The notes below the pieces were generated by a model that had not been told where the DNA came from, did no database searches, and saw only the letters and a list, made by a program, of their open reading frames with translations. Positions 1 through 64,000 of a DNA stretch of 64,000 nucleotides are shown here, in pieces; positions within the stretch are counted from its first letter, which is position 1; each line of letters starts with the position of its first letter. The stretch is from a virus, in IMG/VR virus record IMGVR_UViG_3300004094_000049. One strand, written 5' to 3'. A program made the position numbers and the translations under genes.

Positions 1-2
1 TC

Positions 3-263
3 ATCGAGCAAGCTAAAACTCGTGACTTTGCACAGAAGCTTTTTGCTGTTCGTAAGCAGAAGAAAGTGATTTATGGAGTGAACGCCATATTACTATTCAC
101 CCCTCTACGCTTAATGGCCGTTAGTGCTGTGTTCTTTGCTGCTGCGCTATGGATTGGTGATTCTTTTGTTCGTAAGTTACTTGTATCTAGAATGGTTGAG
201 GATGAGTCCATTTTCAACTTAGTGATGGAAGAGAAGGCTATCATAGTCGTACCAGAGGATTAG
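3..263 (+). CDS. C-terminal part of a membrane protein, open at window start
   Basis: Frame of ORF 66..263 is open back to base 3 (IEQAKTRDFAQKLF...); one or two hydrophobic segments. Confidence 0.5.
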   Translation: MEQAKTRDFAQKLFAVRKQKKVIYGVNAILLFTPLRLMAVSAVFFAAALWIGDSFVRKLLVSRMVEDESIFNLVMEEKAIIVVPED

Positions 264-266
264 GCC

Positions 267-776
267 ATGGATTTCGACTACGATAAAAAACGAATTTGTG
301 AGTTGGTTCTGTCTATGCAGGAATATCTTACTCAACGTTCAAGAGTTACTACGATTGCCGAGAGAAGTGAAATTGACCAGCAAATTAGTTCAGTTCGAAG
401 CCTATTGCTAAGCCATAAAGTAGCATACAAAAGAAAAGGTGGCTTAATTTTAACTCACTATGCATCTGTATCTTCTGAGCATCAAGTAACCGAAAGTGAT
501 CTAGTTGGGTTAAACAACTACTTTGCTGCACATGTTGGTTTAGATTCTGCTAAGGCAATTTTCGATGAAGATCCAATGAAGCCATTTAACTTTATGATAT
601 TGGTCGATGAACGAGAAATATCTAAGCTTGTAGAGTTGGATGCAATCAAGGAATTTGTCTCAGCCAGTGATTTTCATGAGTTGGATTTTACTACGACCTA
701 TATTGCCTCGCTGGACACTCTGCAAAAGATGAAAGAGTACTTGGATAATGTTTCTGTAGAAAAAAACATGCTATAA
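267..776 (+). CDS. hypothetical protein
   Basis: 169-aa ORF, GAGG upstream, tightly packed between neighbours. Confidence 0.65.
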   Translation: MDFDYDKKRICELVLSMQEYLTQRSRVTTIAERSEIDQQISSVRSLLLSHKVAYKRKGGLILTHYASVSSEHQVTESDLVGLNNYFAAHVGLDSAKAIFDEDPMKPFNFMILVDEREISKLVELDAIKEFVSASDFHELDFTTTYIASLDTLQKMKEYLDNVSVEKNML

Positions 777-799
777 TATAACAAAAATAATAAGTTGCT

Positions 800-1990
800 A
801 TGTTTGACGTTCAATTTGGTTTTTGTAATAAAGGCTCATATTCAGGGATTGGCAGCAGGCGAATACCTTTATTCTATACAAAGCAGCAAATGAAGTTTGC
901 TGCTGCTATGGTATTTATGGGTGTAAAACTTAGGTCTGGAGCTGCTGACGGCTCAGACACTGCTTTTGAGTTTGGTGCAAAGTTGGCTTATGACTTTCTT
1001 GCCAATTTTCACAATTTACCAAAAGGCGATTATGGCCGAGTAATGGACATCTACCTTCCATGGTCAGGCTTTAACGGTCGAGATAAGGGTAGTGGCTATA
1101 TCGATACCGTTCACCCACAGGCAGAAGCATTTACGAAAAAGTATCACAATTACTGGGAAGGCTTGAAAGTCGGTGCCAAAAAGATGATGAGCCGAAATGC
1201 AATGCAAGTACTCGGAACAGATCTTCAAGAGAAGGCTCGATTTATCATGTGCTATACGCCATGTGGATCAATCACGAATCGTGAAACATCTAGCAAAAGT
1301 GGTGGGACAGGGCAAGCAATACGCATAGGTGATGACCTAAAGATCAATGTTTACAACATTGGTAGGCCAGAGCATTTTTTGAAGGTTGAAAATTGGATTT
1401 CTGAGATTGAAATAAAAATTGAAGAGAAATACGGAGTTAACCTTTCAAGACTAGTCGATATGGGCCTAAGTGCTAGATCGCCTGGAGAAGCGCGAAGTGG
1501 CGACTTAGTGAAAAGCACATTAAATGGTGAGCACGACATCATCATACATGGATGTAATTGCCAGAACACAATGGGTTCAGGATTGGCAAAGCAAATTCGA
1601 ATGGCATTTCCTGAAGCTTACAATGCCGATTTGGCGACTCGTAAAGGCGATAAGAGGAAACTAGGAACTTATAGTTTTGCCAAAGTTCAACGTAACAATC
1701 ACCCAATAACAATTATCAATGCATATACGCAAGATAGGTGGGGTAGGGATGAGCAAAAACTTTACTCTGATTATGAGGCAATTCGAAATGTTATGAAAAG
1801 TATCAATGAAGACTTTCCATCAGGTCGGATTGTTGTTCCCAACCTTGGAGCTGGTTTGGCAAATGGGTGTTGGGCAACTATTGCCAATTCCCTCGATACT
1901 GCATTCAAAGGTAGGCAGTTAACACACATGACTCTGAATAATGAACTTGCCTTGCAAGCTGAACCAAATACACAACAACAACTTTTTTAG
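800..1990 (+). CDS. SLOG (DprA/YpsA-like) domain fused to a macro domain
   Basis: N-term YSGIGSR...LRSGAADGSDTAFE; C-term IIIHGCNCQNTMGSGLAKQI...IINAYTQ...PNLGAGLANG macro motifs. Confidence 0.8.
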   Translation: MFDVQFGFCNKGSYSGIGSRRIPLFYTKQQMKFAAAMVFMGVKLRSGAADGSDTAFEFGAKLAYDFLANFHNLPKGDYGRVMDIYLPWSGFNGRDKGSGYIDTVHPQAEAFTKKYHNYWEGLKVGAKKMMSRNAMQVLGTDLQEKARFIMCYTPCGSITNRETSSKSGGTGQAIRIGDDLKINVYNIGRPEHFLKVENWISEIEIKIEEKYGVNLSRLVDMGLSARSPGEARSGDLVKSTLNGEHDIIIHGCNCQNTMGSGLAKQIRMAFPEAYNADLATRKGDKRKLGTYSFAKVQRNNHPITIINAYTQDRWGRDEQKLYSDYEAIRNVMKSINEDFPSGRIVVPNLGAGLANGCWATIANSLDTAFKGRQLTHMTLNNELALQAEPNTQQQLF

Positions 1991-2009
1991 AACTATTTAA
2001 AGGCTAATA

Positions 2010-2843
2010 ATGAATAACAAGAAAAGTCTCGATCCGATCATAAAATGGGCAGGCGGCAAGCGCTGGATGAAGAATGTAATCAATGAGTTTTATATTCAAA
2101 GCGAGAAAAATATCTTATGTGAACCATTCGCAGGTGGTATTGCATCTTCTCTCCACATTCAGCCAGAACAGGCCCATATCAATGACTTGAATCCACACGT
2201 AATCAATCTATATCGTCAAGTTCAAGCAGGATTTGAGCTTGGTGATGATTTCGATTTTTCACAAAAGGGTTACTTAGAAGCGAGAGAGCGGTTTAACAAG
2301 TTAGCACTTTCTGGAGAATATGAAACTCAGGAAGCAGCAAGACTTTTCTATTATCTGAATAAAACCTGTTACAACGGCTTATGTCGTTTCAACAAGAAAG
2401 GTGGATTTAATGTACCTTTTGGACATTACGATTCAGTTAACTTACTTAAGAACTTTGATGACTACCAAGCCCTATTTTCCAAATGGAAAATAACACATGG
2501 TTCGTACAAGGACATGAATGTTTCGAAGAACGCATTTGCTGTCATCGATAGTCCTTACGATGAAGTTTTTAGCTCTTACACCATGGAAGGATTCAAAAAA
2601 CAAGATCAAGTTGAAACCGTTGAATGGGCTGATGATCTCGGCATTCCAATGCTTTTAACTAACAACCCAACAGATTTTATGATGGAACTCCTAACACGAC
2701 ATGGTTTTGATTACAAAATCCTCAGTTCGAGAAGAACCATCGCGGCTGACGGTAATAAACGTCATAAAGCATTAGAAGTGATTGCTTGGAAAAATATGGA
2801 AGCACCAGAAGCATTTGCTAAGGGTGAGATGAGTTTAAGCTAA
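2010..2843 (+). CDS. dam: Dam-like D12-class N6-adenine DNA methyltransferase
   Basis: KWAGGKRW, EPFAGG, YLNKTCYNGLCRFNKKGGFNVPFG; motif IV reads DSPY. Confidence 0.85.
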   Translation: MNNKKSLDPIIKWAGGKRWMKNVINEFYIQSEKNILCEPFAGGIASSLHIQPEQAHINDLNPHVINLYRQVQAGFELGDDFDFSQKGYLEARERFNKLALSGEYETQEAARLFYYLNKTCYNGLCRFNKKGGFNVPFGHYDSVNLLKNFDDYQALFSKWKITHGSYKDMNVSKNAFAVIDSPYDEVFSSYTMEGFKKQDQVETVEWADDLGIPMLLTNNPTDFMMELLTRHGFDYKILSSRRTIAADGNKRHKALEVIAWKNMEAPEAFAKGEMSLS

Positions 2844-2850
2844 GGTTTTC

Positions 2851-2872
2851 AGGCACCATGGTCATGGTGCCT
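2851..2872. terminator. hairpin between convergent genes
   Basis: AGGCACCATG-GT-CATGGTGCCT perfect 10-bp inverted repeat. Confidence 0.55.
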
Positions 2873-2876
2873 TATG

Positions 2877-3590
2877 CTAACTAAACATAGCCCTTGGATA
2901 GAAGTAACCATTAAAGTCTGGGTTTAACTTGTATAGCATTGAGGGACGTTGTTTCTTACTAGGAGAACTTTTCTTACCTGTATCAACAAGTAAATCGGCT
3001 TTCTTGATTTTTGTCCTAAAAGTCTTTTCATTAATTGACTGGCCCATAAGTTTTTCAGTTAACAATTGAAACTCTGGGATCGTGAATTCATCATCAAGAA
3101 GACTTAATGCTACAGGTGAGTAATCTGCTTTTGACTTGATTCTTTCATAAGCACAGTTCAGAACTTCTTTATGGTTAAATGAAAACTCATCCTCAGGTAG
3201 CTCTAATAGAGATTCAATAGAGAGCCACTTCCCGTTAGAGTCTTCATCAAGAATGTACTCAGAGGGCTTTAGAAGCGCAAAGAAAGCTACGTTTACTGTC
3301 ATGATGCGGTTAGGGTCAATGTAGATACCAGAAAAGGTTTGAAGTTGTTCAAAATGACCAATTTGTGCTTGTGTCTTTTCGTCAAGAGCAAAGATAGCTG
3401 CTTCTTCAACATTCTTGTGCAATTTTCTGTCTACAAATCCATTTGGAAAGGCAAGGCAAGAAGGGAACTCTTCTGCATCATCAGGGCGGACATAGGTAAG
3501 CACCTTCATCTTGCCCTCATTGTAGATCACTGGGATAACAGTAACACCACAGTTAGGTCGGGAATCATTGAATTTATCTGGGTCGTACAT
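2877..3590 (-). CDS. nrtR: NrtR-family regulator (degenerate Nudix domain plus winged HTH)
   Basis: Nudix fold (LAFPNGFVD, FEQLQTFSGIYIDP, VNVAFFALL) without the catalytic REUXEE; C-term FTIPEFQ...TFRTKI...RPSMLY wHTH. Confidence 0.85.
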   Translation of the reverse strand: MYDPDKFNDSRPNCGVTVIPVIYNEGKMKVLTYVRPDDAEEFPSCLAFPNGFVDRKLHKNVEEAAIFALDEKTQAQIGHFEQLQTFSGIYIDPNRIMTVNVAFFALLKPSEYILDEDSNGKWLSIESLLELPEDEFSFNHKEVLNCAYERIKSKADYSPVALSLLDDEFTIPEFQLLTEKLMGQSINEKTFRTKIKKADLLVDTGKKSSPSKKQRPSMLYKLNPDFNGYFYPRAMFS

Positions 3591-3611
3591 AATAAGCTCT
3601 CCTTTGACTTA

Positions 3612-3651
3612 ATCATACGAGCCACACAACTAAATGTCAATGTTACATTAA
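3612..3651 (-). promoter_or_regulatory. sigma70 promoter of nrtR overlapped by an NrtR box
   Basis: Minus strand TTGACA(3640-3635)-17 bp-TATGAT(3617-3612), AGGAG RBS; 21-bp palindrome TAAATGTCAATGTTACATTAA at 3631-3651 with GT-N7-AC core. Confidence 0.8.
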
Positions 3652-3660
3652 GTAAGAAGA

Positions 3661-3987
3661 ATGAAAAAATACACTAACTTAAAATTTAACTATGAAGTTC
3701 GCCGCCACGATACGTATGGACTTGTCGTTATCGATAAGAGCATTGGTGTTAATAACACCAAGCGAATAGCAAAATACGTGATGTATAGCGTCACTGATAA
3801 GATGCCGTTTATGGCCGAAAAATCCTCTATTAGTGATTTTAAGCTTGTAGAATGCAAAATCACTCACAACACTGTGCTGAAGAAGTTCTTTAGTGAAATG
3901 GATAGTTTGATATTTTACAGCGTTGCTTTATTGAAGAATGAGTCAGAAGAAAATGAGGCAAGATTGTTATCACGCCTCAGCTTTTAG
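3661..3987 (+). CDS. hypothetical protein
   Basis: 108-aa ORF divergent from nrtR, starting just after the NrtR box. Confidence 0.5.
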   Translation: MKKYTNLKFNYEVRRHDTYGLVVIDKSIGVNNTKRIAKYVMYSVTDKMPFMAEKSSISDFKLVECKITHNTVLKKFFSEMDSLIFYSVALLKNESEENEARLLSRLSF

Positions 3988-4889
3988 CGTACCTGATAAA
4001 AACCACTTTCTACATAAATTTCATCAGCATATTGGAAAGCATCATTCATGAATGCTTTTGACATGTGCTTTGAACATCTTTGGTACATACGCTGACTAAT
4101 GACATCGACTTTACTCATGTCATTTTTGTAATGATATTTGTCTCTGAATGCCATCAAGCCAAGATTCTTCATGCATACATTATAGGTTGGAATGTCCTCG
4201 CGGAAGCTCCTGGATAGCTCCATATTTATAGAGCTTAAATCTCCAGACTCAAACAGTGGCTTTAGAATGCTCCACTTATCGATCTTGGTAGGTACTTTAC
4301 CTAAGTTTATGATCTCAAAATGTAGCTTTGCTACCCTGGTGTTCTTAGGGTTTTCTTCACTCGCTTTTTTTAAAAGAGGATAATATTTTTTGTAAATATC
4401 TGAACTATCCTCATTACCTTTTTCTAATTCCTTTTCGAGAAGAATTATTGCATATCTCTCAAAACCTGCATCTGCACCTATAACTTCTAATCTTTCAGAA
4501 AGTCTTTTACTGTACAGTGGGTTATCTTTTTTTGAGAACTTATTGTAAGCATAATTTATAAGGGTAAAGTTATCTTGTTGTGCATAGTGAAAAAGTAATT
4601 CTTGGGCTTTATCGATATTGTAGAACCTTGAAGATTCACTTTTATGAATCATGACCAGCTTTTGAATCGAATCTATGTGGCCTTTACCTGCTGAGAACTC
4701 TAACAAGCTTAAGATTTCATAATCATCGATCCTTGCTTTACTTCCACTCTCTAGAGCATTAACAGCCGCTACATAAGCTTCCTCTTCTATCGAGGAATGC
4801 TCTAATGCTCTTGCTGGTAACGAAGTTAAAAGGGCAAGGGTTGCACCTAAACATAAGGTACTGATTGTTTGCTTTATTGTTGTTTTCAT
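3984..4889 (-). CDS. secreted helical-repeat (possibly Sel1-like) protein
   Basis: Signal peptide ending LPARA; SAGKGHIDSIQKL resembles a Sel1 repeat. Confidence 0.6.
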   Translation of the reverse strand: MKTTIKQTISTLCLGATLALLTSLPARALEHSSIEEEAYVAAVNALESGSKARIDDYEILSLLEFSAGKGHIDSIQKLVMIHKSESSRFYNIDKAQELLFHYAQQDNFTLINYAYNKFSKKDNPLYSKRLSERLEVIGADAGFERYAIILLEKELEKGNEDSSDIYKKYYPLLKKASEENPKNTRVAKLHFEIINLGKVPTKIDKWSILKPLFESGDLSSINMELSRSFREDIPTYNVCMKNLGLMAFRDKYHYKNDMSKVDVISQRMYQRCSKHMSKAFMNDAFQYADEIYVESGFYQVR

Positions 4890-4895
4890 AATATC

Positions 4896-4921
4896 AAAAA
4901 AGGCAATCTAACGACTGCCTT
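4896..4921 (-). terminator. intrinsic terminator after dksA
   Basis: AAGGCA/TGCCTT stem with A-run giving a U-tract on the minus strand. Confidence 0.45.
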
Positions 4922-4942
4922 TATTATTGCACATTTAAATGC

Positions 4943-5302
4943 TTATCTAACCTTTTTCTCTTCAATAGTTTTACAGTCAACACACATAGTAAATGCAGGG
5001 TTGTAAACTAAACGTTCGTATCCGATTTCTTCACCACACTCATGGCAGTAACCAAAATCTTCGAAGTTTTTAAGGGCAAATGCAATTTCTTCAAGAGTTT
5101 TATCGTCTTTGCGCTCTAAGGCCATTCGGCCATCTTCCTGTTCCTGCTGCGTTGCACGATCAACAGGGTCTGGGGCTTTCATGCCTTCCATTGAAATGTC
5201 TTGAGACGCTAAGCGTCTTGCGTTAATAATGCCATCACGCTTTTCAATTAGCTTTAAGCGAAATGACTCAATTTGTTCATCTGTGAGGTAATGATCTAGC
5301 AT
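4943..5302 (-). CDS. dksA: DksA/TraR-family RNA polymerase-binding factor
   Basis: Coiled-coil tip PDPVDRA (DxxDxA) and C4 zinc finger CHEC...CVDC. Confidence 0.9.
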   Translation of the reverse strand: MLDHYLTDEQIESFRLKLIEKRDGIINARRLASQDISMEGMKAPDPVDRATQQEQEDGRMALERKDDKTLEEIAFALKNFEDFGYCHECGEEIGYERLVYNPAFTMCVDCKTIEEKKVR

Positions 5303-5347
5303 TTTGTTTCCTAAATTCGGCTTATTAATATTATTAATTAGGGATAT

Positions 5348-5376
5348 ATTTTACAGCTTATAATGCAGTTCGTCAA
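5348..5376 (-). promoter_or_regulatory. sigma70 promoter of dksA
   Basis: TTGACG-17 bp-TAAAAT on minus strand, flanked by inverted repeat TTAGGGAT (5338-5345) / ATCCCTAA (5377-5384). Confidence 0.6.
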
Positions 5377-5495
5377 ATCCCTAACTCACAATATTAAAGT
5401 CTGAATTAGAGCTTTTATGAATTCCGCGCAAATAATACTTTTGAAATGGGTTTAGTCAAGTCCCGTATGAGCTACTTGTAGCTTTTTTGGACAAA

Positions 5496-7568
5496 TTAAG
5501 CGATAAGTCGCTGCTTTTGCTCTTTGTAAGTTTTATAAAGTTTCTGATTTTCATATCTTTCAGGCTTGCTCATCCATTCTTTTACTTTAAATAAATCCAT
5601 ATCATATACGAACTCACTAGCTGTAGAAGGAAGAAGTGTATTTTTGTTTGGCATACTTCCAGTTGAAAGGTAGTTGATGATCTGTCTTTCCTTAGGGACT
5701 ACAACAAACGCTTTCTTCATTGCACGGGTGATAGCCACATAAAGTAACCGACGCTCCGACTCAATATCAGGGGCCGTATTTCCACCCTCGTAAGGCCACA
5801 GTCCAACTTCTACACCTGGAACTAAAACATAATCCCACTCAAGGCCCTTCGCCTTATGAACACTCGTAATTGTCACAGCTTCAAGTTTAGATTGAGCCTT
5901 AGACTGATCCATAAGTTCATAAAACAAGTCGAGCATAGCCTGAGGCTTACCATTATTTAACTTCATAAAGCTCATAATGGCTTTGATTCTTTCAAGGATC
6001 TCTGACATTTCAAGTTCTGTTAAAGCAGAATATTTTAAGCCATCTTTTAGGTCTGTTTCACGCTCATAGTAACTTAGGAGTTCCCACCCATTCATTTTGA
6101 AGTTGTCGCTTTTCATTTGCTGACGTTCAATCAACACCATCGTGTCACTTCGTTCTTTAAGCTTCTTTTTAACGAAAGGGTGGATCTTTGCATTATCTGC
6201 AATATGGAGCAGACATTCTGACATCAAGCAATTTTCTTTCTCAGCATATGATAAACCCATTTCCATTGCTTCTGCTGTAATGCCTGCATGGGGATACTTC
6301 AATAAAGATTCGTAAACAGCTCTCTTTTCTGGCGCAGATGCTTCATTAACTTCACCAGTTGCAATTCGAAGTAAGTTCCTCATCGCCTTGAACTCCGTTG
6401 TGTTAAAACAACTTCTTCCTGGCTCCATCCTTACTGGTATGTTGTTTTGAAGCAGTGCTAACTCTACAGGGATTGCTACAGAGTAAAGTCGAACAAGTAT
6501 GGCAACATCAGTTAACTTAACTTTGTTGAGCTTTAACTCTTCTATGATCTCAAAAACACCTTGCCCCGAATTATTTAACGATAGCTTTAAATCTAAGCTT
6601 GTAGGGGCGTTGTTAGGGTTAGATACGCATAGTGTGTCGTAGCGATTTTTATTCTCTGTAATAAGATTATTTGCTGACATTGCAAGCTCGTCACCATAAC
6701 GAAAAGTCTGATTTAATGTGTAAAATTTGGGGTCTGGGAAACTTTTCTGAAACTGATGCATCATCAGCTCAGGATCTGCACCACGGAAAGTGTAAATTGA
6801 TTGGTCAATGTCACCACAAGCAATAACATTGGCAGTACTTCCCGCAATGATTTCTAGCAATTCATATTGCATTGGATCGCTGTCTTGGAATTCGTCACAA
6901 ATGATGTACGCTTTTTTGTTGCCAAGCCATTCCCTGAGTGATGGGTTTGCTTTAATTGCCATAAGTGGATCATGAATCAGATCTGTGAAAAAGCGCACTT
7001 TCTCACGCTTTCTTTCTTCTTCATAAAGGTCATACCCTTTAATAAAGAAATCTAGTTCCTTATCTATCCCCATTACTTCAAATACTTCCGAAGGGGGGAG
7101 CATCATTGATTTAGTCATTTCTATAAATGAAATGAAAGTATCAACAATTTTAGAGCTTTTGTTTTGTAGCTCTTTGAACTGCTCATTTGTTGTTAGCTTA
7201 CGAACAACATTCATACCAATGATTTCTTGACGCTTACCGTTAGTTTCAAGTTTGAAATCAGGTAGAAAACCACGCTGAACCATCGCGTTTGTAATGCTAT
7301 ATCCTAAAGAATGATAAGTTTTAACATCAGGTACAGCCGTCACATGAGGCATATCCCTTGTAAGAGAAGCTAATTTGTCCGCAAAATGTTCGCTGGCATC
7401 TTTGTTAAACATCAAAACCAAAATGTGTTTTGGGTTAACGAAATCATCTAGCAAAGCCGTTACGAACTTCGCTAGTGTTGTTGTTTTGCCGCCACCTGGA
7501 CAAGCACCTATCAAAGCATGACCGTTACGGTGAAGGATAACTGAATGCTGATCTTTAGAATATTTCAT
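5496..7568 (-). CDS. UvrD/Rep/PcrA-family SF1 helicase
   Basis: ACPGGGKTT Walker A, CDEFQD Walker B, GDIDQSIYTFRGA, LNQTFRY, TSVHKAKGLEW, ERRLLYVAITRA. Confidence 0.92.
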   Translation of the reverse strand: MKYSKDQHSVILHRNGHALIGACPGGGKTTTLAKFVTALLDDFVNPKHILVLMFNKDASEHFADKLASLTRDMPHVTAVPDVKTYHSLGYSITNAMVQRGFLPDFKLETNGKRQEIIGMNVVRKLTTNEQFKELQNKSSKIVDTFISFIEMTKSMMLPPSEVFEVMGIDKELDFFIKGYDLYEEERKREKVRFFTDLIHDPLMAIKANPSLREWLGNKKAYIICDEFQDSDPMQYELLEIIAGSTANVIACGDIDQSIYTFRGADPELMMHQFQKSFPDPKFYTLNQTFRYGDELAMSANNLITENKNRYDTLCVSNPNNAPTSLDLKLSLNNSGQGVFEIIEELKLNKVKLTDVAILVRLYSVAIPVELALLQNNIPVRMEPGRSCFNTTEFKAMRNLLRIATGEVNEASAPEKRAVYESLLKYPHAGITAEAMEMGLSYAEKENCLMSECLLHIADNAKIHPFVKKKLKERSDTMVLIERQQMKSDNFKMNGWELLSYYERETDLKDGLKYSALTELEMSEILERIKAIMSFMKLNNGKPQAMLDLFYELMDQSKAQSKLEAVTITSVHKAKGLEWDYVLVPGVEVGLWPYEGGNTAPDIESERRLLYVAITRAMKKAFVVVPKERQIINYLSTGSMPNKNTLLPSTASEFVYDMDLFKVKEWMSKPERYENQKLYKTYKEQKQRLIA

Positions 7569-7670
7569 TATTATACCTTTAATTAACTATACTAAATTTA
7601 GCAAATTTTTACCGCTCTTGCCAATGAATATTTTTTATATTATATTATCTCAAAAATAAGGATAAGAAAT

Positions 7671-8411
7671 ATGGAAAATATCATTGTAGAGCATTACGCA
7701 GGCTCTAAGATGTACGGAACAATGCATGAAGGTTCTGACGAAGATGTTCGTGGTGTATTTGTTGTGCCTGAGTACATTACTAATACCCCATTTTATTCGA
7801 GAGATGAATTCGAAGTATTCAATGACGGAAGTCATGAAGACCGTCAGCTCTGGGAACTAACCAAGTTTGTTCGAGAAGTTGCTGGCTGCTCACCTTCATA
7901 CATTGAGTCATTGTTCGTACCAAGTTCACAGGTCATCAAGTCAAGTAATACGTATAGCTACTTGAAGTCTGTCAGTGATAATTTTATTACACTTGGGCTG
8001 GCAAAGGGCTATCTTGGCTTTGCCGAAAGTCAATTTGAACAAGTCTTAAAGAGTTTCAAAACCAAAAGCTCTCCTAATGCCAAGAGAGCAGCTTTAATCG
8101 AAATGCATGGTTACGATACTAAAAACGCTATGCATGCCCTTAGAGCCGTTCGTATGGCTCAAGAAATCGCTCTAACTGGCAAGGTAAATGTTTTTAGGCC
8201 AGACGCAGATGAGTTAAGAAAAGTTCATGTGGATGGGTACTATTCATACGACACATTTTGTTCAATTTTCTTTGAACTTGTTGCTAAAACAACCAAAGCA
8301 ATATCTGAAAATCATCTTAGTCTTCCAGATAAGATCGAGCGTGATGTTGCGGCAAAAATTCTTCTACGCGCTCAGAAGAGAGCGTATGGTGAATTTCAAT
8401 TTTTTGTGTAA
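7671..8411 (+). CDS. nucleotidyltransferase (RlaP/DNA pol beta-like superfamily)
   Basis: GSKMYG...SDEDVRGVF; YDTKNAMHALR typical of this phage/plasmid family. Confidence 0.8.
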   Translation: MENIIVEHYAGSKMYGTMHEGSDEDVRGVFVVPEYITNTPFYSRDEFEVFNDGSHEDRQLWELTKFVREVAGCSPSYIESLFVPSSQVIKSSNTYSYLKSVSDNFITLGLAKGYLGFAESQFEQVLKSFKTKSSPNAKRAALIEMHGYDTKNAMHALRAVRMAQEIALTGKVNVFRPDADELRKVHVDGYYSYDTFCSIFFELVAKTTKAISENHLSLPDKIERDVAAKILLRAQKRAYGEFQFFV

Positions 8412-8437
8412 TTCGTTAAACATAGAATGAGGTAATA

Positions 8438-9505
8438 ATGAGTAATAATAACGAAAACCACCCAATCAAAAACGAAGAGACGGCAAACGGCACATCGTCT
8501 AATTCACCTGATGGCCTGACAGAAGGTGGGGCTTCGATGGGTCAGAAAGAGCCTGAAAACCCAACACAAATGAATAGCGTGTTAAGTGAATCGGTAACAT
8601 CGTCTGAAGAATCAGAACAGCCAAACACCAAGGGCAAAGGCAAGGGCAAGGGTAAGGGCAAAAAGAAAATGAATATTTTTGCTTATTGGCTACTTTCCAT
8701 TTCAACCTTTGGAGTTTGGTCTAGGTTTCGTCCACGCAAGGGGGGCTGGAGTGGCTCGTGGTTTGTATCAGTATGGATGCTGTCTTTGCTTTGCGCATTC
8801 TTAATCGGAGAGCGCTTCTACAAAGAAGAAATTAATCAGTTAGCCAAGGAGCAGCTTCAAACAAATGTAGATTTAATCCCAGAAGTTTTGCCATTTGAAA
8901 ATCGTGTTGGAGACTTTATATCGAAAGAAGAGATGAAAACACTCAAAGAAAGTTTAGCTATCAAAGACAGGGAGCTTCAAACTATCAAAGGTGAAATTTC
9001 ATTAAAAGACATCGAAATCAAGAAATTAAAGTCGCAATCTCTAGGTTATCAAGAAGAGATCGGTGCTCTTGAGAAAGAGGTTGATTCAATCTCAGTCCCA
9101 GAGATTCAATACATTGAGGCAGAGACTGAAATTATTGAGGTTCCAATTGAAGTTGCACCAAAGATCAATCACTCGACATTTGATATCGCAGATGCTGAAG
9201 TAGGTTGTAAAACATCATATAGCACTGAGCGTAGTAACGATCTATTTGAACAATCATATAATGGCAAGTGGGTTAACTGGACTGGTGTTGTTGTTGAAGT
9301 CAATAATGAATATGTTGTTCTTGAAAATTCTGTAAACAAAGACACTAAAGTTGAAGTTCAATTTTCAGAAAAAGGTGCAGGGTACTACATGCTTAAAGAC
9401 TCGGAAGTATCCATGACTTTCAAGTTAAACTCTCAAGGTACTTGTGAAATGCCATTTAAAGGGTCACAAGGTGTTGAGTACAAAACTCCAGAAGCAAAAC
9501 TATAA
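8438..9505 (+). CDS. membrane protein with low-complexity N-terminus, coiled coil and possible OB-fold C-terminus
   Basis: (GK)n run, hydrophobic segments, coiled coil, C-term YNGKWVNWTGVV. Confidence 0.6.
   Translation: MSNNNENHPIKNEETANGTSSNSPDGLTEGGASMGQKEPENPTQMNSVLSESVTSSEESEQPNTKGKGKGKGKGKKKMNIFAYWLLSISTFGVWSRFRPRKGGWSGSWFVSVWMLSLLCAFLIGERFYKEEINQLAKEQLQTNVDLIPEVLPFENRVGDFISKEEMKTLKESLAIKDRELQTIKGEISLKDIEIKKLKSQSLGYQEEIGALEKEVDSISVPEIQYIEAETEIIEVPIEVAPKINHSTFDIADAEVGCKTSYSTERSNDLFEQSYNGKWVNWTGVVVEVNNEYVVLENSVNKDTKVEVQFSEKGAGYYMLKDSEVSMTFKLNSQGTCEMPFKGSQGVEYKTPEAKL
8629..8662 (+). repeat. degenerate hexamer tandem repeat encoding GKGKGKGKGK
   Basis: AAGGGC AAAGGC AAGGGC AAGGGT AAGGGC. 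Confidence 0.7.
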
Positions 9506-9533
9506 ACTGTAGGCCCCATTAGTTTGGGGCCAA

Positions 9534-9848
9534 ATGCCAATGACTTTTTTAGAATTTCTTCCACTATTAATTTGTGTTGTACTTGTTATAGTATTATTAA
9601 TCATTTTTGCGTGTAAAGCTCCAGATACCAAAGAAGGTATCGAAGACCTACGCAAGTGGTTCTGGAGCAGCCCTGTAAGGTACTTCTTCATTCCTTTTCT
9701 CTTTGTTATATCAATTGTATCTGGCACAGCAGTTCCCATTGCTGGCCCAGACATGCCAGAAGGGAGAAGGCTCAGGCCAACTGAGGTTGTAATAATCAGT
9801 ACAATAAGCGCGTTCTACCTAGCAACTATCGTTTACTTTTCTCTTTAA
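9534..9848 (+). CDS. small membrane protein
   Basis: 104 aa with three hydrophobic segments. Confidence 0.5.
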   Translation: MPMTFLEFLPLLICVVLVIVLLIIFACKAPDTKEGIEDLRKWFWSSPVRYFFIPFLFVISIVSGTAVPIAGPDMPEGRRLRPTEVVIISTISAFYLATIVYFSL

Positions 9849-9934
9849 TCGAAACAGGCATCAGCCTGTTTTTCTTTTTTTCTCTATCCTACCTTGCAAT
9901 GACTTAGTGCAATCGTTATCATCCGCAGATTAAA

Positions 9935-10831
9935 ATGTGTGGGGGTATTGGGTTGAAAGTTAAACCAACAAAAGTAACTATGAACGCTGCTTTAAGAAAA
10001 TCCATTAAGGAGAATTTAGCAATCGTTCCTGAAGATAAGCTTGCAGAGCTTGGCAGCTCAGCAAAAGACTACGATTTCCTGCTTTCTCTAGTTTCTGATG
10101 GCCGTGGATTTATGATGATTCCTTGGGTGGAAGATAACTTGTCAATGCGGAATATTATTGCTAATAAATTAGAGAATAGTATAGAAGATTGTTTTGAAGA
10201 ACGAGAAATTGATAAGCAAACATATGAGAAATACAAGACATCTTTACTACAGTGGAAGAGAATTGGTCGCTGGATTGCACCAGCAAAGCCTAAAACGAAA
10301 GCTAAAGATGATCCTTGGAAGGCAATGGTTGAAACAACAATGATGATCAGCGCATTCAGAGCAATACAGTTACTACGTAAGCCTGGCTCTCCTGTTAGGT
10401 TAACATCAAATGTTGAAAATCTATTATTAGAGTCTGTTAATGCGAATTGGGGAGGGGTGACTTCGTCAAGTGAAGGTGGATTCGTAAAAGGGAAGCCCTA
10501 CGTTAGAATAAATATGTTTATGTTTAAAAAACATAGAGTTAAACCAGTAATGAAGCATGTAGAAGATTACGCGACATCTTTGAAGGATCCAAATTTATTT
10601 ACATTCTACGGGCCATTCGACTTAGTGCTTACAGCGAACGTTGCATCGACTTTATCTACAGCGATACAACGCTCTGCAAGACATCTTGAGATTGAAAACT
10701 TAAGTGACAAAGAGTTGTCTTGGATAGAAGTATACTCATTTATTCGTGAAAATTGGATCAATCAAGAAATTGAAATTGAGAGATCGCTACCAAGAGGATA
10801 CAGTAATGCACCTGAACCTAGCCCATTTTGA
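9935..10831 (+). CDS. hypothetical protein
   Basis: 298-aa ORF, no recognised motif; start uncertain. Confidence 0.6.
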   Translation: MCGGIGLKVKPTKVTMNAALRKSIKENLAIVPEDKLAELGSSAKDYDFLLSLVSDGRGFMMIPWVEDNLSMRNIIANKLENSIEDCFEEREIDKQTYEKYKTSLLQWKRIGRWIAPAKPKTKAKDDPWKAMVETTMMISAFRAIQLLRKPGSPVRLTSNVENLLLESVNANWGGVTSSSEGGFVKGKPYVRINMFMFKKHRVKPVMKHVEDYATSLKDPNLFTFYGPFDLVLTANVASTLSTAIQRSARHLEIENLSDKELSWIEVYSFIRENWINQEIEIERSLPRGYSNAPEPSPF

Positions 10832-11639
10832 ATTGTGAAGTTTCAAGAACTACACCGCGTGAACTTGCTTCTTGTAGGAATGAATCACCAAGTTCAGAAA
10901 AGCCTGCAACGTTTGAACTTGTATCTGTTAACAGTACGACTTTACGGCTGATGTTACGCTCATCTAGCATATCAAGAAACTGTAGAACAGATGCTCTCAC
11001 ACAATGCGATAGCGCTTGTCCTGCGAAGACAACAGTTTCACTTTTCAGGATTCTATCAAATAAATGATGGTTGAATTGTGTCTCTGTTACTTCAGGTAAA
11101 GGTACTTCAGCTTTAAAAGCACCAAAGTGTTCAGTCAGTTCATGCTTACCTTTTTTGACAGTGAGGTATTCAATCTTTAAATCTTCAAGCGCACTTTGAA
11201 CTGGCTCTACAATGCTGTGTCCAATCGTATCTTCGATAGTATGATCAGGCCATATAAAGTGTGTCATACCTGTTTTTTCAAGCTCAGTAAGATAGTTTTC
11301 GACATATTCTGTCAATGAAGCATCTACGGGCCTAAATTTGCCTTCTAGATAGCTTTCTAAAGAGATTGCAGTGAAAGGCGATACGTGACAATCATCACTA
11401 TCTAGCCAAAAGCCTGAATGAGCGATATCAATTTTTGAGTGAGTATCCATCAGAACAACAGTATCATCAATAAATTCAGATTGCTCTCGGATGAATGAAC
11501 CTAGACGCTTAGCGTCCTCCCATGCCCCAGCAACGGGCAACGCTGGCTCAATCAAGTGATTGTCAACAATGCCTTTCTTGTCTTCTGGAACATCATGAAA
11601 GTCGTACTGTGGGTCGATAATTACTAATGTAGCTGACAT
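10818..11639 (-). CDS. pncA: nicotinamidase-like cysteine hydrolase (PncA/isochorismatase family)
   Basis: LVIIDPQYDF, DTH, IWPDH, KG, GQALSHCV: catalytic Asp/Lys/Cys and metal ligands present. Confidence 0.8.
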   Translation of the reverse strand: MSATLVIIDPQYDFHDVPEDKKGIVDNHLIEPALPVAGAWEDAKRLGSFIREQSEFIDDTVVLMDTHSKIDIAHSGFWLDSDDCHVSPFTAISLESYLEGKFRPVDASLTEYVENYLTELEKTGMTHFIWPDHTIEDTIGHSIVEPVQSALEDLKIEYLTVKKGKHELTEHFGAFKAEVPLPEVTETQFNHHLFDRILKSETVVFAGQALSHCVRASVLQFLDMLDERNISRKVVLLTDTSSNVAGFSELGDSFLQEASSRGVVLETSQFKMG

Positions 11640-11650
11640 AAAATATACCT

Positions 11651-11700
11651 TTAATGTAATTCTTACATTAAATATTAGTGTAAGAATTACATTAAGTCAA
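11651..11700 (-). promoter_or_regulatory. two tandem NrtR boxes over the nicotinamidase promoter
   Basis: TTAATGTAATTCTTACATTAA (11651-11671) and TTAGTGTAAGAATTACATTAA (11675-11695); promoter TTGACT-17 bp-TAATAT on minus strand. Confidence 0.85.
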
Positions 11701-12435
11701 CTAGTAAAGAGTTTGAACTTCAGAAATGGACATATCTTTTGCAACAAAGTAACCATTTATCGCCAAATCTACCATATGCGAATCGTCAGGGAAGTTACCG
11801 TAAGCACGTTGAATGTTATATCGTTCAGGTATGCACTCCCTGATTAGATTCAATTTATTTGCTCGAATACATTCTGCTTTAGCAAAATGAGATTCTGTGT
11901 AAATATCTGTTCCAATAACTTTAGTTACGGGCCAGCCATTGAGTTTAGCAACACCTTCAACGAATTCTTTAGATGAACCCGTAGCTATCCAGACCTCATG
12001 CTCATTCGCGTGTTTATATAGAAGTTCTACAGTTTCTTTAATGTACTCAAATTTTGAATGTAACTGCTTTGCTGCAAAATTTTCTTTTTCAGGTGTAGCG
12101 ACTCTTGCGATCTCATCAAGTAATCGATAACGGATAGCATCCTTAAGTCGGTACTTGATTGCACTAAGATAACCTTGCTGAACCATTAATGATGGATTGA
12201 TCAGGCTTTTAGGCTGTAGTGCGCTATCAATGAGGCCGAGGACTGTTGCTTTACTTAAAGAGACACCTAACTTTAAATTGCTCCCAAAAATGCACTTAGC
12301 ATATGGAATTAGCGTGTTTTTTTGAGTTAGTGTCTCATCAAAATCAAAAACGGTGATAGGCTGAACGCCTACAATTACAGGTGGAATCATGATTGTCTCT
12401 TTATCTATTTTTCTTATTCGCCTATTATCAATCAC
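11701..12435 (-). CDS. HAD-superfamily hydrolase (subfamily IB-like phosphatase)
   Basis: VFDFDETLT motif I, IATGS motif II, K, AYGNFPDD motif IV. Confidence 0.8.
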   Translation of the reverse strand: MIDNRRIRKIDKETIMIPPVIVGVQPITVFDFDETLTQKNTLIPYAKCIFGSNLKLGVSLSKATVLGLIDSALQPKSLINPSLMVQQGYLSAIKYRLKDAIRYRLLDEIARVATPEKENFAAKQLHSKFEYIKETVELLYKHANEHEVWIATGSSKEFVEGVAKLNGWPVTKVIGTDIYTESHFAKAECIRANKLNLIRECIPERYNIQRAYGNFPDDSHMVDLAINGYFVAKDMSISEVQTLY

Positions 12436-12450
12436 TTAACAAGAAGCGAA

Positions 12451-12479
12451 TTGACATAATATAAATTATATTATATATT
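12451..12479 (+). promoter_or_regulatory. sigma70 promoter
   Basis: TTGACA-17 bp-TATATT upstream of 12489. Confidence 0.55.
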
Positions 12480-12488
12480 TTCCTGGTA

Positions 12489-14714
12489 ATGGTCAAGATG
12501 ATGATTCCGATGAAAGGTAATAACCCAGTAAAAAATCTAGTGATTTGGGCAGTTGTAATGATTGTCCTTGAAACCTTGTATGTATTTGCAGAGGTTGCTT
12601 TTAACGCAGGCATTCTTAATGCTTCTGCGGGACTAGTATTGTCACGCGATGAAATTGAGAATTTAGAGCACATTGGGCGTACCTTGAGTGGTATAGGGTT
12701 TAGCTTTGTTGTTTTCGGGTTCATTAGATTCAAGAATACCTTCATTCATTTAAGGGTAAAAGTCCTTGCTGCATGTTTGGTAATCTGTACTCCAACTATG
12801 TATTTCGGACAAAAATTCTTAATTGATGAGTTATTGATTAATCGAGCTTCTAACGATCTGCTTGTAAAGGCAGAGCAAATCATGATTTTAAAGAGAGGCT
12901 ATCAAACAGGGACATACTCCATCAATTCTGTAGGCTTCGAGATTAATGAAGATAAGCTCGATTCGCCAGTAGAAATGTCATATTTGTCCATGCTTGGAAT
13001 GCTACTTCTTGACTCAGAGAAGTGGGAGGGAATCATGGATTCCCAAACCAATACCTTTATCAAGCAAACACATGAGCATATGAAAGGGATAGGTCTTGAT
13101 GAAGCCTATTCTGCATATAAGCAAGTAAGTAATGAAACGCTAAACGCCTGGAATGCATACAATAAGGCATCCAGAGAGTTTTTAGCTAACCGTGCCGAGT
13201 CAATGAAAGATGCTGACATTAATGGTCTCTGGAATGAAGCTCAAAAAGAAGTTGATGACGGATGGGAGGAATATCAACAAGCTCGTCGAGATTTTAGATC
13301 TGAAGTTGCCAAGAACATGGAGAAACGTGACTTTAGAGACTATCTACAGAGTAGATTTAAGCGCTTTAATCGCTGTAAAACCCGAAAGTGTCAGGATGAT
13401 GTAGAAGAGCGTATGCAGCGTGACATCAGAAAATACACAGGTGTCGATAAGGAAATTTGGTATTGGTGTGATAGTAGTCGTAGGTGTCCTGAGTATTCAA
13501 GCGCCCTATTGAATAAAATGGTTACAGCTTTAGTCGCAAAGGGTGATTTCAAAAAAAGAACTCGTTTTAGCTACTATATTCATAGCAAATCGGACTTTAT
13601 GAAGGAAGATCGTCTTGTCTTTGATGTTCGCGGTGAACTGAGCAGGAGAGGCATTATTGATCCCGATATCTATACAGGTACTTATAGTTCATTCAAGAAA
13701 ACGATTGAAAGTCATGTTTATCAGAAAGCAGCCAATGAGTGGTTTCAAAAATCATCTGATGCTTATGGTTTGCCACCTGGGTTATCAAAGACTGAGTTCT
13801 ACAAGACTGCCATGGTTCAAGATGGATTAAAGAAGATCTTTGCTATAGAGCATTATGTAGACTACCAAGTGAAGATGGGTATGACGAAATCTCAATTTGT
13901 ATATCAGTACAACAATGTAGTGCCAGCTAAAAAGGTGCAGCATGAGATTAATTCACTGGTCAGGGACTTGGATGCGCCAGAAAACATAGAAATCAAGCAG
14001 AGGTATCAAGACTCTTTAAGGGCAATCATCGTTCCGCCAATTGCTCTGTTTTTCAGCTTGTTCTTTTTTGTGTTTACCGTAGTGCGTATACCACTTCGGT
14101 TCTTAGCAATAAGTTTTTATATCAACCCGACCCCGTGGAAGATGAAGCTGAAAAAAGTACTGCTTATAGCTGACTTTGTGTTTGTTCTATCACTGCCATT
14201 CATAAAGCCAGATAATAAGTTGTCATCAAAGGCCGCTGTTGAGGAAACTATTGATTACTTTGATTCAAACATAAGTGTATTCGGTGGCTGGGCGTTTGAG
14301 TGGTACATGAATGCTGAGCCAGTAATCTATCCAATTGGTAATGGATTGCTAAATCTACTAGGAATTTCGAACATCGATCACCCTGATTATGTAGACGAAC
14401 ACAACCGTCGTAATCGAGCAGATGCAGATTATGAAATCAACAAAGATGAAGCCATTCAAAAACCTGTTTTCTATAATTTATCAAGATCCGACATACGTGA
14501 AGGGCAACAGATTTTAAGCAAACTGGGATATGAGGTTGGTGGCATTGATGGCATCGCAGGAAATAAAACTCGTTATGCAGCAGAACGCTACCTTATACAG
14601 ATCGGATATCTAAAGTATGATTATCATACTGGCGAACTAGATAAAGAATCATTAAAGAGAAAGAATGATTCATATGGCCCGATGTATCACACGTTAGTGC
14701 TAATGGCAAAATAA
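12489..14714 (+). CDS. large inner-membrane protein with periplasmic helical region and C-terminal peptidoglycan-binding domain
   Basis: N- and C-terminal TM segments; QQILSKLGYEVGGIDGIAGNKT is PG_binding_1-like. Confidence 0.7.
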   Translation: MVKMMIPMKGNNPVKNLVIWAVVMIVLETLYVFAEVAFNAGILNASAGLVLSRDEIENLEHIGRTLSGIGFSFVVFGFIRFKNTFIHLRVKVLAACLVICTPTMYFGQKFLIDELLINRASNDLLVKAEQIMILKRGYQTGTYSINSVGFEINEDKLDSPVEMSYLSMLGMLLLDSEKWEGIMDSQTNTFIKQTHEHMKGIGLDEAYSAYKQVSNETLNAWNAYNKASREFLANRAESMKDADINGLWNEAQKEVDDGWEEYQQARRDFRSEVAKNMEKRDFRDYLQSRFKRFNRCKTRKCQDDVEERMQRDIRKYTGVDKEIWYWCDSSRRCPEYSSALLNKMVTALVAKGDFKKRTRFSYYIHSKSDFMKEDRLVFDVRGELSRRGIIDPDIYTGTYSSFKKTIESHVYQKAANEWFQKSSDAYGLPPGLSKTEFYKTAMVQDGLKKIFAIEHYVDYQVKMGMTKSQFVYQYNNVVPAKKVQHEINSLVRDLDAPENIEIKQRYQDSLRAIIVPPIALFFSLFFFVFTVVRIPLRFLAISFYINPTPWKMKLKKVLLIADFVFVLSLPFIKPDNKLSSKAAVEETIDYFDSNISVFGGWAFEWYMNAEPVIYPIGNGLLNLLGISNIDHPDYVDEHNRRNRADADYEINKDEAIQKPVFYNLSRSDIREGQQILSKLGYEVGGIDGIAGNKTRYAAERYLIQIGYLKYDYHTGELDKESLKRKNDSYGPMYHTLVLMAK

Positions 14715-14715
14715 C

Positions 14716-14741
14716 AAAAACCCGCTAAATGCGGGTTTTTT
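14716..14741. terminator. bidirectional intrinsic terminator
   Basis: AAAAACCCGC-TAAAT-GCGGGTTTTT. Confidence 0.8.
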
Positions 14742-14798
14742 CTTACGAAATGCTCAGTACATAAACCAGATTGGTGTGAAATTGATAGCAAAGTGTCG

Positions 14799-15398
14799 TT
14801 AGTTACTACGCTCGACCAAAAGCTCATGAACAACAGGTTTAGCAATAAAGTACCCTTGAAACAAATCAAACCCTAAGTCTTGAAGACGCAAGAAGGAGGA
14901 ATGATCATCGACCTTTTCAGCCAGAAGTAACTGGCTGGGCCTTCTATGCATATTCTTTATGTTTTCTCCCATATAGCTTAGTGGCGTTCCTTTCACATCA
15001 ATCTTTATTATGTCAGCATGCTCTATTAAGCGTTTTCTTTCAGGTTCAAAGTTATAGTCATCAATAGCGATTGCATAACCAAGCTCCTTTGCATGAATGA
15101 TTGCCTCTATGTTTTTATTTGTTATATTAATGGTTTCTAGTATTTCAAGAACAAATCTATCTGGGTCTAGTTTCTTCCATTCTTCACTTAACAATGTTTC
15201 TTCCGTTAAATTAAGAAAAATCTTAGCGTCGGATGTGAAAATCTCTATGTTTGGAGCTTTTGAGATGACATCTCTAGTTGCGAAATCCCCATCAACACCA
15301 GTAGGGTACTGGTTTTCTTTAGAATCTCTATATAGTGCTTCATAGCCAAACATGTTGTTTGCATCATCACATATTCTTTGAAGTGCGATATACGACAT
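14799..15398 (-). CDS. stand-alone EAL-type domain protein (CdgJ/YuxH N-terminal type)
   Basis: GYEALYR, LEILE, IAIDDY, IIKID, LLAEKV, FQGYFIAKP; no HDOD domain. Confidence 0.8.
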   Translation of the reverse strand: MSYIALQRICDDANNMFGYEALYRDSKENQYPTGVDGDFATRDVISKAPNIEIFTSDAKIFLNLTEETLLSEEWKKLDPDRFVLEILETINITNKNIEAIIHAKELGYAIAIDDYNFEPERKRLIEHADIIKIDVKGTPLSYMGENIKNMHRRPSQLLLAEKVDDHSSFLRLQDLGFDLFQGYFIAKPVVHELLVERSN

Positions 15399-15533
15399 AA
15401 TCAACCCAAAAATCGGTTTACCATAATAGGTTCAATATATCTCAAGTAAACTTGTGAGTCTATACCCTGTAGCTTTGTTAACACCATGCTTTATATGTGG
15501 TATAATATTGGCAAAAATAATAAGAGATATTCT

Positions 15534-16448
15534 ATGAAGAGATTCGTTATTGACAAGGAAGTAAAAGTAAAGCAATCAATCCTTGTTCCATTTAGTTTTG
15601 ATAATTCAAAGCATGTTGAAGACCGACTCTTAGAAGCTGATGCGGTACGGTTTGATAATGTTAACCCTCGATACAATGCTATGTATGACACTTCTGCAAT
15701 TTTAAAATCCAAGATAATCGTAGATGCAAAGACTAAAGAGGAAGCTACACAGTTGGCTATTGAGATGGACTCTGAACCAGAATCTATTAGGTTTGATAAA
15801 ATTCGATTGAATGGATTTATAGGGTCTCTTAATGTTGTGACTGAACCAAACAAGCTTAGTGCTAAGTTTGTTCAAGACCTTGAAAGGATTGCTCGAAAGG
15901 CGGCTCTCGAAGGGAAAATCAATATAGAACCAACCAGCTCGGCAAATATTGAAATTACAAAGAACATTGAGATCAGTCCTGATAAAAATCCCAAGATACC
16001 TTCCGACAAAGCTTATTCGATTGAGCAAACAGGCCAGATTCTAGAAAGAAAGCGATTCGAAATCTACTATGAGGGGGGCAAAAAAGACGCTGATACTGGG
16101 TTAATTGAATTGGTTAATCTATCACCGAGTAAAATAGAAAATGCAAAAAGCTTAATCGTTACTGCTGATGTAAAGTCTGAGATCAAAGGCCATGAGATAG
16201 TACAAACACTTGACCAGTCACCACAGGCCGATTCGGTGATTAGTATGCGCGTTATAGGGCTGGAAAGTCCGAAAGGGAAGAGTAACCCTTCGATTTTATC
16301 TGAAAGCACCATGAGCACGCTACTAGAGAGCCTAGAAGAAGCTGATTTAGTAGATGTCGTAGAAAGTAAATTTCATCGAACATCCATGTCTGCTGCACTT
16401 AAGACTCTTTCTAGTAACAAAAATAGAGAGGTTGGCCTGGCACCTTAG
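15534..16448 (+). CDS. hypothetical protein
   Basis: ATG at 15534 follows TATAAT and an A-rich leader. Confidence 0.65.
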   Translation: MKRFVIDKEVKVKQSILVPFSFDNSKHVEDRLLEADAVRFDNVNPRYNAMYDTSAILKSKIIVDAKTKEEATQLAIEMDSEPESIRFDKIRLNGFIGSLNVVTEPNKLSAKFVQDLERIARKAALEGKINIEPTSSANIEITKNIEISPDKNPKIPSDKAYSIEQTGQILERKRFEIYYEGGKKDADTGLIELVNLSPSKIENAKSLIVTADVKSEIKGHEIVQTLDQSPQADSVISMRVIGLESPKGKSNPSILSESTMSTLLESLEEADLVDVVESKFHRTSMSAALKTLSSNKNREVGLAP

Positions 16449-16888
16449 TTTGGCGCAGAAGCCATCTGCAAATCATTAATCATTAGTAAAGAGCGGGCTT
16501 TCTCATTAAGAGTAAGCCTATCTTTTTTATTGATAATACTAAGATATTTGTACTTTTCATGGTAAAGATAAACCTCTTGCTCGGTCAATTTTTTTTCCTC
16601 AATGAAAGACTTAAGTGACTGCTCATAGATGTCATTTACTACTTTACGTACTTCGTAATTCATCTTAATCAAGTCGAAAGCGGCATTCTTAGCAACAAAG
16701 ACTGAAAAGCCAAACAAACCTGATTCAATGATCAAGGATGAAATATAGAAATCACCTGTTACGGTAATGATGAGTTTGAATAGGCTTGCTAACAGGAAAC
16801 CAATTGAACCGATTGCAACACTAATGTGCATGGTCGAGTTCATGCGATAGGTATATTGGAGTAGTAATTTTTTTTCAGAATTATTCAT
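16445..16888 (-). CDS. two-TM membrane protein
   Basis: Two hydrophobic segments; overlaps convergent gene by 4 bp. Confidence 0.55.
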   Translation of the reverse strand: MNNSEKKLLLQYTYRMNSTMHISVAIGSIGFLLASLFKLIITVTGDFYISSLIIESGLFGFSVFVAKNAAFDLIKMNYEVRKVVNDIYEQSLKSFIEEKKLTEQEVYLYHEKYKYLSIINKKDRLTLNEKARSLLMINDLQMASAPN

Positions 16889-17030
16889 TTTATATCCTAG
16901 TGATTGTGATCACATTTCAATCATTTATTATTACTTATAAATTGACGGTAATCTGTGGCTTAGGTAATCTACAAACATCTTATTTAGAAAGTTAAATGTT
17001 GCCTCTAAATTAGTTTATTGTTGTTTCTGG

Positions 17031-17064
17031 AAGCCTATAGCGCCATGCGCTGTAGGCTTTTTTC
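17031..17064 (+). terminator. strong intrinsic terminator with no adjacent plus-strand gene
   Basis: AAGCCTATAGCGC-CAT-GCGCTGTAGGCTT followed by T-run. Confidence 0.65.
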
Positions 17065-17119
17065 TTTGGTAACAAACAAAGCCATGATATAATAAAACAA
17101 AAATAATAAAGGTACAAAT

Positions 17120-18235
17120 ATGGCGGCTAAAATCATTCCTGCAATTGAGCATGTCTACGCAAACGCCTTACTCAAATCAGAAGAGACACAAAAGGGCCAC
17201 ATCGAAGTCTATTCAGTTGTCATAGATAGCAACGCAATGAGTCGTAGTAATCATGCAGATGATAATGCAAAAAAAGTTACCATTGATGGTGTGGTAGGAT
17301 TCCTGGTTGTTGACCCTTATGAAAACTATCTGCGCCCTGACTTTATCTCACAAGATGCTCTAGTAGAAGAGCCAGTCCTCGTTAATAAGATTACTCCTTT
17401 TGCTGACAAATCACGCGAAGAGGAACTAAAGAAGTCAACAAGAGCCAAAGAAATTTCTGAGGCCAAAGCTAATGAGCAAGAAAAGAAGCAGGTTCGAGAA
17501 AGAAAAATTCAACAAGACCAGCTAAATAAAGCATCACTCATTAACGAGAAAGTTGATCTGTTCAATGAAATCACGGGCAGTAAAATTCCTCATGTGCTTG
17601 TGGAAAATGCATCTAATCATCATTTACGCATGATCGACAAAGCGATCTTGCATGCTGATGAGAATGAAAAAATTTCAAAAATTATCTTTGATAAAGTGAC
17701 ACACTTTTGGTCACAAGGTGCCGATGCTATTGGAAAAATTGATAGCTTAATAAAGAATGGTTACTACTACGACATTAATGAGAGTGATGATTTGTTCAAT
17801 ATGAGCATAGTGGACAAGTCTGGCAATGTGGTTCTTGATTTTCAAGCACCTATAATCGAAGTTGAAAAATCGATGACTTATCAGTTCGAAGATGAGTATG
17901 ATTATTCAACAGATGAAATTGATATCACAATTAGACAGATCGACATGGAAAATCCTGTCAAGCACACCGAGTTTGGTAGAACGGTAATGGATCCTGAGAA
18001 ATCATTTTTCTTGAATGAAGTTGACCATTTTTGTGCTCTAGAAGATATCTATCTTCTAGATGACCCAGATTTTGACATCGATAACTTCGATGTAACAATA
18101 TTCAATACTGCAAATTTGAGTAATAGCGAGGTCGTAGGTCTTTTTGAAAATTGTGAAAATGACAAATTAATCCGAAAAATTCAGAAGTTTACGCAAAACA
18201 GGCAAAAAGATGATGTGATTTCATTGGGTTTCTAA
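17120..18235 (+). CDS. hypothetical acidic protein
   Basis: 371-aa ORF with TATAAT and CAAAAATAATAAAGG leader. Confidence 0.7.
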   Translation: MAAKIIPAIEHVYANALLKSEETQKGHIEVYSVVIDSNAMSRSNHADDNAKKVTIDGVVGFLVVDPYENYLRPDFISQDALVEEPVLVNKITPFADKSREEELKKSTRAKEISEAKANEQEKKQVRERKIQQDQLNKASLINEKVDLFNEITGSKIPHVLVENASNHHLRMIDKAILHADENEKISKIIFDKVTHFWSQGADAIGKIDSLIKNGYYYDINESDDLFNMSIVDKSGNVVLDFQAPIIEVEKSMTYQFEDEYDYSTDEIDITIRQIDMENPVKHTEFGRTVMDPEKSFFLNEVDHFCALEDIYLLDDPDFDIDNFDVTIFNTANLSNSEVVGLFENCENDKLIRKIQKFTQNRQKDDVISLGF

Positions 18236-18333
18236 ACATTTGTATATTCATTATTTTGGATGTCTGTGATTGACAGTATGTACACTCACTGAGATAATCG
18301 CCCAGCTTTTAAAGTTAGGGTGATTTTTTTTTG

Positions 18334-19905
18334 ATGAATATTTTGATTGCTGTTAAGCAGTTTGAGCAAACTGTATGGGAAGATAGCGCAAAGATTGAAT
18401 TTGGTGCTAACTCCAATTCAAACCTTACATTTAGGTTTGCTTCATCAACTTCTAGAATCATAGAATTGCTAGAAACTTGTTATAGCAAAGAACGCTTAGA
18501 TCTTATCATTCTGGGTTCGGAACTATCTGATGGTAATGGATCAGCATTCCTTCAAAGTCTAAAAATGATGAGGCTAATTGACTTTAGAACATTGATCATA
18601 CATTCAACAAATATACCTAATTCGGCATTCTATAATAGTGATATCACTGAAACGCCAGATTTTTTGATTGAAACTCCTTTAAAGACTGGTCAGATCAAGT
18701 CAACCCTTCGAAATGCCCATATTCATCTAAATGTTTTTGGCAATATTCGAGCAGAAATTTCAAATGGAAATTACACAAAAGCAATAAAACTTCTGATTAA
18801 TTTAGATGATAATAATGATTGGAAATATGAGGCACTTGCTTTCTGCTTCTCAATGATTGGAATGGTAGATAGAGGGATAGACTTACTTCAAAATCGCATT
18901 AATAGATCCTTAACATCGCCTAGACTCTTACTAGCGCTGATAAAGCTTTTAATCAGCTCCCAACGATTTGATGATGTCATAAAAGTTCTTGGTACAAGTT
19001 CTGATTTCAAGGATAGCAATGTTTGTCTTCATTATGCTTTAGCATTCAGTTATCAGCAGAAAGGTAACTTGAATAAATCATTGCAACATCTACAAAAAGC
19101 GAAATCCCTTGAAGTTACATTGCCAGACATAATGTTATTGTGTTCAGATATTTATAAAGAAAACAGGATGATCGGTGAAGCAATTCGCTATCATCTTAAG
19201 GCTATTGAGGCTTCAAAAGGATCTCTTTCGAACAAACATAAGATATACGATGATTTGCTACACCTGGGTAATGAGTATTGGAGTGGTGATGAACAAGCAA
19301 ATCCAAGCCTGTTTAAAAGAATCTCTACAGCTCTAAATACAGGTAGTTTAGAGTTAAACTCAAAGTTAATGAGTTTGCATTCAGATGTCTTTAGGCTTCA
19401 CTATCTTCAAATGAAGGGGGAGCGAAACAAGATCGAAGAGATGTTGTTAAGCATTCTGACTAATAAATCTATTCAATTGGCTTCTGCACCAGATATCTAT
19501 GCTGAGGTCTTGAATATCGTGTCATCATTCCCTGTCAAAGATAAAGTCTTTGATAAGCTAACTTCATTTGAAGAAGATAACTCGCTCTCGAATGCCAAAA
19601 AGATTAAAAACATTAATCGCCATAATCAAACAGCTCTCTTGCACCTCAAGAACAGAGAAATTGATGACGCTGAAAATGTGTTTAGACAAGTAATGTCCAC
19701 GTCTCCAGAAAACATCACGGCAAACTACGGGTTGGCTAGTGTCTACTTGATACTATTTAAGCGTTCTGGAACTGAAACTTACTTAAAGAAAAGTGTGGAA
19801 CATGTGGAAAGAATTTATCCAGTTGATTGTAAGCATGTAATGTATAAAGAGTATGAAAGCATTAGATGCAAAGTAAACAAGCAAGTGGCATTAAAAACGC
19901 CTTAA
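18334..19905 (+). CDS. pseudo-receiver plus TPR-repeat protein
   Basis: LDLIILGSELSDGNG resembles a receiver with the phospho-Asp replaced by Gly; TPR-like helices follow. Confidence 0.55.
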   Translation: MNILIAVKQFEQTVWEDSAKIEFGANSNSNLTFRFASSTSRIIELLETCYSKERLDLIILGSELSDGNGSAFLQSLKMMRLIDFRTLIIHSTNIPNSAFYNSDITETPDFLIETPLKTGQIKSTLRNAHIHLNVFGNIRAEISNGNYTKAIKLLINLDDNNDWKYEALAFCFSMIGMVDRGIDLLQNRINRSLTSPRLLLALIKLLISSQRFDDVIKVLGTSSDFKDSNVCLHYALAFSYQQKGNLNKSLQHLQKAKSLEVTLPDIMLLCSDIYKENRMIGEAIRYHLKAIEASKGSLSNKHKIYDDLLHLGNEYWSGDEQANPSLFKRISTALNTGSLELNSKLMSLHSDVFRLHYLQMKGERNKIEEMLLSILTNKSIQLASAPDIYAEVLNIVSSFPVKDKVFDKLTSFEEDNSLSNAKKIKNINRHNQTALLHLKNREIDDAENVFRQVMSTSPENITANYGLASVYLILFKRSGTETYLKKSVEHVERIYPVDCKHVMYKEYESIRCKVNKQVALKTP

Positions 19906-19908
19906 AAA

Positions 19909-19925
19909 GCCGCTCTATGAGCGGC
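19909..19925. terminator. hairpin between convergent genes
   Basis: GCCGCTC-TAT-GAGCGGC. Confidence 0.55.
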
Positions 19926-19932
19926 CTTAATT

Positions 19933-20469
19933 TTATTCTTCAGAATCGTAGTCTGTGGATTCTACTAGATCGTCTTCTTGTTCTTGGCCCACATCATGGC
20001 CCTCAGAACTCTCATCTTCATCGAGAGTAGGGGAAAGTTCCTTAATTCGTTCTGATGTTAAATCTTCATTTTTTAGTGTGTTGATTTCAAATGGTAGTGA
20101 TTCTAGATCATCTGCCAATGCACGCAACGCACGAACCATGTGTTCATTTGCATGGTCAAAATCACCAGATTTAACGACTTTAATGTCGATACCGACACCG
20201 TATTTGCGTGTGCGCAGGTTTGTAGCTTCATCATTCGGGCTTCTAACGCGCAAAAAGTCTTTGTTCAGATCAATGACGCTAAACTTAACATCACCATCAA
20301 CCAAACTAGGGGTCAATACAGTTTTTGTGTCCTCTTGAAAGCTCACAACATCTTCTTTGATTGCTTCCATAGCCGACTCAAGTCCACCTTCGCTATTAGA
20401 TTGAAGAAGCCTTGTAGCCATAAGTTCCAGAAAAGCTAATTCTTTTTGTTTATCTTTTTTCAAAGCCAT
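19933..20469 (-). CDS. hypothetical protein with acidic C-terminal tail
   Basis: 178 aa; tail DEDESSEGHDVGQEQEDDLVESTDYDSEE. Confidence 0.65.
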   Translation of the reverse strand: MALKKDKQKELAFLELMATRLLQSNSEGGLESAMEAIKEDVVSFQEDTKTVLTPSLVDGDVKFSVIDLNKDFLRVRSPNDEATNLRTRKYGVGIDIKVVKSGDFDHANEHMVRALRALADDLESLPFEINTLKNEDLTSERIKELSPTLDEDESSEGHDVGQEQEDDLVESTDYDSEE

Positions 20470-20542
20470 GTTTAATACCTATTTTTATTGTTATAATATT
20501 GAACGGTTATGATAGAATAATTCCCAAAAATATACAATAAAA

Positions 20543-21187
20543 ATGAGGTCTTTGATGAAAAAACCAGAAATGATTAATCTCAGTGTAGATGATGCCTTTA
20601 ACATCTTTGATGATTTGATTGAAGGTATTGAGGAACGCCATTCAACTCCTCATGTAACTTTTTTTGGTAGCTCAAGATTGCGTGAAGATAACAAATACAT
20701 GGCTTCAGCAAAGGCTTTAGCTAAAGCGCTATCTGACTCAAAAGTAAATGTGATGACAGGTGGAGGGCCTGGCATTATGGAAGCCGCGAATAGGGGTGCG
20801 TATGAGGGCGAAGGGGTTTCGCTAGCAGCATCCATATCCTTGCCAAATGAACAAGAAGAAAACCCATACATTCACTCTAGTTCAACACACCGATTTTTTA
20901 TGACAAGAAAATGGATGATGATTGAAAATTCTAAGGCTTTTATCGCTATGCCTGGAGGCATAGGTACTGCTGATGAAGTGTTTGAGGTATTGACATTAAT
21001 GCAGACTAAAATGATCCCTCAAGTCCCTGTTATTTTATTCGGTGAAGGTTTTTGGAAGCCAGCTATCGAATGGATGAAAGTTTCAATGATTCCTTTAGGT
21101 CTCATTAATGACGAAGATTTAGAGCTTGTCTTTATCACTGACAGTGAAGAAGAAGCTTTATCTAAAATTGGTTTATTTAGCAAATAA
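20543..21187 (+). CDS. LOG-family (SLOG) nucleotide-binding protein / phosphoribohydrolase
   Basis: VTFFGSSR, MTGGGPGIMEAANRGA, PGGIGTADE. Confidence 0.9.
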   Translation: MRSLMKKPEMINLSVDDAFNIFDDLIEGIEERHSTPHVTFFGSSRLREDNKYMASAKALAKALSDSKVNVMTGGGPGIMEAANRGAYEGEGVSLAASISLPNEQEENPYIHSSSTHRFFMTRKWMMIENSKAFIAMPGGIGTADEVFEVLTLMQTKMIPQVPVILFGEGFWKPAIEWMKVSMIPLGLINDEDLELVFITDSEEEALSKIGLFSK

Positions 21188-21222
21188 TTTCACAAACCTA
21201 TAGCCACAAGCTTTGAATTGTG

Positions 21223-21269
21223 ACACCATATATAGTACAAATAAAACAAATAATAACAATATATGGTAC
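21223..21269 (+). promoter_or_regulatory. tandem NrdR boxes
   Basis: ACACCATATATAGTAC (21223-21238) and TAACAATATATGGTAC (21254-21269), 31 bp start-to-start; match acaCwAtATaTwGtgt. Confidence 0.8.
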
Positions 21270-21273
21270 AGTA

Positions 21274-23559
21274 ATGTCAAAAGTAAATGTTATAAAGCGT
21301 AGTGGCGCTAAACAGCCTTACTCTTCAAATAAGCTTTTTCAAGTTATTAACACAGCAGCCAAAGGGTTAAAAAACGTCTCTGTAGCTTCTTTGATGGAGA
21401 AGGCGGAGATTCAAGTTTATGACAACATAACAACAATAGAGCTGCATGATATTATTATTAAACTAGCGGCTGACTCCATTTCAACTGAAGCTCCTGACTA
21501 TCAATATTTAGCAGCACGTTTAGGCATTTACAGTATTCGCAAAGGTGCCTTTGGTTCTAACAAGCCGCCAAAACTCTTCGATCACGTTACTAAGTATGTC
21601 CAGTGCGGTCGTTATGATAAGCACATTTTGGAAGATTATACGAAAGCTGAGATTGACCAGATGGACTCATTTGTTGATCACAAGCGTGATATGAAGTTCT
21701 CATACGCTGCCGTGAAACAGCTTGAGGGCAAGTACCTTCTTCAAAACCGAGTTTCTAAAGAGATCTATGAATCGCCTCAGCAATTGTATATTTTGGTTGC
21801 TGCTTGTTTGCATTCATCTATCAAAGACAAATCGGAACGTATGCGTAAAATCAAACGATTTTATGATGCTACAAGCTTGCACAAAATTTCATTGCCAACT
21901 CCAATCATGTCTGGTGTGCGCACGCCAACGCGCCAATTTAGCTCATGTGTTCTAATTGAGTCTGGAGATAGCCTAGATTCAATTAACGCAACATCTAGCT
22001 CAATAGTTCGTTACGTTTCGCAGCGTGCGGGAATTGGTATCAATGCAGGTCGTATTCGTGCTCTAGGTTCTGAGATTCGTTCTGGTGAAGCATTCCATAC
22101 TGGCTGCATTCCATTTTATAAATACTTCCAAACAGCAGTAAAATGCTGTTCTCAAGGTGGCGTAAGGGGTGGGGCGGCTACAGTTTTCTACCCGTTATGG
22201 CATTTAGAGTCTGAATCACTACTTGTTCTAAAGAATAACCGTGGTGTTGAAGAAAACCGTGTTCGTCATATGGATTATGGGGTTCAGTTGAACAAAACTA
22301 TGTACCAGAGGCTAGTTGACGGTGGCGATATTACGCTTTTCAGTCCATCAGATGTACCTGGCCTCTACGATGCATTTTTTGAAGATCAAGACTTGTTTGA
22401 AGAGCTTTATGTAAAGTATGAAGCTGACTCATCGATAAGAAGGGAGACTGTCCCAGCTATTGAGCTGTTTTCAATGCTAATGCAGGAACGAGCTTCTACT
22501 GGCCGCATCTATATTCAAAATGTCGATCATTGTAATACGCATAGTCCATTTGATGAGAAAGTGGCACCTGTTAGACAATCAAACTTATGTCTTGAGATTG
22601 CATTGCCAACATCACCACTTAGCAATGTTGATGGCGATGAAGGTGAGATAGCTCTTTGTACCTTGTCTGCATTCAACCTTGGTGAAGTAGCGTCGCTGGA
22701 TGAGTTTGAAGAACTGTCTGAAATCGTTGTAGAAGCACTAGACTTGCTATTAGATTATCAAGACTACCCAATACCTGCTGCATACCGTTCAACAATGGCA
22801 AGACGCAGTCTAGGCGTTGGTGTTATCAACTTTGCATACTACTTAGCTAAGAATGGACTTAAGTATTCAGATGGTAGTGCAAATGAGCTTACGCACAAAA
22901 CTTTTGAAGCGATTCAGTTTTATCTCTTAAAAGCGTCTAATAAGCTAGCTATGGAAAAGGGTCAATGCCCAGCTTTTCATGAGACAAAGTATGCAAAGGG
23001 TATTCTTCCGATCCACACTTACAAAAAAGACGTGGACGATGTATGTAGTGAAGAGTTGCACCTAGATTGGAAAGGGCTTGGTGAAGACATTGTTAAATAT
23101 GGTCTTCGAAACTCAACTCTTACGGCACTGATGCCATCAGAAACATCTTCGCAAATCTCTAACGCCACCAATGGTATAGAGCCACCGAGAGGCTTCGTCT
23201 CGGTGAAGGCATCGAAAGATGGTGTTATGAAGCAAGTCGTTCCTGATTATACGGAGCTTAAAGACAGTTATGAGCTTCTTTGGTCGATCAAGGACAATAC
23301 TGGTTACTTGCACTTAGTAGCTATCATGCAAAAGTTTGTAGACCAAGCCATTTCTGCGAACACTAATTATGACCCGACAAATTATGAGTCTGATAAAGTG
23401 CCAATGAAAAAGCTACTTGAAGATTTGCTTAATGCCTACAAATACGGTGTTAAAACACTTTACTACCATAACACTCGTGACGGTGCTAAAGATGAACAAG
23501 TTGAAACCGTAATCCCAGAAGCTGGTGATAATGATTGTGGTGATGGTTGTAAAATCTAG
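21274..23559 (+). CDS. nrdA: class Ia ribonucleotide reductase alpha subunit
   Basis: ATP cone, FSSCVLI, QSNLCLEI, C-terminal CxxxC; 761 aa from ATG 21274; no intein or intron. Confidence 0.97.
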   Translation: MSKVNVIKRSGAKQPYSSNKLFQVINTAAKGLKNVSVASLMEKAEIQVYDNITTIELHDIIIKLAADSISTEAPDYQYLAARLGIYSIRKGAFGSNKPPKLFDHVTKYVQCGRYDKHILEDYTKAEIDQMDSFVDHKRDMKFSYAAVKQLEGKYLLQNRVSKEIYESPQQLYILVAACLHSSIKDKSERMRKIKRFYDATSLHKISLPTPIMSGVRTPTRQFSSCVLIESGDSLDSINATSSSIVRYVSQRAGIGINAGRIRALGSEIRSGEAFHTGCIPFYKYFQTAVKCCSQGGVRGGAATVFYPLWHLESESLLVLKNNRGVEENRVRHMDYGVQLNKTMYQRLVDGGDITLFSPSDVPGLYDAFFEDQDLFEELYVKYEADSSIRRETVPAIELFSMLMQERASTGRIYIQNVDHCNTHSPFDEKVAPVRQSNLCLEIALPTSPLSNVDGDEGEIALCTLSAFNLGEVASLDEFEELSEIVVEALDLLLDYQDYPIPAAYRSTMARRSLGVGVINFAYYLAKNGLKYSDGSANELTHKTFEAIQFYLLKASNKLAMEKGQCPAFHETKYAKGILPIHTYKKDVDDVCSEELHLDWKGLGEDIVKYGLRNSTLTALMPSETSSQISNATNGIEPPRGFVSVKASKDGVMKQVVPDYTELKDSYELLWSIKDNTGYLHLVAIMQKFVDQAISANTNYDPTNYESDKVPMKKLLEDLLNAYKYGVKTLYYHNTRDGAKDEQVETVIPEAGDNDCGDGCKI

Positions 23560-23586
23560 CGCTGGTAATTAGAAAAAGTCTCATAT

Positions 23587-23606
23587 GGCTGGGGAGTTCC
23601 CCAGCC
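23587..23606. other. GC-rich hairpin between nrdA and nrdB
   Basis: GGCTGGGGA-GT-TCCCCAGCC. Confidence 0.55.
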
Positions 23607-23628
23607 CAACAAAATAAGAATAAAAATA

Positions 23629-24771
23629 ATGAAATATTCAACTTTTAATAGAAAAAATAATAATCAGCTTCTTGAACCTATGTTCTTTGGCGAGAACGTC
23701 AACGTTGCACGATATGATGAAAATCGTCATGAAATCATTGATGCTTTAGCTGAAAAACAACATTCGTTTTTCTGGGTTCCTAGTGAGGTTGATTTGAGTA
23801 AAGACAGAATCGACTTTAAGCATATGAGCAACGATGAAGAACATGTTTTTGTTAACAATCTTCGATATCAAATCCTTCTTGACTCAATTCAAGGCAGAGC
23901 ACCAAACACTGCATTTCTTCCTATTTGTTCAACAAGTGAAGTTGAAGCGTGGATTTTGGCTTGGAGCTTTAGCGAATCGATTCACAGTCGAAGTTACACC
24001 CATATACTTAGGAACGTCTTTACTGATCCGTCTTCAGTTTTTGATGGCGTTGTTGATGATGAAGAAATTCTTAAGCGTGCTGCTGATATTTCAAAATACT
24101 ACGATGATCTCATCGAAATGAGCATGTACTACCAGCTACATGGTGAAGGCTCAGTAGAAATTAATGGTAAAGAAGTAAAGATTACCTTAAAAGAACTGAA
24201 GAAGAAGCTCTACCTTTGCCTAATGTCCGTTAATGCACTTGAAGCAATCCGTTTCTATGTAAGCTTCGCATCAACCTGGGCCTTCAGTCAGTCTCACTCA
24301 AATCCGAGACTTGAAGGCTCATCAAAAATCATGAAGTTGATCTCCAGAGATGAAGCATTGCATCTTACGGGCACACAACACATGTTGAACTTGTTACGTA
24401 ATGGCATGGATGACTTTGAGTTCATCATGATCGCTGAAGAATGCAAAGATGAATGCATTGAGATATTTAGGGCCGTCGCAGAACAGGAAAAGTCCTGGGC
24501 CAAATATCTTTACGGTGATAAGACAATCGTAAATCTCAACTACAAGATTCTATGTAAGTACATCGACTTCATGACAAATATTCGAATGAAGGCCGTAGGT
24601 TTGCCATCAATTTTTCCAGATGCAAACGAGAACCCAATCAGTTGGATTGATTCATGGTTGAATTCTGACAATGTACAGGAGGCCAGCCAAGAAGTAGAAC
24701 GTTCATCATACCTCGTCGGCGGAATTGACTCAGAATGCGATAGAAGAGCCTTTAAAGGGTTTAAGCTGTGA
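23629..24771 (+). CDS. nrdB: class Ia ribonucleotide reductase beta subunit
   Basis: [44 protein letters not shown]. Confidence 0.97.
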
Positions 24772-25022
24772 CGCAGATAAAAGTATATGCTGGTGTGGAC
24801 GAAGTCTCTGTGGCTCATAGAGGGGCCACAATACTGGAATCTTTGGAGATTGCAGGACTTAAGCCATTGAGTCAGTGTAAAGACGGGTTTTGTGGCGCAT
24901 GCAGAATAAGCTTAATTTCGGGTGATGTTCAATACATAAGTAAGCCTGTAGGTTATGTCAGTCAAAATGAAATCTTACCTTGTTGCTGCAAGCCAGTTGG
25001 AGCGATTGAGGTTAGCTTGTAG
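24768..25022 (+). CDS. yfaE: 2Fe-2S ferredoxin (YfaE-like)
   Basis: CKDGFCGAC...CCC; overlaps nrdB stop as in the enterobacterial operon. Confidence 0.88.
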
Positions 25023-25347
25023 AGCTTTCGAGAGAGTAATTTTAGAAACATGAAGAAAAATAAAGCCAGAAGATGTACGTAAGTAATCTCTGGCTTTATT
25101 GATCTGATTGTTTCTAAGTATATATACCGTACTAAATGCGTATAATTCGTTTTATGGTAAATAGATTATGTTTAATATCAATGACTTAAATCGCTTTCTG
25201 ACAAGATAGTAGGGCGTGAGCATGCACAAGCATACCAATCTCATAGCCGATAACCCCATTTATCGGCTTATATATAACGATTGATAAAATCCGATACTTT
25301 CTTGGTTGATTTAATCAAAGGTCTACTTTGACTAATGCACTTAAACA

Positions 25348-25569
25348 CTATCTAGTGCTTACTACTGTCTGGGCTTTCAATGACTGTATTTTATTATAAA
25401 TTACTTCTCCTTCCTTCGTCAGACTTATCCAGCGTGGCTGTTTCTTAAAGTCATTTTCTGCACCAGTCACCTTAGTTTTGCATGAGTTGCATCTGTAACT
25501 TCGAAAAACGGAAGTTCTCTGTTTTTGTTCGTGTTTTTGATTGTCCATGGGCGCTCTAATTAAATGCAT
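25348..25569 (-). CDS. small hypothetical protein with a CxxC pair
   Basis: 73 aa, CNSC, coupled to upstream gene. Confidence 0.45.
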   Translation of the reverse strand: MHLIRAPMDNQKHEQKQRTSVFRSYRCNSCKTKVTGAENDFKKQPRWISLTKEGEVIYNKIQSLKAQTVVSTR

Positions 25570-26495
25570 AGTTCACTTGATGCTTTTTGCTTTGGCTCAA
25601 AAACTCTTGCATATGATCTTTCGACAAAAGATTCCATTTTTGGGTATAGAGATGACTTCAAAAGCCTGATCATGTTTCGCTGAGTGTCGCGGTCAAACTT
25701 GCCAAGAAGATCCAGTGTCTTTGTTTTTAGCTCATCTGCTCTTTCTTGGTTTTGATTGCACTCTTCAATTTCAGCTAAAACATCACTTGTATCTTGTAGA
25801 AGTGTCATGTCAAATCTTGGGTGACTATGTTTGATATGTCGAGAGAAAATACTCACGAATGAGGGTTCTACAGCCACTTTGGCAACAATAAAAGAATGTG
25901 CATTAGGGTTAGACTTTAAAAGCTTCCCTTCTATATCTTCATGCTCCATGTCAAACGAATGATGCCAACGGTCAACCTCTTTCCAGTTACGGATATATTT
26001 CTTATCTCCCAAAGCGGCAACATGTGCTGCTAGGGCCATACTTAGAATGTCGTTATTCTCCTGGGTTAAGTCAGTATGATGCTTTGCTGAATATGACACT
26101 CCGCTGTTATACATCTTACGCTTTACGCGCTGCATTCGAACATGAGAAAGCTCCCCTTCAAATGGATTAGTGTCTTCATCTAAATAGTTCCTGTTTTCCT
26201 TAATCTCAACTAAACAAGAATGATCTATAGTGTCGCAATGCAGATGGTAGTCAGAAATACTATCTAGTGAGTAGAAGATGCCCTCACCTTCATTTATGTA
26301 GCTCCAACACTCAAAACGACCTCTAGCTGTAAAGTCATAAATCTCCCCTGCTACTTCAATCGACATGTGTTCATCAAAGACCTTGTTTGTAGTTATCGCA
26401 GTTTCAAAATCAATATCGACATTTGTATGGCCGATAATCATAGGAAACTCCAGCATTCCGTTCTTCAAAAAATCTATCTCTGTGGGTGCTTTCAT
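25560..26495 (-). CDS. hypothetical protein
   Basis: 311-aa ORF with GAGG RBS. Confidence 0.65.
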   Translation of the reverse strand: MKAPTEIDFLKNGMLEFPMIIGHTNVDIDFETAITTNKVFDEHMSIEVAGEIYDFTARGRFECWSYINEGEGIFYSLDSISDYHLHCDTIDHSCLVEIKENRNYLDEDTNPFEGELSHVRMQRVKRKMYNSGVSYSAKHHTDLTQENNDILSMALAAHVAALGDKKYIRNWKEVDRWHHSFDMEHEDIEGKLLKSNPNAHSFIVAKVAVEPSFVSIFSRHIKHSHPRFDMTLLQDTSDVLAEIEECNQNQERADELKTKTLDLLGKFDRDTQRNMIRLLKSSLYPKMESFVERSYARVFEPKQKASSELCI

Positions 26496-26550
26496 AAATA
26501 CCTCTTATTATTATAAATTATATTACTTTTTTTATATGGGGAGAATTTGA

Positions 26551-27219
26551 CTACATCCCAGCGCTCATACCTAATTCTTTATTTAGGCAAAAATCAACAC
26601 TCATCATCGCGTCTCGCAAGAATAGGAAATCACAATGATCTATGACTTCAGATAAGTCCATATCAGTATTGCCCGACAATGCCTCAAGCTGTTCTGCACA
26701 ATCATCATGAAGCTCACCAATTAAGCCAGTAAATGCTTCCTGCCATTGATCATCAAGGTCATCTGGATCAAATGAATCCTCAATTACATCTGATTGAATT
26801 CCATAGCGAAGTAAAATGTCGTCAAGAGAATCAAAAATCCCATAAGCATCACTGAAATAGGTGTTCCCTTCGAATTCTAGCTTAACAAGCCAGTGAATAG
26901 GCATTTTATCAACTGATAAAACCAAGCCATTTGCAACTACATCAGTGTCTTTACTGAAGAGCTTCAACATCCCCTCCATTAATGCATAACACCTGCTATG
27001 CGCGTATAGCTCTTTAAATGATACATCTAGCGTATTCTCAAGCGTAACTGGCCCATGTCTTAGTTGTTCTTTGAGGGTTCCTAAAGCAGATTTGGACTTC
27101 TTATCCAAGACTAAGGTTGCCTTATCAAGATTTGGAATATTCTTGATTGAAGATATACGGGATCGCAACGTCTGGTCTACGTCTGTTTCTAGGGTGTGGA
27201 GGTTGTTTTCAATCAGCAT
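26551..27219 (-). CDS. hypothetical acidic protein
   Basis: 222-aa ORF. Confidence 0.65.
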   Translation of the reverse strand: MLIENNLHTLETDVDQTLRSRISSIKNIPNLDKATLVLDKKSKSALGTLKEQLRHGPVTLENTLDVSFKELYAHSRCYALMEGMLKLFSKDTDVVANGLVLSVDKMPIHWLVKLEFEGNTYFSDAYGIFDSLDDILLRYGIQSDVIEDSFDPDDLDDQWQEAFTGLIGELHDDCAEQLEALSGNTDMDLSEVIDHCDFLFLRDAMMSVDFCLNKELGMSAGM

Positions 27220-27478
27220 GTGAGGCTCTTTATTATTTTAGATATTATATCACAATATCTTTTACACCTACCCTACTCTCTTGAATCAATCTTAGAATTG
27301 ATTGAATGCTGGAACAGTTGCAAACCGAAAGTTCAACAAAGCCAAAGGCACCCCCATTGTATTATTCTCAAAATGCGGAACGCCATTTTTGAGGGGTTCA
27401 AATCGATTAAGCATGTTGATATCTATTCAAATTTTCAGAGTCAGGTATAATAGAATTAATATATATTGGACTTAGATA

Positions 27479-28576
27479 ATGTTAAAAGCTTACATCCTTA
27501 GTGATGGCTCTTACGATTCAAATTTGCGTATTGGAACATGTGCCTATTCTGTAGTTTTTGATGGTGAAACACATCGTGATGTACAGCGAATCGCCAACAT
27601 ATCTTCATCAACTGAAGCTGAAATGTTTGGTGTATACTGTGCGACAAGGTTTTTACGACAAACGATGGCCGACAAAGGCTTGAATGCCAAGCTTGATGAA
27701 GTCTTCTTGTTTTGTGATAGCGAAGAAACATTTAGGTTACTGAGAGGTGAGCAGAAGTCTTTGTTTTCTAGCTTTCATCATCAACAGTGGAAAGATCGAA
27801 TACATGGTAACTTAATCAATATGACGAATAGTATTTTCGCTCATAAAGTTAAGTCCCATGTTTCGAACAGTAAAGCGAGCAACCTTGAGAAAAAGCACAA
27901 TGAAATAGATGTGCTTGCTAGGTCTGAACTTCAGGCTTTTAGGGCTGATGTGCTTCGACTAGATAATGAGGACAGTAAAATTTGCGGTGTTGCCATAAAT
28001 GGAAACTCGAAAAAGTCTGCTGATAAAGCTAATTATCAAATCGGTTATCAACTGGCCCATTCAGGCTACAAAATACGGTTATATATGGGTCAAGTGAAAG
28101 AGATGACAGAACATCCATTTCTAAGAGGTGTTGAAGACTTATGTGAGAAGAAAGGCTTGAATGTTGATGACATCATTACATGGCAAAAAGAGAATCCATA
28201 TGAGCCTTGTAATTTCCTGTCTGGTTGTGATGGATTGGACGCCAGTTTAGTTCAAGCCGCACTTGGCATAAAGAAGACTGGTCACTTTAATAATTACGAG
28301 AATAAGTTCTTAAGATCAGCTTCTTTATCACGGTTAATCTTTGGTCATCAGCGTGAGTACCCCTCAAAGACGAAACCAGAAAACATCAAATATGTTCGGG
28401 ATGAGAGGGGTTCGGAGTTCGTTCTAAACCTGAGTTGCGACCCACTAAATCAAAGGGTTCTAGGGGGAATTGCTAGGTTAGTAGATATCGATATCTATAA
28501 TGAAGCCTCGGCCCTTAAATTAAGGCTAAATCAATCAAGATACATCGCTGAAGACTCAACACTTTCACCAAGCTAA
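27479..28576 (+). CDS. RNase H1-like domain fused to a probable SLOG-like C-terminal domain
   Basis: LSDGSY, STEAEM, FCDSE, HKVKSH, HNEIDVLAR (RNase H acidic residues); C-term VAINGN...QIGYQLAHSGYKI. Confidence 0.7.
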   Translation: MLKAYILSDGSYDSNLRIGTCAYSVVFDGETHRDVQRIANISSSTEAEMFGVYCATRFLRQTMADKGLNAKLDEVFLFCDSEETFRLLRGEQKSLFSSFHHQQWKDRIHGNLINMTNSIFAHKVKSHVSNSKASNLEKKHNEIDVLARSELQAFRADVLRLDNEDSKICGVAINGNSKKSADKANYQIGYQLAHSGYKIRLYMGQVKEMTEHPFLRGVEDLCEKKGLNVDDIITWQKENPYEPCNFLSGCDGLDASLVQAALGIKKTGHFNNYENKFLRSASLSRLIFGHQREYPSKTKPENIKYVRDERGSEFVLNLSCDPLNQRVLGGIARLVDIDIYNEASALKLRLNQSRYIAEDSTLSPS

Positions 28577-28584
28577 ACACTCAC

Positions 28585-28614
28585 AAAAAATGCTCCCTAA
28601 GGAGCATTTTTTTT
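28585..28614. terminator. bidirectional intrinsic terminator
   Basis: AAAAAATGCTCC-CTAA-GGAGCATTTTTTTT. Confidence 0.8.
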
Positions 28615-29755
28615 AGAATTGGATTTCGTTGCCAATATCTCTTTCTGGTATTTTACTAAATTTAGCATTCTCTAGTTCCGTAAATGCTCTTTTAGTACTA
28701 AAGGAACTACCCGTAGCTTCATAAGCTTTACCAAGCTCCATATAGACCGTGGTAAAGTCTGGAAGTCTTACAGTTAGACCACTTTCATCAATGGAGTTCA
28801 TGGATTCTAGGAAGTCCTTATCGATGAGAATAACCTCACCTTGACTTACTTCTTTGCCCTTAAGGATTTTAGCTTGGAAACCCGTGACTTTTTCATATGG
28901 CAATGGATTGCTCTTATCAAATAGAAAACCATCTTCTTTGGTCTCTAGCCATAGCTTTTCATCGTAGTCATAACACGAGCCTTCATCATCTCTGATTCTT
29001 TCAGGATAATGAGCATTAAGGATGTTGAAGTAAGTTTCCTTATCAGCGGAGATTACTGCTGGGTGATAATAAGTCGTGGAGCCTGGAGTGTCTTCATTGC
29101 CATCGTAGTACTTAGTTCTAATGGTCGCAACGACACCCTTTTCATTAGACGTGCTTGTTTTCCTTATTGAATCGATAGACTGGTGTCTTTTATTTGTGTC
29201 TTGAATAAGGAGTGTTTCAGTATCAAGTAAGAAGCAATTAATGCCCTCTTTCTTCTTAAGACCAAAACCCAAATCTAGACTCGAAAAAGCTTCCATCATC
29301 TGCTCTTTCTTGGCCCTGTTTACTTCGAAAACACGATCATTCTGCTTCATTGGCTCAAAGAAAGCATTATCTTTTGTAGTTTCAATAAAGAAGCGACCTG
29401 AATCAGTATCGATGAAATAATTACCATCGTTACCGTTCCTTTGATTTGTCATTTGCATGATGTAGAGGTTGGTGTATCCCAAGCCACAACCATTTGCGAT
29501 TGCCTTTTTAGTGTTGACCTCAATGGAGTCTTCACTTTCCTTGGCAAGACCTACCATCTGATAGTGCTCAATTTGCTGAACAGTGTAATCATCAGCAGGA
29601 TAGTAAACGCATATGCCGTCTGAAGATGTCATGCTTGTAGAGCTAACGCCTACATATCGGCCTAACTCTTTTTCCTTGAACTCTTCTACAGTGTCATACT
29701 CTCGTTCAAAATTACCATCAATGGCTTGTATATTGAATTTCAGTTTTCTAGTCAC
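28613..29755 (-). CDS. hypothetical protein
   Basis: 380-aa ORF. Confidence 0.65.
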   Translation of the reverse strand: MTRKLKFNIQAIDGNFEREYDTVEEFKEKELGRYVGVSSTSMTSSDGICVYYPADDYTVQQIEHYQMVGLAKESEDSIEVNTKKAIANGCGLGYTNLYIMQMTNQRNGNDGNYFIDTDSGRFFIETTKDNAFFEPMKQNDRVFEVNRAKKEQMMEAFSSLDLGFGLKKKEGINCFLLDTETLLIQDTNKRHQSIDSIRKTSTSNEKGVVATIRTKYYDGNEDTPGSTTYYHPAVISADKETYFNILNAHYPERIRDDEGSCYDYDEKLWLETKEDGFLFDKSNPLPYEKVTGFQAKILKGKEVSQGEVILIDKDFLESMNSIDESGLTVRLPDFTTVYMELGKAYEATGSSFSTKRAFTELENAKFSKIPERDIGNEIQF

Positions 29756-29959
29756 TTAAGGTGCCTCTTCATTTTCCTTTTCTTTATTTTACCAAAGTAT
29801 CGGATTATCGACCATTACATTCTTTAGAATATATTTAAGCTGTCATAATCTCATTATCGATTGATTTCATTACTTGAGCACTTGATTTCAAGATATGCTA
29901 TTGGCTTTAAGCCTATAAAATGTCATCATATCTCCAAATAATAACAAGGTTCTACACGA

Positions 29960-30670
29960 ATGAAAAAGAACGAAGCAAACTCAATTGAAATGCCTACAAT
30001 AGACAAGCGAGAATTAAGAAGTAAACTGTTTTTCTCACCACTCAATCGAATTCAGGATGATGGCAGAATCAATGCTGGAGTAGATGAGAATGGGTTGTTA
30101 TTGGCCCACAGCATTCACCCAGATTTTGATGGTTTTAGAACGCAGATTGAGGATGGAATTTGGCCTCTCGTTAGCGCTCTCAAAGAAAAAGAGTATCCTA
30201 CAATTGATAGCTGCGAAGGCCATCCACTTAGAGCAAGAGTTAAGATAGGCTTTGGAACTAAACTATGTCGAGATAAATTTATGAATTCTCTTCAGAGCCT
30301 TGATTCAAAGTATATCGATCTTGTCCCGCACAATCACTGTGTCAATATGGAATCTAATGTGGACTTTGAATCTGGCAAGATCTCAACAAAAAGAATGCAA
30401 TCCACTGATAACATCGAACTTAATAAATTGAACACGGATAGTTTCAATTTTCAGTTTGATAAAAACTTCCCACAATGGTTTTTTCTTGATCTCTATATTC
30501 TTCCTGAAGAAGTGGGTCTAAGTCATGTCGAAATAATGGAAACTAAATCTAAAATCATTAGCAAGATCTCAAAGCACATTTGTTCTCAAGAATTCCCAGC
30601 ATTCAACATCTCTCTTAGGAAAAGCAAGAGGGAAATGTCAAAAAACCGTACTCCTTTCAAAAATAATTAA
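29960..30670 (+). CDS. hypothetical protein with TIDSCEGH motif
   Basis: IEDGIWPLVSALKEKEYPTIDSCEGH; motif loosely resembles Tyw3-like folds, function unknown. Confidence 0.55.
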   Translation: MKKNEANSIEMPTIDKRELRSKLFFSPLNRIQDDGRINAGVDENGLLLAHSIHPDFDGFRTQIEDGIWPLVSALKEKEYPTIDSCEGHPLRARVKIGFGTKLCRDKFMNSLQSLDSKYIDLVPHNHCVNMESNVDFESGKISTKRMQSTDNIELNKLNTDSFNFQFDKNFPQWFFLDLYILPEEVGLSHVEIMETKSKIISKISKHICSQEFPAFNISLRKSKREMSKNRTPFKNN

Positions 30671-30865
30671 ATCCACAACATATTATATATGATAAAACTA
30701 AACAATCAGGTAGAACCTGGCCTGATTGTTATTTTTTTATTAACCTGTAACCTACTGATTTTATTGTAATATGTATGTACTTTTAATCAGTTTATCAATG
30801 AGCTGTCAGCCAAATGACACAACTTCCACTTGATAATGTTTTTAGCATGTCTATAATTTGACGTC

Positions 30866-32065
30866 TTGATTATTCTCTTGTCCGACCAGACTTATAATAA
30901 ATTGAGCTTATATATGTGTGCAATTAATCCAAGTAAAAAAGTATCGTCAATCGAGCACAAAATGCTCGATTACATAAGTGGCAATAGCAAACAATCACAT
31001 AAAGTACGGCGTGAATCTGCTTTGGTTGCTAACACGAACTCCAATGTTCTACTACTTGGTGAGTCAGGTACGGGCAAAGAAGTCATTGCAAAGGCCATAC
31101 ACTACTGTTCTGATAGAAAAGATAAGCCCTTTGTTGCTATTAATTGTGGAGCTATTCCAAGTGAACTTCTAGAAAGTGAGCTTTTTGGGCATAATAAAGG
31201 CGCTTTTACTGGGGCATTCAACAATAGAATTGGTCGATTTGAACTGGCTCAAGATGGTACAGTTTTTTTGGACGAAATTGGCGATATGCCACACGAACTT
31301 CAAGTGAAGCTTCTTCGAGTTATTCAAGAACGAACTTTTGTTCGTGTTGGCGGTGATTCGGATATTCAATTTAAGGCTCGAATTATTGCAGCTACTCATA
31401 AGAACCTACCTGAACTGGTTAACACAGGTAAGTTTCGTGAAGACCTTTTTTATAGATTAAATGTTTTTCCAATTGATGTGCCTCCACTTCGTGAAAGAGA
31501 CGATGATATCCCCATCCTTATGAAGAGCCTTATGATTCAAAATGGCTGGCCTTTGAACTTTTCAAATGAAGCTAAATTGGCTTTTCAGTCATATGAATGG
31601 CCTGGAAACATCCGTGAGCTTCAAAACATTATGGAGCGCTTATTCATCTTGCATTCGACAAGCACAATAACTGCCGATGATTTGCCAACGAAAATCAGAG
31701 GTGATCACACTGAATCGCCTCTTGATGATCAAGATTTTCTATCTGGAATTTTTGACTCTGTGAGTGATGACCAATTTGAAGCCTCTTTATCTGAACAGGA
31801 AAAGCTAGAAGCTTCCTTTTTCGATATGAGTGATGAGCAACCTTCTCTGTGCAATGTTATAACAAGCATCGACAATCTTGCTGATGATTCTCATATCCCA
31901 CCTGGCCTTTGCATTAAGTCAATTTGGAATCAATTTGAAAGGAAGCTTATAACTATCGCACTATCTCAAGCAGGCGGGAACATAACTGATGCATGTAAGC
32001 TATTGAATTTAAAGAGAACTACCTTTCATGAGAAGGCTAAAAAACTGGACGTATTAGTAAGATGA
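30866..32065 (+). CDS. sigma54-dependent enhancer-binding protein (FlrA/FleQ-like) without an N-terminal sensor domain
   Basis: [43 protein letters not shown]-term Fis-type HTH; start uncertain. Confidence 0.9.
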
Positions 32066-32100
32066 CGCCACTTCGACCTTTTAGAGCGGTCGATGGCCGC

Positions 32101-32430
32101 TTAAAAGTCTTCTATTTCTACAAAGGGAATTTCCCCGCCGTAATCACGAGCAATTATCACTTCGCGGTCTCTGTTGCCGATTGTGCTTGAACAGCCTTGT
32201 CCAAATGCTGGGTGATACTTACTGTTTGGATCTTTGCTAATCTCTTCATACTTTCCACAGCTAGCAATACCCATTTTGTCAGTGATTAGATAGCTACATT
32301 GGCCTGCTTTAGCGTCCCATTCTCCATAAGCGCAAGCGCATTGTCTGCAACACATACCACTTCTTACACAAGCCTTAACAAACATTTTACGTACCAGATA
32401 GAGATTATGCTTCGTAGTATAAAGCAACAC
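32101..32430 (-). CDS. small Cys-rich protein (YkgJ-like metal cluster)
   Basis: CVRSGMCCRQCAC...CSYL...CGKY. Confidence 0.55.
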   Translation of the reverse strand: MLLYTTKHNLYLVRKMFVKACVRSGMCCRQCACAYGEWDAKAGQCSYLITDKMGIASCGKYEEISKDPNSKYHPAFGQGCSSTIGNRDREVIIARDYGGEIPFVEIEDF

Positions 32431-32514
32431 GCTAGATCATTCTATGAATCAATTAACTGAATGAACTGTTCTTTCAGATATGACAAATCCATTATTCACT
32501 TATTCCGAGCATAG

Positions 32515-32531
32515 TTAAATAACGGTCTAGT
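32515..32531 (+). repeat. 17-bp dispersed site, copy 1 (TTAAATAACGGTCTAGT)
   Basis: One mismatch to consensus TTAGATAACGGTCTAGT; intergenic, upstream of pilin. Confidence 0.85.
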
Positions 32532-32653
32532 GATCACGTTGTAGAAGCGAAACCAACTCTTGAACCATTATTTGAATTTTTGAATTAACTTTAACCAGCA
32601 CGCATGTTAGGATTAATAAAAATAATAATAATAACAATAATGGTAAACTAATT

Positions 32654-33118
32654 ATGCTTACATTGATAACGAGCATTATCGCAATTGCTCTTGTCGTTGT
32701 GATTGCTGCTGCTGGTGCTTACTTCGGCGGTGACATTTATGATGAATCAAAAATGGATGCAGAAGCCGCAAAACTCATGAATGAAGGTGCCCAAATTGTT
32801 GGCGCAATGACTGTTTATGAGAGTGATGGCAATTCAGTAGAGCAAGACTTTCAGCTAGAAAATCTCGTTGAAGAAAACTATTTAACAACTATCCCTGAAG
32901 GCTGGACAGCAGTGTCTGGCATGATTGCCGCCCCTATCGTTGGTACTGATGCCTACCAACAAGGTGTTTGTTTTACTGCAAACTCCGAAGCTGGTTACTT
33001 TTTTGAAGATCCTACCCGTGACGACGTAATTCCGTATGAAGCTGATCCAGATTACGCCATCCCATACTGTGACTATGAAGACCTATCCCACATGGTTCCA
33101 TGTTGCGTTCTTCGGTAA
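32654..33118 (+). CDS. type IV pilin-like protein
   Basis: Hydrophobic N-terminal helix MLTLITSIIAIALVVVIAAAGAYFGG, then amphipathic helix EAAKLMNEGAQIVGA and C-terminal Cys pairs; no clear class III leader. Confidence 0.6.
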   Translation: MLTLITSIIAIALVVVIAAAGAYFGGDIYDESKMDAEAAKLMNEGAQIVGAMTVYESDGNSVEQDFQLENLVEENYLTTIPEGWTAVSGMIAAPIVGTDAYQQGVCFTANSEAGYFFEDPTRDDVIPYEADPDYAIPYCDYEDLSHMVPCCVLR

Positions 33119-33162
33119 CTTTTCTGGTGGTCAGTAGCCACCATTTCAATTGGTGACTATCA

Positions 33163-34326
33163 ATGACACTTAACAAAATTACACTTCTATTGGCTACAAT
33201 AGTCGCACCAGCCGCTATTGCATCAGGTAGCTTTATTATTAGAGCGCCAATAGAAGCAGATCTGTCTCAATGGCAAATTATGCCTCCTGATTTCTCTGAT
33301 TGGGAATCTATAAGCGAACCATACAATTGTTCTGCATGGTCTCCAGATACATTCACTGTTCACGTTGGTGAATCTTTCACGCAAGAACAGTCATGTAGCC
33401 AAGATTTTGAAAGAACTGTCACAGTGAATGAATATGATAATTTCACTGGAGAAGTTCGAGTCGTATCAGAAGAAACTGAGACAGACACCCAATCCATCGA
33501 AAATTCGCGTGACGCCTCTGGAACAAGAGAAATCCTTGAGCCAGAAGAGTCTGGGTGGATAAACGATGGCGAAGCATATGATTGCACCGAATGGACTCCA
33601 AATGTTGATACCGTTGCGGCAGGAACACAATTTGACCAAGCAAGAAGCTGCTCTCAAGACCAATCAAATACTACTACCATTTGGGCCGAGGATATTTCTA
33701 CTGGTGAAAGGGAAATTGAAGACCAATTCATTACAGAACAAACAATCACGACTTCTGAGACTCAGACTGCAATCGGTACAAAAATCGTCAGGAATATGTG
33801 TGTTGATATCCTAAGTAGAGGTGAAAGCACTGGTAATGGAGTCTATTCGGTATTCCCAGAAGGTGGCACTGCTAGAAATGCCTATTGCGATATGAGTGGT
33901 GGCGGTTGGACTCTCTATGACTCTTTTGGTAGTCAACTGGTTCATACTGGAGGGGCAAACCCCTCTGCTTACAATGGCAATAACATCAATAGTACTTCAG
34001 GACTCAGTAGCGCTGGTTATACCTACTACCTTGATATTGTGAATACCACGTCTTATCACACTAGCCCTTTTTACATGCAAATGTTTTATGGTGGTCATAC
34101 AAGAGGCTGGGCAAAAAAGGTTATGCCATCCTGGGTAGACGGTGTAAAAGTCGAAATGTCTAACGCTTGGTATCAGCATGAAAGCTATGTTCATTATGGT
34201 AGCGAAACGCAAACCATTTGGGGCTATCAGGGCCATACAGAATTCGTTTTTTCTGGTGGTGGTAAAGAGCTGAAGCTTGAAGACTATAAAGGCATTATTT
34301 GGGCCGACTCGGTATGGGTGAAATAA
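33163..34326 (+). CDS. secreted repeat protein with C-terminal fibrinogen-like domain (adhesin candidate 1)
   Basis: Signal peptide, two ~65-70-aa Cys/Trp repeats, CVDIL...GNGVY...AYCDMSGGGWTL. Confidence 0.7.
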   Translation: MTLNKITLLLATIVAPAAIASGSFIIRAPIEADLSQWQIMPPDFSDWESISEPYNCSAWSPDTFTVHVGESFTQEQSCSQDFERTVTVNEYDNFTGEVRVVSEETETDTQSIENSRDASGTREILEPEESGWINDGEAYDCTEWTPNVDTVAAGTQFDQARSCSQDQSNTTTIWAEDISTGEREIEDQFITEQTITTSETQTAIGTKIVRNMCVDILSRGESTGNGVYSVFPEGGTARNAYCDMSGGGWTLYDSFGSQLVHTGGANPSAYNGNNINSTSGLSSAGYTYYLDIVNTTSYHTSPFYMQMFYGGHTRGWAKKVMPSWVDGVKVEMSNAWYQHESYVHYGSETQTIWGYQGHTEFVFSGGGKELKLEDYKGIIWADSVWVK

Positions 34327-35495
34327 TGAAATATAATGCAATATCAAAAATAGTCTTGGGCGGCGTGTTAATCATGCCTACCCTTTCAATTGCATCTGAG
34401 TACATAATTCGTGCTCCTGTTGATGCTGATTTATCCCAATGGCAAGTAATGCCGCCCATTTATGGAAATTGGGAAGAAACCAGTGAGCCGTACTCATGCA
34501 CTAACTGGACACCAGACTCATTCAGTTTTCTGGTCGGTGAATCGTTCGACCAAACCCAAAGTTGCTTGCAAGATTTCGAACGAACTGTAACTTACAAAGA
34601 ATACGATAGCTTTTCAGGTGAAGAAGTTGTCATTTCAACAGAAACGGAGTCAGATACACAGACTATAGAGAATGAGCGTATAGCTTCAGGAACACGTTCA
34701 ATTCTTCCTCCTGAGAGTTCTGGGTGGGTAGACGTAAACGAGCCTTATGAGTGCTCTGAGTGGACACCTCATGAATCAACTGTGGCTGAAGGGGTTGAGT
34801 TCATACAGACTCAATCCTGCTTGCAAGATCAAGAGGAAACCATCACAGTTTATGCGGAAGACATTTCAACAGGCCAAAGAGAGATCGAGTCTCAAGAGAC
34901 TAACAGCCACACAATAACTGTGACACATGAACAAGATAATGTTGGCACCAAAGTTGTTCGAAATATGTGTGTTGATATTCTTAATCGAGGCGAAAGCAAT
35001 GGTAATGGCGTATACAACGTAAGCCCTGATGGAGTGAACTATAGAAAAGCCTATTGCGATATGTCAGGTGGTGGATGGTCGTTGTTCGATTCATTCGGAA
35101 CTCAGTTAGTCAATACTGGTGGTGCAAACCCAGCCTCGTATAACGCTCAAAGCATTAATAGTGTTTCTGCTGCACAATCAGCAGGCTATACAACCCATAT
35201 TGAGTATGTGAACCATACTAATTACCATACATCTGCTTACTACATGCAGTACTTCTTCGGCGGTGCTAATTACGCATACATTCAGAAAGTCATGCCAAGT
35301 TGGGCCAAAGACGTTAAGGTGGCTTTAAGTAATCAGTGGATTGCATCTACAACAACCATATCATACGGCTCAAGCTCTAAAACGGCTGGTGCAAATGCAC
35401 CTCATGCTGAATACACTTTCTCAGGTGGAGGTCAACTGCTTAAGGTACGTGAAAATGGCGGTCTAGTTTGGATTGATTCGGTTTGGGTGAAGTAG
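34326..35495 (+). CDS. paralogous repeat protein with fibrinogen-like domain (adhesin candidate 2)
   Basis: TAATG-coupled start at 34326; same architecture, YCDMSGGGWSL, ends SVWVK. Confidence 0.7.
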   Translation: MKYNAISKIVLGGVLIMPTLSIASEYIIRAPVDADLSQWQVMPPIYGNWEETSEPYSCTNWTPDSFSFLVGESFDQTQSCLQDFERTVTYKEYDSFSGEEVVISTETESDTQTIENERIASGTRSILPPESSGWVDVNEPYECSEWTPHESTVAEGVEFIQTQSCLQDQEETITVYAEDISTGQREIESQETNSHTITVTHEQDNVGTKVVRNMCVDILNRGESNGNGVYNVSPDGVNYRKAYCDMSGGGWSLFDSFGTQLVNTGGANPASYNAQSINSVSAAQSAGYTTHIEYVNHTNYHTSAYYMQYFFGGANYAYIQKVMPSWAKDVKVALSNQWIASTTTISYGSSSKTAGANAPHAEYTFSGGGQLLKVRENGGLVWIDSVWVK

Positions 35496-35519
35496 CGTAG
35501 GCTTTATTGAGTCAAAGAA

Positions 35520-35547
35520 AAACGCTTTCCATAATTGGAAAGCGTTT
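35520..35547. terminator. bidirectional terminator
   Basis: AAACGCTTTCC-ATAATT-GGAAAGCGTTT. Confidence 0.7.
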
Positions 35548-35551
35548 ATTT

Positions 35552-36700
35552 TTACATACTTAACTCTGATTGAGTTGAGAGGCTTAAATCCGCCAATTCG
35601 ATTTTATCAATCACTTTATCTGCGAGTGCTTCAAGCTCAGGGTTTTCTTCCATAAAACTTTGCATGGAAAGAAGGGCAGCAGCAACGTAGCCCGATTCAC
35701 TTTTGCTGATACCACTCGTTCCACCAAATGGATTGTCATTCCATTTCTTGAACTTTTCATTCTTGTTATCAAAAATCGGTTTCGTTTGTTCATACACTGT
35801 GTATGAATTTTTAGATTCTTGGATATCGGCAAGAGTTAGCTTTTCTTCCATCATCAAGCTCAATAAATCAGTGTCATTTTTACCATTGATAGTAAATGCC
35901 ACTTCAGCTTCAGCTTCGAGTTTCGCTACACCCGCTACGTACTCTTCATCTGTAGTATGGTCAATGTTGTAACCTGACACCATGTAGTGAGATTTTGGAT
36001 TTTCTGTTGCCATGATGGTATCGAAGAATCGCTGCTTCTTACCTTCAATTACTAGATCTTTAAAGTCCTCAAAAAAATCACTCACCTTTTGCAAGTGAAC
36101 ATCTGAGTACACAACAGTAAACAGATCGGTATATGTACCAATCTCTACATCATTGCCCGTAGCTTCAATCGTCTTTTTCAGTTTGGCTCCAGTACCACCA
36201 AGATGCTTTTCAAATAAAGCTGTAATGTCTGTTTCCATTCTATCAACTTCAAACAAGCCATTTTTTGAATATGCATTGTATGCGTGGTAGCGACTTGTTC
36301 CAATGGACGTCGAATTAGTAAGGATTGGGTTTCCAGCGGCCTCTAGCATTAAGGAAACCTGTTCAAGCTTCGCTTGTGTCGGTTCGATGCTATCTTCAAG
36401 ATCTAAGCGAAGGCCCTTTTGCACTCTTATAGCTTTATCAATCTCATCGAGTGTTTCATTGTTTTTCTCAATTATTCGCTGAATAGCTTCAGATGCGCCT
36501 GGTTGAGTCAGTATGTCTTCAAAATTTTTGTTCGCGTTATTTAATGACGCTTTTTCACTTTCCAGATGCTGAGAAACCATAGAGATTTGTCTGCGCTTCA
36601 TGGGTACTTCTAAGATGCTCGACATTAGCTTTGCATAAGCGAAGTTTAGAGTATTCTCGCGTTTATCATTTGAAAGCTTAACAATAGAGATGTAAGGCAT
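35552..36700 (-). CDS. hypothetical coiled-coil protein
   Basis: 382-aa ORF. Confidence 0.65.
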   Translation of the reverse strand: MPYISIVKLSNDKRENTLNFAYAKLMSSILEVPMKRRQISMVSQHLESEKASLNNANKNFEDILTQPGASEAIQRIIEKNNETLDEIDKAIRVQKGLRLDLEDSIEPTQAKLEQVSLMLEAAGNPILTNSTSIGTSRYHAYNAYSKNGLFEVDRMETDITALFEKHLGGTGAKLKKTIEATGNDVEIGTYTDLFTVVYSDVHLQKVSDFFEDFKDLVIEGKKQRFFDTIMATENPKSHYMVSGYNIDHTTDEEYVAGVAKLEAEAEVAFTINGKNDTDLLSLMMEEKLTLADIQESKNSYTVYEQTKPIFDNKNEKFKKWNDNPFGGTSGISKSESGYVAAALLSMQSFMEENPELEALADKVIDKIELADLSLSTQSELSM

Positions 36701-36756
36701 GTTTTTCTCACTTTTTATATTTATTATACACTATATATCATAGGTCAACCAGAGCA

Positions 36757-37098
36757 TCATGAAGTGAGTTTACCTTCCGTTAGTCGCGTATGTAGCCATG
36801 CATCAAGTAACTCATAATTTCTCTCAATTAACTCTATAAAAAGACGATCTTCAAGTGCCTTGTTCTGCATCGCCTGACGCTTTACATGAGGATGCTCTAT
36901 ACCATTGAGAACAACATGCTGAACAACACTGGCCCTATCAATAAGCTGGTCATTCATAATTAAATTCACAGTAAGCAATCCATCATTGCTATCAATCACT
37001 TCATTTTGTGATGCAGATAAATCCAATTTACGCACCAGTATTCCATCACGCAGACCAATATTCTTTATTCGATCAATTCTTCTTGCTTTCCAACTCAT
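36757..37098 (-). CDS. hypothetical protein
   Basis: 113-aa ORF. Confidence 0.55.
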   Translation of the reverse strand: MSWKARRIDRIKNIGLRDGILVRKLDLSASQNEVIDSNDGLLTVNLIMNDQLIDRASVVQHVVLNGIEHPHVKRQAMQNKALEDRLFIELIERNYELLDAWLHTRLTEGKLTS

Positions 37099-37225
37099 TT
37101 GTACACCTAAAATGTAAGTTTAAAAATAACCAATTATTTAAACTATATTAAATGAACTTTGAGTGGTTTGCCAAATAAAAAGCCAACCTACTGGCTGGCT
37201 TCTCTGCTTAGTCTTAAAGGTCTAA

Positions 37226-38680
37226 CTAGATATTAACCTCAATGTAATTGTTATCCTGAAAAGCGGTATAGAATGGACTTTCCACCCTTAAAACTCCACC
37301 CATTAGGGTAACATGTACCTTGGTATTGGCCTTGATGGATGCAAGCTCGCATGCAGAAATTTCAGGGGCTACTTGCTGCTGAGCATCAGAATTATTAATG
37401 AAAAAATTGAACTTGTAGCCTAAAGGTCTAGATTGCGCCGCTAATGCACTATATCCAATGTCTTGATGCGCATAGTCCTGATCAATATTTACTACCATTG
37501 ATTTGCGCTCATGCTCTGGATTTAGCTTACTGAGTACGTTCGAGTTTGACTCCATCTCTTCCAGTAAGTGCTCCCTTAAAAGATCTGTCACTACCGATTT
37601 ATCGATTCGATGTAGGCATGTAATCACGTTGTGCTGGCCGACTTTAAATAAGTCGTCTTTCCTCAATCCATTGATGGCAAACAAATCATCATAGTTTTCA
37701 AGAGCAGATGTGATCGTCATTATGCAATAGCCCCATTGCTCATAGATGATTGGATCGATCTCATCCAATAGAAGTAGCTTATCAACTTTCATGAAAAAGA
37801 GATTTTCAACAAGCTCACTTTGTTTTTGGGAAAGTTTAGATGCATTATCTTTCACCAAGTTAAAAAAGTAATCGAGACTGATGACTTCAAAAAACTCTTG
37901 TCGGTTTTTAATTGATTTCAATTTATCTTTTGCCAAATATCTAATCAAATTGATGTAGGCCAAGGTACGCCCACTCCAGAAATTGGCTCTGGTGTTAAGG
38001 GCATACTGGATGGCTTTATCATAGTCCATGTAGTCACAGTGTAACTTGAAGTCCTTTCGGATTGTGCTCATCTCAATATTAAGGTCAGAGACTTCGTCTA
38101 GCTTTTCAAAGATTAAACTTTGGGGTGTTGTGCTATTTATCCATATCGACCCATCACAAGCCTCATACGCTTGTGCTGCGATTACTGAATGGACATCAAG
38201 CATTCTATCTAAACCACCTTCGTAGTACGAGTTGAAGGCTAGTATAGTTGTTGGTTGAGCAAGGAATTTTTCAGGCTCGAAGACAAAATCCTGCTTCTTA
38301 TTCAGCAGTAAATTGATAAATCCGAGGCGTCGATACTCAACATCCTCTACAAACTTCTTGAATCGATCATCTAGATAACCTTGTGACATCAGTTTTGCGT
38401 CAACCAAGGTAAAAATGTAGGTGTATTTTCTCTTCTGAAGAACTTCAATTTCTTCAATCGAGAGAGAGTCTAGTAAGCAATCTGTCTGCGCAAGAGCTTT
38501 GGTGTTTACTTTTTTATGATTGATACTAAATTGATTAAAGTTCGTCCAACCATATGAACGTGCTAAGCAGTTTTGTACGTCATTTAGGTTAATTTTGGAA
38601 CCAAAGTGCTTGCTTAACCGTTTTTGGAAGAATTTTGACTCATCTAAGAGAGGCTTTTCTGAAGCAAAGAAAATTCGCAT
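37226..38680 (-). CDS. protein with small N-terminal helical domain and degenerate IcmO/DotL-like C-terminus
   Basis: ATG at 38680 after A-rich leader; AQSRPLGYKFNF...ELASIKANTKVHV resembles AQARSLGFS...EAASIGANTNIK of type IVB coupling proteins. Confidence 0.5.
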   Translation of the reverse strand: MRIFFASEKPLLDESKFFQKRLSKHFGSKINLNDVQNCLARSYGWTNFNQFSINHKKVNTKALAQTDCLLDSLSIEEIEVLQKRKYTYIFTLVDAKLMSQGYLDDRFKKFVEDVEYRRLGFINLLLNKKQDFVFEPEKFLAQPTTILAFNSYYEGGLDRMLDVHSVIAAQAYEACDGSIWINSTTPQSLIFEKLDEVSDLNIEMSTIRKDFKLHCDYMDYDKAIQYALNTRANFWSGRTLAYINLIRYLAKDKLKSIKNRQEFFEVISLDYFFNLVKDNASKLSQKQSELVENLFFMKVDKLLLLDEIDPIIYEQWGYCIMTITSALENYDDLFAINGLRKDDLFKVGQHNVITCLHRIDKSVVTDLLREHLLEEMESNSNVLSKLNPEHERKSMVVNIDQDYAHQDIGYSALAAQSRPLGYKFNFFINNSDAQQQVAPEISACELASIKANTKVHVTLMGGVLRVESPFYTAFQDNNYIEVNI

Positions 38681-38879
38681 TATGTACCCTTTATTATTAT
38701 TTTTATTGTAGTGCTCACTGCTCCAACCTAATAATTTGGGTGGAGTAATTGTTTTTATTATTTTTGTAGTTGTCCAACGACGTGCCATTTGTGAGCGGCA
38801 TACGTACTACACGCCTATTTACTATTCCATAGGCGTGCAATTCAGTCAATTTATTAAAACTGATATTAGGGTAAGTTCT

Positions 38880-38896
38880 TTAGATAACGGTCTAGT
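38880..38896 (+). repeat. 17-bp dispersed site, copy 2 (TTAGATAACGGTCTAGT)
   Basis: Exact consensus, 8 bp beyond the stop of 38905..39165. Confidence 0.9.
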
Positions 38897-38904
38897 TAGG
38901 TGAT

Positions 38905-39165
38905 CTAATAGTCGTCCAGTGTTTCAATATAAACAGGAGAAGAAGGGCCATAGAAAGCATTAAAGACGTTGTATTCTAGGTACTCATGAGCTTCGTCTTG
39001 ATCCATTCCGTCTTTGACAAGGCATTGTAAGCAACGCTCTTGGGAATACACCACGTTATAATTTTCACCGTCATTGGTTAATCCAACAATTGCATCATCA
39101 AAGCCATCAGCAAAGTAAAACTCAATACCACGTTCTTCTGCTAACTGTTCTAATTTTTTTCTCAT
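38905..39165 (-). CDS. small acidic hypothetical protein of a type seen in phages and plasmids
   Basis: ADGFDDAIVG...VVYS...EAHEYLEYN. Confidence 0.7.
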   Translation of the reverse strand: MRKKLEQLAEERGIEFYFADGFDDAIVGLTNDGENYNVVYSQERCLQCLVKDGMDQDEAHEYLEYNVFNAFYGPSSPVYIETLDDY

Positions 39166-39353
39166 TATTATTATCCATTTTTTTAGATAGTATCATTGAT
39201 TTCTGCTTTTGTTAAATCTATTCCTGTGTCATTAGCTGTCCTAATTTGACCAATAACAATATTTCACAAATTAGAACCACATTTTATCAATTTTCGAGGT
39301 CATTCTTTGATATAATATTTCCAGTATAATAATAACAATCAGAGGCATTTTTT

Positions 39354-39917
39354 ATGCATATAATCCTAATTTTCCTTTCTATCTCAGCAGTCGTCGCTTT
39401 TTTACTTCACCTGGCAGTTAAGAAGTCTCATAACATGAAACCTGGTAATCTTGAGATTGAAAGAAAGTTCCTTGTTGATCCAGATAAGCTCCCGATTACC
39501 CTTAAGACAAAGAGTAAATTTATCAAACAGGGATATCTTACTCACGACACAGACAATACTGTTCGTGTTCGAATGGCCGATGACAAGTCACTGATGACAA
39601 TCAAATCTAAATCAACAGAAGATGGTCTGTCACGAACCGAGATTGAATTTGGTATTTCACACTCACACGCTTTTGAGCTTCTTAGCATGTGTAAAGGCGA
39701 TCTCATTGAAAAACGCCGTTACTTTATCACTTACAAAAAGCAGACTTTTGAAGTTGATGTCTTTGAAGGTGTTAACAAGGGGCTTATCATGGCTGAAATC
39801 GAGCTGACGTCACTTGACCAACAGGTTGACTTGCCTGAATGGATTACAAAAGAGATCACGGGTGATAAGCGCTATTACAACCGTTGGCTGAGCAACAACC
39901 CATTTAAAAACTGGTAG
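39354..39917 (+). CDS. CYTH-domain protein (triphosphatase / class IV adenylate cyclase fold) with N-terminal TM segment
   Basis: LEIERKFLV, IKQGYL, VRVR, EKRRY, MAEIEL. Confidence 0.88.
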   Translation: MHIILIFLSISAVVAFLLHLAVKKSHNMKPGNLEIERKFLVDPDKLPITLKTKSKFIKQGYLTHDTDNTVRVRMADDKSLMTIKSKSTEDGLSRTEIEFGISHSHAFELLSMCKGDLIEKRRYFITYKKQTFEVDVFEGVNKGLIMAEIELTSLDQQVDLPEWITKEITGDKRYYNRWLSNNPFKNW

Positions 39918-39944
39918 TTGTACTTTTAAATCCATCAAATGACC

Positions 39945-39961
39945 TTAGATAACGGTCTAAT
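39945..39961 (+). repeat. 17-bp dispersed site, copy 3 (TTAGATAACGGTCTAAT)
   Basis: One mismatch; immediately upstream of the tyrosine recombinase gene. Confidence 0.88.
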
Positions 39962-40038
39962 GCCTGAAATACAAACCTTCTAGCAAAATCACTCTTTTGC
40001 TTTATACTGACAAGGTTATTGTTTTTCAGGCATTTTTT

Positions 40039-41349
40039 ATGAGCAACTTCCCGTCTGCAATCCCCTATTTTGATTCTTACAAGTATTTCGATGACGGCAA
40101 TCTGTACGTAGATCAGCATATTGCTCATTTGTCCTCAACTTCAGTGCCCGATGCATCCGCAACTTATGAACTCGTCATTGATTTTCTTAGCGAGTTAAAG
40201 GACTCTCACAATCCCAATAAGGCTGAGAATAACTATAAGACGTACCGTTCTGAGTTGACGACCTTTCTTTACTACTTTTGGGACTTTGAGGGCATGTCCA
40301 TCGAGGATGTGGATCGTCGCGCCATGAACCGATATATGGACTTCTGTGCTGAGCCACCAGCAGAACTCGTGGGTTATTTTAATGTGGCCCAATTTAAAGT
40401 GGACAAAGAAACAAATCAGCGCGTTCCTAATTCAGATTGGCGCGTTTTTCGCGGTAAAAAGCTTAATGGTGAAGCACTGCCTTACTCAATGGCTTCGCAA
40501 GCAGCTCGAACAAAGCTCGCCATATTGTCGTCATTTTTCTCTTTCTTGATAGATGCTGAATATACAGAGCGTAACCCTGCTCAAATGCTTCTAAAGAAGT
40601 CGAAGTTTAAGGCTAAAGGTGGCAACGTCGATTCTGAAGACTTCACAAATATCATGTCGGAGCTTCAATGGTCGTATGTTATGACTGCTTCTGAGTCCCT
40701 AGCTGAAGAGAGTCCAAAGGCGCATGAAAGAACCCTATTCCTTATGTCTTTAATGTACGGGTGTTACCTTCGTATCTCAGAAGTCTCCACAAGACCTGGG
40801 TTCTCCCCCGTTATGTCTCAGTTTAGACAAGACTCTCAAACAGGGGTTTGGGGTTACTACATTCCGATGAGTAAAGGCCAAAAAGCAAGAACTGTCGCTG
40901 TATCTAAAAACTTATTGAATGCGCTAAGACGCTATCGTAATTTTTTAGGACTGCCTGATCTCCCTGCACCCAAAGAGCAAAATCCATTGCTGATACGCTT
41001 GAGAAAGGCGCAGAACGGTAAAGATGCTGGTGTAATTAATGCCAACCTTGGTATTAGACAAGTACGTGAGCTTATTTATCAGGTATTTAGTGCAGCAGCC
41101 GATTTGGCAATGGAAGATGGTCATACCCATGACTCACATGCCCTCAGGGAAATGTCGCCACACGCAATTCGACATACTGGTATTTCTCATGATGTTAACT
41201 ACAACAATCGACCTTTAACTCACGTCCGTGATGATGCAGGCCATGACTCCCTCGATACGACAAGTAGGTATATCCATACCTCAAGAGTAGAACGTCATGA
41301 GACTGCGAAAGATAAAGAGCTTGATCGACTCAAAGAAGCTCGTGCTTAA
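40039..41349 (+). CDS. tyrosine recombinase / site-specific integrase
   Basis: Catalytic set intact: YLRISE, SKGQK, HAIRH, GHDS, TSRY; N-terminal SAM-like domain. Confidence 0.92.
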   Translation: MSNFPSAIPYFDSYKYFDDGNLYVDQHIAHLSSTSVPDASATYELVIDFLSELKDSHNPNKAENNYKTYRSELTTFLYYFWDFEGMSIEDVDRRAMNRYMDFCAEPPAELVGYFNVAQFKVDKETNQRVPNSDWRVFRGKKLNGEALPYSMASQAARTKLAILSSFFSFLIDAEYTERNPAQMLLKKSKFKAKGGNVDSEDFTNIMSELQWSYVMTASESLAEESPKAHERTLFLMSLMYGCYLRISEVSTRPGFSPVMSQFRQDSQTGVWGYYIPMSKGQKARTVAVSKNLLNALRRYRNFLGLPDLPAPKEQNPLLIRLRKAQNGKDAGVINANLGIRQVRELIYQVFSAAADLAMEDGHTHDSHALREMSPHAIRHTGISHDVNYNNRPLTHVRDDAGHDSLDTTSRYIHTSRVERHETAKDKELDRLKEARA

Positions 41350-41435
41350 CATGCCGCCCCTATAATGGGGCGAATCATTCGATTTTCTTTCTCTGTTCCG
41401 TATAATGGTGAAAAATAATAAGAAGAATCAATTAT

Positions 41436-42344
41436 ATGTTAGGTGCAATCATTGGCGACATTGTAGGTAGCCAGTATGAATTCTCTAATCGAAAAGGCTT
41501 TTATCTTCCACTTTTCTCAGGTCAGATATCAACATCTACCGAAGGTGTATCAACATTTACCGATGATACAATTTTAACATTAGCTACAGCGTCACAATTA
41601 AAGGCAGATGTTTCAGAGCCTGATTTTCGTTCCGCTTATCTCCGATATTTCTCCAACTACAGCGGCCAGAAAGCTAACGGGCCTGGCATTGGTGTGGGGT
41701 TTGGAGGAATGTTTGTTCGATGGGCTATGGGGGAAGATGAAGACTATGCGCCTTACAATAGCTGGGGTAACGGTGGGGCAATGAGAGTCAGTCCTGTGGC
41801 TTGGTTTGCTCAATCTGAAGAAGAAGTATTAAGACTCGCCAAAGCTTCTTCAATGGTCACACACAGCCACCAGCAAGGCATAGATGGCTCACAAGCTGTT
41901 GCATTAGCAATCTGGTTGGCTAGACAAGGAAAATCCAGTGATGCCATTTATGAGGCCATGAGCGAACGATTTGGCTATCGCTTCAATTTCACTTTGGACT
42001 ATTTAGAGCGAACCTACGTCTTTAGCGAGTATGCTAGGGACTCTGTCCCTCAAGCGATTTTTTGTGCTCTTGAGGCTGATTGTTTTGAAGATGCATTAAG
42101 GAATGTTCTTAAAATTGGGGGTGATACTGACACAATTGGCGCGATGGCAGGTTCGATTGCACAAGCGAAGTACGGGATACCACCTCGATTCTATTCATTT
42201 CTCAACCCGCTTGAGAAATGGGCACCAGAGCTTTATGAAGAAGCCATGGCCTTTCATAATGAATACTGTCGAGATTCAATAGTGCCAAAAGACATTGGAT
42301 TGTTTGAGAGATTTAAGAGAAAGTATAAGGAACATCGTTGCTAG
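41436..42344 (+). CDS. ADP-ribosylglycohydrolase (DraG/ARH family) 1
   Basis: MLGAIIGDIVG, FTDDTILT, SWGNGGAMRVSP, TH, GGDTDTIGAMAG. Confidence 0.92.
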   Translation: MLGAIIGDIVGSQYEFSNRKGFYLPLFSGQISTSTEGVSTFTDDTILTLATASQLKADVSEPDFRSAYLRYFSNYSGQKANGPGIGVGFGGMFVRWAMGEDEDYAPYNSWGNGGAMRVSPVAWFAQSEEEVLRLAKASSMVTHSHQQGIDGSQAVALAIWLARQGKSSDAIYEAMSERFGYRFNFTLDYLERTYVFSEYARDSVPQAIFCALEADCFEDALRNVLKIGGDTDTIGAMAGSIAQAKYGIPPRFYSFLNPLEKWAPELYEEAMAFHNEYCRDSIVPKDIGLFERFKRKYKEHRC

Positions 42345-42432
42345 TTTTTGAAATACATATTGTATGTCCTGTTGAGTAAAATCTTAAATATGTCTATTTT
42401 TTTTCAACTAGAAGTTTAACTTGGAGGCGTTA

Positions 42433-43401
42433 ATGTTCTTGGAGTTTGGTTTAACACTAGATAATGATTACATTCATGTCTCTGAAGTCGAGAGTGGCGC
42501 ATGTGACGTAGTTTGCCCTTTTTGCAAAGGCGAGTTGATAGCAAAAAAAGGTAAGATTAAATCGCACCATTTTGCACATGCCCAAGATACCTGTGCTGAA
42601 TCTTTACAGGTCATTCAGCAGATTCAGATCCCTACTATTGATACGTTTGAGTACTTAGATACCAGTGAGAAGAAATACATGGATCGCCGTAGTCGGTATG
42701 ACCATAGTTCCATCTTCTCATGGAAAGGTATGAATCAAGCAATCAAGCGACTTAATGCCATGGGCCTGGTAGAGATCAGTAGGAAAGAGTCACGAGAGAT
42801 ATTGGATGCTAAGTCACAACTGAAGGAATTGACCTCATTATTTCATGCAGATGGAAGTCCTAAACCCGAATTTTATGCCGTTCTAGAGGCACTTGAACCC
42901 ATATGCAAGGCCAAATCTAAATGGAAACGTGGTGAAACGGTCGATGTGAAAATAAGTCGTGATTACTTTAAGCATGAGATCAGGCACCCAGAATCTACAT
43001 CACTTAACGCCCTATCAAAAAGTCAGCTTTTCTGGATGGATGCCTTTCGTAAAAGACAAGAAGCGTTTTTCCCAGAATGTCTTGAAATGCTTGATTTGAA
43101 AATGAAATACATCGATAGCCAAAATTTGTACCTAATGCAATTTACCAATGGCACTGAGATCATTCATAAGATTGGTGTGACGACAAAGAGCGCGACTCAA
43201 AGGCTGAAGGAAGTAGAGCGAATGATTAAGTCATATGGATTCTATGATGGACAGGTTCTATGTGTGGTTCCTAATATGGGTCGAGTTGAGAGGCTTGCAC
43301 ACCGTCATTACAAAACTCAGCACTATAAGTTGGGCCGTTTCCAAGAGTTCTTTTCATTTAAAGACATTAACGCTGTAGAAGGTGTCCTTAAATCACTTTA
43401 A
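42433..43401 (+). CDS. CoiA-like zinc-finger plus GIY-YIG/T5orf172-like domain protein
   Basis: CPFCKGELIAKKGKIKSHHFAH; C-term LYLM...HKIGVTTK...RLKE. Confidence 0.6.
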   Translation: MFLEFGLTLDNDYIHVSEVESGACDVVCPFCKGELIAKKGKIKSHHFAHAQDTCAESLQVIQQIQIPTIDTFEYLDTSEKKYMDRRSRYDHSSIFSWKGMNQAIKRLNAMGLVEISRKESREILDAKSQLKELTSLFHADGSPKPEFYAVLEALEPICKAKSKWKRGETVDVKISRDYFKHEIRHPESTSLNALSKSQLFWMDAFRKRQEAFFPECLEMLDLKMKYIDSQNLYLMQFTNGTEIIHKIGVTTKSATQRLKEVERMIKSYGFYDGQVLCVVPNMGRVERLAHRHYKTQHYKLGRFQEFFSFKDINAVEGVLKSL

Positions 43402-43510
43402 CCTTGTCTTGATGTCCTCAAAATCAAATTTTGTGTCCTCAACTGCACATAATGTCCTTAAATATTGATTATCCCCTGTCTTGATAGTAAGTTTAACCCA
43501 ATTAAGGACA
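43383..43510. repeat. cluster of TGTCCTYAA motifs upstream of the Fic gene
   Basis: Direct copies at 43383, 43413, 43434, 43453 and an inverted copy TTAAGGACA at 43502. Confidence 0.75.
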
Positions 43511-43526
43511 TTTTAAGTGACTGCAT

Positions 43527-44942
43527 GTGAATTTAAGACATTATATCGATGAAGAGCTTGCCCTGCTCCTGGAGGCTGTTAGCGCTTCAGAGAGTGCCCT
43601 CACCATTAATGAGGTAGCCAAGAATGTTCAGCTAGATATCTCGGACAAAACCCTTCAAAGAAGACTCAAGCGATTAGTATCTGAAGGCAAGATTACAACT
43701 GAAGGATCTGGCCGTGGCCTTAAGTATAAGGCTTCAGAGAATAGCCTCATTAAATCTTCTAAGCCTGAAGATCTGATCTCTGAGCCTGCTGTCATGACTG
43801 GCAATATCATATTTTCTCAAGAGTCATTAAGGAAACTAGAGAGACTTGATACGCCATCTTTTGCTCGCGATAAGGTGTCTTATGATACATCGCTTGTTGA
43901 GAAGTACGTGCCAAATACGACGCGCTTCGTGTCACCTGAATTGTCGAGCCGCCTTGTCGAAATGGGTAAGCGGTTCAACAGTAAGTTGGCCGCAGGGACT
44001 TATGCAAAGGATATTGCTCAACGTCTTTTAATCGACCTGTCATACAACTCCAGCCGCTTAGAGGGTAATACGTACTCTATTCTCGATACGGAGAAGTTAC
44101 TTGAGATTGGTGAGGTAGCAGATGGCAAGATGGATGAAGAAACAATCATGCTTCTTAACCACAAGGAAGCGATCTTGTTTCTGATCGAGAACGCCGAAGA
44201 GTTAACCATTAGCCCTTTTGTTATACGCAATATTCATCAATTGCTTTCACAAGATTTACTTGATGAGCCTTATATGTCGGGGCAAATTAGGGAGAAAGAA
44301 GTAAAGATCACCATGACTTCTTACTTGCCCGTCAGTGGATTTCAACTTCTTGAGGAACTGTTTACATTATTGCTACGAAAAGCTAGTCAAATCACTGACC
44401 CGTTTGAGCAGTCTTTCTTTTTGCTCATTCACTTGTCATACCTACAAGCATTCATTGACGTCAATAAGCGAACGGCTCGACTTAGCTGTAATCTGCCTTT
44501 CATTAAAGACAACCTGTGCCCATTGAGCTTTGTTGATGTGCCCAAAGATGACTATCTGCGTTCTTTGGTGTATTTCTATGAGACAGGTGATCATCAGCCT
44601 TGTCTTGAGGTGTTTATGTGGGCTTATGAGCGTTCTAGCCAGCAATACACGGTTGTTGAGAAATCGATGGGTAAGATTGATGCTTATCGAATCAAGTATC
44701 GTGCTAAACGTAAAGAAGTTATTGGTCGTATAATTCGTGATATGGTTGTTGGGGCTAATATTGCAATCATTTTAGAGCAGTTTTGCCTTGAGAACAAAAT
44801 TGAAAATCCAGACAAGTTTATCTCTATCGTTACAGTTGAACTAAGCAAGCTGCACAGTGGTGCTATTTTAACGCTAGGCGTGACTGAAAGCACATTCATA
44901 GATTGGCAAGCAAAGTACAAAAAATCACAGGAATTTAAGTAA
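43527..44942 (+). CDS. Fic-domain protein with N-terminal HTH
   Basis: LSYNSSRLEGN, Fic-like YLQAFIDVNKRTARL; HTH ISDKTLQRRLKRL. Confidence 0.85.
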   Translation: MNLRHYIDEELALLLEAVSASESALTINEVAKNVQLDISDKTLQRRLKRLVSEGKITTEGSGRGLKYKASENSLIKSSKPEDLISEPAVMTGNIIFSQESLRKLERLDTPSFARDKVSYDTSLVEKYVPNTTRFVSPELSSRLVEMGKRFNSKLAAGTYAKDIAQRLLIDLSYNSSRLEGNTYSILDTEKLLEIGEVADGKMDEETIMLLNHKEAILFLIENAEELTISPFVIRNIHQLLSQDLLDEPYMSGQIREKEVKITMTSYLPVSGFQLLEELFTLLLRKASQITDPFEQSFFLLIHLSYLQAFIDVNKRTARLSCNLPFIKDNLCPLSFVDVPKDDYLRSLVYFYETGDHQPCLEVFMWAYERSSQQYTVVEKSMGKIDAYRIKYRAKRKEVIGRIIRDMVVGANIAIILEQFCLENKIENPDKFISIVTVELSKLHSGAILTLGVTESTFIDWQAKYKKSQEFK

Positions 44943-45355
44943 TGCAGTCGATAGATCAGCACATAATTAAGATGCTTGAGGACATGAGAGAAAGGCTGGC
45001 GCTTCAATGCGACGGCTTTTGTCAGCTCGCTTCACACTACCTGACTGAAATGGGCATTGATCATGAAATAGCTGGTGGATATATGCTATTTAATCAGCAA
45101 CACATACAGCACTTTTGGATCGAGTTTACTGATACTCCTTTCATTGCTGACTACTGTGCTCGCATGTGGTTTCCAACGCTTGGTGAGGCAGTGCCACACG
45201 GGGTCTTTAAGATAGCGGATTACAGGGAAAACTATATCTTTGAGAAATACGCAAAAAGTGGTGAGCTTTCTAAGCTACTTGTCAGCATTCATGAGTCAGA
45301 TACTAAGGAGCTTTGGGAAAACAGTCTCAAGCAACTGTCTAAACAAACTCATTAA
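44942..45355 (+). CDS. hypothetical protein with possible Cys-His transglutaminase-like core
   Basis: TAATG-coupled to Fic gene; QCDGFC...HFWIE. Confidence 0.55.
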   Translation: MQSIDQHIIKMLEDMRERLALQCDGFCQLASHYLTEMGIDHEIAGGYMLFNQQHIQHFWIEFTDTPFIADYCARMWFPTLGEAVPHGVFKIADYRENYIFEKYAKSGELSKLLVSIHESDTKELWENSLKQLSKQTH

Positions 45356-45388
45356 ATCATAGAGCACGATTAGTGCTCTTTTTTATAG

Positions 45389-45844
45389 TCATACACCGTA
45401 GAACTCATCAATCAAGCTTTTGAATCGCGATAGAAATTCTTTGTCGGTATCAATCTCAACACCATATTTTCTTTCAGCATTTCTAAATTCGTCTATCAGA
45501 CGCCCTTCTCTCTCATTGTGAGTGCCAGATAGAATTGTGCTTATCTCATCCCATGTGTTTTCTGGATCGCCGCCCCTTGCGTCAGATTCAATCTTAAACT
45601 TGAGGGTTGCTAGAAACAGATCTCTAGGTTCAAGGCGCAATGCTTTCGCGGTCGCGATGATTTTTCCATATGGTAGGCCCATCTTACCTTTGCTGAGCAA
45701 GGTTAATGCTGGAGAGTCTGTCTTAGATTCTTTGCGAGCCAGTCCGATTTCACGCACAAGCGCTTGATTGTTGGCATCTGGCCGATTTCGCAATCCTAAC
45801 TTGATGAGGTCACTTAATTCTAAATGATCATGATTGTGCTTCAT
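45389..45844 (-). CDS. XRE-like HTH transcriptional regulator
   Basis: LTLLSKGKMGLPYGKIIATAKALRLEPRDLF. Confidence 0.6.
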   Translation of the reverse strand: MKHNHDHLELSDLIKLGLRNRPDANNQALVREIGLARKESKTDSPALTLLSKGKMGLPYGKIIATAKALRLEPRDLFLATLKFKIESDARGGDPENTWDEISTILSGTHNEREGRLIDEFRNAERKYGVEIDTDKEFLSRFKSLIDEFYGV

Positions 45845-46115
45845 TTTAATCTACTCTATGTTTGTCTTTCGTCAGGCAGTTCCACCTTGCGATTTATCTT
45901 TACCAATTGGCCTACGATTATATTAAATAAAATAAACGACTCATATCTAAGAGGAACAATGAGTCAAAACCATTATTGGTTTATAAAGTATGGCGTTTAT
46001 GCGCTTAGCATTCAAGTGAGCGGTTCCAAAATGTCATTAAGTTCACACGCTATAAATTGTTCTCCCTTACTTTATGCATTAATATTTCATAAATTATCGA
46101 AAAAGAGTGAATTCT

Positions 46116-46424
46116 ATGTCAGATGAATTAGGTTTGGCTTTACTTGAGTACATTGCAACAGGTGAAGGTAGAACATTTCTCGCCTTTACTGGCTCTAAAT
46201 CCGAAGCTCTAGATTGGTTTGGTGATTACTTTGCCATAGGAATGGTCTTTAAGACGGATTCTGAATGGCTTGCACTGGATTCCAAGTCGGATTTATCTAA
46301 GCAAGAAGAGGAAGACTTTTGTTTTCTTCAAGTCTTTAAGGATGAATGCCCAAATGCTTGGACAATGTTTTCCATGGGCCGTAAACCAAGTATTGCCTAC
46401 AGGTTCCACTATAACGTGTCTTGA
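46116..46424 (+). CDS. hypothetical protein
   Basis: ~102 aa from ATG 46116, followed by a hairpin. Confidence 0.5.
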   Translation: MSDELGLALLEYIATGEGRTFLAFTGSKSEALDWFGDYFAIGMVFKTDSEWLALDSKSDLSKQEEEDFCFLQVFKDECPNAWTMFSMGRKPSIAYRFHYNVS

Positions 46425-46456
46425 GTGTTGAAAATAATGGCCCTAAGGGCCATTGT

Positions 46457-47269
46457 TCACTTGATGTGGCCGATCATTCTATCTAGAAAGCTCGGCTGAG
46501 AAGGGTGACTCATTTTGACGGGAAACTCGCGGTAATGCTCTTCTATAATTCCCCATAGCCCTGGGTGGCTTACTTTTAGTTTTTGGCTAACAATGGCGGC
46601 ATACTCACTGTCTAAGCCGATTAAGAGTTCAAACCAATAGGAGCCTAAGAACATTGCATAGATGTTCTCTTGTTCGCGCAAGTACTTCATCGTGTCTCTG
46701 AAACAATCACTAAGCAATGCATCATAAGCAACGTACATAGCATCAATCAGTTGCTCGTTGTAAAGTTGCTCGCAGAGCTTTTCTACTTTGGTTGGGATTT
46801 CTATGTTTAGCTCTGACTTTTCCAGCAAAGCGGTGATCTGAAGAATAGTCAGGATGTCTGATGCATCCTCATCTGTTCTGGCATATGTTGAAATCAAATC
46901 TGCTTGAGTAAGCCAATGATCGCCATTTTTTCTAATCGCTAACACAAAAGGCAGTAAGATACGCAGCGGCAGGTTTGAAATTCGCTCGGTTATACCTGTC
47001 ACCCAATCAAGAAGCTCCATATCCATTTGGTCGGTTAACATCGGATAATGACGTGTTGCTTCAGGGATATACCGTTTCAACGTTGTGCCCAGCATATCGA
47101 TAGGATCAACGCCAGTTCGAGACGAAAATAGCGCAGTGCCTGTCGCAACAGAAGAGATGTTGAGTGGGAGCTTCTGGAGTTCTAACTCAACATGCTTATC
47201 ATTTGTCATCACTTCTGTTTTCATTTGAGAAAACAGCTCAGATAAAATCAAACTGATCATTACCACCAC
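46457..47269 (-). CDS. hypothetical protein coupled to ARH2
   Basis: Overlaps or closely follows the ARH2 stop; start uncertain. Confidence 0.6.
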   Translation of the reverse strand: MVVMISLILSELFSQMKTEVMTNDKHVELELQKLPLNISSVATGTALFSSRTGVDPIDMLGTTLKRYIPEATRHYPMLTDQMDMELLDWVTGITERISNLPLRILLPFVLAIRKNGDHWLTQADLISTYARTDEDASDILTILQITALLEKSELNIEIPTKVEKLCEQLYNEQLIDAMYVAYDALLSDCFRDTMKYLREQENIYAMFLGSYWFELLIGLDSEYAAIVSQKLKVSHPGLWGIIEEHYREFPVKMSHPSQPSFLDRMIGHIK

Positions 47270-48108
47270 CTCTTGAAAGATTGTTGCTTTTTGAAGCCGA
47301 CTTCTTCGCGAAACTGAATATACAACTTGTACAGTTCAGGCTCATGATCTTCTAAAATTGTAAGGGCCTTGGTTTCGACTTCTGAATCTATTCCAAAAAA
47401 AGCCTCTGCAATACCACCAGCGATTGCGCCTGTTGTATCACTGTCGCCACCGACGTACTGAACTAAGCGCATGGTTTCTTCAAACGAATCCGATTCTAAA
47501 AAGCAGTAGATGGCAACGGGCACTGACCCTTTTGCTGACACATCAAAGCGATACTTTTCACGGAGCACTTGAGTTTGGAAGAAAAGATCATAACCAATGA
47601 CATCTTCTATATAGCTCTTGATGTCTTTTTTTGTGCCGCCCATACGCGCAATGTAAATCGACATCGCGGTAGCTACTGCACCTTTGATACCTTCTGCATG
47701 ATTGTGCGTACACTTGGCGCTTTTAATGCTTTCAATGAGGACGGTACGATGATCGTTGTTGGCCCACGCTATAGGACTTACACGCATTGCTGCGCCATTA
47801 CCCCAACTGTTGTAGGGTGTCGGGTCGTAATTGTAATTTCGCGCCCATTGAGCAAACATTTCGCCAAAACCAACCTTATGCTTCTGCTCTGTATCTATTT
47901 CTTCATGGATATACTTGCGAGCCATTGAGGCATAATGATTCTCATAGTTACTAGACCCACCAAGTATGGTTTTTGCAGTCGCTAGAGTCAGTAATGTATC
48001 ATCTGTAAATGAGCTACCCTCAGGAAATAGCTCAAAGGCATAATCTGGCTTTGTATCAGAAAACTCGAAAGTACTTCCAATAATGTCGCCAATAATTGCA
48101 CCCAACAT
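47260..48108 (-). CDS. ADP-ribosylglycohydrolase (DraG/ARH family) 2
   Basis: MLGAIIGDIIG, FTDDTLLT, SWGNGAAMRVSP, THNH, GGDSDTTGAIAG. Confidence 0.92.
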   Translation of the reverse strand: MLGAIIGDIIGSTFEFSDTKPDYAFELFPEGSSFTDDTLLTLATAKTILGGSSNYENHYASMARKYIHEEIDTEQKHKVGFGEMFAQWARNYNYDPTPYNSWGNGAAMRVSPIAWANNDHRTVLIESIKSAKCTHNHAEGIKGAVATAMSIYIARMGGTKKDIKSYIEDVIGYDLFFQTQVLREKYRFDVSAKGSVPVAIYCFLESDSFEETMRLVQYVGGDSDTTGAIAGGIAEAFFGIDSEVETKALTILEDHEPELYKLYIQFREEVGFKKQQSFKRWW

Positions 48109-48188
48109 ATTATTATTCCATTTATTAGTAACGGTAAGGTATAATACGCCAATTTCGATTAAAGTTAAATAATATAAAGTATATTAGA

Positions 48189-49235
48189 ATGAAGAAAGCC
48201 TTTGTATTTGGTGGGATTTTGACCGCCCTATATTCAATCTCTGCAATTGCATCTCCTGAACATATGGATGTGGAAAATCATATGGATTCTAAAGAGATTT
48301 TCCATAGGTTGTCCACCTTGATTGTCACACCCTATCACCTTCCAACTCACAACTTCAAAAAGCGGATCTACTTTGGAGCTGATACCGAGCAGGCTTGTGA
48401 ATTTCGCGATAAAGGTTTCATTAATTTTGTAGACCTGGAAGGTGGCCGAGTAACGAACATTGACTTAGATTTCGACATGCCAAGTCAAAAAGCCATGCTT
48501 GAGACAGATCCCGAAGAGGTGGCTAGCGTTATTAAGCGTGCTGGGAATCAAGCAAAAGAGCAATGCTTTGATGTGGTTCTGGGGCCAGTGACTGACTATG
48601 GTGTCACAGACAGAGAGTTGTACCAGATGGCGGACAAGCCAACAATCGATACTTCAGGCGCGACCAAGCGACTGGCTAAGATAGCTCAAGTTTATGAAGA
48701 TATGGGAATTATCCCAACCTATAAACATTACCCTGTCACTAAATTCATTGGTGATAGCCCCGAATATAGGAGCATGTCTCAGAAGTACATCAAGACGCCA
48801 GACGAACTCTATAATGGCTATGTCGAAGCAGAGCCTAAAACCATTAAAGATAGTGAAAGCTCTGAATACAAACAGGTGGTTAGCGATGTTGAAAAGCAGA
48901 TAAATACTGGCCCTCAAAGGTCAATGGTTATGCTAGCTAACTATGCAATCAAAGAGTACGGATACCTACCCTATGTTATGAGCGATGCACCACAGCACGA
49001 TCCTGTTTTAAAGAACTACGATGGCTTGATCATTACGGATGACCTTTACCAAATCAGAATCAATAGCGATACCAGCACCAAGATTTTTAAGAATGCGGAT
49101 TTGTTCATCATAACAAGCCTTGAAGACCTACAAACATTCGTAAGGAACATTGCCACGGCCACACATGGCTCTATAGAGATGCAAGAACTGCTGATTGAAA
49201 AGTCTGATAAGGTAGATGCGTTTTTTGAGCAATGA
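48189..49235 (+). CDS. secreted GH3 N-terminal-domain protein (NagZ-like)
   Basis: Signal peptide; VDLEGGRV, YKHYP, DGLIITDDL. Confidence 0.65.
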   Translation: MKKAFVFGGILTALYSISAIASPEHMDVENHMDSKEIFHRLSTLIVTPYHLPTHNFKKRIYFGADTEQACEFRDKGFINFVDLEGGRVTNIDLDFDMPSQKAMLETDPEEVASVIKRAGNQAKEQCFDVVLGPVTDYGVTDRELYQMADKPTIDTSGATKRLAKIAQVYEDMGIIPTYKHYPVTKFIGDSPEYRSMSQKYIKTPDELYNGYVEAEPKTIKDSESSEYKQVVSDVEKQINTGPQRSMVMLANYAIKEYGYLPYVMSDAPQHDPVLKNYDGLIITDDLYQIRINSDTSTKIFKNADLFIITSLEDLQTFVRNIATATHGSIEMQELLIEKSDKVDAFFEQ

Positions 49236-49339
49236 TCTGTTCAACTTTCTTGGTGTAGAAAAGTCGAACAAGAGGTTTTGGTATCAAAATTAATCCCAAC
49301 ACTTATCTTGAGCAGTGATAATGTTGGGATTTCAATATA

Positions 49340-49356
49340 TTAGATAACGGTCTAGT
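49340..49356 (+). repeat. 17-bp dispersed site, copy 4 (TTAGATAACGGTCTAGT)
   Basis: Exact consensus, 1 bp from the stop of 49358..49852. Confidence 0.9.
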
Positions 49357-49357
49357 A

Positions 49358-49852
49358 CTACATTGCAAAACGAATATGCTTTTCTTCATCTAAGCAATGG
49401 TCAACCGTGTCTACTACCTTATAGGCCGAGCATAAGGTAGCATCAGAGTACGTAGAGTTTTCAGTCACTGTCACTTCACCCGACTTATCAAATTCAAAAT
49501 CTAGCGTATCTGTGCCGATTGGCAACAGGAATGGTAGAGGTAAACCTGCAAACACAATGTAGCCGCGCCATGCTGTTCGCTCATACTTCCAAACCTCAGA
49601 GCCATCACTTTTCGATTCAATGGCATTGGGTTGACCAAACTGCTCTTTGACATTTTCCTTGTTTACTAACTGATATGTAGTTGGCTTATCATTCCAGTCA
49701 GTGACAAATGTACCGCCGAACCCATGATCTAACGAGCAATTGTCTTCGCAAGTGAACTCAGAAGTCTCAGTTCGATCAATGAGACCCACACAGCCTGATG
49801 TGAATAAAATAAGCGCCCCTGAGAGCGCTGTTTTGAACAGATGATTTTTCAA
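49358..49852 (-). CDS. lipoprotein with BamE/SmpA-like domain
   Basis: Lipobox FTSGC; KENVKEQFGQP...GSEVWKY. Confidence 0.6.
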   Translation of the reverse strand: MKNHLFKTALSGALILFTSGCVGLIDRTETSEFTCEDNCSLDHGFGGTFVTDWNDKPTTYQLVNKENVKEQFGQPNAIESKSDGSEVWKYERTAWRGYIVFAGLPLPFLLPIGTDTLDFEFDKSGEVTVTENSTYSDATLCSAYKVVDTVDHCLDEEKHIRFAM

Positions 49853-49885
49853 ATTGCTTCCAACCTATCGTCGCCAGTCTAACGT

Positions 49886-50902
49886 TTAAAAGGGTACTTG
49901 TTCTAACTGAGAGTTTGAAACTCGGTTCAAATTACCTAACTCACTAAACTCCAGTCTCTTAAATGCTTCTTGTCCTGGCGATATGCTAACGAAATCACCG
50001 AGTAGCAATTTCTCCACCACACCATCCATAGACACATAGAAGTTTGATTCACGCGAGCCTGCTGCAAGACACACTGCCTTTGTTACTCGTGTTACCGAAA
50101 CTTCTGAATTTGAACTGTCTGTAAAAAGATCTGTATTTCCAAGGTGTAGCACAGAGTATAGATCATTCAAGGGCATATCCCTTGAATTGCAGAAGCCATC
50201 ATAAATTACGTCATACCTGTCTGCTAGATTGAGAGCTTTAGAGCGCTCTTTGACATTCTCAAGTAGGCTGGCGTCACCCATAAACTTAGTTTCAGCGGTA
50301 AAGTCGCCTATTCCAAGTTCATCTTCATCTAGAAACGAAATCACTTCTCCGTAATACAGGGGCCTATCTTTCATCTGTTCAAAATCGCATGTGCCAATTT
50401 TATCGAAAACTATCATGTACATACTGTTTTCATCATCACAAATCATGATGTCACTTCGATGTATTGACCCTTGTGGTTGCATTATACGCGACAAGATTGA
50501 TTCATCAGGTAACAAGTCACTTTTTAGTTGATGGTAGGTCGGTGTGTTTTTCTTTACGATTCTTGCAGTACCCAAATCATGCTTAAAGGCTTCTGTAAAA
50601 TCCGAATCAATGAGTAAGCTGCCAATCTTCGATAGCTGGTCATTATCCATATTAAGGATCCCATTTAGTAAGGTACTATCAAATTGAACAGGGCATCCAT
50701 TCTCTTTATAATGAGATATCAAAGATTGATGCGATTGCTCATTGGAAGGAACAATGACATGACTACCATCTAGGGTTGTTAAAGTGCCTGTAACAAAATC
50801 AGGTTTTGCACCAGTACCCCAACACTTCAATAGCTCATCGATATTGTCGAAACTTACAGTCTCGATACCTGATGATGACTGAACTTTAAATTCCAAACTC
50901 AT
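49886..50902 (-). CDS. hypothetical protein
   Basis: 338-aa ORF. Confidence 0.65.
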   Translation of the reverse strand: MSLEFKVQSSSGIETVSFDNIDELLKCWGTGAKPDFVTGTLTTLDGSHVIVPSNEQSHQSLISHYKENGCPVQFDSTLLNGILNMDNDQLSKIGSLLIDSDFTEAFKHDLGTARIVKKNTPTYHQLKSDLLPDESILSRIMQPQGSIHRSDIMICDDENSMYMIVFDKIGTCDFEQMKDRPLYYGEVISFLDEDELGIGDFTAETKFMGDASLLENVKERSKALNLADRYDVIYDGFCNSRDMPLNDLYSVLHLGNTDLFTDSSNSEVSVTRVTKAVCLAAGSRESNFYVSMDGVVEKLLLGDFVSISPGQEAFKRLEFSELGNLNRVSNSQLEQVPF

Positions 50903-51052
50903 ATTAAACTCATGCTTTATTTTACTTTTTATTATATCAAGACTTCACTTTTCCATCAATCCAATCACCAATTCTGTACGAAAAAGAGTAAAGATTGACT
51001 TCTGGGCAACTCTTTTATATATTTTAACAAAAATAAACAATAAGCGATAAAA

Positions 51053-52633
51053 ATGAAAGCCAACTTCCCTATGATTGAAGAACAAGTACAGTTACATCCT
51101 GAACTTCCCAAAAAGCTGATAACGGATATCGTATTCTCTACATTTCAAGATGCCGCGAGTAATTTGAAGCTCAACAGTGACTTGACCGATAAAGCGCGAG
51201 ACCAGTTATGGAACCTAAAATGTTCGGTCTTAATTGGACAATTGCCTGAAATGAATTATCGAAGCTACTGCGATGTCCTGCCAGTGCTATCAGGCGCTAC
51301 ATGGCGTGAATATTTGGACTTGCAGATCTATGATAAAAATAAACTTCTAATGGGTCAAAACCTGTACCTATTGATTGATAAGTTCGATGAGCGATATCAG
51401 TTCGACATTGAAGATTTGTTTTCATCTGAGCAAGAAAAACTCACTATTGAAGCGCTATATGACATTGCGAGTAAATCGATGTTCAAACCTGACTCGTTTA
51501 CCAAGCCCATTTCATTCTTCATTCAGTTTGCTGACTACCTAGCTGATATGTATGCCGATGCGTCATTGGAATTCAAATCAGAGCTTTCAAGCATTATGCA
51601 GCCATTGTTAGAGCATAAGATGTATGAGGCTTACTATTACTTGCTCAATATCGTTCATCATGGAAAGTCAAACTGTCCACCAGCTTACTTGTTTGAAGTC
51701 TATCTGAAAAACAAAACACTTCACAAATACCTGTCTCCAAAGGAACGCATGATTGTCATGCTCCGCGACTCTCTATATGAGGACTTTTTAAAGCCCGACT
51801 TCTATAGTATGCCTACTTGGCTCAGTCAGATTGAGCACGAAGTATCCGTCCCTAACAAGCCTAGCTTGTTTGAAAGACTGATGGCATTCATTAATAAGTT
51901 TTATGGGATTGAGTTCGATGAGCCATGCTACAGCGAGATGCATCGCGGCGGTACAGGAGTTTACGGCTGTGCTGGAAGTGGCACATTCTCCTTTATCGAA
52001 AAAGAGATCGAATATTCCATGACAAATGATCGCCCAATCTTGATGGTCTTCAACAAGAATGACCAATACTCTAGAGGCACGCTGATCAAGCAATGTACAG
52101 ACAACCTGGTTTCAATGGCGTTTATGGCTACTCGCAGCTCTGATTTCATGATTGAGCCACTGTATGACAGTGATGATGTTTCTATGCTTAACTCCATGGG
52201 TAAAGTGGGCATTATGGATTACGATGACTTCTCAAAGGTACTAGAAGAGGCTTATGAGACGCCAAGTATTGGTCTGCTTGAAGGGATCGACTTGTACTTT
52301 GTCGCCAATGAAACACCATTTGGCAACGCCGATACTCTTTCTTCGGCCATCCGTAAGCTTAACCTGAACGCTGTCATCCATATAGGTAATGTCTTCCAAG
52401 CTGACATAGTTACGAACAAGTTAGCGCTATTCAAGCAAGAAGACTCGCATTTATTAAAAGAAATCATCAACAACCACAAAATTGTCGATGAGTGTTATAT
52501 CGGGCAGCCAATCACAATTAAAGACTGCCATAAAATCTCACCATCTACATACTTTGAAGTCAAATCTCTCAGCATGGAAAAAGTCGTTTCTCCAAGAAAA
52601 GAGCTATGGAAAGGCTCATTAAAATATCTTTAA
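51053..52633 (+). CDS. hypothetical protein with degenerate P-loop-like C-terminal region
   Basis: GVYGCAGSGTF resembles a Walker A lacking Lys. Confidence 0.55.
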   Translation: MKANFPMIEEQVQLHPELPKKLITDIVFSTFQDAASNLKLNSDLTDKARDQLWNLKCSVLIGQLPEMNYRSYCDVLPVLSGATWREYLDLQIYDKNKLLMGQNLYLLIDKFDERYQFDIEDLFSSEQEKLTIEALYDIASKSMFKPDSFTKPISFFIQFADYLADMYADASLEFKSELSSIMQPLLEHKMYEAYYYLLNIVHHGKSNCPPAYLFEVYLKNKTLHKYLSPKERMIVMLRDSLYEDFLKPDFYSMPTWLSQIEHEVSVPNKPSLFERLMAFINKFYGIEFDEPCYSEMHRGGTGVYGCAGSGTFSFIEKEIEYSMTNDRPILMVFNKNDQYSRGTLIKQCTDNLVSMAFMATRSSDFMIEPLYDSDDVSMLNSMGKVGIMDYDDFSKVLEEAYETPSIGLLEGIDLYFVANETPFGNADTLSSAIRKLNLNAVIHIGNVFQADIVTNKLALFKQEDSHLLKEIINNHKIVDECYIGQPITIKDCHKISPSTYFEVKSLSMEKVVSPRKELWKGSLKYL

Positions 52634-52690
52634 ATGGCAGACAGGGGTAAGCATGTTATATAATGTATAATAATTCAGCAGGATAATTAT

Positions 52691-54043
52691 ATGAAATCAC
52701 TACACTGGGTTGAACCCCACTTAGTCTCCAAAATGGAGACTAAAATGAAGCGACTTTCTTCTCGCGCCGCGAAACTCGGCATGCCTAAGCCCACAATGCG
52801 ACTGACTGGAGAGGAAAGGGTCACTCGCGTTCGTTTAAAAGATGACAATTCTTTTGATGCCTCGCCAGTTCAGCACAAAATGGCAAGGTTTCAGCTTTTT
52901 GAAGAAGTTGAAGTAGAGATTAACGGCGAAGTGCCTGTTCTAAGTGGCTGGCGATTCTTAGCCAAAATAGATCATGATAGGGCTGGTGGTGCCTGGGCCA
53001 ACTTGGTTAGCTCATCCATGATTGCTTCTGATGAAGACAAAGCATACATCGAGAGCAACATTGATGAGTTATCACAAAAAGAACCCAATTGTGAACATTG
53101 CGACCACTCTAGGGCCAGAAAGAACACCTATTTGTTGATGAATGAAGAGACTTCTGAAGTGAAGCAGGTTGGCTCGACATGTATTGATGATTTCCTTGGT
53201 GATAATGCTTTGGCTCAAGCTGTGCTTTGCTACAACCTAAATACCATTGCTGAGTTCGATGCTGAAGCAAGAGAGCGCGGCTCTAGCAAGTACCTAGTAA
53301 AGAATCACCTATTCTTGGCGCTATCGAACTACTTTACAAAGATGAATGGGTTTGTTCCTTCTAAGTACGACACGTCTACTGTATCAGAGGTTCAAATTGA
53401 ACTCCGCAAGCCTCGAAGCAATGAAACATCCCAGATGATTTCTGACTACTACAATGATCAGCCAAATCGTTGGCTTGAGGAAGCTGAGAGTATCGTTGAG
53501 CACTTTAACAACAAAAGCTCTCAGGGCAATAGCTACCTAACGAACGCCAAAACGATACTCAAGCGTGGTTATATGGAACCGTTTAACCGCTTTCATGCTG
53601 GCATCATTGCCTCATTGCCGAACTCATACCACAAGGATATTGAAACCGAACGTGCGGTCTCACAAGAAAAATCAGAAGCACTCAATGAGTACTTCGGTGA
53701 AAAAAAACAGCGCGGGTATCTAAAAGTTCGAGTCACAAAAGTCTATGAGGATGTTTATTCGGAGTTCCCATCGACTTCATACACTTGTAAAGATGATTCG
53801 AATAGAACCTTTAGCGTTAAAGTGAGTTACGGCAGCTCTGTTCCCGACCTTGAAATGGGTAAGAGCTACACGTTTAAGGGAACAATTTCTAACCACTTTG
53901 AAACTAAGCATGGCATTTTAACTACTGCTATAAATAGAATTGCAGAAGTGACAGAGGTTGATGAGAGATCAGAAGCTCCTGACTTTTCCCAAAAAAAGAA
54001 AAAAGTAAAGAAAACACACGACTCTAGCGCATTAAATTACTAA
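52691..54043 (+). CDS. hypothetical protein with Cys cluster and possible C-terminal OB fold
   Basis: CEHCDHSRARK...KQVGSTC. Confidence 0.65.
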   Translation: MKSLHWVEPHLVSKMETKMKRLSSRAAKLGMPKPTMRLTGEERVTRVRLKDDNSFDASPVQHKMARFQLFEEVEVEINGEVPVLSGWRFLAKIDHDRAGGAWANLVSSSMIASDEDKAYIESNIDELSQKEPNCEHCDHSRARKNTYLLMNEETSEVKQVGSTCIDDFLGDNALAQAVLCYNLNTIAEFDAEARERGSSKYLVKNHLFLALSNYFTKMNGFVPSKYDTSTVSEVQIELRKPRSNETSQMISDYYNDQPNRWLEEAESIVEHFNNKSSQGNSYLTNAKTILKRGYMEPFNRFHAGIIASLPNSYHKDIETERAVSQEKSEALNEYFGEKKQRGYLKVRVTKVYEDVYSEFPSTSYTCKDDSNRTFSVKVSYGSSVPDLEMGKSYTFKGTISNHFETKHGILTTAINRIAEVTEVDERSEAPDFSQKKKKVKKTHDSSALNY

Positions 54044-54118
54044 AAAAGCATATTGCATTTAGAAATTATTGCATTTAAGATAATCCCGAAATATTCAATA
54101 ATATATGGAATAATAAAA

Positions 54119-54766
54119 ATGAAAAAGACACTACTAGCAGTAGTAGCTGCTACTGTATTTGCTTCTGCACCATCTATGGCTCGTGATAGCTTTAGCGTAG
54201 AAGATGATTTTGACTACAACAGTGTTGCAGTTAAAGTGGGTACGATTGATGCTGATGTTGACGGCTCTCTTCTAGGGCTTGAATTTAGCAAATCTGTTGC
54301 TGAAAACTTCTATTTCTCTGCCGAAATTGAAGAAATTGAACTAGATGCTCGCGAAGATGCATTCAACACCTATGGTGTTATGTTCGGTACTAAATTCAAT
54401 CCACACGGTACTAAGCTTAGTCTTTTCGGTGAACTGGGCTTTGAAAGCCAAGACTTTGGCTCTGTAGAGATCCCTGGCGACCTAACTCTAACTCACGACG
54501 GCCTTGGTCTACGCGCTGGCGCGGGTGTAAAATACATTGCCACTCCTGAAGTCTTGCTAAGCGCTGAAGCTGATTACGTAACTGGCGACGACATCCGCGA
54601 TAGCTACACGCTAAGTGCTGGTGTTGACTATGCTTTTGCATACGACATGTCTGTGGGCCTAAACATTTCTCACACTGACTACACTATCGAATACCATACA
54701 ATCGAAGATAAGGTATTTGAAGCTGCTGGTACGACTATTTCTCTAGTTGGCAAATACACGTTCTAA
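54119..54766 (+). CDS. outer-membrane beta-barrel protein 1
   Basis: Signal peptide, alternating beta strands, C-terminal ...GKYTF beta-signal. Confidence 0.8.
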   Translation: MKKTLLAVVAATVFASAPSMARDSFSVEDDFDYNSVAVKVGTIDADVDGSLLGLEFSKSVAENFYFSAEIEEIELDAREDAFNTYGVMFGTKFNPHGTKLSLFGELGFESQDFGSVEIPGDLTLTHDGLGLRAGAGVKYIATPEVLLSAEADYVTGDDIRDSYTLSAGVDYAFAYDMSVGLNISHTDYTIEYHTIEDKVFEAAGTTISLVGKYTF

Positions 54767-54839
54767 ATTGCCAATTTTCTCCAAGCACCGTCTATCAGGC
54801 GGTGCTTTATTTTATAATAAAAATAATAAAAACACTCCT

Positions 54840-55451
54840 ATGAAAAAACACATTTTAGCATTTACAACTGCTGCCCTATTGGCTTCTGCCCCCTCTCTTG
54901 CAAAAATCAACGTTGGCCCAGAAAGTGACTTCGATTACAGTAGTATTACACTTGGAATTGGTCAGTACGAAGTTGAAGGGTATGACTTCGCTAACTCCAT
55001 TTCAATTTCTGCCAGTCAGGCTGTCAGTGAACACTTTTACATTAAAGGTTCATATGAATCAATTCAACCCGACTACACATGGATAGATTCTGATTCAAAT
55101 TATTCAATTTTAGGCGGATATAAGCATAATTTTGATGATACCAATTTCAGTCTATACACATCTGTAGGCTTAGGTTTCGGTAGCTATACTATAGATGATG
55201 ACCTCGTATTCCTTAGTGACATAGGCTTCAAGTATGCTATTACATATGATCTAATGGTTGGTTCATCTATGAACTTTATCTTATCTGAGGAATCACATGA
55301 ATATATCTTCGATGTAAGTGCAGACTACTTTTTTACAAACTCATTCTCTTTAGGTCTTGAGTATAAGATGAGTGATGAGATTAGTAGTAGTGAAGATATT
55401 GCTATTTTTTCTAGCAGTTACTTAGGACTGAATGCCAAGATTAAATTCTAG
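54840..55451 (+). CDS. outer-membrane beta-barrel protein 2
   Basis: Signal peptide, DFDYSS start like the paralog (DFDYNS), C-terminal ...KIKF. Confidence 0.78.
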   Translation: MKKHILAFTTAALLASAPSLAKINVGPESDFDYSSITLGIGQYEVEGYDFANSISISASQAVSEHFYIKGSYESIQPDYTWIDSDSNYSILGGYKHNFDDTNFSLYTSVGLGFGSYTIDDDLVFLSDIGFKYAITYDLMVGSSMNFILSEESHEYIFDVSADYFFTNSFSLGLEYKMSDEISSSEDIAIFSSSYLGLNAKIKF

Positions 55452-55567
55452 GCAAACACTAGATCCAAGCCGATTTCATTAAGGCCGCCCTGCGCGGCCT
55501 TGTTTATTCATTCGTTTATCACTTTACTTTTCACCTGTAAGTAACGAAAATCTACTCGTTATATGAT

Positions 55568-55909
55568 TTGGTGACTAAAATGAACAACTTCCTAGATATT
55601 GACGTACCGACCTGGGCAATTAACATTCTCATCCAAAAAGGTCTTGGATTTGAAGATAAGATTGTGCATGCCGTCATTTGGGATTACTTCTCTGTTAATT
55701 TCTCTCAGTCCGAGCTAGACACTAGTTACAAGACACAGTATTTCAACCATTACATAGACACTATGAGTAAAAATGGTGATATAGAGAAGGCCATCAATTT
55801 TGCCAAAGAGCAAAGAAGTCAGGTTCGAGAGCGCCCAAGCAACCAGCTCAAGCAAGTCAAGCAATCGGCACTGAGCGAGTTTGAAGACAAATATAAAGAT
55901 TACCTTTAG
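55568..55909 (+). CDS. hypothetical protein
   Basis: 113-aa ORF followed by a terminator. Confidence 0.55.
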   Translation: MVTKMNNFLDIDVPTWAINILIQKGLGFEDKIVHAVIWDYFSVNFSQSELDTSYKTQYFNHYIDTMSKNGDIEKAINFAKEQRSQVRERPSNQLKQVKQSALSEFEDKYKDYL

Positions 55910-55919
55910 CTGAACGCAA

Positions 55920-55943
55920 AAAGGGAGCCAGAAGGCTCCCTTT
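55920..55943. terminator. bidirectional terminator
   Basis: AAAGGGAGCC-AGAA-GGCTCCCTTT. Confidence 0.7.
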
Positions 55944-55960
55944 GCGGTTTTTAAGGCTGG

Positions 55961-57550
55961 TTATGAGTCCACGCTCGAAGTCTCTACAAATAGAGGCCCA
56001 GCAGGCATTGCCGATACAAAGGTCATATTCGATTCGTAAAAATCATATGGCTCATCGATTTCATCGCCAAGAGCCTCAATGATCTTCTCTTCGTTGTAAG
56101 CCGCCATTCGTACTTTGTGCTTTGAGAACAATCGTCCCATATATGCATTATCAAAGTTCGGATAGACGATTGCAGCTTCATCTAAATCGGCCTTAGATTC
56201 GTTACCAAGCTGAACAAAGACATTATTGCTGTCAGTATCAACAAGGTATCCAAGAATCTCATCTTCAGTCATATGTGATGCATCGTATACGAGTGCAACT
56301 TCCTGATCGGTACTGTCAGCAGTTGTTGGTAAATAAGTAAAGCCAATACAATCGCCACTAAAGTCCACTTCAACGGGAGCCGTTACATCACGAAAACCTA
56401 AGAACTCTAGAAACTTGTCTTCACTTCGCACTTTCGGAGCTTGGCCCAGTGTAGACTCTTGCGCTACAACGTGGTTTGCTTGCGCTTCTTTGTTTCGCTC
56501 TTTAGGTGTTAAGCTTGCGTTATCTTTTTGAACTAGGTTAGGAAGTTCATTGATAATAAGATCTCGCATACGACGAATGTTAGCTTTTCCATGCTCTTCG
56601 ACTAGGTCGTTGTAAAACTGATCTGGTACAAAGACTTTATGGCCCTTCTTCATAATGCGGGGAAGCATTGGCGACTTAGCATCTCGTTTATTGACAACAA
56701 TGTGCCAGTATTCGCGGTTCTCTTCTGATTTGTGATTCTCACAAAGGTATGCATCCCATACGTTCCTGAAGTTATGGGTAACACTGATCCCAACGGTGAC
56801 ATTGTCACGTTTTGCCCAATATTCAATAGGTAAGAGTCGAGGAAATGAGTCTGGTACTCTTGCTAATGCGACATTCTTCATTTTTAAAGTATATGCCATT
56901 GCTTCAGACAAAGAGCTGCCACTTCTAAGTTTTCTTTTTTGACCAATACGGCGCTCACACTCTTGAATATAGCCTGTAAAGATCACCAACTGGTCTTCTT
57001 TCGTAATCCAATCAATATTGCTCAGAGTGTTCATTAGTGTGGCTGCGCTTGCAAGCACGCTTTGGCGTTCTTGTTCAAGGGCCTCTTCCATATCTCGCTG
57101 CTCAAGGTTATTGAGCGCTAAGAAAAGAGCGCCATTTAAGTTACCTGTCTTAGCATGAAGCAGGTCAACAATTCGCTTGAAATTGCCTGTCATTTTCACT
57201 GGTGCTTCAAGTACAGCTTTATTCATCTCAGGCATGATCGTTGTCAGCGTGAAAGCAAGGTAACGAATGTCCGCTTCCGACTGAATGTTCGACAGCACTT
57301 CACGAGACAATGCCTCATATTTATGGACGCCGCGCTGGCCTCTTTTCAAAGATACAATTTGCTCATGAACTTTGTTTTTAGCAATGCCAAGAGTGATTTC
57401 GCCTGCCTGCGCCTGAGCAAAGATTCCTGCAAATTGCTGACCAATTTCTTCAGATTTTGCACGATGACCAATCGCACCATATTCGTTATTTACAAATAAT
57501 CGAGAGAACAAGTACACCTTGTTTGAATTGATGATTTTATTTTTTTGCAT
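55961..57550 (-). CDS. protein with an apparently degenerate EcoRII-C/SsoII-type restriction endonuclease fold
   Basis: GQKRKLRSGSSLS resembles SRxSRAGxSLE; ISVTHNFRNVW resembles LSxKTTLRERW. Confidence 0.45.
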   Translation of the reverse strand: MQKNKIINSNKVYLFSRLFVNNEYGAIGHRAKSEEIGQQFAGIFAQAQAGEITLGIAKNKVHEQIVSLKRGQRGVHKYEALSREVLSNIQSEADIRYLAFTLTTIMPEMNKAVLEAPVKMTGNFKRIVDLLHAKTGNLNGALFLALNNLEQRDMEEALEQERQSVLASAATLMNTLSNIDWITKEDQLVIFTGYIQECERRIGQKRKLRSGSSLSEAMAYTLKMKNVALARVPDSFPRLLPIEYWAKRDNVTVGISVTHNFRNVWDAYLCENHKSEENREYWHIVVNKRDAKSPMLPRIMKKGHKVFVPDQFYNDLVEEHGKANIRRMRDLIINELPNLVQKDNASLTPKERNKEAQANHVVAQESTLGQAPKVRSEDKFLEFLGFRDVTAPVEVDFSGDCIGFTYLPTTADSTDQEVALVYDASHMTEDEILGYLVDTDSNNVFVQLGNESKADLDEAAIVYPNFDNAYMGRLFSKHKVRMAAYNEEKIIEALGDEIDEPYDFYESNMTFVSAMPAGPLFVETSSVDS

Positions 57551-57637
57551 TTATTAATCTTCTTATTGACTGCGTTTCAGATTTGTTATTATACTTTAAA
57601 AAAGAACAAAAACAATAAAAATCCGAGAACAATAATA

Positions 57638-58312
57638 ATGAGTAAAACTTACACAATCGAGATCTCTTCTGAGAAAATGTCACAGTGGTTCAAAAGCATC
57701 TGTGTTGGTGGCGTGTTTGTCTTGGCCCCCGCCGCTTGTATCTTAGTCTTGTTTACATGGTTATTTGACCTCTTTAATGGCTTAATCAGTCCATTAACTT
57801 CCGTATTTGAAAATGCTCTGGGCTTTGGGCCAATTTTTAGTGATGCTGTCGCTGTTCTGCTGATCTTCTTTACCTGTTTCGCTACAGGTGTATTCGTTAG
57901 AACGAAACTTGGTAAGTACATGTACAGCTCCATTGATAAGGGCTTCATCAAAGTCGCGCCTGGCTATAAGATGATTAAAGGTATATTCAAGCAAATGCTT
58001 TCGGACGAAGGTGAAAACCCTCTTAAGAATGGTAAGCCTTGTCTAATTAGGCCATACGGAGCTGATGTTGATACTGAACTTACTGGCTTTATGATTAGTC
58101 ATAATGAAAATCATAATAAATACAGTGTGTTCTGCCCTTCTGCGCCAAACCCTACCAGTGGTTATGTATACCACGTTCCTGCTGCGCAAGTATTTATTGC
58201 ACAAGACATGACATCGGAAGATGCTTTGCGTACAATAATCGGCTGCGGCATGGGTTCGAACGAGCTTGTTGATGATGCATTACGTTCTGTTTTGAAGAAT
58301 CCAGAAGCATAA
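57638..58312 (+). CDS. DUF502-family membrane protein
   Basis: Two TM segments, APGYKMIK, VFCPSAPNPTSGY. Confidence 0.8.
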   Translation: MSKTYTIEISSEKMSQWFKSICVGGVFVLAPAACILVLFTWLFDLFNGLISPLTSVFENALGFGPIFSDAVAVLLIFFTCFATGVFVRTKLGKYMYSSIDKGFIKVAPGYKMIKGIFKQMLSDEGENPLKNGKPCLIRPYGADVDTELTGFMISHNENHNKYSVFCPSAPNPTSGYVYHVPAAQVFIAQDMTSEDALRTIIGCGMGSNELVDDALRSVLKNPEA

Positions 58313-58399
58313 CAACACACTCACTCAACTAAGAGATCAGTTTACTGGTCTCTTTTGTTTTTTCTGATATAATATCTCTCCAATCAGAAGGTTTTTTTA

Positions 58400-59161
58400 A
58401 TGAATGACAGTGTAATTGTTTTAACATTCTGTGTACTAGCTGGGTTGCTCATATTGGTTGGAGCGATAAGCTTTTACTCTAGAATGCAAACTAAAAAGCT
58501 CGAAAAGCTTAAACGCATACAGGTTCTAAATGCGTCAATTATAGAGCTTGAGGATCATCTCCACAGCACTGTTACACTCAATCTTGGTGCTTATCTTGAG
58601 ATCGCTATTAAATCAAAGATGATACGTACTCTTGTTGAATTGAATCATCTTAAAGAATCAAGGGAACTATCTGGTCGCATTAAAGTTATGCGTCGTGATG
58701 TTAATCGTCTGAAGAGTAATGAGGCGCTATCAAGTGCGAAAGTGACTGTCAAATGCCCTGTTAGTAAGTATACTCAAGTGCTACGCCTCATTAAGCAGAT
58801 GCAAGCTTTGCTTAAAAGAGAGTTAACTTATGGCGCTTTAGGACAGGATGAATATAGTGCTGGCGTTAAATACCTGAATGACTATCGCGTGATTATCTTT
58901 ATGAATCACTACAAGACGCACATTTCAAATGCACTTAGCGAGAAGGACTTACCTAAAGCTCGGTCTGTCATCGGTCGATGCATTAACACTCTAAAACAAT
59001 TCCCTGGTGGTGCTGCTACTAAATACATACAAAACTTAAAAAAAACAAAAGCATCTATCGACTCTAAACTTAAAGCTGAATCGGATAAGGCGCAAAAAGA
59101 GAAGCAGGATAAAGAGGCTGAGCTAAACCAGATTTTCGATCCACGCCCAAAGAAGTGGTAA
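58400..59161 (+). CDS. membrane-anchored helical protein
   Basis: N-terminal TM, coiled coil, C-term IFDPRPKKW. Confidence 0.65.
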   Translation: MNDSVIVLTFCVLAGLLILVGAISFYSRMQTKKLEKLKRIQVLNASIIELEDHLHSTVTLNLGAYLEIAIKSKMIRTLVELNHLKESRELSGRIKVMRRDVNRLKSNEALSSAKVTVKCPVSKYTQVLRLIKQMQALLKRELTYGALGQDEYSAGVKYLNDYRVIIFMNHYKTHISNALSEKDLPKARSVIGRCINTLKQFPGGAATKYIQNLKKTKASIDSKLKAESDKAQKEKQDKEAELNQIFDPRPKKW

Positions 59162-59165
59162 AGAA

Positions 59166-59194
59166 TTGCATCAATATTATAATTAATATATAAT
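59166..59194 (+). promoter_or_regulatory. near-consensus sigma70 promoter
   Basis: TTGCAT-17 bp-TATAAT. Confidence 0.7.
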
Positions 59195-59220
59195 ATTGAG
59201 AAAATTTAGGACTCACTCAT

Positions 59221-59301
59221 ATGTCTGATCAAAATGAGCTAGCACTACCTGAGCTAGATTTACCAATAGATGAAGATATTATTGAAAATATGATTGATTA
59301 A
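59221..59301 (+). CDS. 26-aa acidic small protein (not in the supplied ORF track)
   Basis: MSDQNELALPELDLPIDEDIIENMID*, AGGA 8-9 nt upstream, promoter immediately upstream. Confidence 0.55.
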   Translation: MSDQNELALPELDLPIDEDIIENMID

Positions 59302-59325
59302 TCCTATTTCGTAACAATAATAATA

Positions 59326-59871
59326 ATGTCTAATTCTCACTTAATCGATTTGCTTGTTGATTTCTCTTCACACGAGCATTTTTTTACACATGATTGCCAT
59401 CAATATTGCTTTAGAACCCTCTCTTTAAATGAGCTTCGTGCTTACGAGGGTGAACCTCTCAATCTTTCGAGCGACCCAATACCATCCATCTATCACTCAG
59501 ATCTGACATGGACACCATCTTTTGGTTTAATTGATGAGAATGAAACAGTTATAGGCTTATTACAGCTAAAGCTTGAATCGGTATCAATACATGAAGGGTC
59601 TGAATCTTGTTTAACACTAGAGCTGATTCATTTATATGAAAATTTGCGAGGTTTTGGGATTGCTTCTGCTTGGGTGGAAGCCTTCTCTGAAAGTTTCCTA
59701 GAGGCTATTGAAAGTTGGTTAGTCGATGATATTCATCATGAGAGCGCAATGACCTTTTACGCCAAGTATATTAGCTCAGAGGGCCGCTACATGGGAAACA
59801 AGCTATTCGATTGCTTAGATACATTCCTGTCTCAGAAAACCATCTGGGCGGCCCACGACCAAAGCAATTAA
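59326..59871 (+). CDS. possible GNAT-fold protein
   Basis: LELIHLYENLRGFGIASAW resembles acetyl-CoA-binding motif A. Confidence 0.45.
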   Translation: MSNSHLIDLLVDFSSHEHFFTHDCHQYCFRTLSLNELRAYEGEPLNLSSDPIPSIYHSDLTWTPSFGLIDENETVIGLLQLKLESVSIHEGSESCLTLELIHLYENLRGFGIASAWVEAFSESFLEAIESWLVDDIHHESAMTFYAKYISSEGRYMGNKLFDCLDTFLSQKTIWAAHDQSN

Positions 59872-59895
59872 AAAAGGATCCAATGGATCCTTTTT
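59871..59895. terminator. bidirectional terminator
   Basis: AAAAAGGATCC-AAT-GGATCCTTTTT. Confidence 0.8.
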
Positions 59896-59911
59896 TTGAT
59901 GATAACTTTGT

Positions 59912-60256
59912 CTAAATGCGGCGGCGATGACAAATTTCATAATGGTTTTTTGCGCCATTCTTAAACATTAGTTCACGACGCTCATACCTCAAGTCACCAT
60001 CATTTTTAATTACTTTATCGGTATTGCAACCACCTTGTTCGGCCCCTTCTTGTGAGCAAATTACTTCACCATCCCAAACATACTCGTGAGTCATGACACC
60101 GTCTTTAAACTCCCAGCCTGCATAATGGTTTTCATCAAACTTACACTGATACTCATGAACCAATGGATCATAGCCCTCTGGGTATTCCTCAGTTGGCAAG
60201 TTTGCGAGTGAAGGCCCTGATAAGAGTGCCCCGACAAAAAGAAGCAATTTTTTCAT
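59912..60256 (-). CDS. small secreted protein
   Basis: Signal peptide MKKLLLFVGALLSGPSLA; four Cys. Confidence 0.6.
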   Translation of the reverse strand: MKKLLLFVGALLSGPSLANLPTEEYPEGYDPLVHEYQCKFDENHYAGWEFKDGVMTHEYVWDGEVICSQEGAEQGGCNTDKVIKNDGDLRYERRELMFKNGAKNHYEICHRRRI

Positions 60257-60267
60257 TATTATTCCAT

Positions 60268-60984
60268 TTAATTCAATCCGCATACCCTGTTAAGAACTTT
60301 TCGTTGTTCTTCAAGTTCATGCTTGTTGTATTTTAAACCATATTTGTGCGCAATATCGATGAATGTCATAGAGTATTCGCACTGATAACCTTTGCTTGGT
60401 GGAAGCCACTTAGTAAAGTCGTCCGCACCTTTTGACGTGTTAAGTGATGCACTTACAATCCTAAGGTTTTCATAGTCATTTGCAAATTGAGTACGTTTTT
60501 CCAATGACCACTCATCTGCACCGTGTTGGAAGGCATGGTAAAGAGGAACAATATGGTCAATGTGTACATCTGAAGCTTCATCAAACACTTTACCAGAGTA
60601 TGGGTCTAGCCAAGCTCCTGTATCAACCGTACACCCCTTTCTAGAGCGAAAGTCCACCTTCTCTACTGATTGTGTAATTAAAAGCGTCTGGCGTGTATTC
60701 TGGCAATCTCCATCGGTATCAAGCCAATGGGGAAACAGATCTCTATCGTACTCTTTTGTAGATTGCGTCGATTCAGGGCCAGAGTAAGATTTCGGTAGTC
60801 GGCCACCAGCATCTAAACACGAATCCATTGTTGCGTGAGCTTCAAAGGTTTTAGTTCTTGTGTAAAATGAGCTTGTAGAGTCATGGCAGATCCCACTATT
60901 GCTCAATTTTATTACTTCTGCGTTTGCAGTGGGTGCAACAAAAGCACCCACAACAACTGCAAGTCCTAGCAGATGTTTTATCAT
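60268..60984 (-). CDS. secreted HNH/DUF1524-type endonuclease
   Basis: Signal peptide; WLDPYSG, HIDHIVPL, FANDYENL, NTSKG. Confidence 0.8.
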   Translation of the reverse strand: MIKHLLGLAVVVGAFVAPTANAEVIKLSNSGICHDSTSSFYTRTKTFEAHATMDSCLDAGGRLPKSYSGPESTQSTKEYDRDLFPHWLDTDGDCQNTRQTLLITQSVEKVDFRSRKGCTVDTGAWLDPYSGKVFDEASDVHIDHIVPLYHAFQHGADEWSLEKRTQFANDYENLRIVSASLNTSKGADDFTKWLPPSKGYQCEYSMTFIDIAHKYGLKYNKHELEEQRKVLNRVCGLN

Positions 60985-60986
60985 AA

Positions 60987-62285
60987 TTATTTATTCTTAA
61001 ATTCAATCAAGTAACGGATGTTTGCTTGTTTTGTATTATACACAATCATCTCGTTATTTATAACTCCTGATTTACCTGCAACGGCAAAAGTCGAGTCGTA
61101 TCTAGGTTTTGGAAAATCTTCATAACTACTTTGAGGAATGTAAGGAGATCCCATAGCTACATCGCATAAGAACATGTAACACGTATCATCTTTTGAACCG
61201 CCATCCCAATAGCCATACGAGTAGTTTAGTGACTTACTTCCCTGGTCTGAAAAGTACAAACCATCACCGAACATTCGGCCAGTTACGTGTCCTGAGCGAG
61301 ATGGCGGAATAATGAGGCCATTCTTTAGAATTGATAAGATGTTACCTGCACGAGTACCATGCCATAAACGCATAACGTTCTCGATGTGACGGCCTGATTT
61401 ATCGAAGTCATTATTCATTCCATCGACGGTCACTTCAAAGATTCGATTCACTTCTAAATTGCTTGAAGCATGGTAAGACTTACGAGTATTGTTGTAGAAA
61501 CCTTTAATGAATTCTTCAACTTCTGGATTATCCATCAGAGTCAGTTCGCAATTGAAGATTTCAGGAATTTCTAAGTCTTTTTCGGCTTGTTTTTCCTTTG
61601 CTTCGCGGAATTCTTCAATGTGCTCCAAAGATGATTCTAGGTCATCTAGGATTGCGTTTTGCTTATGCACTGCCTCTTCATCTGGAATGACTTTTTTCAC
61701 TGACAATCGAGAGCCGACTTTTTGAGGAATGAGCATAAGATAACTAGCAAGAGCCTCTTTTACTTTGTCGCTCGTGAAATCGCTATTTTTAACAATGCAA
61801 TCAGATAGTGTTGTCAAAAGATCTCGCGCTTCATGAATGCTTTTCAGAGATACAACGCCCATTGGAGTCATAAATAAGCCAGTATCTTCATCGTATGTGA
61901 TGTCTGTTTGAGACGTGATGCTGTGGATATTTAATTGAATCAGTTTTTCGATGATTCCTTCAACATCTTTACGATTACCCTTTGTTCGAATTTGATCTTT
62001 TGCTGCTTGTTCAACAACTTTTCGCTCATTAACTTTTACGGTTCCATTTGATTCAACAACATCCAGAACTTTATAGCCCTTTCTCTCTTTTTCACGCTGT
62101 TTCGTCGCAACAAATCGAAGCGCTGCTTGCTCTGAGCCAAAAGACTTTGGTCGTTGTTGCTGGCCTTTAGAGCCTACACGGCCATTTGTTACATGGACAT
62201 TGAAGCTATCATCTACTTCAGCCTTCCAGAATTTGTTATTGTTTCCGTCTACATTAGACATTACTAGCGTGATCGTATGAAGCAT
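60987..62285 (-). CDS. WGR-domain poly/mono(ADP-ribose) polymerase (PARP-like)
   Basis: WGR-like N-term (NNNKFW...NGRVG), helical linker, LWHGT / GLYFS...KSLNY / NNEMIVY giving an H-Y-E triad. Confidence 0.9.
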   Translation of the reverse strand: MLHTITLVMSNVDGNNNKFWKAEVDDSFNVHVTNGRVGSKGQQQRPKSFGSEQAALRFVATKQREKERKGYKVLDVVESNGTVKVNERKVVEQAAKDQIRTKGNRKDVEGIIEKLIQLNIHSITSQTDITYDEDTGLFMTPMGVVSLKSIHEARDLLTTLSDCIVKNSDFTSDKVKEALASYLMLIPQKVGSRLSVKKVIPDEEAVHKQNAILDDLESSLEHIEEFREAKEKQAEKDLEIPEIFNCELTLMDNPEVEEFIKGFYNNTRKSYHASSNLEVNRIFEVTVDGMNNDFDKSGRHIENVMRLWHGTRAGNILSILKNGLIIPPSRSGHVTGRMFGDGLYFSDQGSKSLNYSYGYWDGGSKDDTCYMFLCDVAMGSPYIPQSSYEDFPKPRYDSTFAVAGKSGVINNEMIVYNTKQANIRYLIEFKNK

Positions 62286-62476
62286 TATTCACCTTATTAT
62301 TCATTATTATTAATTGAACATTTTTGTTGGAATTATTATACTGAAAATGTATAGATTTTCAAGTGATTGATTTGCCTTTTAGGGTAAGCAGTCTCTTATG
62401 TTGTAATCATTTATTATCCGATATAGAATGTGGATAAAAGCAACAATATAAAAATAATAATAAGGCATTTTTAGCA

Positions 62477-62848
62477 ATGATAAAAACTATCCCTCTTGCA
62501 GCAATCGCAGTTTCTGCGGCGGCTGTGTCACAAACTGCTTCCGCAGGAGTAAAAATCGAGCTTCGTGAAGATAAGGCATCAGATCAAGTCGCTGATATTA
62601 TGAAGTCTTTTGAAAATCTCGATATGAACAACGCTCAAGCCATTACTAATAGTAAAGATGCAATTTTGAGTGCATTTGAAGAAAATGGTACTGTTTTAGG
62701 TATTGATGTTACCGCCATTAACGCTTCTATTGATGACGAAATGCAAGAGCTAATTATGGCTGGTGATATGGCTAAAGCAGGCTGCTGCCACTCGAATTGT
62801 CACTCCAATTGTCATTCCAACTGCCATTCATCAAGAAGCTGGCGATAA
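62477..62848 (+). CDS. secreted precursor with C-terminal Cys/His-rich CHSN repeats
   Basis: Signal peptide, acidic leader, GCCHSNCHSNCHSNCHSSRSWR. Confidence 0.8.
   Translation: MIKTIPLAAIAVSAAAVSQTASAGVKIELREDKASDQVADIMKSFENLDMNNAQAITNSKDAILSAFEENGTVLGIDVTAINASIDDEMQELIMAGDMAKAGCCHSNCHSNCHSNCHSSRSWR
62786..62833 (+). repeat. four 12-bp repeats encoding CHSN/CHSS
   Basis: TGCCACTCGAAT TGTCACTCCAAT TGTCATTCCAAC TGCCATTCATCA. Confidence 0.85.
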
Positions 62849-62850
62849 CA

Positions 62851-62880
62851 AAAAACACGCTCAAATGAGCGTGTTTTTTT
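62851..62880. terminator. bidirectional terminator
   Basis: AAAAACACGCTC-AAAT-GAGCGTGTTTTTTT. Confidence 0.85.
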
Positions 62881-64000
62881 AAAATCCCAAAGCACCTGAT
62901 AAGAATTTCTGAGCTGTTGATTTTGGCTTTTTCACTTCTTTCTTAATTTTAGCCTCTACGATCTCTTTTCCCTTAACCGAAAGCTCTGATATTCGCTCTA
63001 CCCAGCTATCTGGTAAATCTGATACTGGAATATTCTTGTCTCCAAGGTACTTTATAAAGCCCTTGCCAAACATTTCTGTGGATGAATATTTAACGCCTTT
63101 GTAAACAAAGCTGCCCCCTGTGATCCTAGCTGTAGCTGTCACATTGATTATCGGAGTGATGCCTTGTTTCTCCAATGCCTCAACGTAGTCTAGAATGCTT
63201 GAGTCTAAATGTCTTGAGAGTGCATGAATGAGTTCTTGAGCGCGTTTCTTATCTGAAATTGGCTTCTTTTCTTGCTCTATTTCAACGAACTTTTCTTTTG
63301 ATAGCTCTACATACTCTGAGATCACATCTGGCATTTTAAAGAATGAAAGATCTGAGTTCTTACGCTCAATCGCAGTAATCGAACACACCTTAGTAAACTC
63401 CACCGCGCCTGGGTCGAATTTGATATCGTCAACACGTACATTTCTTTCAAGGCTCAGGGTGGATAACGAGCGAACGCGACTAAGGGCCACATAACCTTGG
63501 CCTGCACTAAATGTTTTATTGCCAAAGTCTACATGCGCATGATCAAGCGTTTGTCCCTGCGCCTTATGGATGGTGAGTGCGTAAGCGAGTTTTAGTGGTA
63601 TTTGTACATATGACCCAGCCTCACTCTTCTCAATAATATTTTCCCTAGTGACCTTGTCTATGACAGAGTTAAACTTAAATGACTGCCATTCGAACGGAAC
63701 CACTCTAACTGTCACTCCGCGATCCAGCTCTACTTTGACTTCCTTTACCCCTTTTGTCATCGTGATTTCAAGAACAGTGCCAATATCTCCATTTACATAC
63801 TCGCCACCATTAGCGCATACAATCACACGAGCGCCTATTTTTAATTCAACCTGGTCTGGTACTGGCATTTTATCAGCCGTAAACTCTCCAACAGTTCTGC
63901 CTTTGAATGTCGTAGAGTCACCCTTCAATTCTCTGAACTTTTGTTCATTAATTTCATTAACTTTGTCATTCGTGGTACACAATCTCAAGCTATCCGATGT
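62879..64000 (-). CDS. Pif1/RecD-like SF1B helicase, C-terminal part (open at window end)
   Basis: CTTNDKVNEIN, LKIGARVI, YVNGDIG, QIPLKLAYALTIHKAQGQTL, GQGYVALSRV. Confidence 0.9.
   Translation of the reverse strand, partial: TSDSLRLCTTNDKVNEINEQKFRELKGDSTTFKGRTVGEFTADKMPVPDQVELKIGARVIVCANGGEYVNGDIGTVLEITMTKGVKEVKVELDRGVTVRVVPFEWQSFKFNSVIDKVTRENIIEKSEAGSYVQIPLKLAYALTIHKAQGQTLDHAHVDFGNKTFSAGQGYVALSRVRSLSTLSLERNVRVDDIKFDPGAVEFTKVCSITAIERKNSDLSFFKMPDVISEYVELSKEKFVEIEQEKKPISDKKRAQELIHALSRHLDSSILDYVEALEKQGITPIINVTATARITGGSFVYKGVKYSSTEMFGKGFIKYLGDKNIPVSDLPDSWVERISELSVKGKEIVEAKIKKEVKKPKSTAQKFLSGALGF

What the first reader, a model, noticed from the sequence alone, without database searches (positions are those of the whole stretch)
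800..62285. Dispersed, apparently self-regulating ADP-ribosylation / NAD+ circuit on one accessory replicon
Seen: an H-Y-E WGR-PARP (60987-62285), a SLOG-macro fusion (800-1990), two ARH/DraG hydrolases (41436, 47260), an NrtR repressor (2877) and a nicotinamidase (10818) carrying NrtR boxes. Established: PARPs convert NAD+ to nicotinamide plus bound ADP-ribose, macro and ARH enzymes release ADP-ribose, and ADP-ribose derepresses NrtR. Inference: the element encodes writer, erasers, sensor and salvage enzyme as a feedback loop, either its own signalling/conflict system or a counter to NAD-depleting or ADP-ribosylating defences. The genes are not clustered, so operon-based defence finders would miss the link.
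Basis: partly seen in the sequence, partly recalled or inferred. Interest (0 to 1): 0.78.

Follow-up and report, generated by a model that had tools for sequence, protein, structure and literature searches.

The report
Megaplasmid NAD salvage and PARP toolkit
This stretch of a giant Vibrio-type plasmid carries its own NAD+ recycling genes under an ADP-ribose-sensing repressor, together with a eukaryote-like PARP and enzymes that remove ADP-ribose. The recycling switch is well supported, but its wiring to the PARP remains an inference.

Summary
All six genes are real and at the stated coordinates: a WGR-HD-PARP with an intact H-Y-E triad, a DprA-like(SLOG)-macro fusion, two ARH3-like hydrolases, an NrtR and a divergent nicotinamidase. 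Three 21-bp NrtR operators (TTAATGT-N7-ACATTAA) overlap the nrtR and nicotinamidase promoters (0.03 expected by chance). They sit at the same positions in a Vibrio harveyi 629-kb contig and in a metagenome relative.

The whole window is collinear with that V. harveyi contig. There the block continues leftwards into nadD-like, pncB and nadE, with another operator between pncB and nadD-like. The macro fusion lies in the nadD-like gene string.

Relatives are ~0.8-1.2 Mb megaplasmids of Vibrio, Pseudomonas (pMPPla107 family) and Variovorax. All four complete ones searched have a PARP, a nicotinamidase of one of two mutually exclusive types, and an NrtR-like gene. ARH and macro genes vary. In pMPPla107 and in Viridibacterium an ARH sits in the pncA-pncB-nadE string.

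No operator lies near the PARP, the ARHs or, within the window, the macro gene. Unrelated PARP-bearing replicons carry erasers but no NrtR.

Verdict: a canonical NrtR-controlled salvage regulon, newly seen on a plasmid, sits beside a bacterial PAR toolkit. Coupling between them through free ADP-ribose is plausible and untested. Moderately interesting.

The parts
3..263 (+). 3' end of a small membrane-protein gene. It is the orthologue of the 116-aa gene in the V. harveyi nadD-like-lpxC-x-x-x-macro-dam gene string, so the window's left edge cuts this string.
   Evidence: 52% identity to L017:9117-9467; gene order.
267..776 (+). 169-aa protein of unknown function, 24 bp upstream of the macro fusion. 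A gene of the same size holds the same position in the V. harveyi and V. parahaemolyticus elements.
   Evidence: no Pfam or PHROG hit.
800..1990 (+). Fusion of a DprA-like (SLOG) domain and a DarG-type macro domain: a putative ADP-ribose-binding or ADP-ribosyl-hydrolase protein, possibly aimed at ssDNA.
   Evidence: Full-length orthologues on Vibrio and Pseudomonas FeN3W megaplasmids.
2010..2843 (+). Dam-type N6-adenine DNA methyltransferase, 20 bp downstream of the fusion. The pairing is conserved in relatives.
   Evidence: PF02086 at 1.5e-34; synteny.
2877..3590 (-). [quoted passage not shown]
   Evidence: 67% identical to the V. harveyi orthologue.
3631..3651 (.). NrtR operator 1 (TAAATGTCAATGTTACATTAA). 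It overlaps the -35 of the nrtR promoter (TTGACA 3640-3635, TATGAT 3617-3612) and lies 10 bp before the divergent 108-aa ORF at 3661-3987.
   Evidence: conserved in L004, L006 and L017.
10818..11639 (-). Divergent nicotinamidase (PncA-like, 273 aa): it converts nicotinamide to nicotinate and is the first step of Preiss-Handler salvage.
   Evidence: It holds the pncA position in an nrtR<>pncA-pncB-nadE string. It is mutually exclusive with canonical PncA in the megaplasmids.
11651..11695 (.). NrtR operators 2 and 3 (11651-11671, a perfect 9-3-9 palindrome, and 11675-11695). They cover the spacer, the -10 and the start region of the nicotinamidase promoter (-35 at 11700-11695, -10 at 11677-11672).
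   Evidence: orthologous sites in L004, L006 and L017.
39945..49356 (.). A 9.4-kb unit bounded by two copies of the 17-bp repeat TTAGATAACGGTCTAGT. It holds a tyrosine recombinase (39997-41349), both ARH genes and variable cargo (T5orf172, Fic).
   Evidence: The recombinase-ARH1...ARH2 order is conserved in V. harveyi, but the cargo between them differs.
41436..42344 (+). ARH1: an ARH3-like ADP-ribosylglycohydrolase with its metal-binding motifs intact.
   Evidence: 43-44% identical to the ARHs of the Pseudomonas megaplasmids.
47260..48108 (-). ARH2: a paralogue of ARH1 (43% identical). Its end overlaps by 10 bp the start of a 270-aa ORF of unknown function (46457-47269).
   Evidence: The 64%-identical orthologue is on the V. 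harveyi contig.
60987..62285 (-). WGR-helical domain-ART poly(ADP-ribose) polymerase homologue with the H-Y-E triad.
   Evidence: 77% identical in V. harveyi and 40-53% in all related megaplasmids.
60268..60984 (-). GmrSD_C/HNH-type nuclease gene starting 2 bp after the PARP stop. The pairing is kept only in the closest relative.
   Evidence: the neighbours differ.

Best explanation
The window is part of a giant plasmid of the Vibrionaceae type. It is related to the ~0.9-Mb Vibrio megaplasmids and, more distantly, to the Pseudomonas pMPPla107 family and the Variovorax megaplasmids. The plasmid carries its own NAD+ economy.

(1) Salvage arm. NrtR represses its own gene and a divergent nicotinamidase gene through three 21-bp operators placed over their promoters. 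By collinearity with the V. harveyi element, pncB, a nadD-like adenylyltransferase and nadE lie just beyond the left edge behind a further operator. The DprA-macro fusion and dam lie in the same co-directional gene string as the nadD-like gene.

(2) NAD consumers and ADP-ribose releasers. These are a DNA-break-sensor-type PARP (WGR-HD-ART, H-Y-E) and two ARH3-like hydrolases. They are encoded elsewhere on the element and are not under NrtR.

Proposed working: when NAD+ is consumed by ADP-ribosylation, nicotinamide and (after ARH or macro hydrolysis) free ADP-ribose appear. ADP-ribose releases NrtR from its operators. The nicotinamidase and the rest of the Preiss-Handler pathway then recycle nicotinamide to NAD+. 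The consumer could be the plasmid's own PARP, the sirtuins seen in relatives, or host or phage enzymes.

What is shown: the genes, their catalytic motifs, the operators, and the conservation and linkage of these parts in relatives. What is inferred: that ADP-ribose is the effector, that the PARP and the hydrolases are active, and that their products feed NrtR.
For: Genes and motifs.

Operators: 3 sites with at most 1 mismatch against 0.03 expected. They overlap the promoters. They are conserved at orthologous promoters in L004, L006 and L017, and a further site lies between pncB and the nadD-like gene.

Linkage:
- NrtR is adjacent to this nicotinamidase family in Variovorax, where a macro gene sits in the NrtR string and an NAD kinase in the nicotinamidase string.
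- Viridibacterium has nrtR<>pncA-like-pncB-nadE-NMNAT/Nudix-...-pnuC-...-ARH-Tpt1.
- pMPPla107 has ARH-x-x-PncA-pncB-nadE, with nadD and an NrtR-like gene 17 kb away.

Megaplasmids: PARP, an NrtR-like gene and a nicotinamidase are present in 4 of 4. The canonical and divergent nicotinamidases are mutually exclusive.

Collinearity: the whole window matches the V. harveyi contig, which carries all six genes.

Published basis: the 21-bp GT-N7-AC palindrome, ADP-ribose as the anti-repressor, and NrtR regulons containing pncA/pncB and draG (PMC2330246).
Against: No NrtR operator lies within reach of the PARP or either ARH, or upstream of the fusion inside the window. None lies in the V. harveyi PARP region either.

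ARH is absent from the Variovorax plasmid. The fusion is absent from pMPPla107, where the Pfam Macro model also found nothing.

The NrtR-like genes of the Pseudomonas plasmids are only 22-24% identical.

Unrelated PARP-bearing replicons have erasers but no NrtR_WHD, so PARP does not generally travel with NrtR.

Co-occurrence within one megaplasmid superfamily may simply be inheritance, and I could run no size-matched control.

The macro domain has Q-D where the DarG chains have K-K, and it is fused to an ssDNA-binding-type domain. It may therefore not release ADP-ribose from proteins.

pncB, nadD and nadE are not seen in the window itself. The ligand-binding residues of NrtR were not checked.
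Confidence: 0.55

Rival explanations
1. These are separate modules that merely share a very large replicon. The NrtR-nicotinamidase regulon is ordinary NAD housekeeping carried by a plasmid rich in housekeeping-like genes. The PARP, with its adjacent HNH nuclease, serves the element's own DNA-break signalling or repair. The ARHs belong to a recombinase-bounded unit with their own, unknown partners. The DprA-macro fusion works on DNA. No feedback loop connects them.
For: No operators lie at the PARP, ARH or macro genes. The genes are dispersed over 60 kb here and over hundreds of kb in V. parahaemolyticus. PARP neighbours differ in every lineage: Tpt1, an exonuclease, SSB/Rad52, HNH. Both ARHs lie in a unit bounded by 17-bp repeats next to a tyrosine recombinase. 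ARH2 overlaps a 270-aa ORF of unknown function. ARH and the fusion are lost in some relatives. The ARH2 family is very large, with over 7000 proteins at E<=1e-40, and is mostly chromosomal.
Against: ARH genes recur inside pncA-pncB-nadE strings in two unrelated contexts. A macro gene sits in the Variovorax NrtR string. The fusion lies in the nadD-like string behind an operator in V. harveyi. Free ADP-ribose is diffusible, so physical clustering is not needed for coupling.
Confidence: 0.3
2. The set is a counter-defence kit. The salvage genes replenish NAD+ drained by host NADase defences (SIR2, TIR and similar types). The DprA-macro fusion removes ADP-ribose placed on incoming single-stranded plasmid DNA by DarT-type toxins. 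The ARHs reverse ADP-ribosylation of plasmid or host proteins by foreign transferases.
For: The macro domain's closest families are DarG. It is fused to a DprA-like domain of a type common in phages. In V. parahaemolyticus a NADAR gene lies beside the same Dam gene, about 2 kb from the fusion. From my own knowledge, not checked here: phages carry NAD+ reconstitution pathways against NAD-depleting immunity, and NADAR proteins reverse DNA ADP-ribosylation.
Against: Only the macro domain (DarG model) and the unrelated Fic gene match PADLOC models. The DarG-position lysines are not kept. The salvage genes are under a homeostatic repressor, as in chromosomes. No phenotype or target is known. The PARP, the most conserved member, has no place in this model.
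Confidence: 0.12

Closest known systems
NrtR regulons of NAD salvage (Rodionov et al. 2008, PMC2330246), e.g. Pseudomonas nrtR<>pncA-pncB and Vibrio pncA-nrtR<>pncB. S. oneidensis NrtR structure 3GZ5.
   Same: A Nudix-like plus winged-helix repressor. 21-bp palindromic operators with the GT-N7-AC core placed over promoters. Autoregulation. Targets pncA and, in the V. harveyi relative, pncB and nadD. ADP-ribose is the expected inducer.
   Different: It is carried on a giant plasmid rather than the chromosome. The nicotinamidase is a divergent 270-290-aa subfamily that Pfam does not recognise in the window protein. A DprA-macro fusion and dam sit in the same gene string as the nadD-like gene.
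Streptomyces nrtR1-draG operon (ADPR-type NrtR regulon in PMC2330246).
   Same: An ARH/DraG-family hydrolase associated with NrtR, as in the Viridibacterium and pMPPla107 strings found here.
   Different: In the window the ARH genes are about 30-45 kb from nrtR and the nicotinamidase gene and have no operator.
Bacterial PAR metabolism sets: Herpetosiphon aurantiacus and Clostridioides difficile PARP with PARG, MacroD and ARH3 (PMC4245714, PMC5966428, PMC8120803).
   Same: A WGR-(HD)-ART PARP with H-Y-E, co-occurring with macro and ARH3-like erasers in the same genome.
   Different: Pfam found no PARG domain in the ORFs I scanned (most ORFs of 100 aa or more), and I ran no PARG-specific search. 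The set is plasmid-borne and is a conserved backbone gene of a megaplasmid superfamily. It is accompanied by its own NrtR-controlled salvage pathway.
DarG antitoxin macrodomain (PDB 5M3I, 5M31; NCBIfam NF048014).
   Same: The closest macro subfamily by sequence. The ADP-ribose-binding loops are recognisable.
   Different: There is no DarT partner nearby and no DarG C-terminal domain. The fusion is to a DprA-like domain instead. The residues at the K-K position are Q-D. The score is far below the equivalog cut-off (41 against 250 bits).
pMPPla107/pBASL58 Pseudomonas megaplasmid family (PMC6482414).
   Same: Shares the PARP (48-52% identity), the ARH (43-46%), an NAD salvage set and many genes of unknown function. 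Both are replicons of very large size.
   Different: The window is closest to Vibrio elements. The nicotinamidase type and the NrtR are different or very divergent. The papers on that family that I searched do not mention PARP, NAD or ADP-ribosylation.

Membership tests
NrtR (Nudix-related transcriptional regulator) | N-terminal Nudix-like domain plus C-terminal winged-helix DNA-binding domain | tested here: met
   PF21906 at 1.5e-15. Full-length match to S. oneidensis NrtR 3GZ5 at 1e-25 (residues 2-233). NCBIfam NtrR at 1e-25, but below its equivalog cut-off of 400 bits.
NrtR (Nudix-related transcriptional regulator) | 21-bp palindromic operators with a GT-N7-AC core over the promoters of NAD genes and of nrtR itself | tested here: met
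   Three sites with at most 1 mismatch against 0.03 expected. They overlap the -35/-10 elements and are conserved in relatives. The motif definition is from PMC2330246.
NrtR (Nudix-related transcriptional regulator) | DNA binding relieved by ADP-ribose | not testable with these tools
   This needs EMSA with and without ADP-ribose. The ligand-contact residues were not compared.
Nicotinamidase (PncA/Pnc1) | Isochorismatase-like fold with nicotinamidases as the nearest structures | tested here: met
   AF2 pLDDT 96.7. The top 12 Foldseek PDB hits are all nicotinamidases (2WTA at 2e-14, TM by target 0.80), ranked ahead of other isochorismatase-like hydrolases.
Nicotinamidase (PncA/Pnc1) | Asp-Lys-Cys catalytic triad plus the Asp/His metal site | tested here: met
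   D9, K163, C213, D65 and H67 are invariant, and H74 is kept in at least 90%, across 30 homologues. Assigning them to the triad and the metal site rests on my knowledge of PncA motifs.
Nicotinamidase (PncA/Pnc1) | Sequence membership in Pfam Isochorismatase or the NCBIfam PncA equivalog | tested here: not met
   No Pfam hit for the window protein. NCBIfam PRK11609 scores 20 bits against a cut-off of 174. Some homologues do carry PF00857. It is therefore a divergent subfamily, filed as PncA-like by fold, motifs and context.
Nicotinamidase (PncA/Pnc1) | Genomic context with pncB and NAD synthesis genes | tested here: met
   pncA-like-pncB-nadE-NMNAT in L014. pncB and NMNAT near it in L015. Same block as pncB, nadD-like and nadE in V. 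harveyi. Mutually exclusive with canonical PncA.
PARP (clade 1-like, DNA-dependent) | WGR plus helical regulatory plus ART domains | tested here: met
   PF05406, PF02877 and PF00644 are all above their cut-offs. PARP1 and PARP2 are the best PDB matches.
PARP (clade 1-like, DNA-dependent) | H-Y-E catalytic triad | tested here: met
   Aligned with H, Y and E of human PARP1 in LWHG(S/T)R, G(I/L)YF(A/S)D and NE(Y/M)IVY.
PARP (clade 1-like, DNA-dependent) | DNA-break-stimulated poly(ADP-ribose) synthesis | not testable with these tools
   This needs an enzyme assay.
ARH/DraG ADP-ribosylglycohydrolase | PF03747 fold with the acidic di-metal site motifs | tested here: met
   3e-45 and 6e-37. FTDDT and GGD(T/S)DT are present in both proteins. 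ARH3 is the best PDB match. Substrate not testable.
DarG-type macrodomain | Macro fold of the DarG/TARG1 branch | tested here: met
   NCBIfam DarG at 1.3e-10, PADLOC DarG at 3e-11, and PDB 5M3I at 3e-7.
DarG-type macrodomain | Catalytic lysine and a DarT partner (a toxin-antitoxin pair) | tested here: not met
   The residues aligned with 'TKK' are 'TQD'. Which lysine is catalytic comes from memory. No DarT-like neighbour is present, and the flanking genes are a 169-aa unknown and dam. It is not filed as DarG.

The most novel reading that the evidence does not exclude
WGR-PARP is a conserved backbone gene of a widespread superfamily of Mb-scale proteobacterial megaplasmids. It works there as a DNA-break sensor whose NAD+ consumption is buffered by a plasmid-encoded, ADP-ribose-sensing (NrtR) salvage loop. 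This would give the first physiological role for a bacterial PARP. It might also explain known costs of these plasmids, such as the unexplained quinolone sensitisation caused by pMPPla107 (PMC8544880), through PARP-driven NAD+ drain after DNA damage.
Probability: 0.15. Interest if true: 0.8.

Novelty: new member of a known kind. Interest (0 to 1): 0.5.

Why it matters
Reviews state that the function of bacterial PARPs is unknown and that evidence for their activity in cells is scarce (PMC8120803, PMC4245714).

This work places a full-length H-Y-E PARP in all four complete related megaplasmids searched (Vibrio, Pseudomonas, Variovorax), in the V. harveyi contig and in this window. In these elements it is accompanied by a nicotinamidase, an NrtR-like regulator and usually ADP-ribose hydrolases.

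One member, pMPPla107, is self-transmissible and already used in the laboratory. Its measured phenotypes include altered quinolone sensitivity. The question of what a bacterial PARP does, and whether it is coupled to NAD+ salvage, therefore becomes directly testable by deletion and metabolite measurement.

The work also defines a divergent nicotinamidase subfamily that domain databases miss. It shows that an NrtR regulon can be carried by a plasmid.

Tried and rejected
- No whole genome is held for the window.
- Exact-product look-ups of the window's PARP, fusion and nicotinamidase found nothing.
- An exact 39-mer from the left edge was not found in genome contigs. The rest of the 207-kb contig (length) could therefore not be read, and pncB, nadD and nadE are inferred from the V. 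harveyi relative only.
- Megablast of 20 kb found no near-identical plasmid or phage.
- The PARP pattern scan of genome contigs found nothing. Viral contigs gave one hit at 38% identity, which I did not pursue.
- Relaxing the operator search to 3 mismatches gave only chance-level extra sites, none at the PARP, ARH or macro genes.
- V. parahaemolyticus has only weak operator-like sequences upstream of its nicotinamidase. Variovorax has a different palindrome, CGTTAGT-N11-ACTAACG, present twice. I noted it but did not test it.
- PADLOC gave no hit for the PARP, the ARHs or their neighbours.
- PHROGs and Pfam gave nothing for the conserved unknowns at 8438-9505, 9935-10831, 3984-4889, 3661-3987, 267-776 and 46457-47269.
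- The Atlas gave nothing usable for the ARH2-coupled 270-aa ORF, so the idea that it is an ADP-ribosyltransferase partner is unsupported.
- The idea that the ARH unit is a recent island absent from relatives was rejected, because V. harveyi has the same recombinase-ARH1...ARH2 arrangement.
- A jumbo-phage origin was considered, because of the RNR, Dam and UvrD genes and the many ORFans. I rejected it in favour of a megaplasmid: the best homologues and the collinearity are with plasmids and a 629-kb bacterial contig, there are no tRNAs, and no structural phage genes were seen.

Full report
OBSERVATION

- PARP (60987-62285, minus strand). It has WGR, PARP_reg and PARP catalytic domains above Pfam cut-offs. 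Aligned to human PARP1, its LWHGTR, GLYFSD and NNEMIVY segments fall on the H, Y and E of the catalytic triad.
- Macro fusion (800-1990). It has a Macro domain at residues 249-359. The nearest families are DarG macrodomains: NCBIfam 1e-10, PADLOC 3e-11, and PDB 5M3I/5M31. Residues 12-207 are a short DprA-like domain common in phages (phrog_768 at 1e-42; Atlas structural TM 0.76). The residues aligned with 'TKK' of the DarG chains are 'TQD', so DarG-like lysine chemistry cannot be assumed.
- The two ARH proteins. They are clear PF03747 members (3e-45 and 6e-37) and are 43% identical to each other. Both keep the acidic metal-site motifs and are closest to ARH3 among solved structures.
- NrtR. 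It matches Shewanella oneidensis NrtR (3GZ5) over its full length at 1e-25 and has a degenerate Nudix box.
- The 'nicotinamidase'. This was the weakest call: no Pfam hit, no PDB sequence hit, and only 20 bits to the NCBIfam PncA model. Thirty homologues keep D9, D65, H67, K163 and C213 invariant and H74 nearly so. The AlphaFold model has pLDDT 96.7. Its twelve best PDB fold matches are all nicotinamidases, ahead of other isochorismatase-like hydrolases.

The three NrtR boxes are real. TTAATGT-N7-ACATTAA occurs three times with at most one mismatch, against 0.03 expected. Box 1 overlaps the -35 of the best promoter-like site of the region, that of nrtR. Boxes 2 and 3 cover the spacer, the -10 and the start region of the nicotinamidase promoter. 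The 21-bp palindrome with a GT-N7-AC core is the published NrtR motif (PMC2330246).

WHAT THE ELEMENT IS

No genome is held for the window, and there is no near-identical plasmid or phage.

The PARP's best database relatives lie on 0.8-1.2 Mb megaplasmids. These are Pseudomonas (FeN3W, Leaf58, pMPPla107, P. silesiensis; 46-52% identity), Vibrio vulnificus and V. parahaemolyticus (47%) and Variovorax (40%). Jumbo phages follow at 33-37%.

The closest relative is a 629-kb Vibrio harveyi contig, and the whole window is collinear with it:
- PARP (77% identity) followed by the same GmrSD_C nuclease;
- CYTH-recombinase-ARH1...ARH2, with ARH2 64% identical;
- the block running from the nicotinamidase gene to the macro fusion: pncA-like, two unknowns, RlaP, UvrD, DksA-like, a further unknown, NrtR (67%), Dam, macro fusion.

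The window's own contig is 207 kb. The window has no tRNAs and, in the ORFs scanned, no phage structural genes or core housekeeping genes. 'Accessory replicon' is therefore a reasonable inference, not a demonstrated fact.

THE SALVAGE ARM

In V. harveyi the block continues leftwards beyond where the window ends:

nadE-pncB <operator> nadD-like-lpxC-three small genes-macro fusion-dam

The gaps between these genes are 2 to 71 bp. The partial ORF at the window's left edge is the orthologue (52% identity) of one of those small genes. The window is therefore cut inside this string, and pncB, nadD and nadE very probably lie within about 6 kb to its left. This is an inference.

The operators upstream of nrtR and of the nicotinamidase gene are conserved in V. 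harveyi and in a metagenome relative whose nicotinamidases are only 45-48% identical.

The same nicotinamidase family is found next to NrtR in other lineages:
- Variovorax: divergently adjacent to NrtR. The NrtR string also holds a Nudix hydrolase, RecX and a macro protein. The nicotinamidase string holds an NAD kinase.
- Viridibacterium: it heads the string nrtR<>pncA-like-pncB-nadE-NMNAT/Nudix-DUF4291-pnuC-AAA_28-ARH-Tpt1.

In the four complete megaplasmids searched, the divergent form (Vibrio, Variovorax) and a canonical PF00857 PncA (both Pseudomonas plasmids) are mutually exclusive. This pattern is what one would expect if the two proteins do the same job.

I therefore hold the NrtR-controlled nicotinamide salvage module to be well supported (about 0.85). 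It is a standard NrtR regulon in design. Rodionov et al. list nrtR<>pncA-pncB in Pseudomonas and pncA-nrtR<>pncB in Vibrio chromosomes, as well as an nrtR-draG operon in Streptomyces.

THE LINK TO WRITER AND ERASERS

For a link:
- PARP, an NrtR-like gene and a nicotinamidase occur in all four complete megaplasmids, in V. harveyi and in the window.
- Three of the four also carry two SIR2 genes. V. harveyi has two SIR2 genes flanking a Pif1 helicase next to its PARP.
- In pMPPla107 the ARH orthologue (43-46% identity) lies in the string ARH-x-x-PncA-pncB-nadE, with nadD and an NrtR-like gene 17 kb away.
- An ARH also closes the Viridibacterium salvage string and lies 3.4 kb from the nicotinamidase in another contig.

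Against a link:
- No operator lies near the PARP, either ARH or the fusion within the window, even at 3 mismatches. None lies in the V. harveyi PARP region.
- ARH is missing from the Variovorax plasmid and the fusion from pMPPla107.
- The NrtR-like proteins of the Pseudomonas plasmids are very distant, at 22-24% identity.
- PARP neighbours differ in every lineage.
- Five unrelated PARP-bearing replicons were searched with Pfam models (Paenibacillus pSC2, Jeotgalibacillus and Tsukamurella plasmids, phages XacN1 and FBKp34). An ARH was found in 2, a macro in 3 and NrtR_WHD in none. The PARP-eraser pairing is thus general, as already surveyed in the literature (PMC4245714). The pairing with NrtR is specific to this megaplasmid group and may be inherited rather than selected.
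- Both ARH genes lie in a 9.4-kb unit bounded by 17-bp direct repeats beside a tyrosine recombinase. That arrangement is conserved in V. harveyi, with different cargo between the two ARHs.

MECHANISM

The most likely working is the canonical NrtR logic applied to a plasmid that brings its own NAD+ consumers.
1. ADP-ribosylation consumes NAD+ and releases nicotinamide.
2. ARH3-like hydrolases, and possibly the macro protein, release free ADP-ribose.
3. ADP-ribose takes NrtR off its operators.
4. The nicotinamidase and the Preiss-Handler enzymes rebuild NAD+.

What is shown: the genes, the motifs, the operators, and their conservation and linkage. What is inferred: the effector, the enzyme activities, and the flow from PARP products to NrtR.

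I give the integrated picture 0.55. The 'separate modules' reading gets 0.30 and a counter-defence purpose 0.12. The DprA-like fusion partner, the DarG-type macro and the NADAR gene beside the same Dam gene in V. parahaemolyticus make a DNA-directed role for the fusion a serious alternative.

NOVELTY

The parts and the logic are known kinds.

What I did not find in the literature searched:
- that WGR-PARP is a backbone gene of the pMPPla107-like, Vibrio and Variovorax megaplasmids;
- that these plasmids carry an NrtR-controlled salvage pathway. The pMPPla107 family paper has no mention of PARP, NAD or ADP-ribosylation. The ADP-ribosylation review has no mention of NrtR, nicotinamidase or megaplasmids.

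Bacterial PARP function is stated there to be unknown. pMPPla107 changes quinolone sensitivity of its hosts for unexplained reasons. A connection with a DNA-break-activated NAD+ consumer is speculative but easy to test.

Verdict: observation confirmed, interpretation partly supported, new member of known kinds, interest 0.5.

Noticed in passing
window 32515-32531, 38880-38896, 39945-39961, 49340-49356: Four co-oriented copies of the 17-mer TTAGATAACGGTCTAGT delimit three modules: pilin/adhesin-like genes, CYTH, and recombinase plus two ARHs plus cargo. GC content is higher at 40-50 kb (0.41-0.435). In V. harveyi the recombinase-ARH1...ARH2 frame is kept, but T5orf172, Fic and the small ORFs between them are replaced by one 236-aa gene. 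This suggests a site-specific recombination hotspot.
   Followed up: partly
window 62879-64000 (-); L019 5615-9043: The window ends inside a Pif1/UvrD_C-type helicase gene. In the collinear V. harveyi region a Pif1 helicase is flanked by two SIR2-domain genes just upstream of the PARP. Three of four related megaplasmids also carry two SIR2 genes. These are further NAD+ consumers beside the PARP.
   Followed up: partly
L018 (pMPPla107 635891-641205): An apparent operon ARH-hyp-hyp-isochorismatase(PncA)-pncB-nadE on the Pseudomonas megaplasmid. nadD and an NrtR-like NUDIX gene lie 17 kb away.
   Followed up: partly
L004 1-9870, L006 1-9862 versus window 11701-14714: In V. harveyi and a metagenome relative, the nicotinamidase gene abuts a full Ter-type stress cluster (TerB, TerC, TerD x3, PRTase_2/TRSP, StiP/PELOTA_1, C-C bond lyase, HAD). 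In the window only a HAD gene remains, followed by a 741-aa protein with a peptidoglycan-binding motif.
   Followed up: no
window 20543-21187: A LOG/SLOG (Lysine_decarbox, LDcluster4) gene lies directly upstream of class Ia RNR nrdA-nrdB (21220-24771).
   Followed up: no
window 7671-8411, 14799-15404, 39354-39917, 43527-44942: The element is rich in other nucleotide-centred genes: an RlaP nucleotidyltransferase, a stand-alone EAL domain, a CYTH domain, and an HTH-Fic protein that matches PADLOC SoFic and PDC-S04 models.
   Followed up: no
window 8438-9505 and 9935-10831: Two proteins without family assignment (355 and 298 aa; the latter has a faint DndC/PAPS-reductase-like C-terminal match). 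They are conserved in position between RlaP and the nicotinamidase gene in the window, V. harveyi and a metagenome contig. The second overlaps the nicotinamidase gene end to end, by 14 bp.
   Followed up: partly
L017 14520-14540; L004 16253-16273: In V. harveyi a 2-mismatch NrtR-like site lies upstream of the DksA/TraR-type gene. The window has no counterpart upstream of its orthologue (4943-5302).
   Followed up: partly
L013 8440-8585 (Variovorax SRS16 plasmid 2): The nicotinamidase<>NrtR intergenic region holds two copies of a different palindrome, CGTTAGT-N11-ACTAAC(G/A). One of them spans a TATAAT. It may be the operator of this diverged NrtR.
   Followed up: no
L002 12749-13378 (V. parahaemolyticus pVP-19-VB00998): A NADAR-family gene lies beside the Dam gene, about 2 kb from the macro fusion. 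The window has no NADAR at that position.
   Followed up: no

Follow-up and report, generated by a model that had tools for sequence, protein, structure and literature searches.

Co-oriented 19-bp asymmetric sites at gene-block edges and a neighbouring Xer/Cre-like recombinase gene on low-GC Vibrionaceae mega-replicons

Analysis of a 64-kb window (the whole stretch of DNA analysed) reveals four co-oriented copies of a short, asymmetric, intergenic site, one of them directly upstream of the gene for a tyrosine recombinase. Together with copies on a 794-kb replicon of Vibrio owensii (locus L008), on a third contig (L010) and elsewhere on the window's own 207,163-bp contig (L115), they amount to 12 copies in four loci, representing eight independent sites, and all 12 are co-oriented within their loci. 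From the observed sites, their conservation, polarity and position, and from the nature of the enzyme, we infer that the recombinase binds the sites and exchanges strands at them. We tentatively favour the reading that they are the core sites of this adjacent Xer/Cre-like recombinase and mark the junctions of gene modules.

The sites in the window and the gene blocks between them

Scanning of the 64-kb window gave four plus-strand matches with at most one mismatch, at 32515, 38880, 39945 and 49340, bearing out the initial annotation. Chance would give 0.14 copies (up to three mismatches, both strands) and none of 100 shuffled windows reached four. A search with the 12-nt core (up to two mismatches, both strands) found no degenerate or inverted further copies in the 64 kb. 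All four copies are intergenic, as had been described, in a window of which 11.9% is intergenic. The spacings between them range from 1.05 to 9.4 kb; the tandem spacing of about 20 bp typical of iterons of the Rep-initiator type is absent and no Rep family was found in the window. The sites, given with their full 19-bp block, and the genes around them are as follows.

32513..32531, plus strand: site 1, 17-mer at 32515-32531, TTAAATAACGGTCTAGT
32654..38788, both strands: block bounded by sites 1 and 2, with one pilin-like gene and a pair of adhesin paralogs (plus), then genes for 382-, 113- and 520-aa proteins (minus)
38878..38896, plus strand: site 2 (S_a), exact 17-mer, orthologous to L008:8816 and L010:1146
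38905..39165, minus strand: 86-aa acidic protein, phrog_13182, function unknown
39354..39917, plus strand: protein with a CYTH domain and a hydrophobic segment at the N-terminus, encoded by the second gene of module M2
39943..39961, plus strand: site 3 (S_b), TTAGATAACGGTCTAAT, orthologous to L008:9871 and L010:2197
40039..41349, plus strand: tyrosine recombinase of 436 aa (P0001), Pfam Phage_integrase
41436..49235: part of the block from site 3 to site 4 that lies beyond the integrase gene, with two ADP-ribosylglycohydrolases, the first followed by a lineage-specific stretch and a 270-aa gene, the second by a 348-aa gene
49338..49356, plus strand: site 4, exact 17-mer, between convergent genes
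49358..49852, minus strand: lineage-specific predicted lipoprotein of 164 aa, whose stop codon abuts site 4

Site 1 is located between divergently oriented genes: a minus-strand 109-aa ORF starts 85 nt away on one side, and the pilin-like gene lies 122 nt downstream on the other. S_a ends 8 nt before the stop codon of the minus-strand 86-aa ORF and lies 31 nt upstream of the predicted -35 element of the 520-aa gene (predicted promoter TTGACT-17-AATAGT). S_b is situated 27 nt past the stop codon of the CYTH gene and 77 nt upstream of the integrase ATG (40039), with its centre near -62 of the likely integrase promoter. Site 4 ends 1 nt before the stop codon of the minus-strand lipoprotein ORF. 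The positions of one copy directly upstream of the integrase gene (39945) and of two copies abutting stop codons (38880 and 49340), both noted in the initial annotation, are thus confirmed. Over the eight independent sites, a stop codon is abutted or overlapped at five (-4 to +8 nt), always with the same gene polarity, a placement that applies to 3.1% of intergenic positions. Two of the proteins encoded next to the sites can be rejected as DNA binders, the 86-aa product being acidic and without a match to a DNA-binding family, and the 164-aa product being a lipoprotein.

The sites had been proposed to delimit shufflable gene blocks, and a comparison of gene content across relatives agrees with this in part. 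Three copies (sites 1 and 4, and L008:7121) each lie at the edge of lineage-specific genes. The pilin-adhesin part of the first block has no counterpart in V. owensii, and both site 4 and the lipoprotein ORF are missing at the syntenic loci L008, L010 and L174. In L010, S_a marks the end of an 872-nt insertion, after which the sequence is again homologous to L008 from exactly CC plus the 17-mer onwards. A further lineage-specific stretch (42421-46424) carries CoiA_N/T5orf172, Fic and small ORFs. However, no lineage-specific block is flanked by two sites, the indels between relatives abutting sites on one side, and module M2 (the 86-aa and CYTH genes, 1.05 kb) is conserved, with S_a on one side and S_b on the other in each of the three relatives. 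The label GH3, earlier given to the 348-aa protein (48189-49235), has no Pfam support.

Anatomy, conservation and distribution of the site

Alignment of the 12 copies reveals a conserved block of 19 bp rather than 17 bp, with a C two bases upstream of the 17-mer in 10 of 12 copies and the consensus layout C-M-TTWRWTAAC / GGTCTA / GTTA. The left arm is strong, 11 bp long and ends in GATAAC; the centre, GGTCTA, is invariant and asymmetric; the right arm is weak and inverted, consisting of GT followed by T and by A in seven of 12 copies each. Complete invariance is seen at positions 6-15 and 17. In all, the invariant part comes to no more than about 13 bp, with the second arm barely above background, although two sites in L008 have perfect GATAAC/GTTATC arms. 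This layout would be compatible with an 11-6-11 core whose two arms are of unequal strength. The short inverted arms (TAGA/TCTA) described earlier had been held against a recombinase site, an objection that is weakened because the arms exceed the earlier estimate.

Outside the 19-bp block the flanks of the 12 sites have nothing in common. The motif itself folds into a stem of 4 bp at most, and neither attC-like boxes or hairpins (57-141 bp, R''/L''...L'/R') nor a consistent adjacent hairpin was found at the 12 sites. Inspection by eye gave no convincing match to a downstream sigma-54 promoter, an IHF site, a DnaA box or dif, the similarity to the XerD arm of dif being 7/11. A literature search with the core sequence returned only unrelated papers.

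S_a and S_b are present at orthologous positions in the window, L008 and L010, where they form the sole long invariant blocks in the orthologous intergenic alignments, the rest of the intergenic DNA being unalignable. The proteins flanking them are 24-65% identical between relatives, and the integrase, the best-conserved protein of the neighbourhood, 72-77%. Judged from this pattern of sequence conservation, the site is under strong selection. L008 holds three copies (7121, 8816 and 9871) against 0.02 expected, at about 349-352 kb of the 794-kb record and hence near mid-replicon, and L010 holds two (1146 and 2197).

The initial annotation had found no copy elsewhere, which is correct for the window but not for the replicon, as L115, outside the window on the same 207,163-bp contig, has three more co-oriented copies (4250, 6463 and 9799) among unrelated genes. 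The clustering of four copies around the recombinase gene is real, but copies are not confined to the integrase neighbourhood. No recombinase is encoded within about 4 kb of L115, and the best 120 homologues of the integrase (down to about 54% identity) include no second integrase on the 207-kb contig.

The distribution of the site is narrow. A scan of 185,579 species genomes and IMG/VR gave only single chance matches, in unrelated taxa; among the matches listed in the metagenome scan there were, besides L115, only single matches and an unrelated 66-bp tandem repeat (L066, L091). The site is absent from a 341-kb plasmid of V. breoganii that carries a homologue of the 86-aa protein, and from a contig of V. 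fluvialis on which the 597-aa gene of L115 has a homologue. PLSDB and phage collections contained no relative of the locus (megablast with 38-42 kb) and no tblastn match to the 270-, 520- and 338-aa proteins, and IMG/VR contained no relative of the integrase. The other members of the integrase family, whether lone genes on chromosomes, copies on plasmids or part of a phage-like contig, lack dispersed repeats of this kind; the phage-like relative L009 has a dispersed, promoter-linked motif of its own. The sites would appear to be protein-recognition sites specific to one rare family of low-GC Vibrionaceae mega-replicons.

The recombinase and the possible roles of the sites

Sequence comparison and modelling indicate that the integrase is a Xer/Cre-like enzyme with intact catalytic residues. 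R245, K279, H375, R378, H402 and Y411 are invariant in 24 homologues, and the model has a Xer/Cre-like two-domain fold, with XerA, XerH, XerD and Cre as best matches, preceded by a helical N-terminal extension of about 125 extra residues. It is not an integrase of the IntI type (17.7 bits with the NCBIfam model integrase_gron, cutoff 265). S_b is located upstream of its gene in all three relatives.

As core sites of this enzyme, the conserved 11-bp arm would be the binding arm of the recombinase, the invariant asymmetric GGTCTA would be the 6-bp crossover region that sets the direction of the site, and the weakly conserved inverted second arm would complete the core. Conservative recombination into such a site would always generate direct repeats, which would explain the uniform orientation of the copies in a cluster, their presence at the junctions of operon-sized blocks, in many cases directly at a stop codon, and the lineage-restricted copies at the edge of lineage-restricted genes. 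Of the possibilities raised in the initial annotation, recombination sites are the best supported, by the intact enzyme, the 11-6-11 fit and the co-orientation. However, M2 has been kept between direct sites in three deeply diverged replicons, which counts against this reading, as excision of the module would be predicted for a simple Cre- or Xer-like system. Free shuffling is therefore unsupported, and any exchange would have to be infrequent or under tight control, given that the 86-aa/CYTH module has remained between its two direct sites since the replicons diverged. No circles or deletions joined at any site, as excisable blocks might yield, were seen in the contigs of two runs (X1 and X2), which is weak evidence because contigs, unlike reads, drop rare variants. 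Comparison with these runs gave only adapter-caused contig breaks at or near the sites and no joints there. Hybrid or half sites that could be recombination scars are no commoner than expected by chance: CGGTCTAGT occurs at 35459, and L115 has a single left-half match. Further points against the recombination reading are that no lineage-specific block has a site on both sides, that L115 has no recombinase within about 4 kb, that related integrases lack such repeats, and that the second arm is so weakly conserved.

It is also conceivable, but rather unlikely, that the sites are operators or architectural sites of a replicon-encoded protein that controls promoters or loops the DNA between sites, the binder being some regulator or the integrase as a mere binder or autoregulator. 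The promoter-proximal position of many sites agrees with the operator network suggested earlier: six of the eight independent sites precede a gene start by about 70-250 nt, and the positions of S_b and S_a relative to the likely integrase promoter and the predicted 520-aa gene promoter fit as well. Global operators of the KorA/KorB type are element-specific and sharply conserved, as this site is, and the promoter-linked motif of L009 offers a parallel. However, two to three independent sites lie between convergent gene ends without a promoter (site 4, L115:6463 and S_a in L010), the next gene starts 92 nt away from S_a in the window but 237-468 nt away in L008, and site orientation is uniform though the flanking genes face both ways. 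In addition, an invariant centre with a varying arm is the opposite of what a dimeric operator would show, and the search of the surroundings revealed no conserved regulator. The frequent position behind stop codons, with fixed polarity, would suit an RNA-level 3'-UTR element, transcribed as ACUAGACCGUUAUCUAA after the stop, that binds a protein or small RNA or affects the stability of the mRNA 3' end; a hairpin follows 8-41 nt further downstream at sites 2 and 4 and at L115:4250. This is quite improbable, since the best-conserved site, S_b, follows the CYTH stop in the opposite polarity, site 1 and L115:9799 lie in 5' regions, and the stem of the motif does not exceed 4 bp.

The strict co-orientation, asymmetry, intergenic location and clustering of the sites are reminiscent of a Ter-like barrier or guide of replicon polarity, in which a monomer-bound asymmetric site acts one way on forks, a translocase or RNA polymerase. 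The mid-replicon position of the V. owensii cluster and the cumulative GC skew of the window, which reaches its maximum near 26 kb, then stays level and declines from about 50 kb on, point in the same direction, but the skew is a weak signal with gene orientation as a confounder. We consider such a role improbable, as no opposed partner group was found in the 64-kb window or in 39 kb of V. owensii, two separate clusters lie on one 207-kb contig, and no candidate binding protein was found. Least probable is a parS-like cluster of centromere sites onto which a partition protein would load, also among the earlier suggestions. Chromosomal parS sites are dispersed and intergenic, and the present sites resemble them in this and in being element-specific. 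However, they are asymmetric, co-oriented and non-palindromic, and Pfam detected neither ParA nor ParB among the scanned window ORFs. The V. fluvialis contig, which shares one homologous gene, has ParA beside a tandem array of seven 19-bp iterons, and such an array is the usual form of a plasmid centromere.

Relation to known systems and significance

The closest parallels to a recombinase-site pair of this kind are the single-recombinase Xer/Cre systems (XerH/difH, XerS/difSL, Cre/loxP and the Cre-like systems of Vibrio and Shewanella plasmids), which share the two-domain fold, the full catalytic set and the site directly upstream of the recombinase gene, and to whose order of arm, 6-bp asymmetric centre and second arm the present site, with its unequal arms, may conform. 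However, those systems have one site per replicon for dimer resolution, whereas here at least seven co-oriented copies per replicon border gene blocks, conservation of the second arm is minimal and the enzyme has the extra N-terminal residues.

The sfx sites of the shufflon are 19-bp tyrosine-recombinase sites with one conserved arm plus core, the other arm varying (PMC11852207), and so provide a precedent for a recombination site with a single strong arm. With sfx/Rci of plasmid R64 the present system shares this anatomy (17-19 bp here) and the grouping of multiple copies in the vicinity of a tyrosine recombinase, on a large plasmid and not far from pilus-type genes. In contrast, sfx sites are inverted, lie inside pilV coding segments and drive inversions, while here all copies are direct and intergenic, with no inverted copy. 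With integrons (attC/attI and IntI) it shares a topology in which a site lies upstream of the integrase gene and the genes on one side mostly read away from it (in L008, all but CYTH), with sites in a single orientation right at the 3' ends of those genes. The differences are that the sites here are 17-19-bp duplex motifs without an attC-like hairpin, that the integrase is not IntI-like, and that the modules are operon-sized with their own promoters, one of them being anciently conserved. KorA/KorB sites of IncP plasmids and Ter sites (Tus, RTP) are likewise few, sharply conserved, element-specific and spread over the replicon, with one site in the promoter region of a gene possibly encoding the binder; however, KorA/KorB sites are palindromes without an orientation rule and Ter sites form two opposed groups, and neither pattern nor either protein was found here.

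A wider proposal, which we regard as unlikely as it stands, is that the recombinase and its 19-bp asymmetric sites form a platform for gene-module exchange on giant Vibrionaceae replicons. Operon-sized modules with their own promoters would be inserted at co-oriented duplex sites at gene 3' ends and occasionally excised, making the system an analogue of the integron without IntI and without folded attC sites.

If the integrase does act at these sites, large secondary replicons would have a second route, simpler in mechanism, by which accessory operons are assembled and reshuffled, in this case operons with ADP-ribosylation, NAD, Fic and adhesin genes, and a new pair of recombinase and short site would be available for genome engineering. 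Even if the sites are bound but never recombined, 17-19 bp kept letter-perfect between neighbours of 24-65% identity would represent a novel cis-acting function in a barely sampled family of Vibrio-type replicons of 0.2-0.8 Mb.

The 17-mer in the window and in related replicons

The 17-mer, which together with the two bases before it follows the pattern C-M-TTWRWTAACGGTCTART, is present in four + strand copies in the 64-kb window, each with at most one mismatch. At a tolerance of up to three mismatches, counting both strands, chance would give 0.14 copies, and four copies were reached in 0 of 100 shuffles, which bears out the four co-oriented sites reported in the initial annotation. Its statement that the rest of the window lacks the site also holds, as a more permissive search with a 12-nt core turned up neither degenerate nor inverted copies across the 64 kb. 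The 17-mer is the sole multi-copy short direct repeat of such quality in the window, and all four copies are intergenic, compared with 11.9% of the window as a whole.

Sites and features around the recombinase gene (window coordinates unless stated)
32515, +, site; lineage-specific, adjoins the pilin-adhesin operon
38880, +, site S_a
39354–39917, +, CYTH gene
39945, +, site S_b
40039–41349, +, 436-aa Xer/Cre-like tyrosine recombinase (integrase)
42421–46424, variable stretch; CoiA_N/T5orf172, Fic and small ORFs in the window, a 236-aa gene in V. owensii, a 121-aa gene in L010
49340, +, site; lineage-specific, with a 164-aa lipoprotein gene
L008:7121 (V. owensii), site; lineage-specific, adjoins four V. 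owensii-specific genes

Window DNA is present in one annelid-metagenome sample, represented by two runs, and the window proteins are located on a 207,163-bp contig. Judged by its gene content, this is probably a large accessory replicon from a Gram-negative host. Its genes encode a ribonucleotide reductase, Dam methylase and UvrD helicase, NrtR, macro, PARP and Fic proteins, two ADP-ribosylglycohydrolases, outer-membrane beta-barrel proteins and a sigma-54 activator, together with numerous orphan genes. The closest relative is the 794,527-bp Vibrio owensii record CP187391.1, with synteny over at least 39 kb, and a 12-kb contig (L010) is a third relative; PLSDB and the phage collection searched contained no relative of the locus. 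The CYTH protein, which has an N-terminal hydrophobic segment, shows 51–55% similarity to Bacteroidota CYTH proteins versus 43–48% to the syntenic CYTH of the two relatives.

There are three copies of the motif in V. owensii and two in L010, with identical orientation relative to the integrase throughout. S_a and S_b occupy orthologous positions in all three replicons, S_a lying 0–8 nt past the stop codon of an 86/87-aa acidic protein and S_b 77–116 nt upstream of the integrase start. The 1.05 kb between them (module M2) carries the 86-aa gene (−) and the CYTH gene (+). The integrase is the best-conserved protein (72–77% identity) and its neighbours are just 24–65% identical, while the site forms the only long invariant block in the aligned S_a and S_b intergenic regions. 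A site that stays letter-perfect in otherwise unalignable DNA must be under purifying selection. Between S_b and the integrase promoter, V. owensii (L008:9915–9945) and L010 (~2240–2270) also have an inverted DnaA-box-like pair (TTATCCAC, 7 nt, GTGGATAA), which is absent from the window.

A scan of 185,579 prokaryotic species, with one genome each, returned 37 single matches, all from unrelated taxa, with Vibrionaceae giving none; IMG/VR gave six single matches. Neither a 341-kb V. breoganii plasmid nor a V. fluvialis contig with one gene in common with L115 has the site. L115, the one real locus among the matches listed in the metagenome scan, carries three co-oriented copies within 5.5 kb and shares none of its proteins with the window. 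However, L115 proteins are present in the window's sample and the longest contig for one of them is 207,163 bp, equal to the window's own, so L115 very probably represents a different stretch of the replicon that carries the window. Taken together, these scans indicate that the sites belong to the replicon family and not to the host. The clustering around a tyrosine recombinase proposed earlier stands for the window and for V. owensii, where the 39 kb scanned contains only three copies, all within 2.8 kb of the integrase, but the L115 copies lie elsewhere, and the sites extend beyond the integrase neighbourhood. In the searchable literature the core sequence turns up in just two unrelated papers, probably as primers.

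Directly beside the exact site at L115:4250 is a degenerate second copy, TTTGATAACGATACCTT (4267–4283, minus strand, 11/17 matches). On the V. fluvialis contig (strain PG41, L177), 97-bp tandem-repeat arrays are found on both sides of a homologue of the L115 597-aa gene, and seven 19-bp iterons adjoin a ParA gene (9338–9720, 11999–12837, 19171–19343).

Architecture and genomic position of the site

Across 12 copies, positions 1, 2, 6–15 and 17 are invariant, positions 3–5 and 16 each have two alternative bases, and a C is present two bases 5' of the motif in 10 copies. The TAGA/TCTA arms first described around TAACGG are just 4–5 bp long, with the left arm being the most variable part. An 11-bp arm ending in GATAAC, an asymmetric 6-bp centre (GGTCTA) and a right arm beginning with GT fit the sequences better. 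The two bases after this GT are T and A, each in 7/12 copies, and two V. owensii sites have perfect GATAAC/GTTATC arms. This layout would correspond to the 11-6-11 geometry of Xer-type sites, one arm being strong and the other weak; for the shufflon recombinase Rci, sites with conservation limited to the core and a single arm are documented (PMC11852207).

Counting orthologues once leaves eight independent sites. In five of these (S_a, 49340, L008:7121, L115:4250 and L115:6463), the motif abuts or overlaps a stop codon (−4 to +8 nt) belonging to the gene on its right, which is on the opposite strand; just 3.1% of the window's intergenic 17-mer positions have this property, and at two of the five the stop codon lies within the motif. 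The other three (S_b, 32515 and L115:9799) are located ~70–250 nt upstream of gene starts. Three junctions (49340, L115:6463 and S_a in L010) lie between convergent gene ends. Many window genes (e.g. 762–793, 17078–17109, 41387–41423 and 32600–32650) have a strong TATAAT box, with an A-rich AAAAATAATAA leader after it, just 15–35 nt ahead of the start codon, and several have no obvious Shine-Dalgarno sequence.

Every site copy that is not common to the relatives lies at an edge of lineage-specific genes. Directly left of S_a in L010 is a unit of 872 nt made up of a promoter, a 245-aa gene and a terminator, and homology to V. owensii restarts after it exactly at CC plus the 17-mer. However, no lineage-specific block, this unit included, has sites on both sides, half-sites occur at chance level only, and the site is absent at two other indels, namely the 42421–46424 stretch (between the first ADP-ribosylglycohydrolase and a 270-aa gene), which is replaced in each relative, and a 450-aa gene at 52691. 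The comparison is hence suggestive rather than decisive. In the contigs of the two runs, which are continuous across S_a and S_b, no recombination joint was found at any site; contig breaks at sites are adapter artefacts. In one run (X1), a contig connects 33701 directly with 34960 and so lacks 1258 nt between the two tandem adhesin paralogs; either a collapsed assembly or a variant in the population that carries one hybrid adhesin could account for this.

The recombinase and its family

The recombinase has a complete catalytic set, invariant across 24 homologues, and scores far under the cutoffs of the XerC, XerD and integron integrase models. Its AlphaFold model (mean pLDDT 75.8) is nearest to XerA, XerH, XerD, the lambda Int core and Cre; the enzyme is thus a simple recombinase of two domains, to which a helical region is added at the N terminus. 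Homologues with 54–61% identity are solitary genes in ordinary chromosomal surroundings, further ones are found on Shewanella and Vibrio plasmids, and a 73% homologue lies on a phage-like contig. Neither the motif nor a comparable dispersed repeat was found around the chromosomal, plasmid or phage-like homologues examined. On the S. baltica plasmid pSbal01, one copy of a perfect 10-6-10 palindrome whose arms end in GATAA (ATGCCGATAA ATAACG TTATCGGCAT) is located ~70 nt upstream of the integrase homologue, and could be a candidate site of that integrase or equally a terminator. The phage-like contig, V. parahaemolyticus JARNUW010000002.1 (2785–17204), with its 73%-identical integrase, has its own dispersed co-oriented motif, AATATTTTAAATATAA, directly followed in several copies by a TTGACA −35 box, and a repeated terminator hairpin, CCCCGCCAAGTGCGGGG.

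Possible roles of the site

The favoured reading, plausible though short of probable, is that the sites are core sites of the adjacent recombinase which mark junctions of inserted modules. Co-orientation, the invariant asymmetric centre and the one-strong-arm geometry argue for this, as do the Xer/Cre-like nature of the enzyme, whose own gene has a copy upstream, and the location of copies at block edges and stop codons. Four points stand against it: M2 has been kept between direct sites since the replicons diverged, no recent insertion has a site on each side, the second cluster is remote, and similar repeats are absent around other members of the integrase family. If the sites are such core sites, exchange would have to be rare or controlled; alternatively, being asymmetric, the sites may be held back from recombining with direct copies, as proposed for the sfx sites of Rci.

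An operator or architectural site is doubtful, given the copies between convergent genes and the orientation rule. That orientation might suggest a polar barrier, which we regard as improbable since neither an opposed site group (in 64 kb of the window and 39 kb of V. owensii) nor a candidate protein was found, and a 3'-UTR element, to which the stop-codon positions might point, is slightly less credible again as it fails for S_b. A centromere is very unlikely, because the site lacks symmetry, its neighbourhood has no Par genes, and the ParA gene of the V. fluvialis contig adjoins a tandem iteron array.

At the minimum, the site is a new cis element under strong constraint in a replicon family that has barely been sampled; at the maximum, it would be part of an integron-like platform for gene modules that relies on a simple recombinase.
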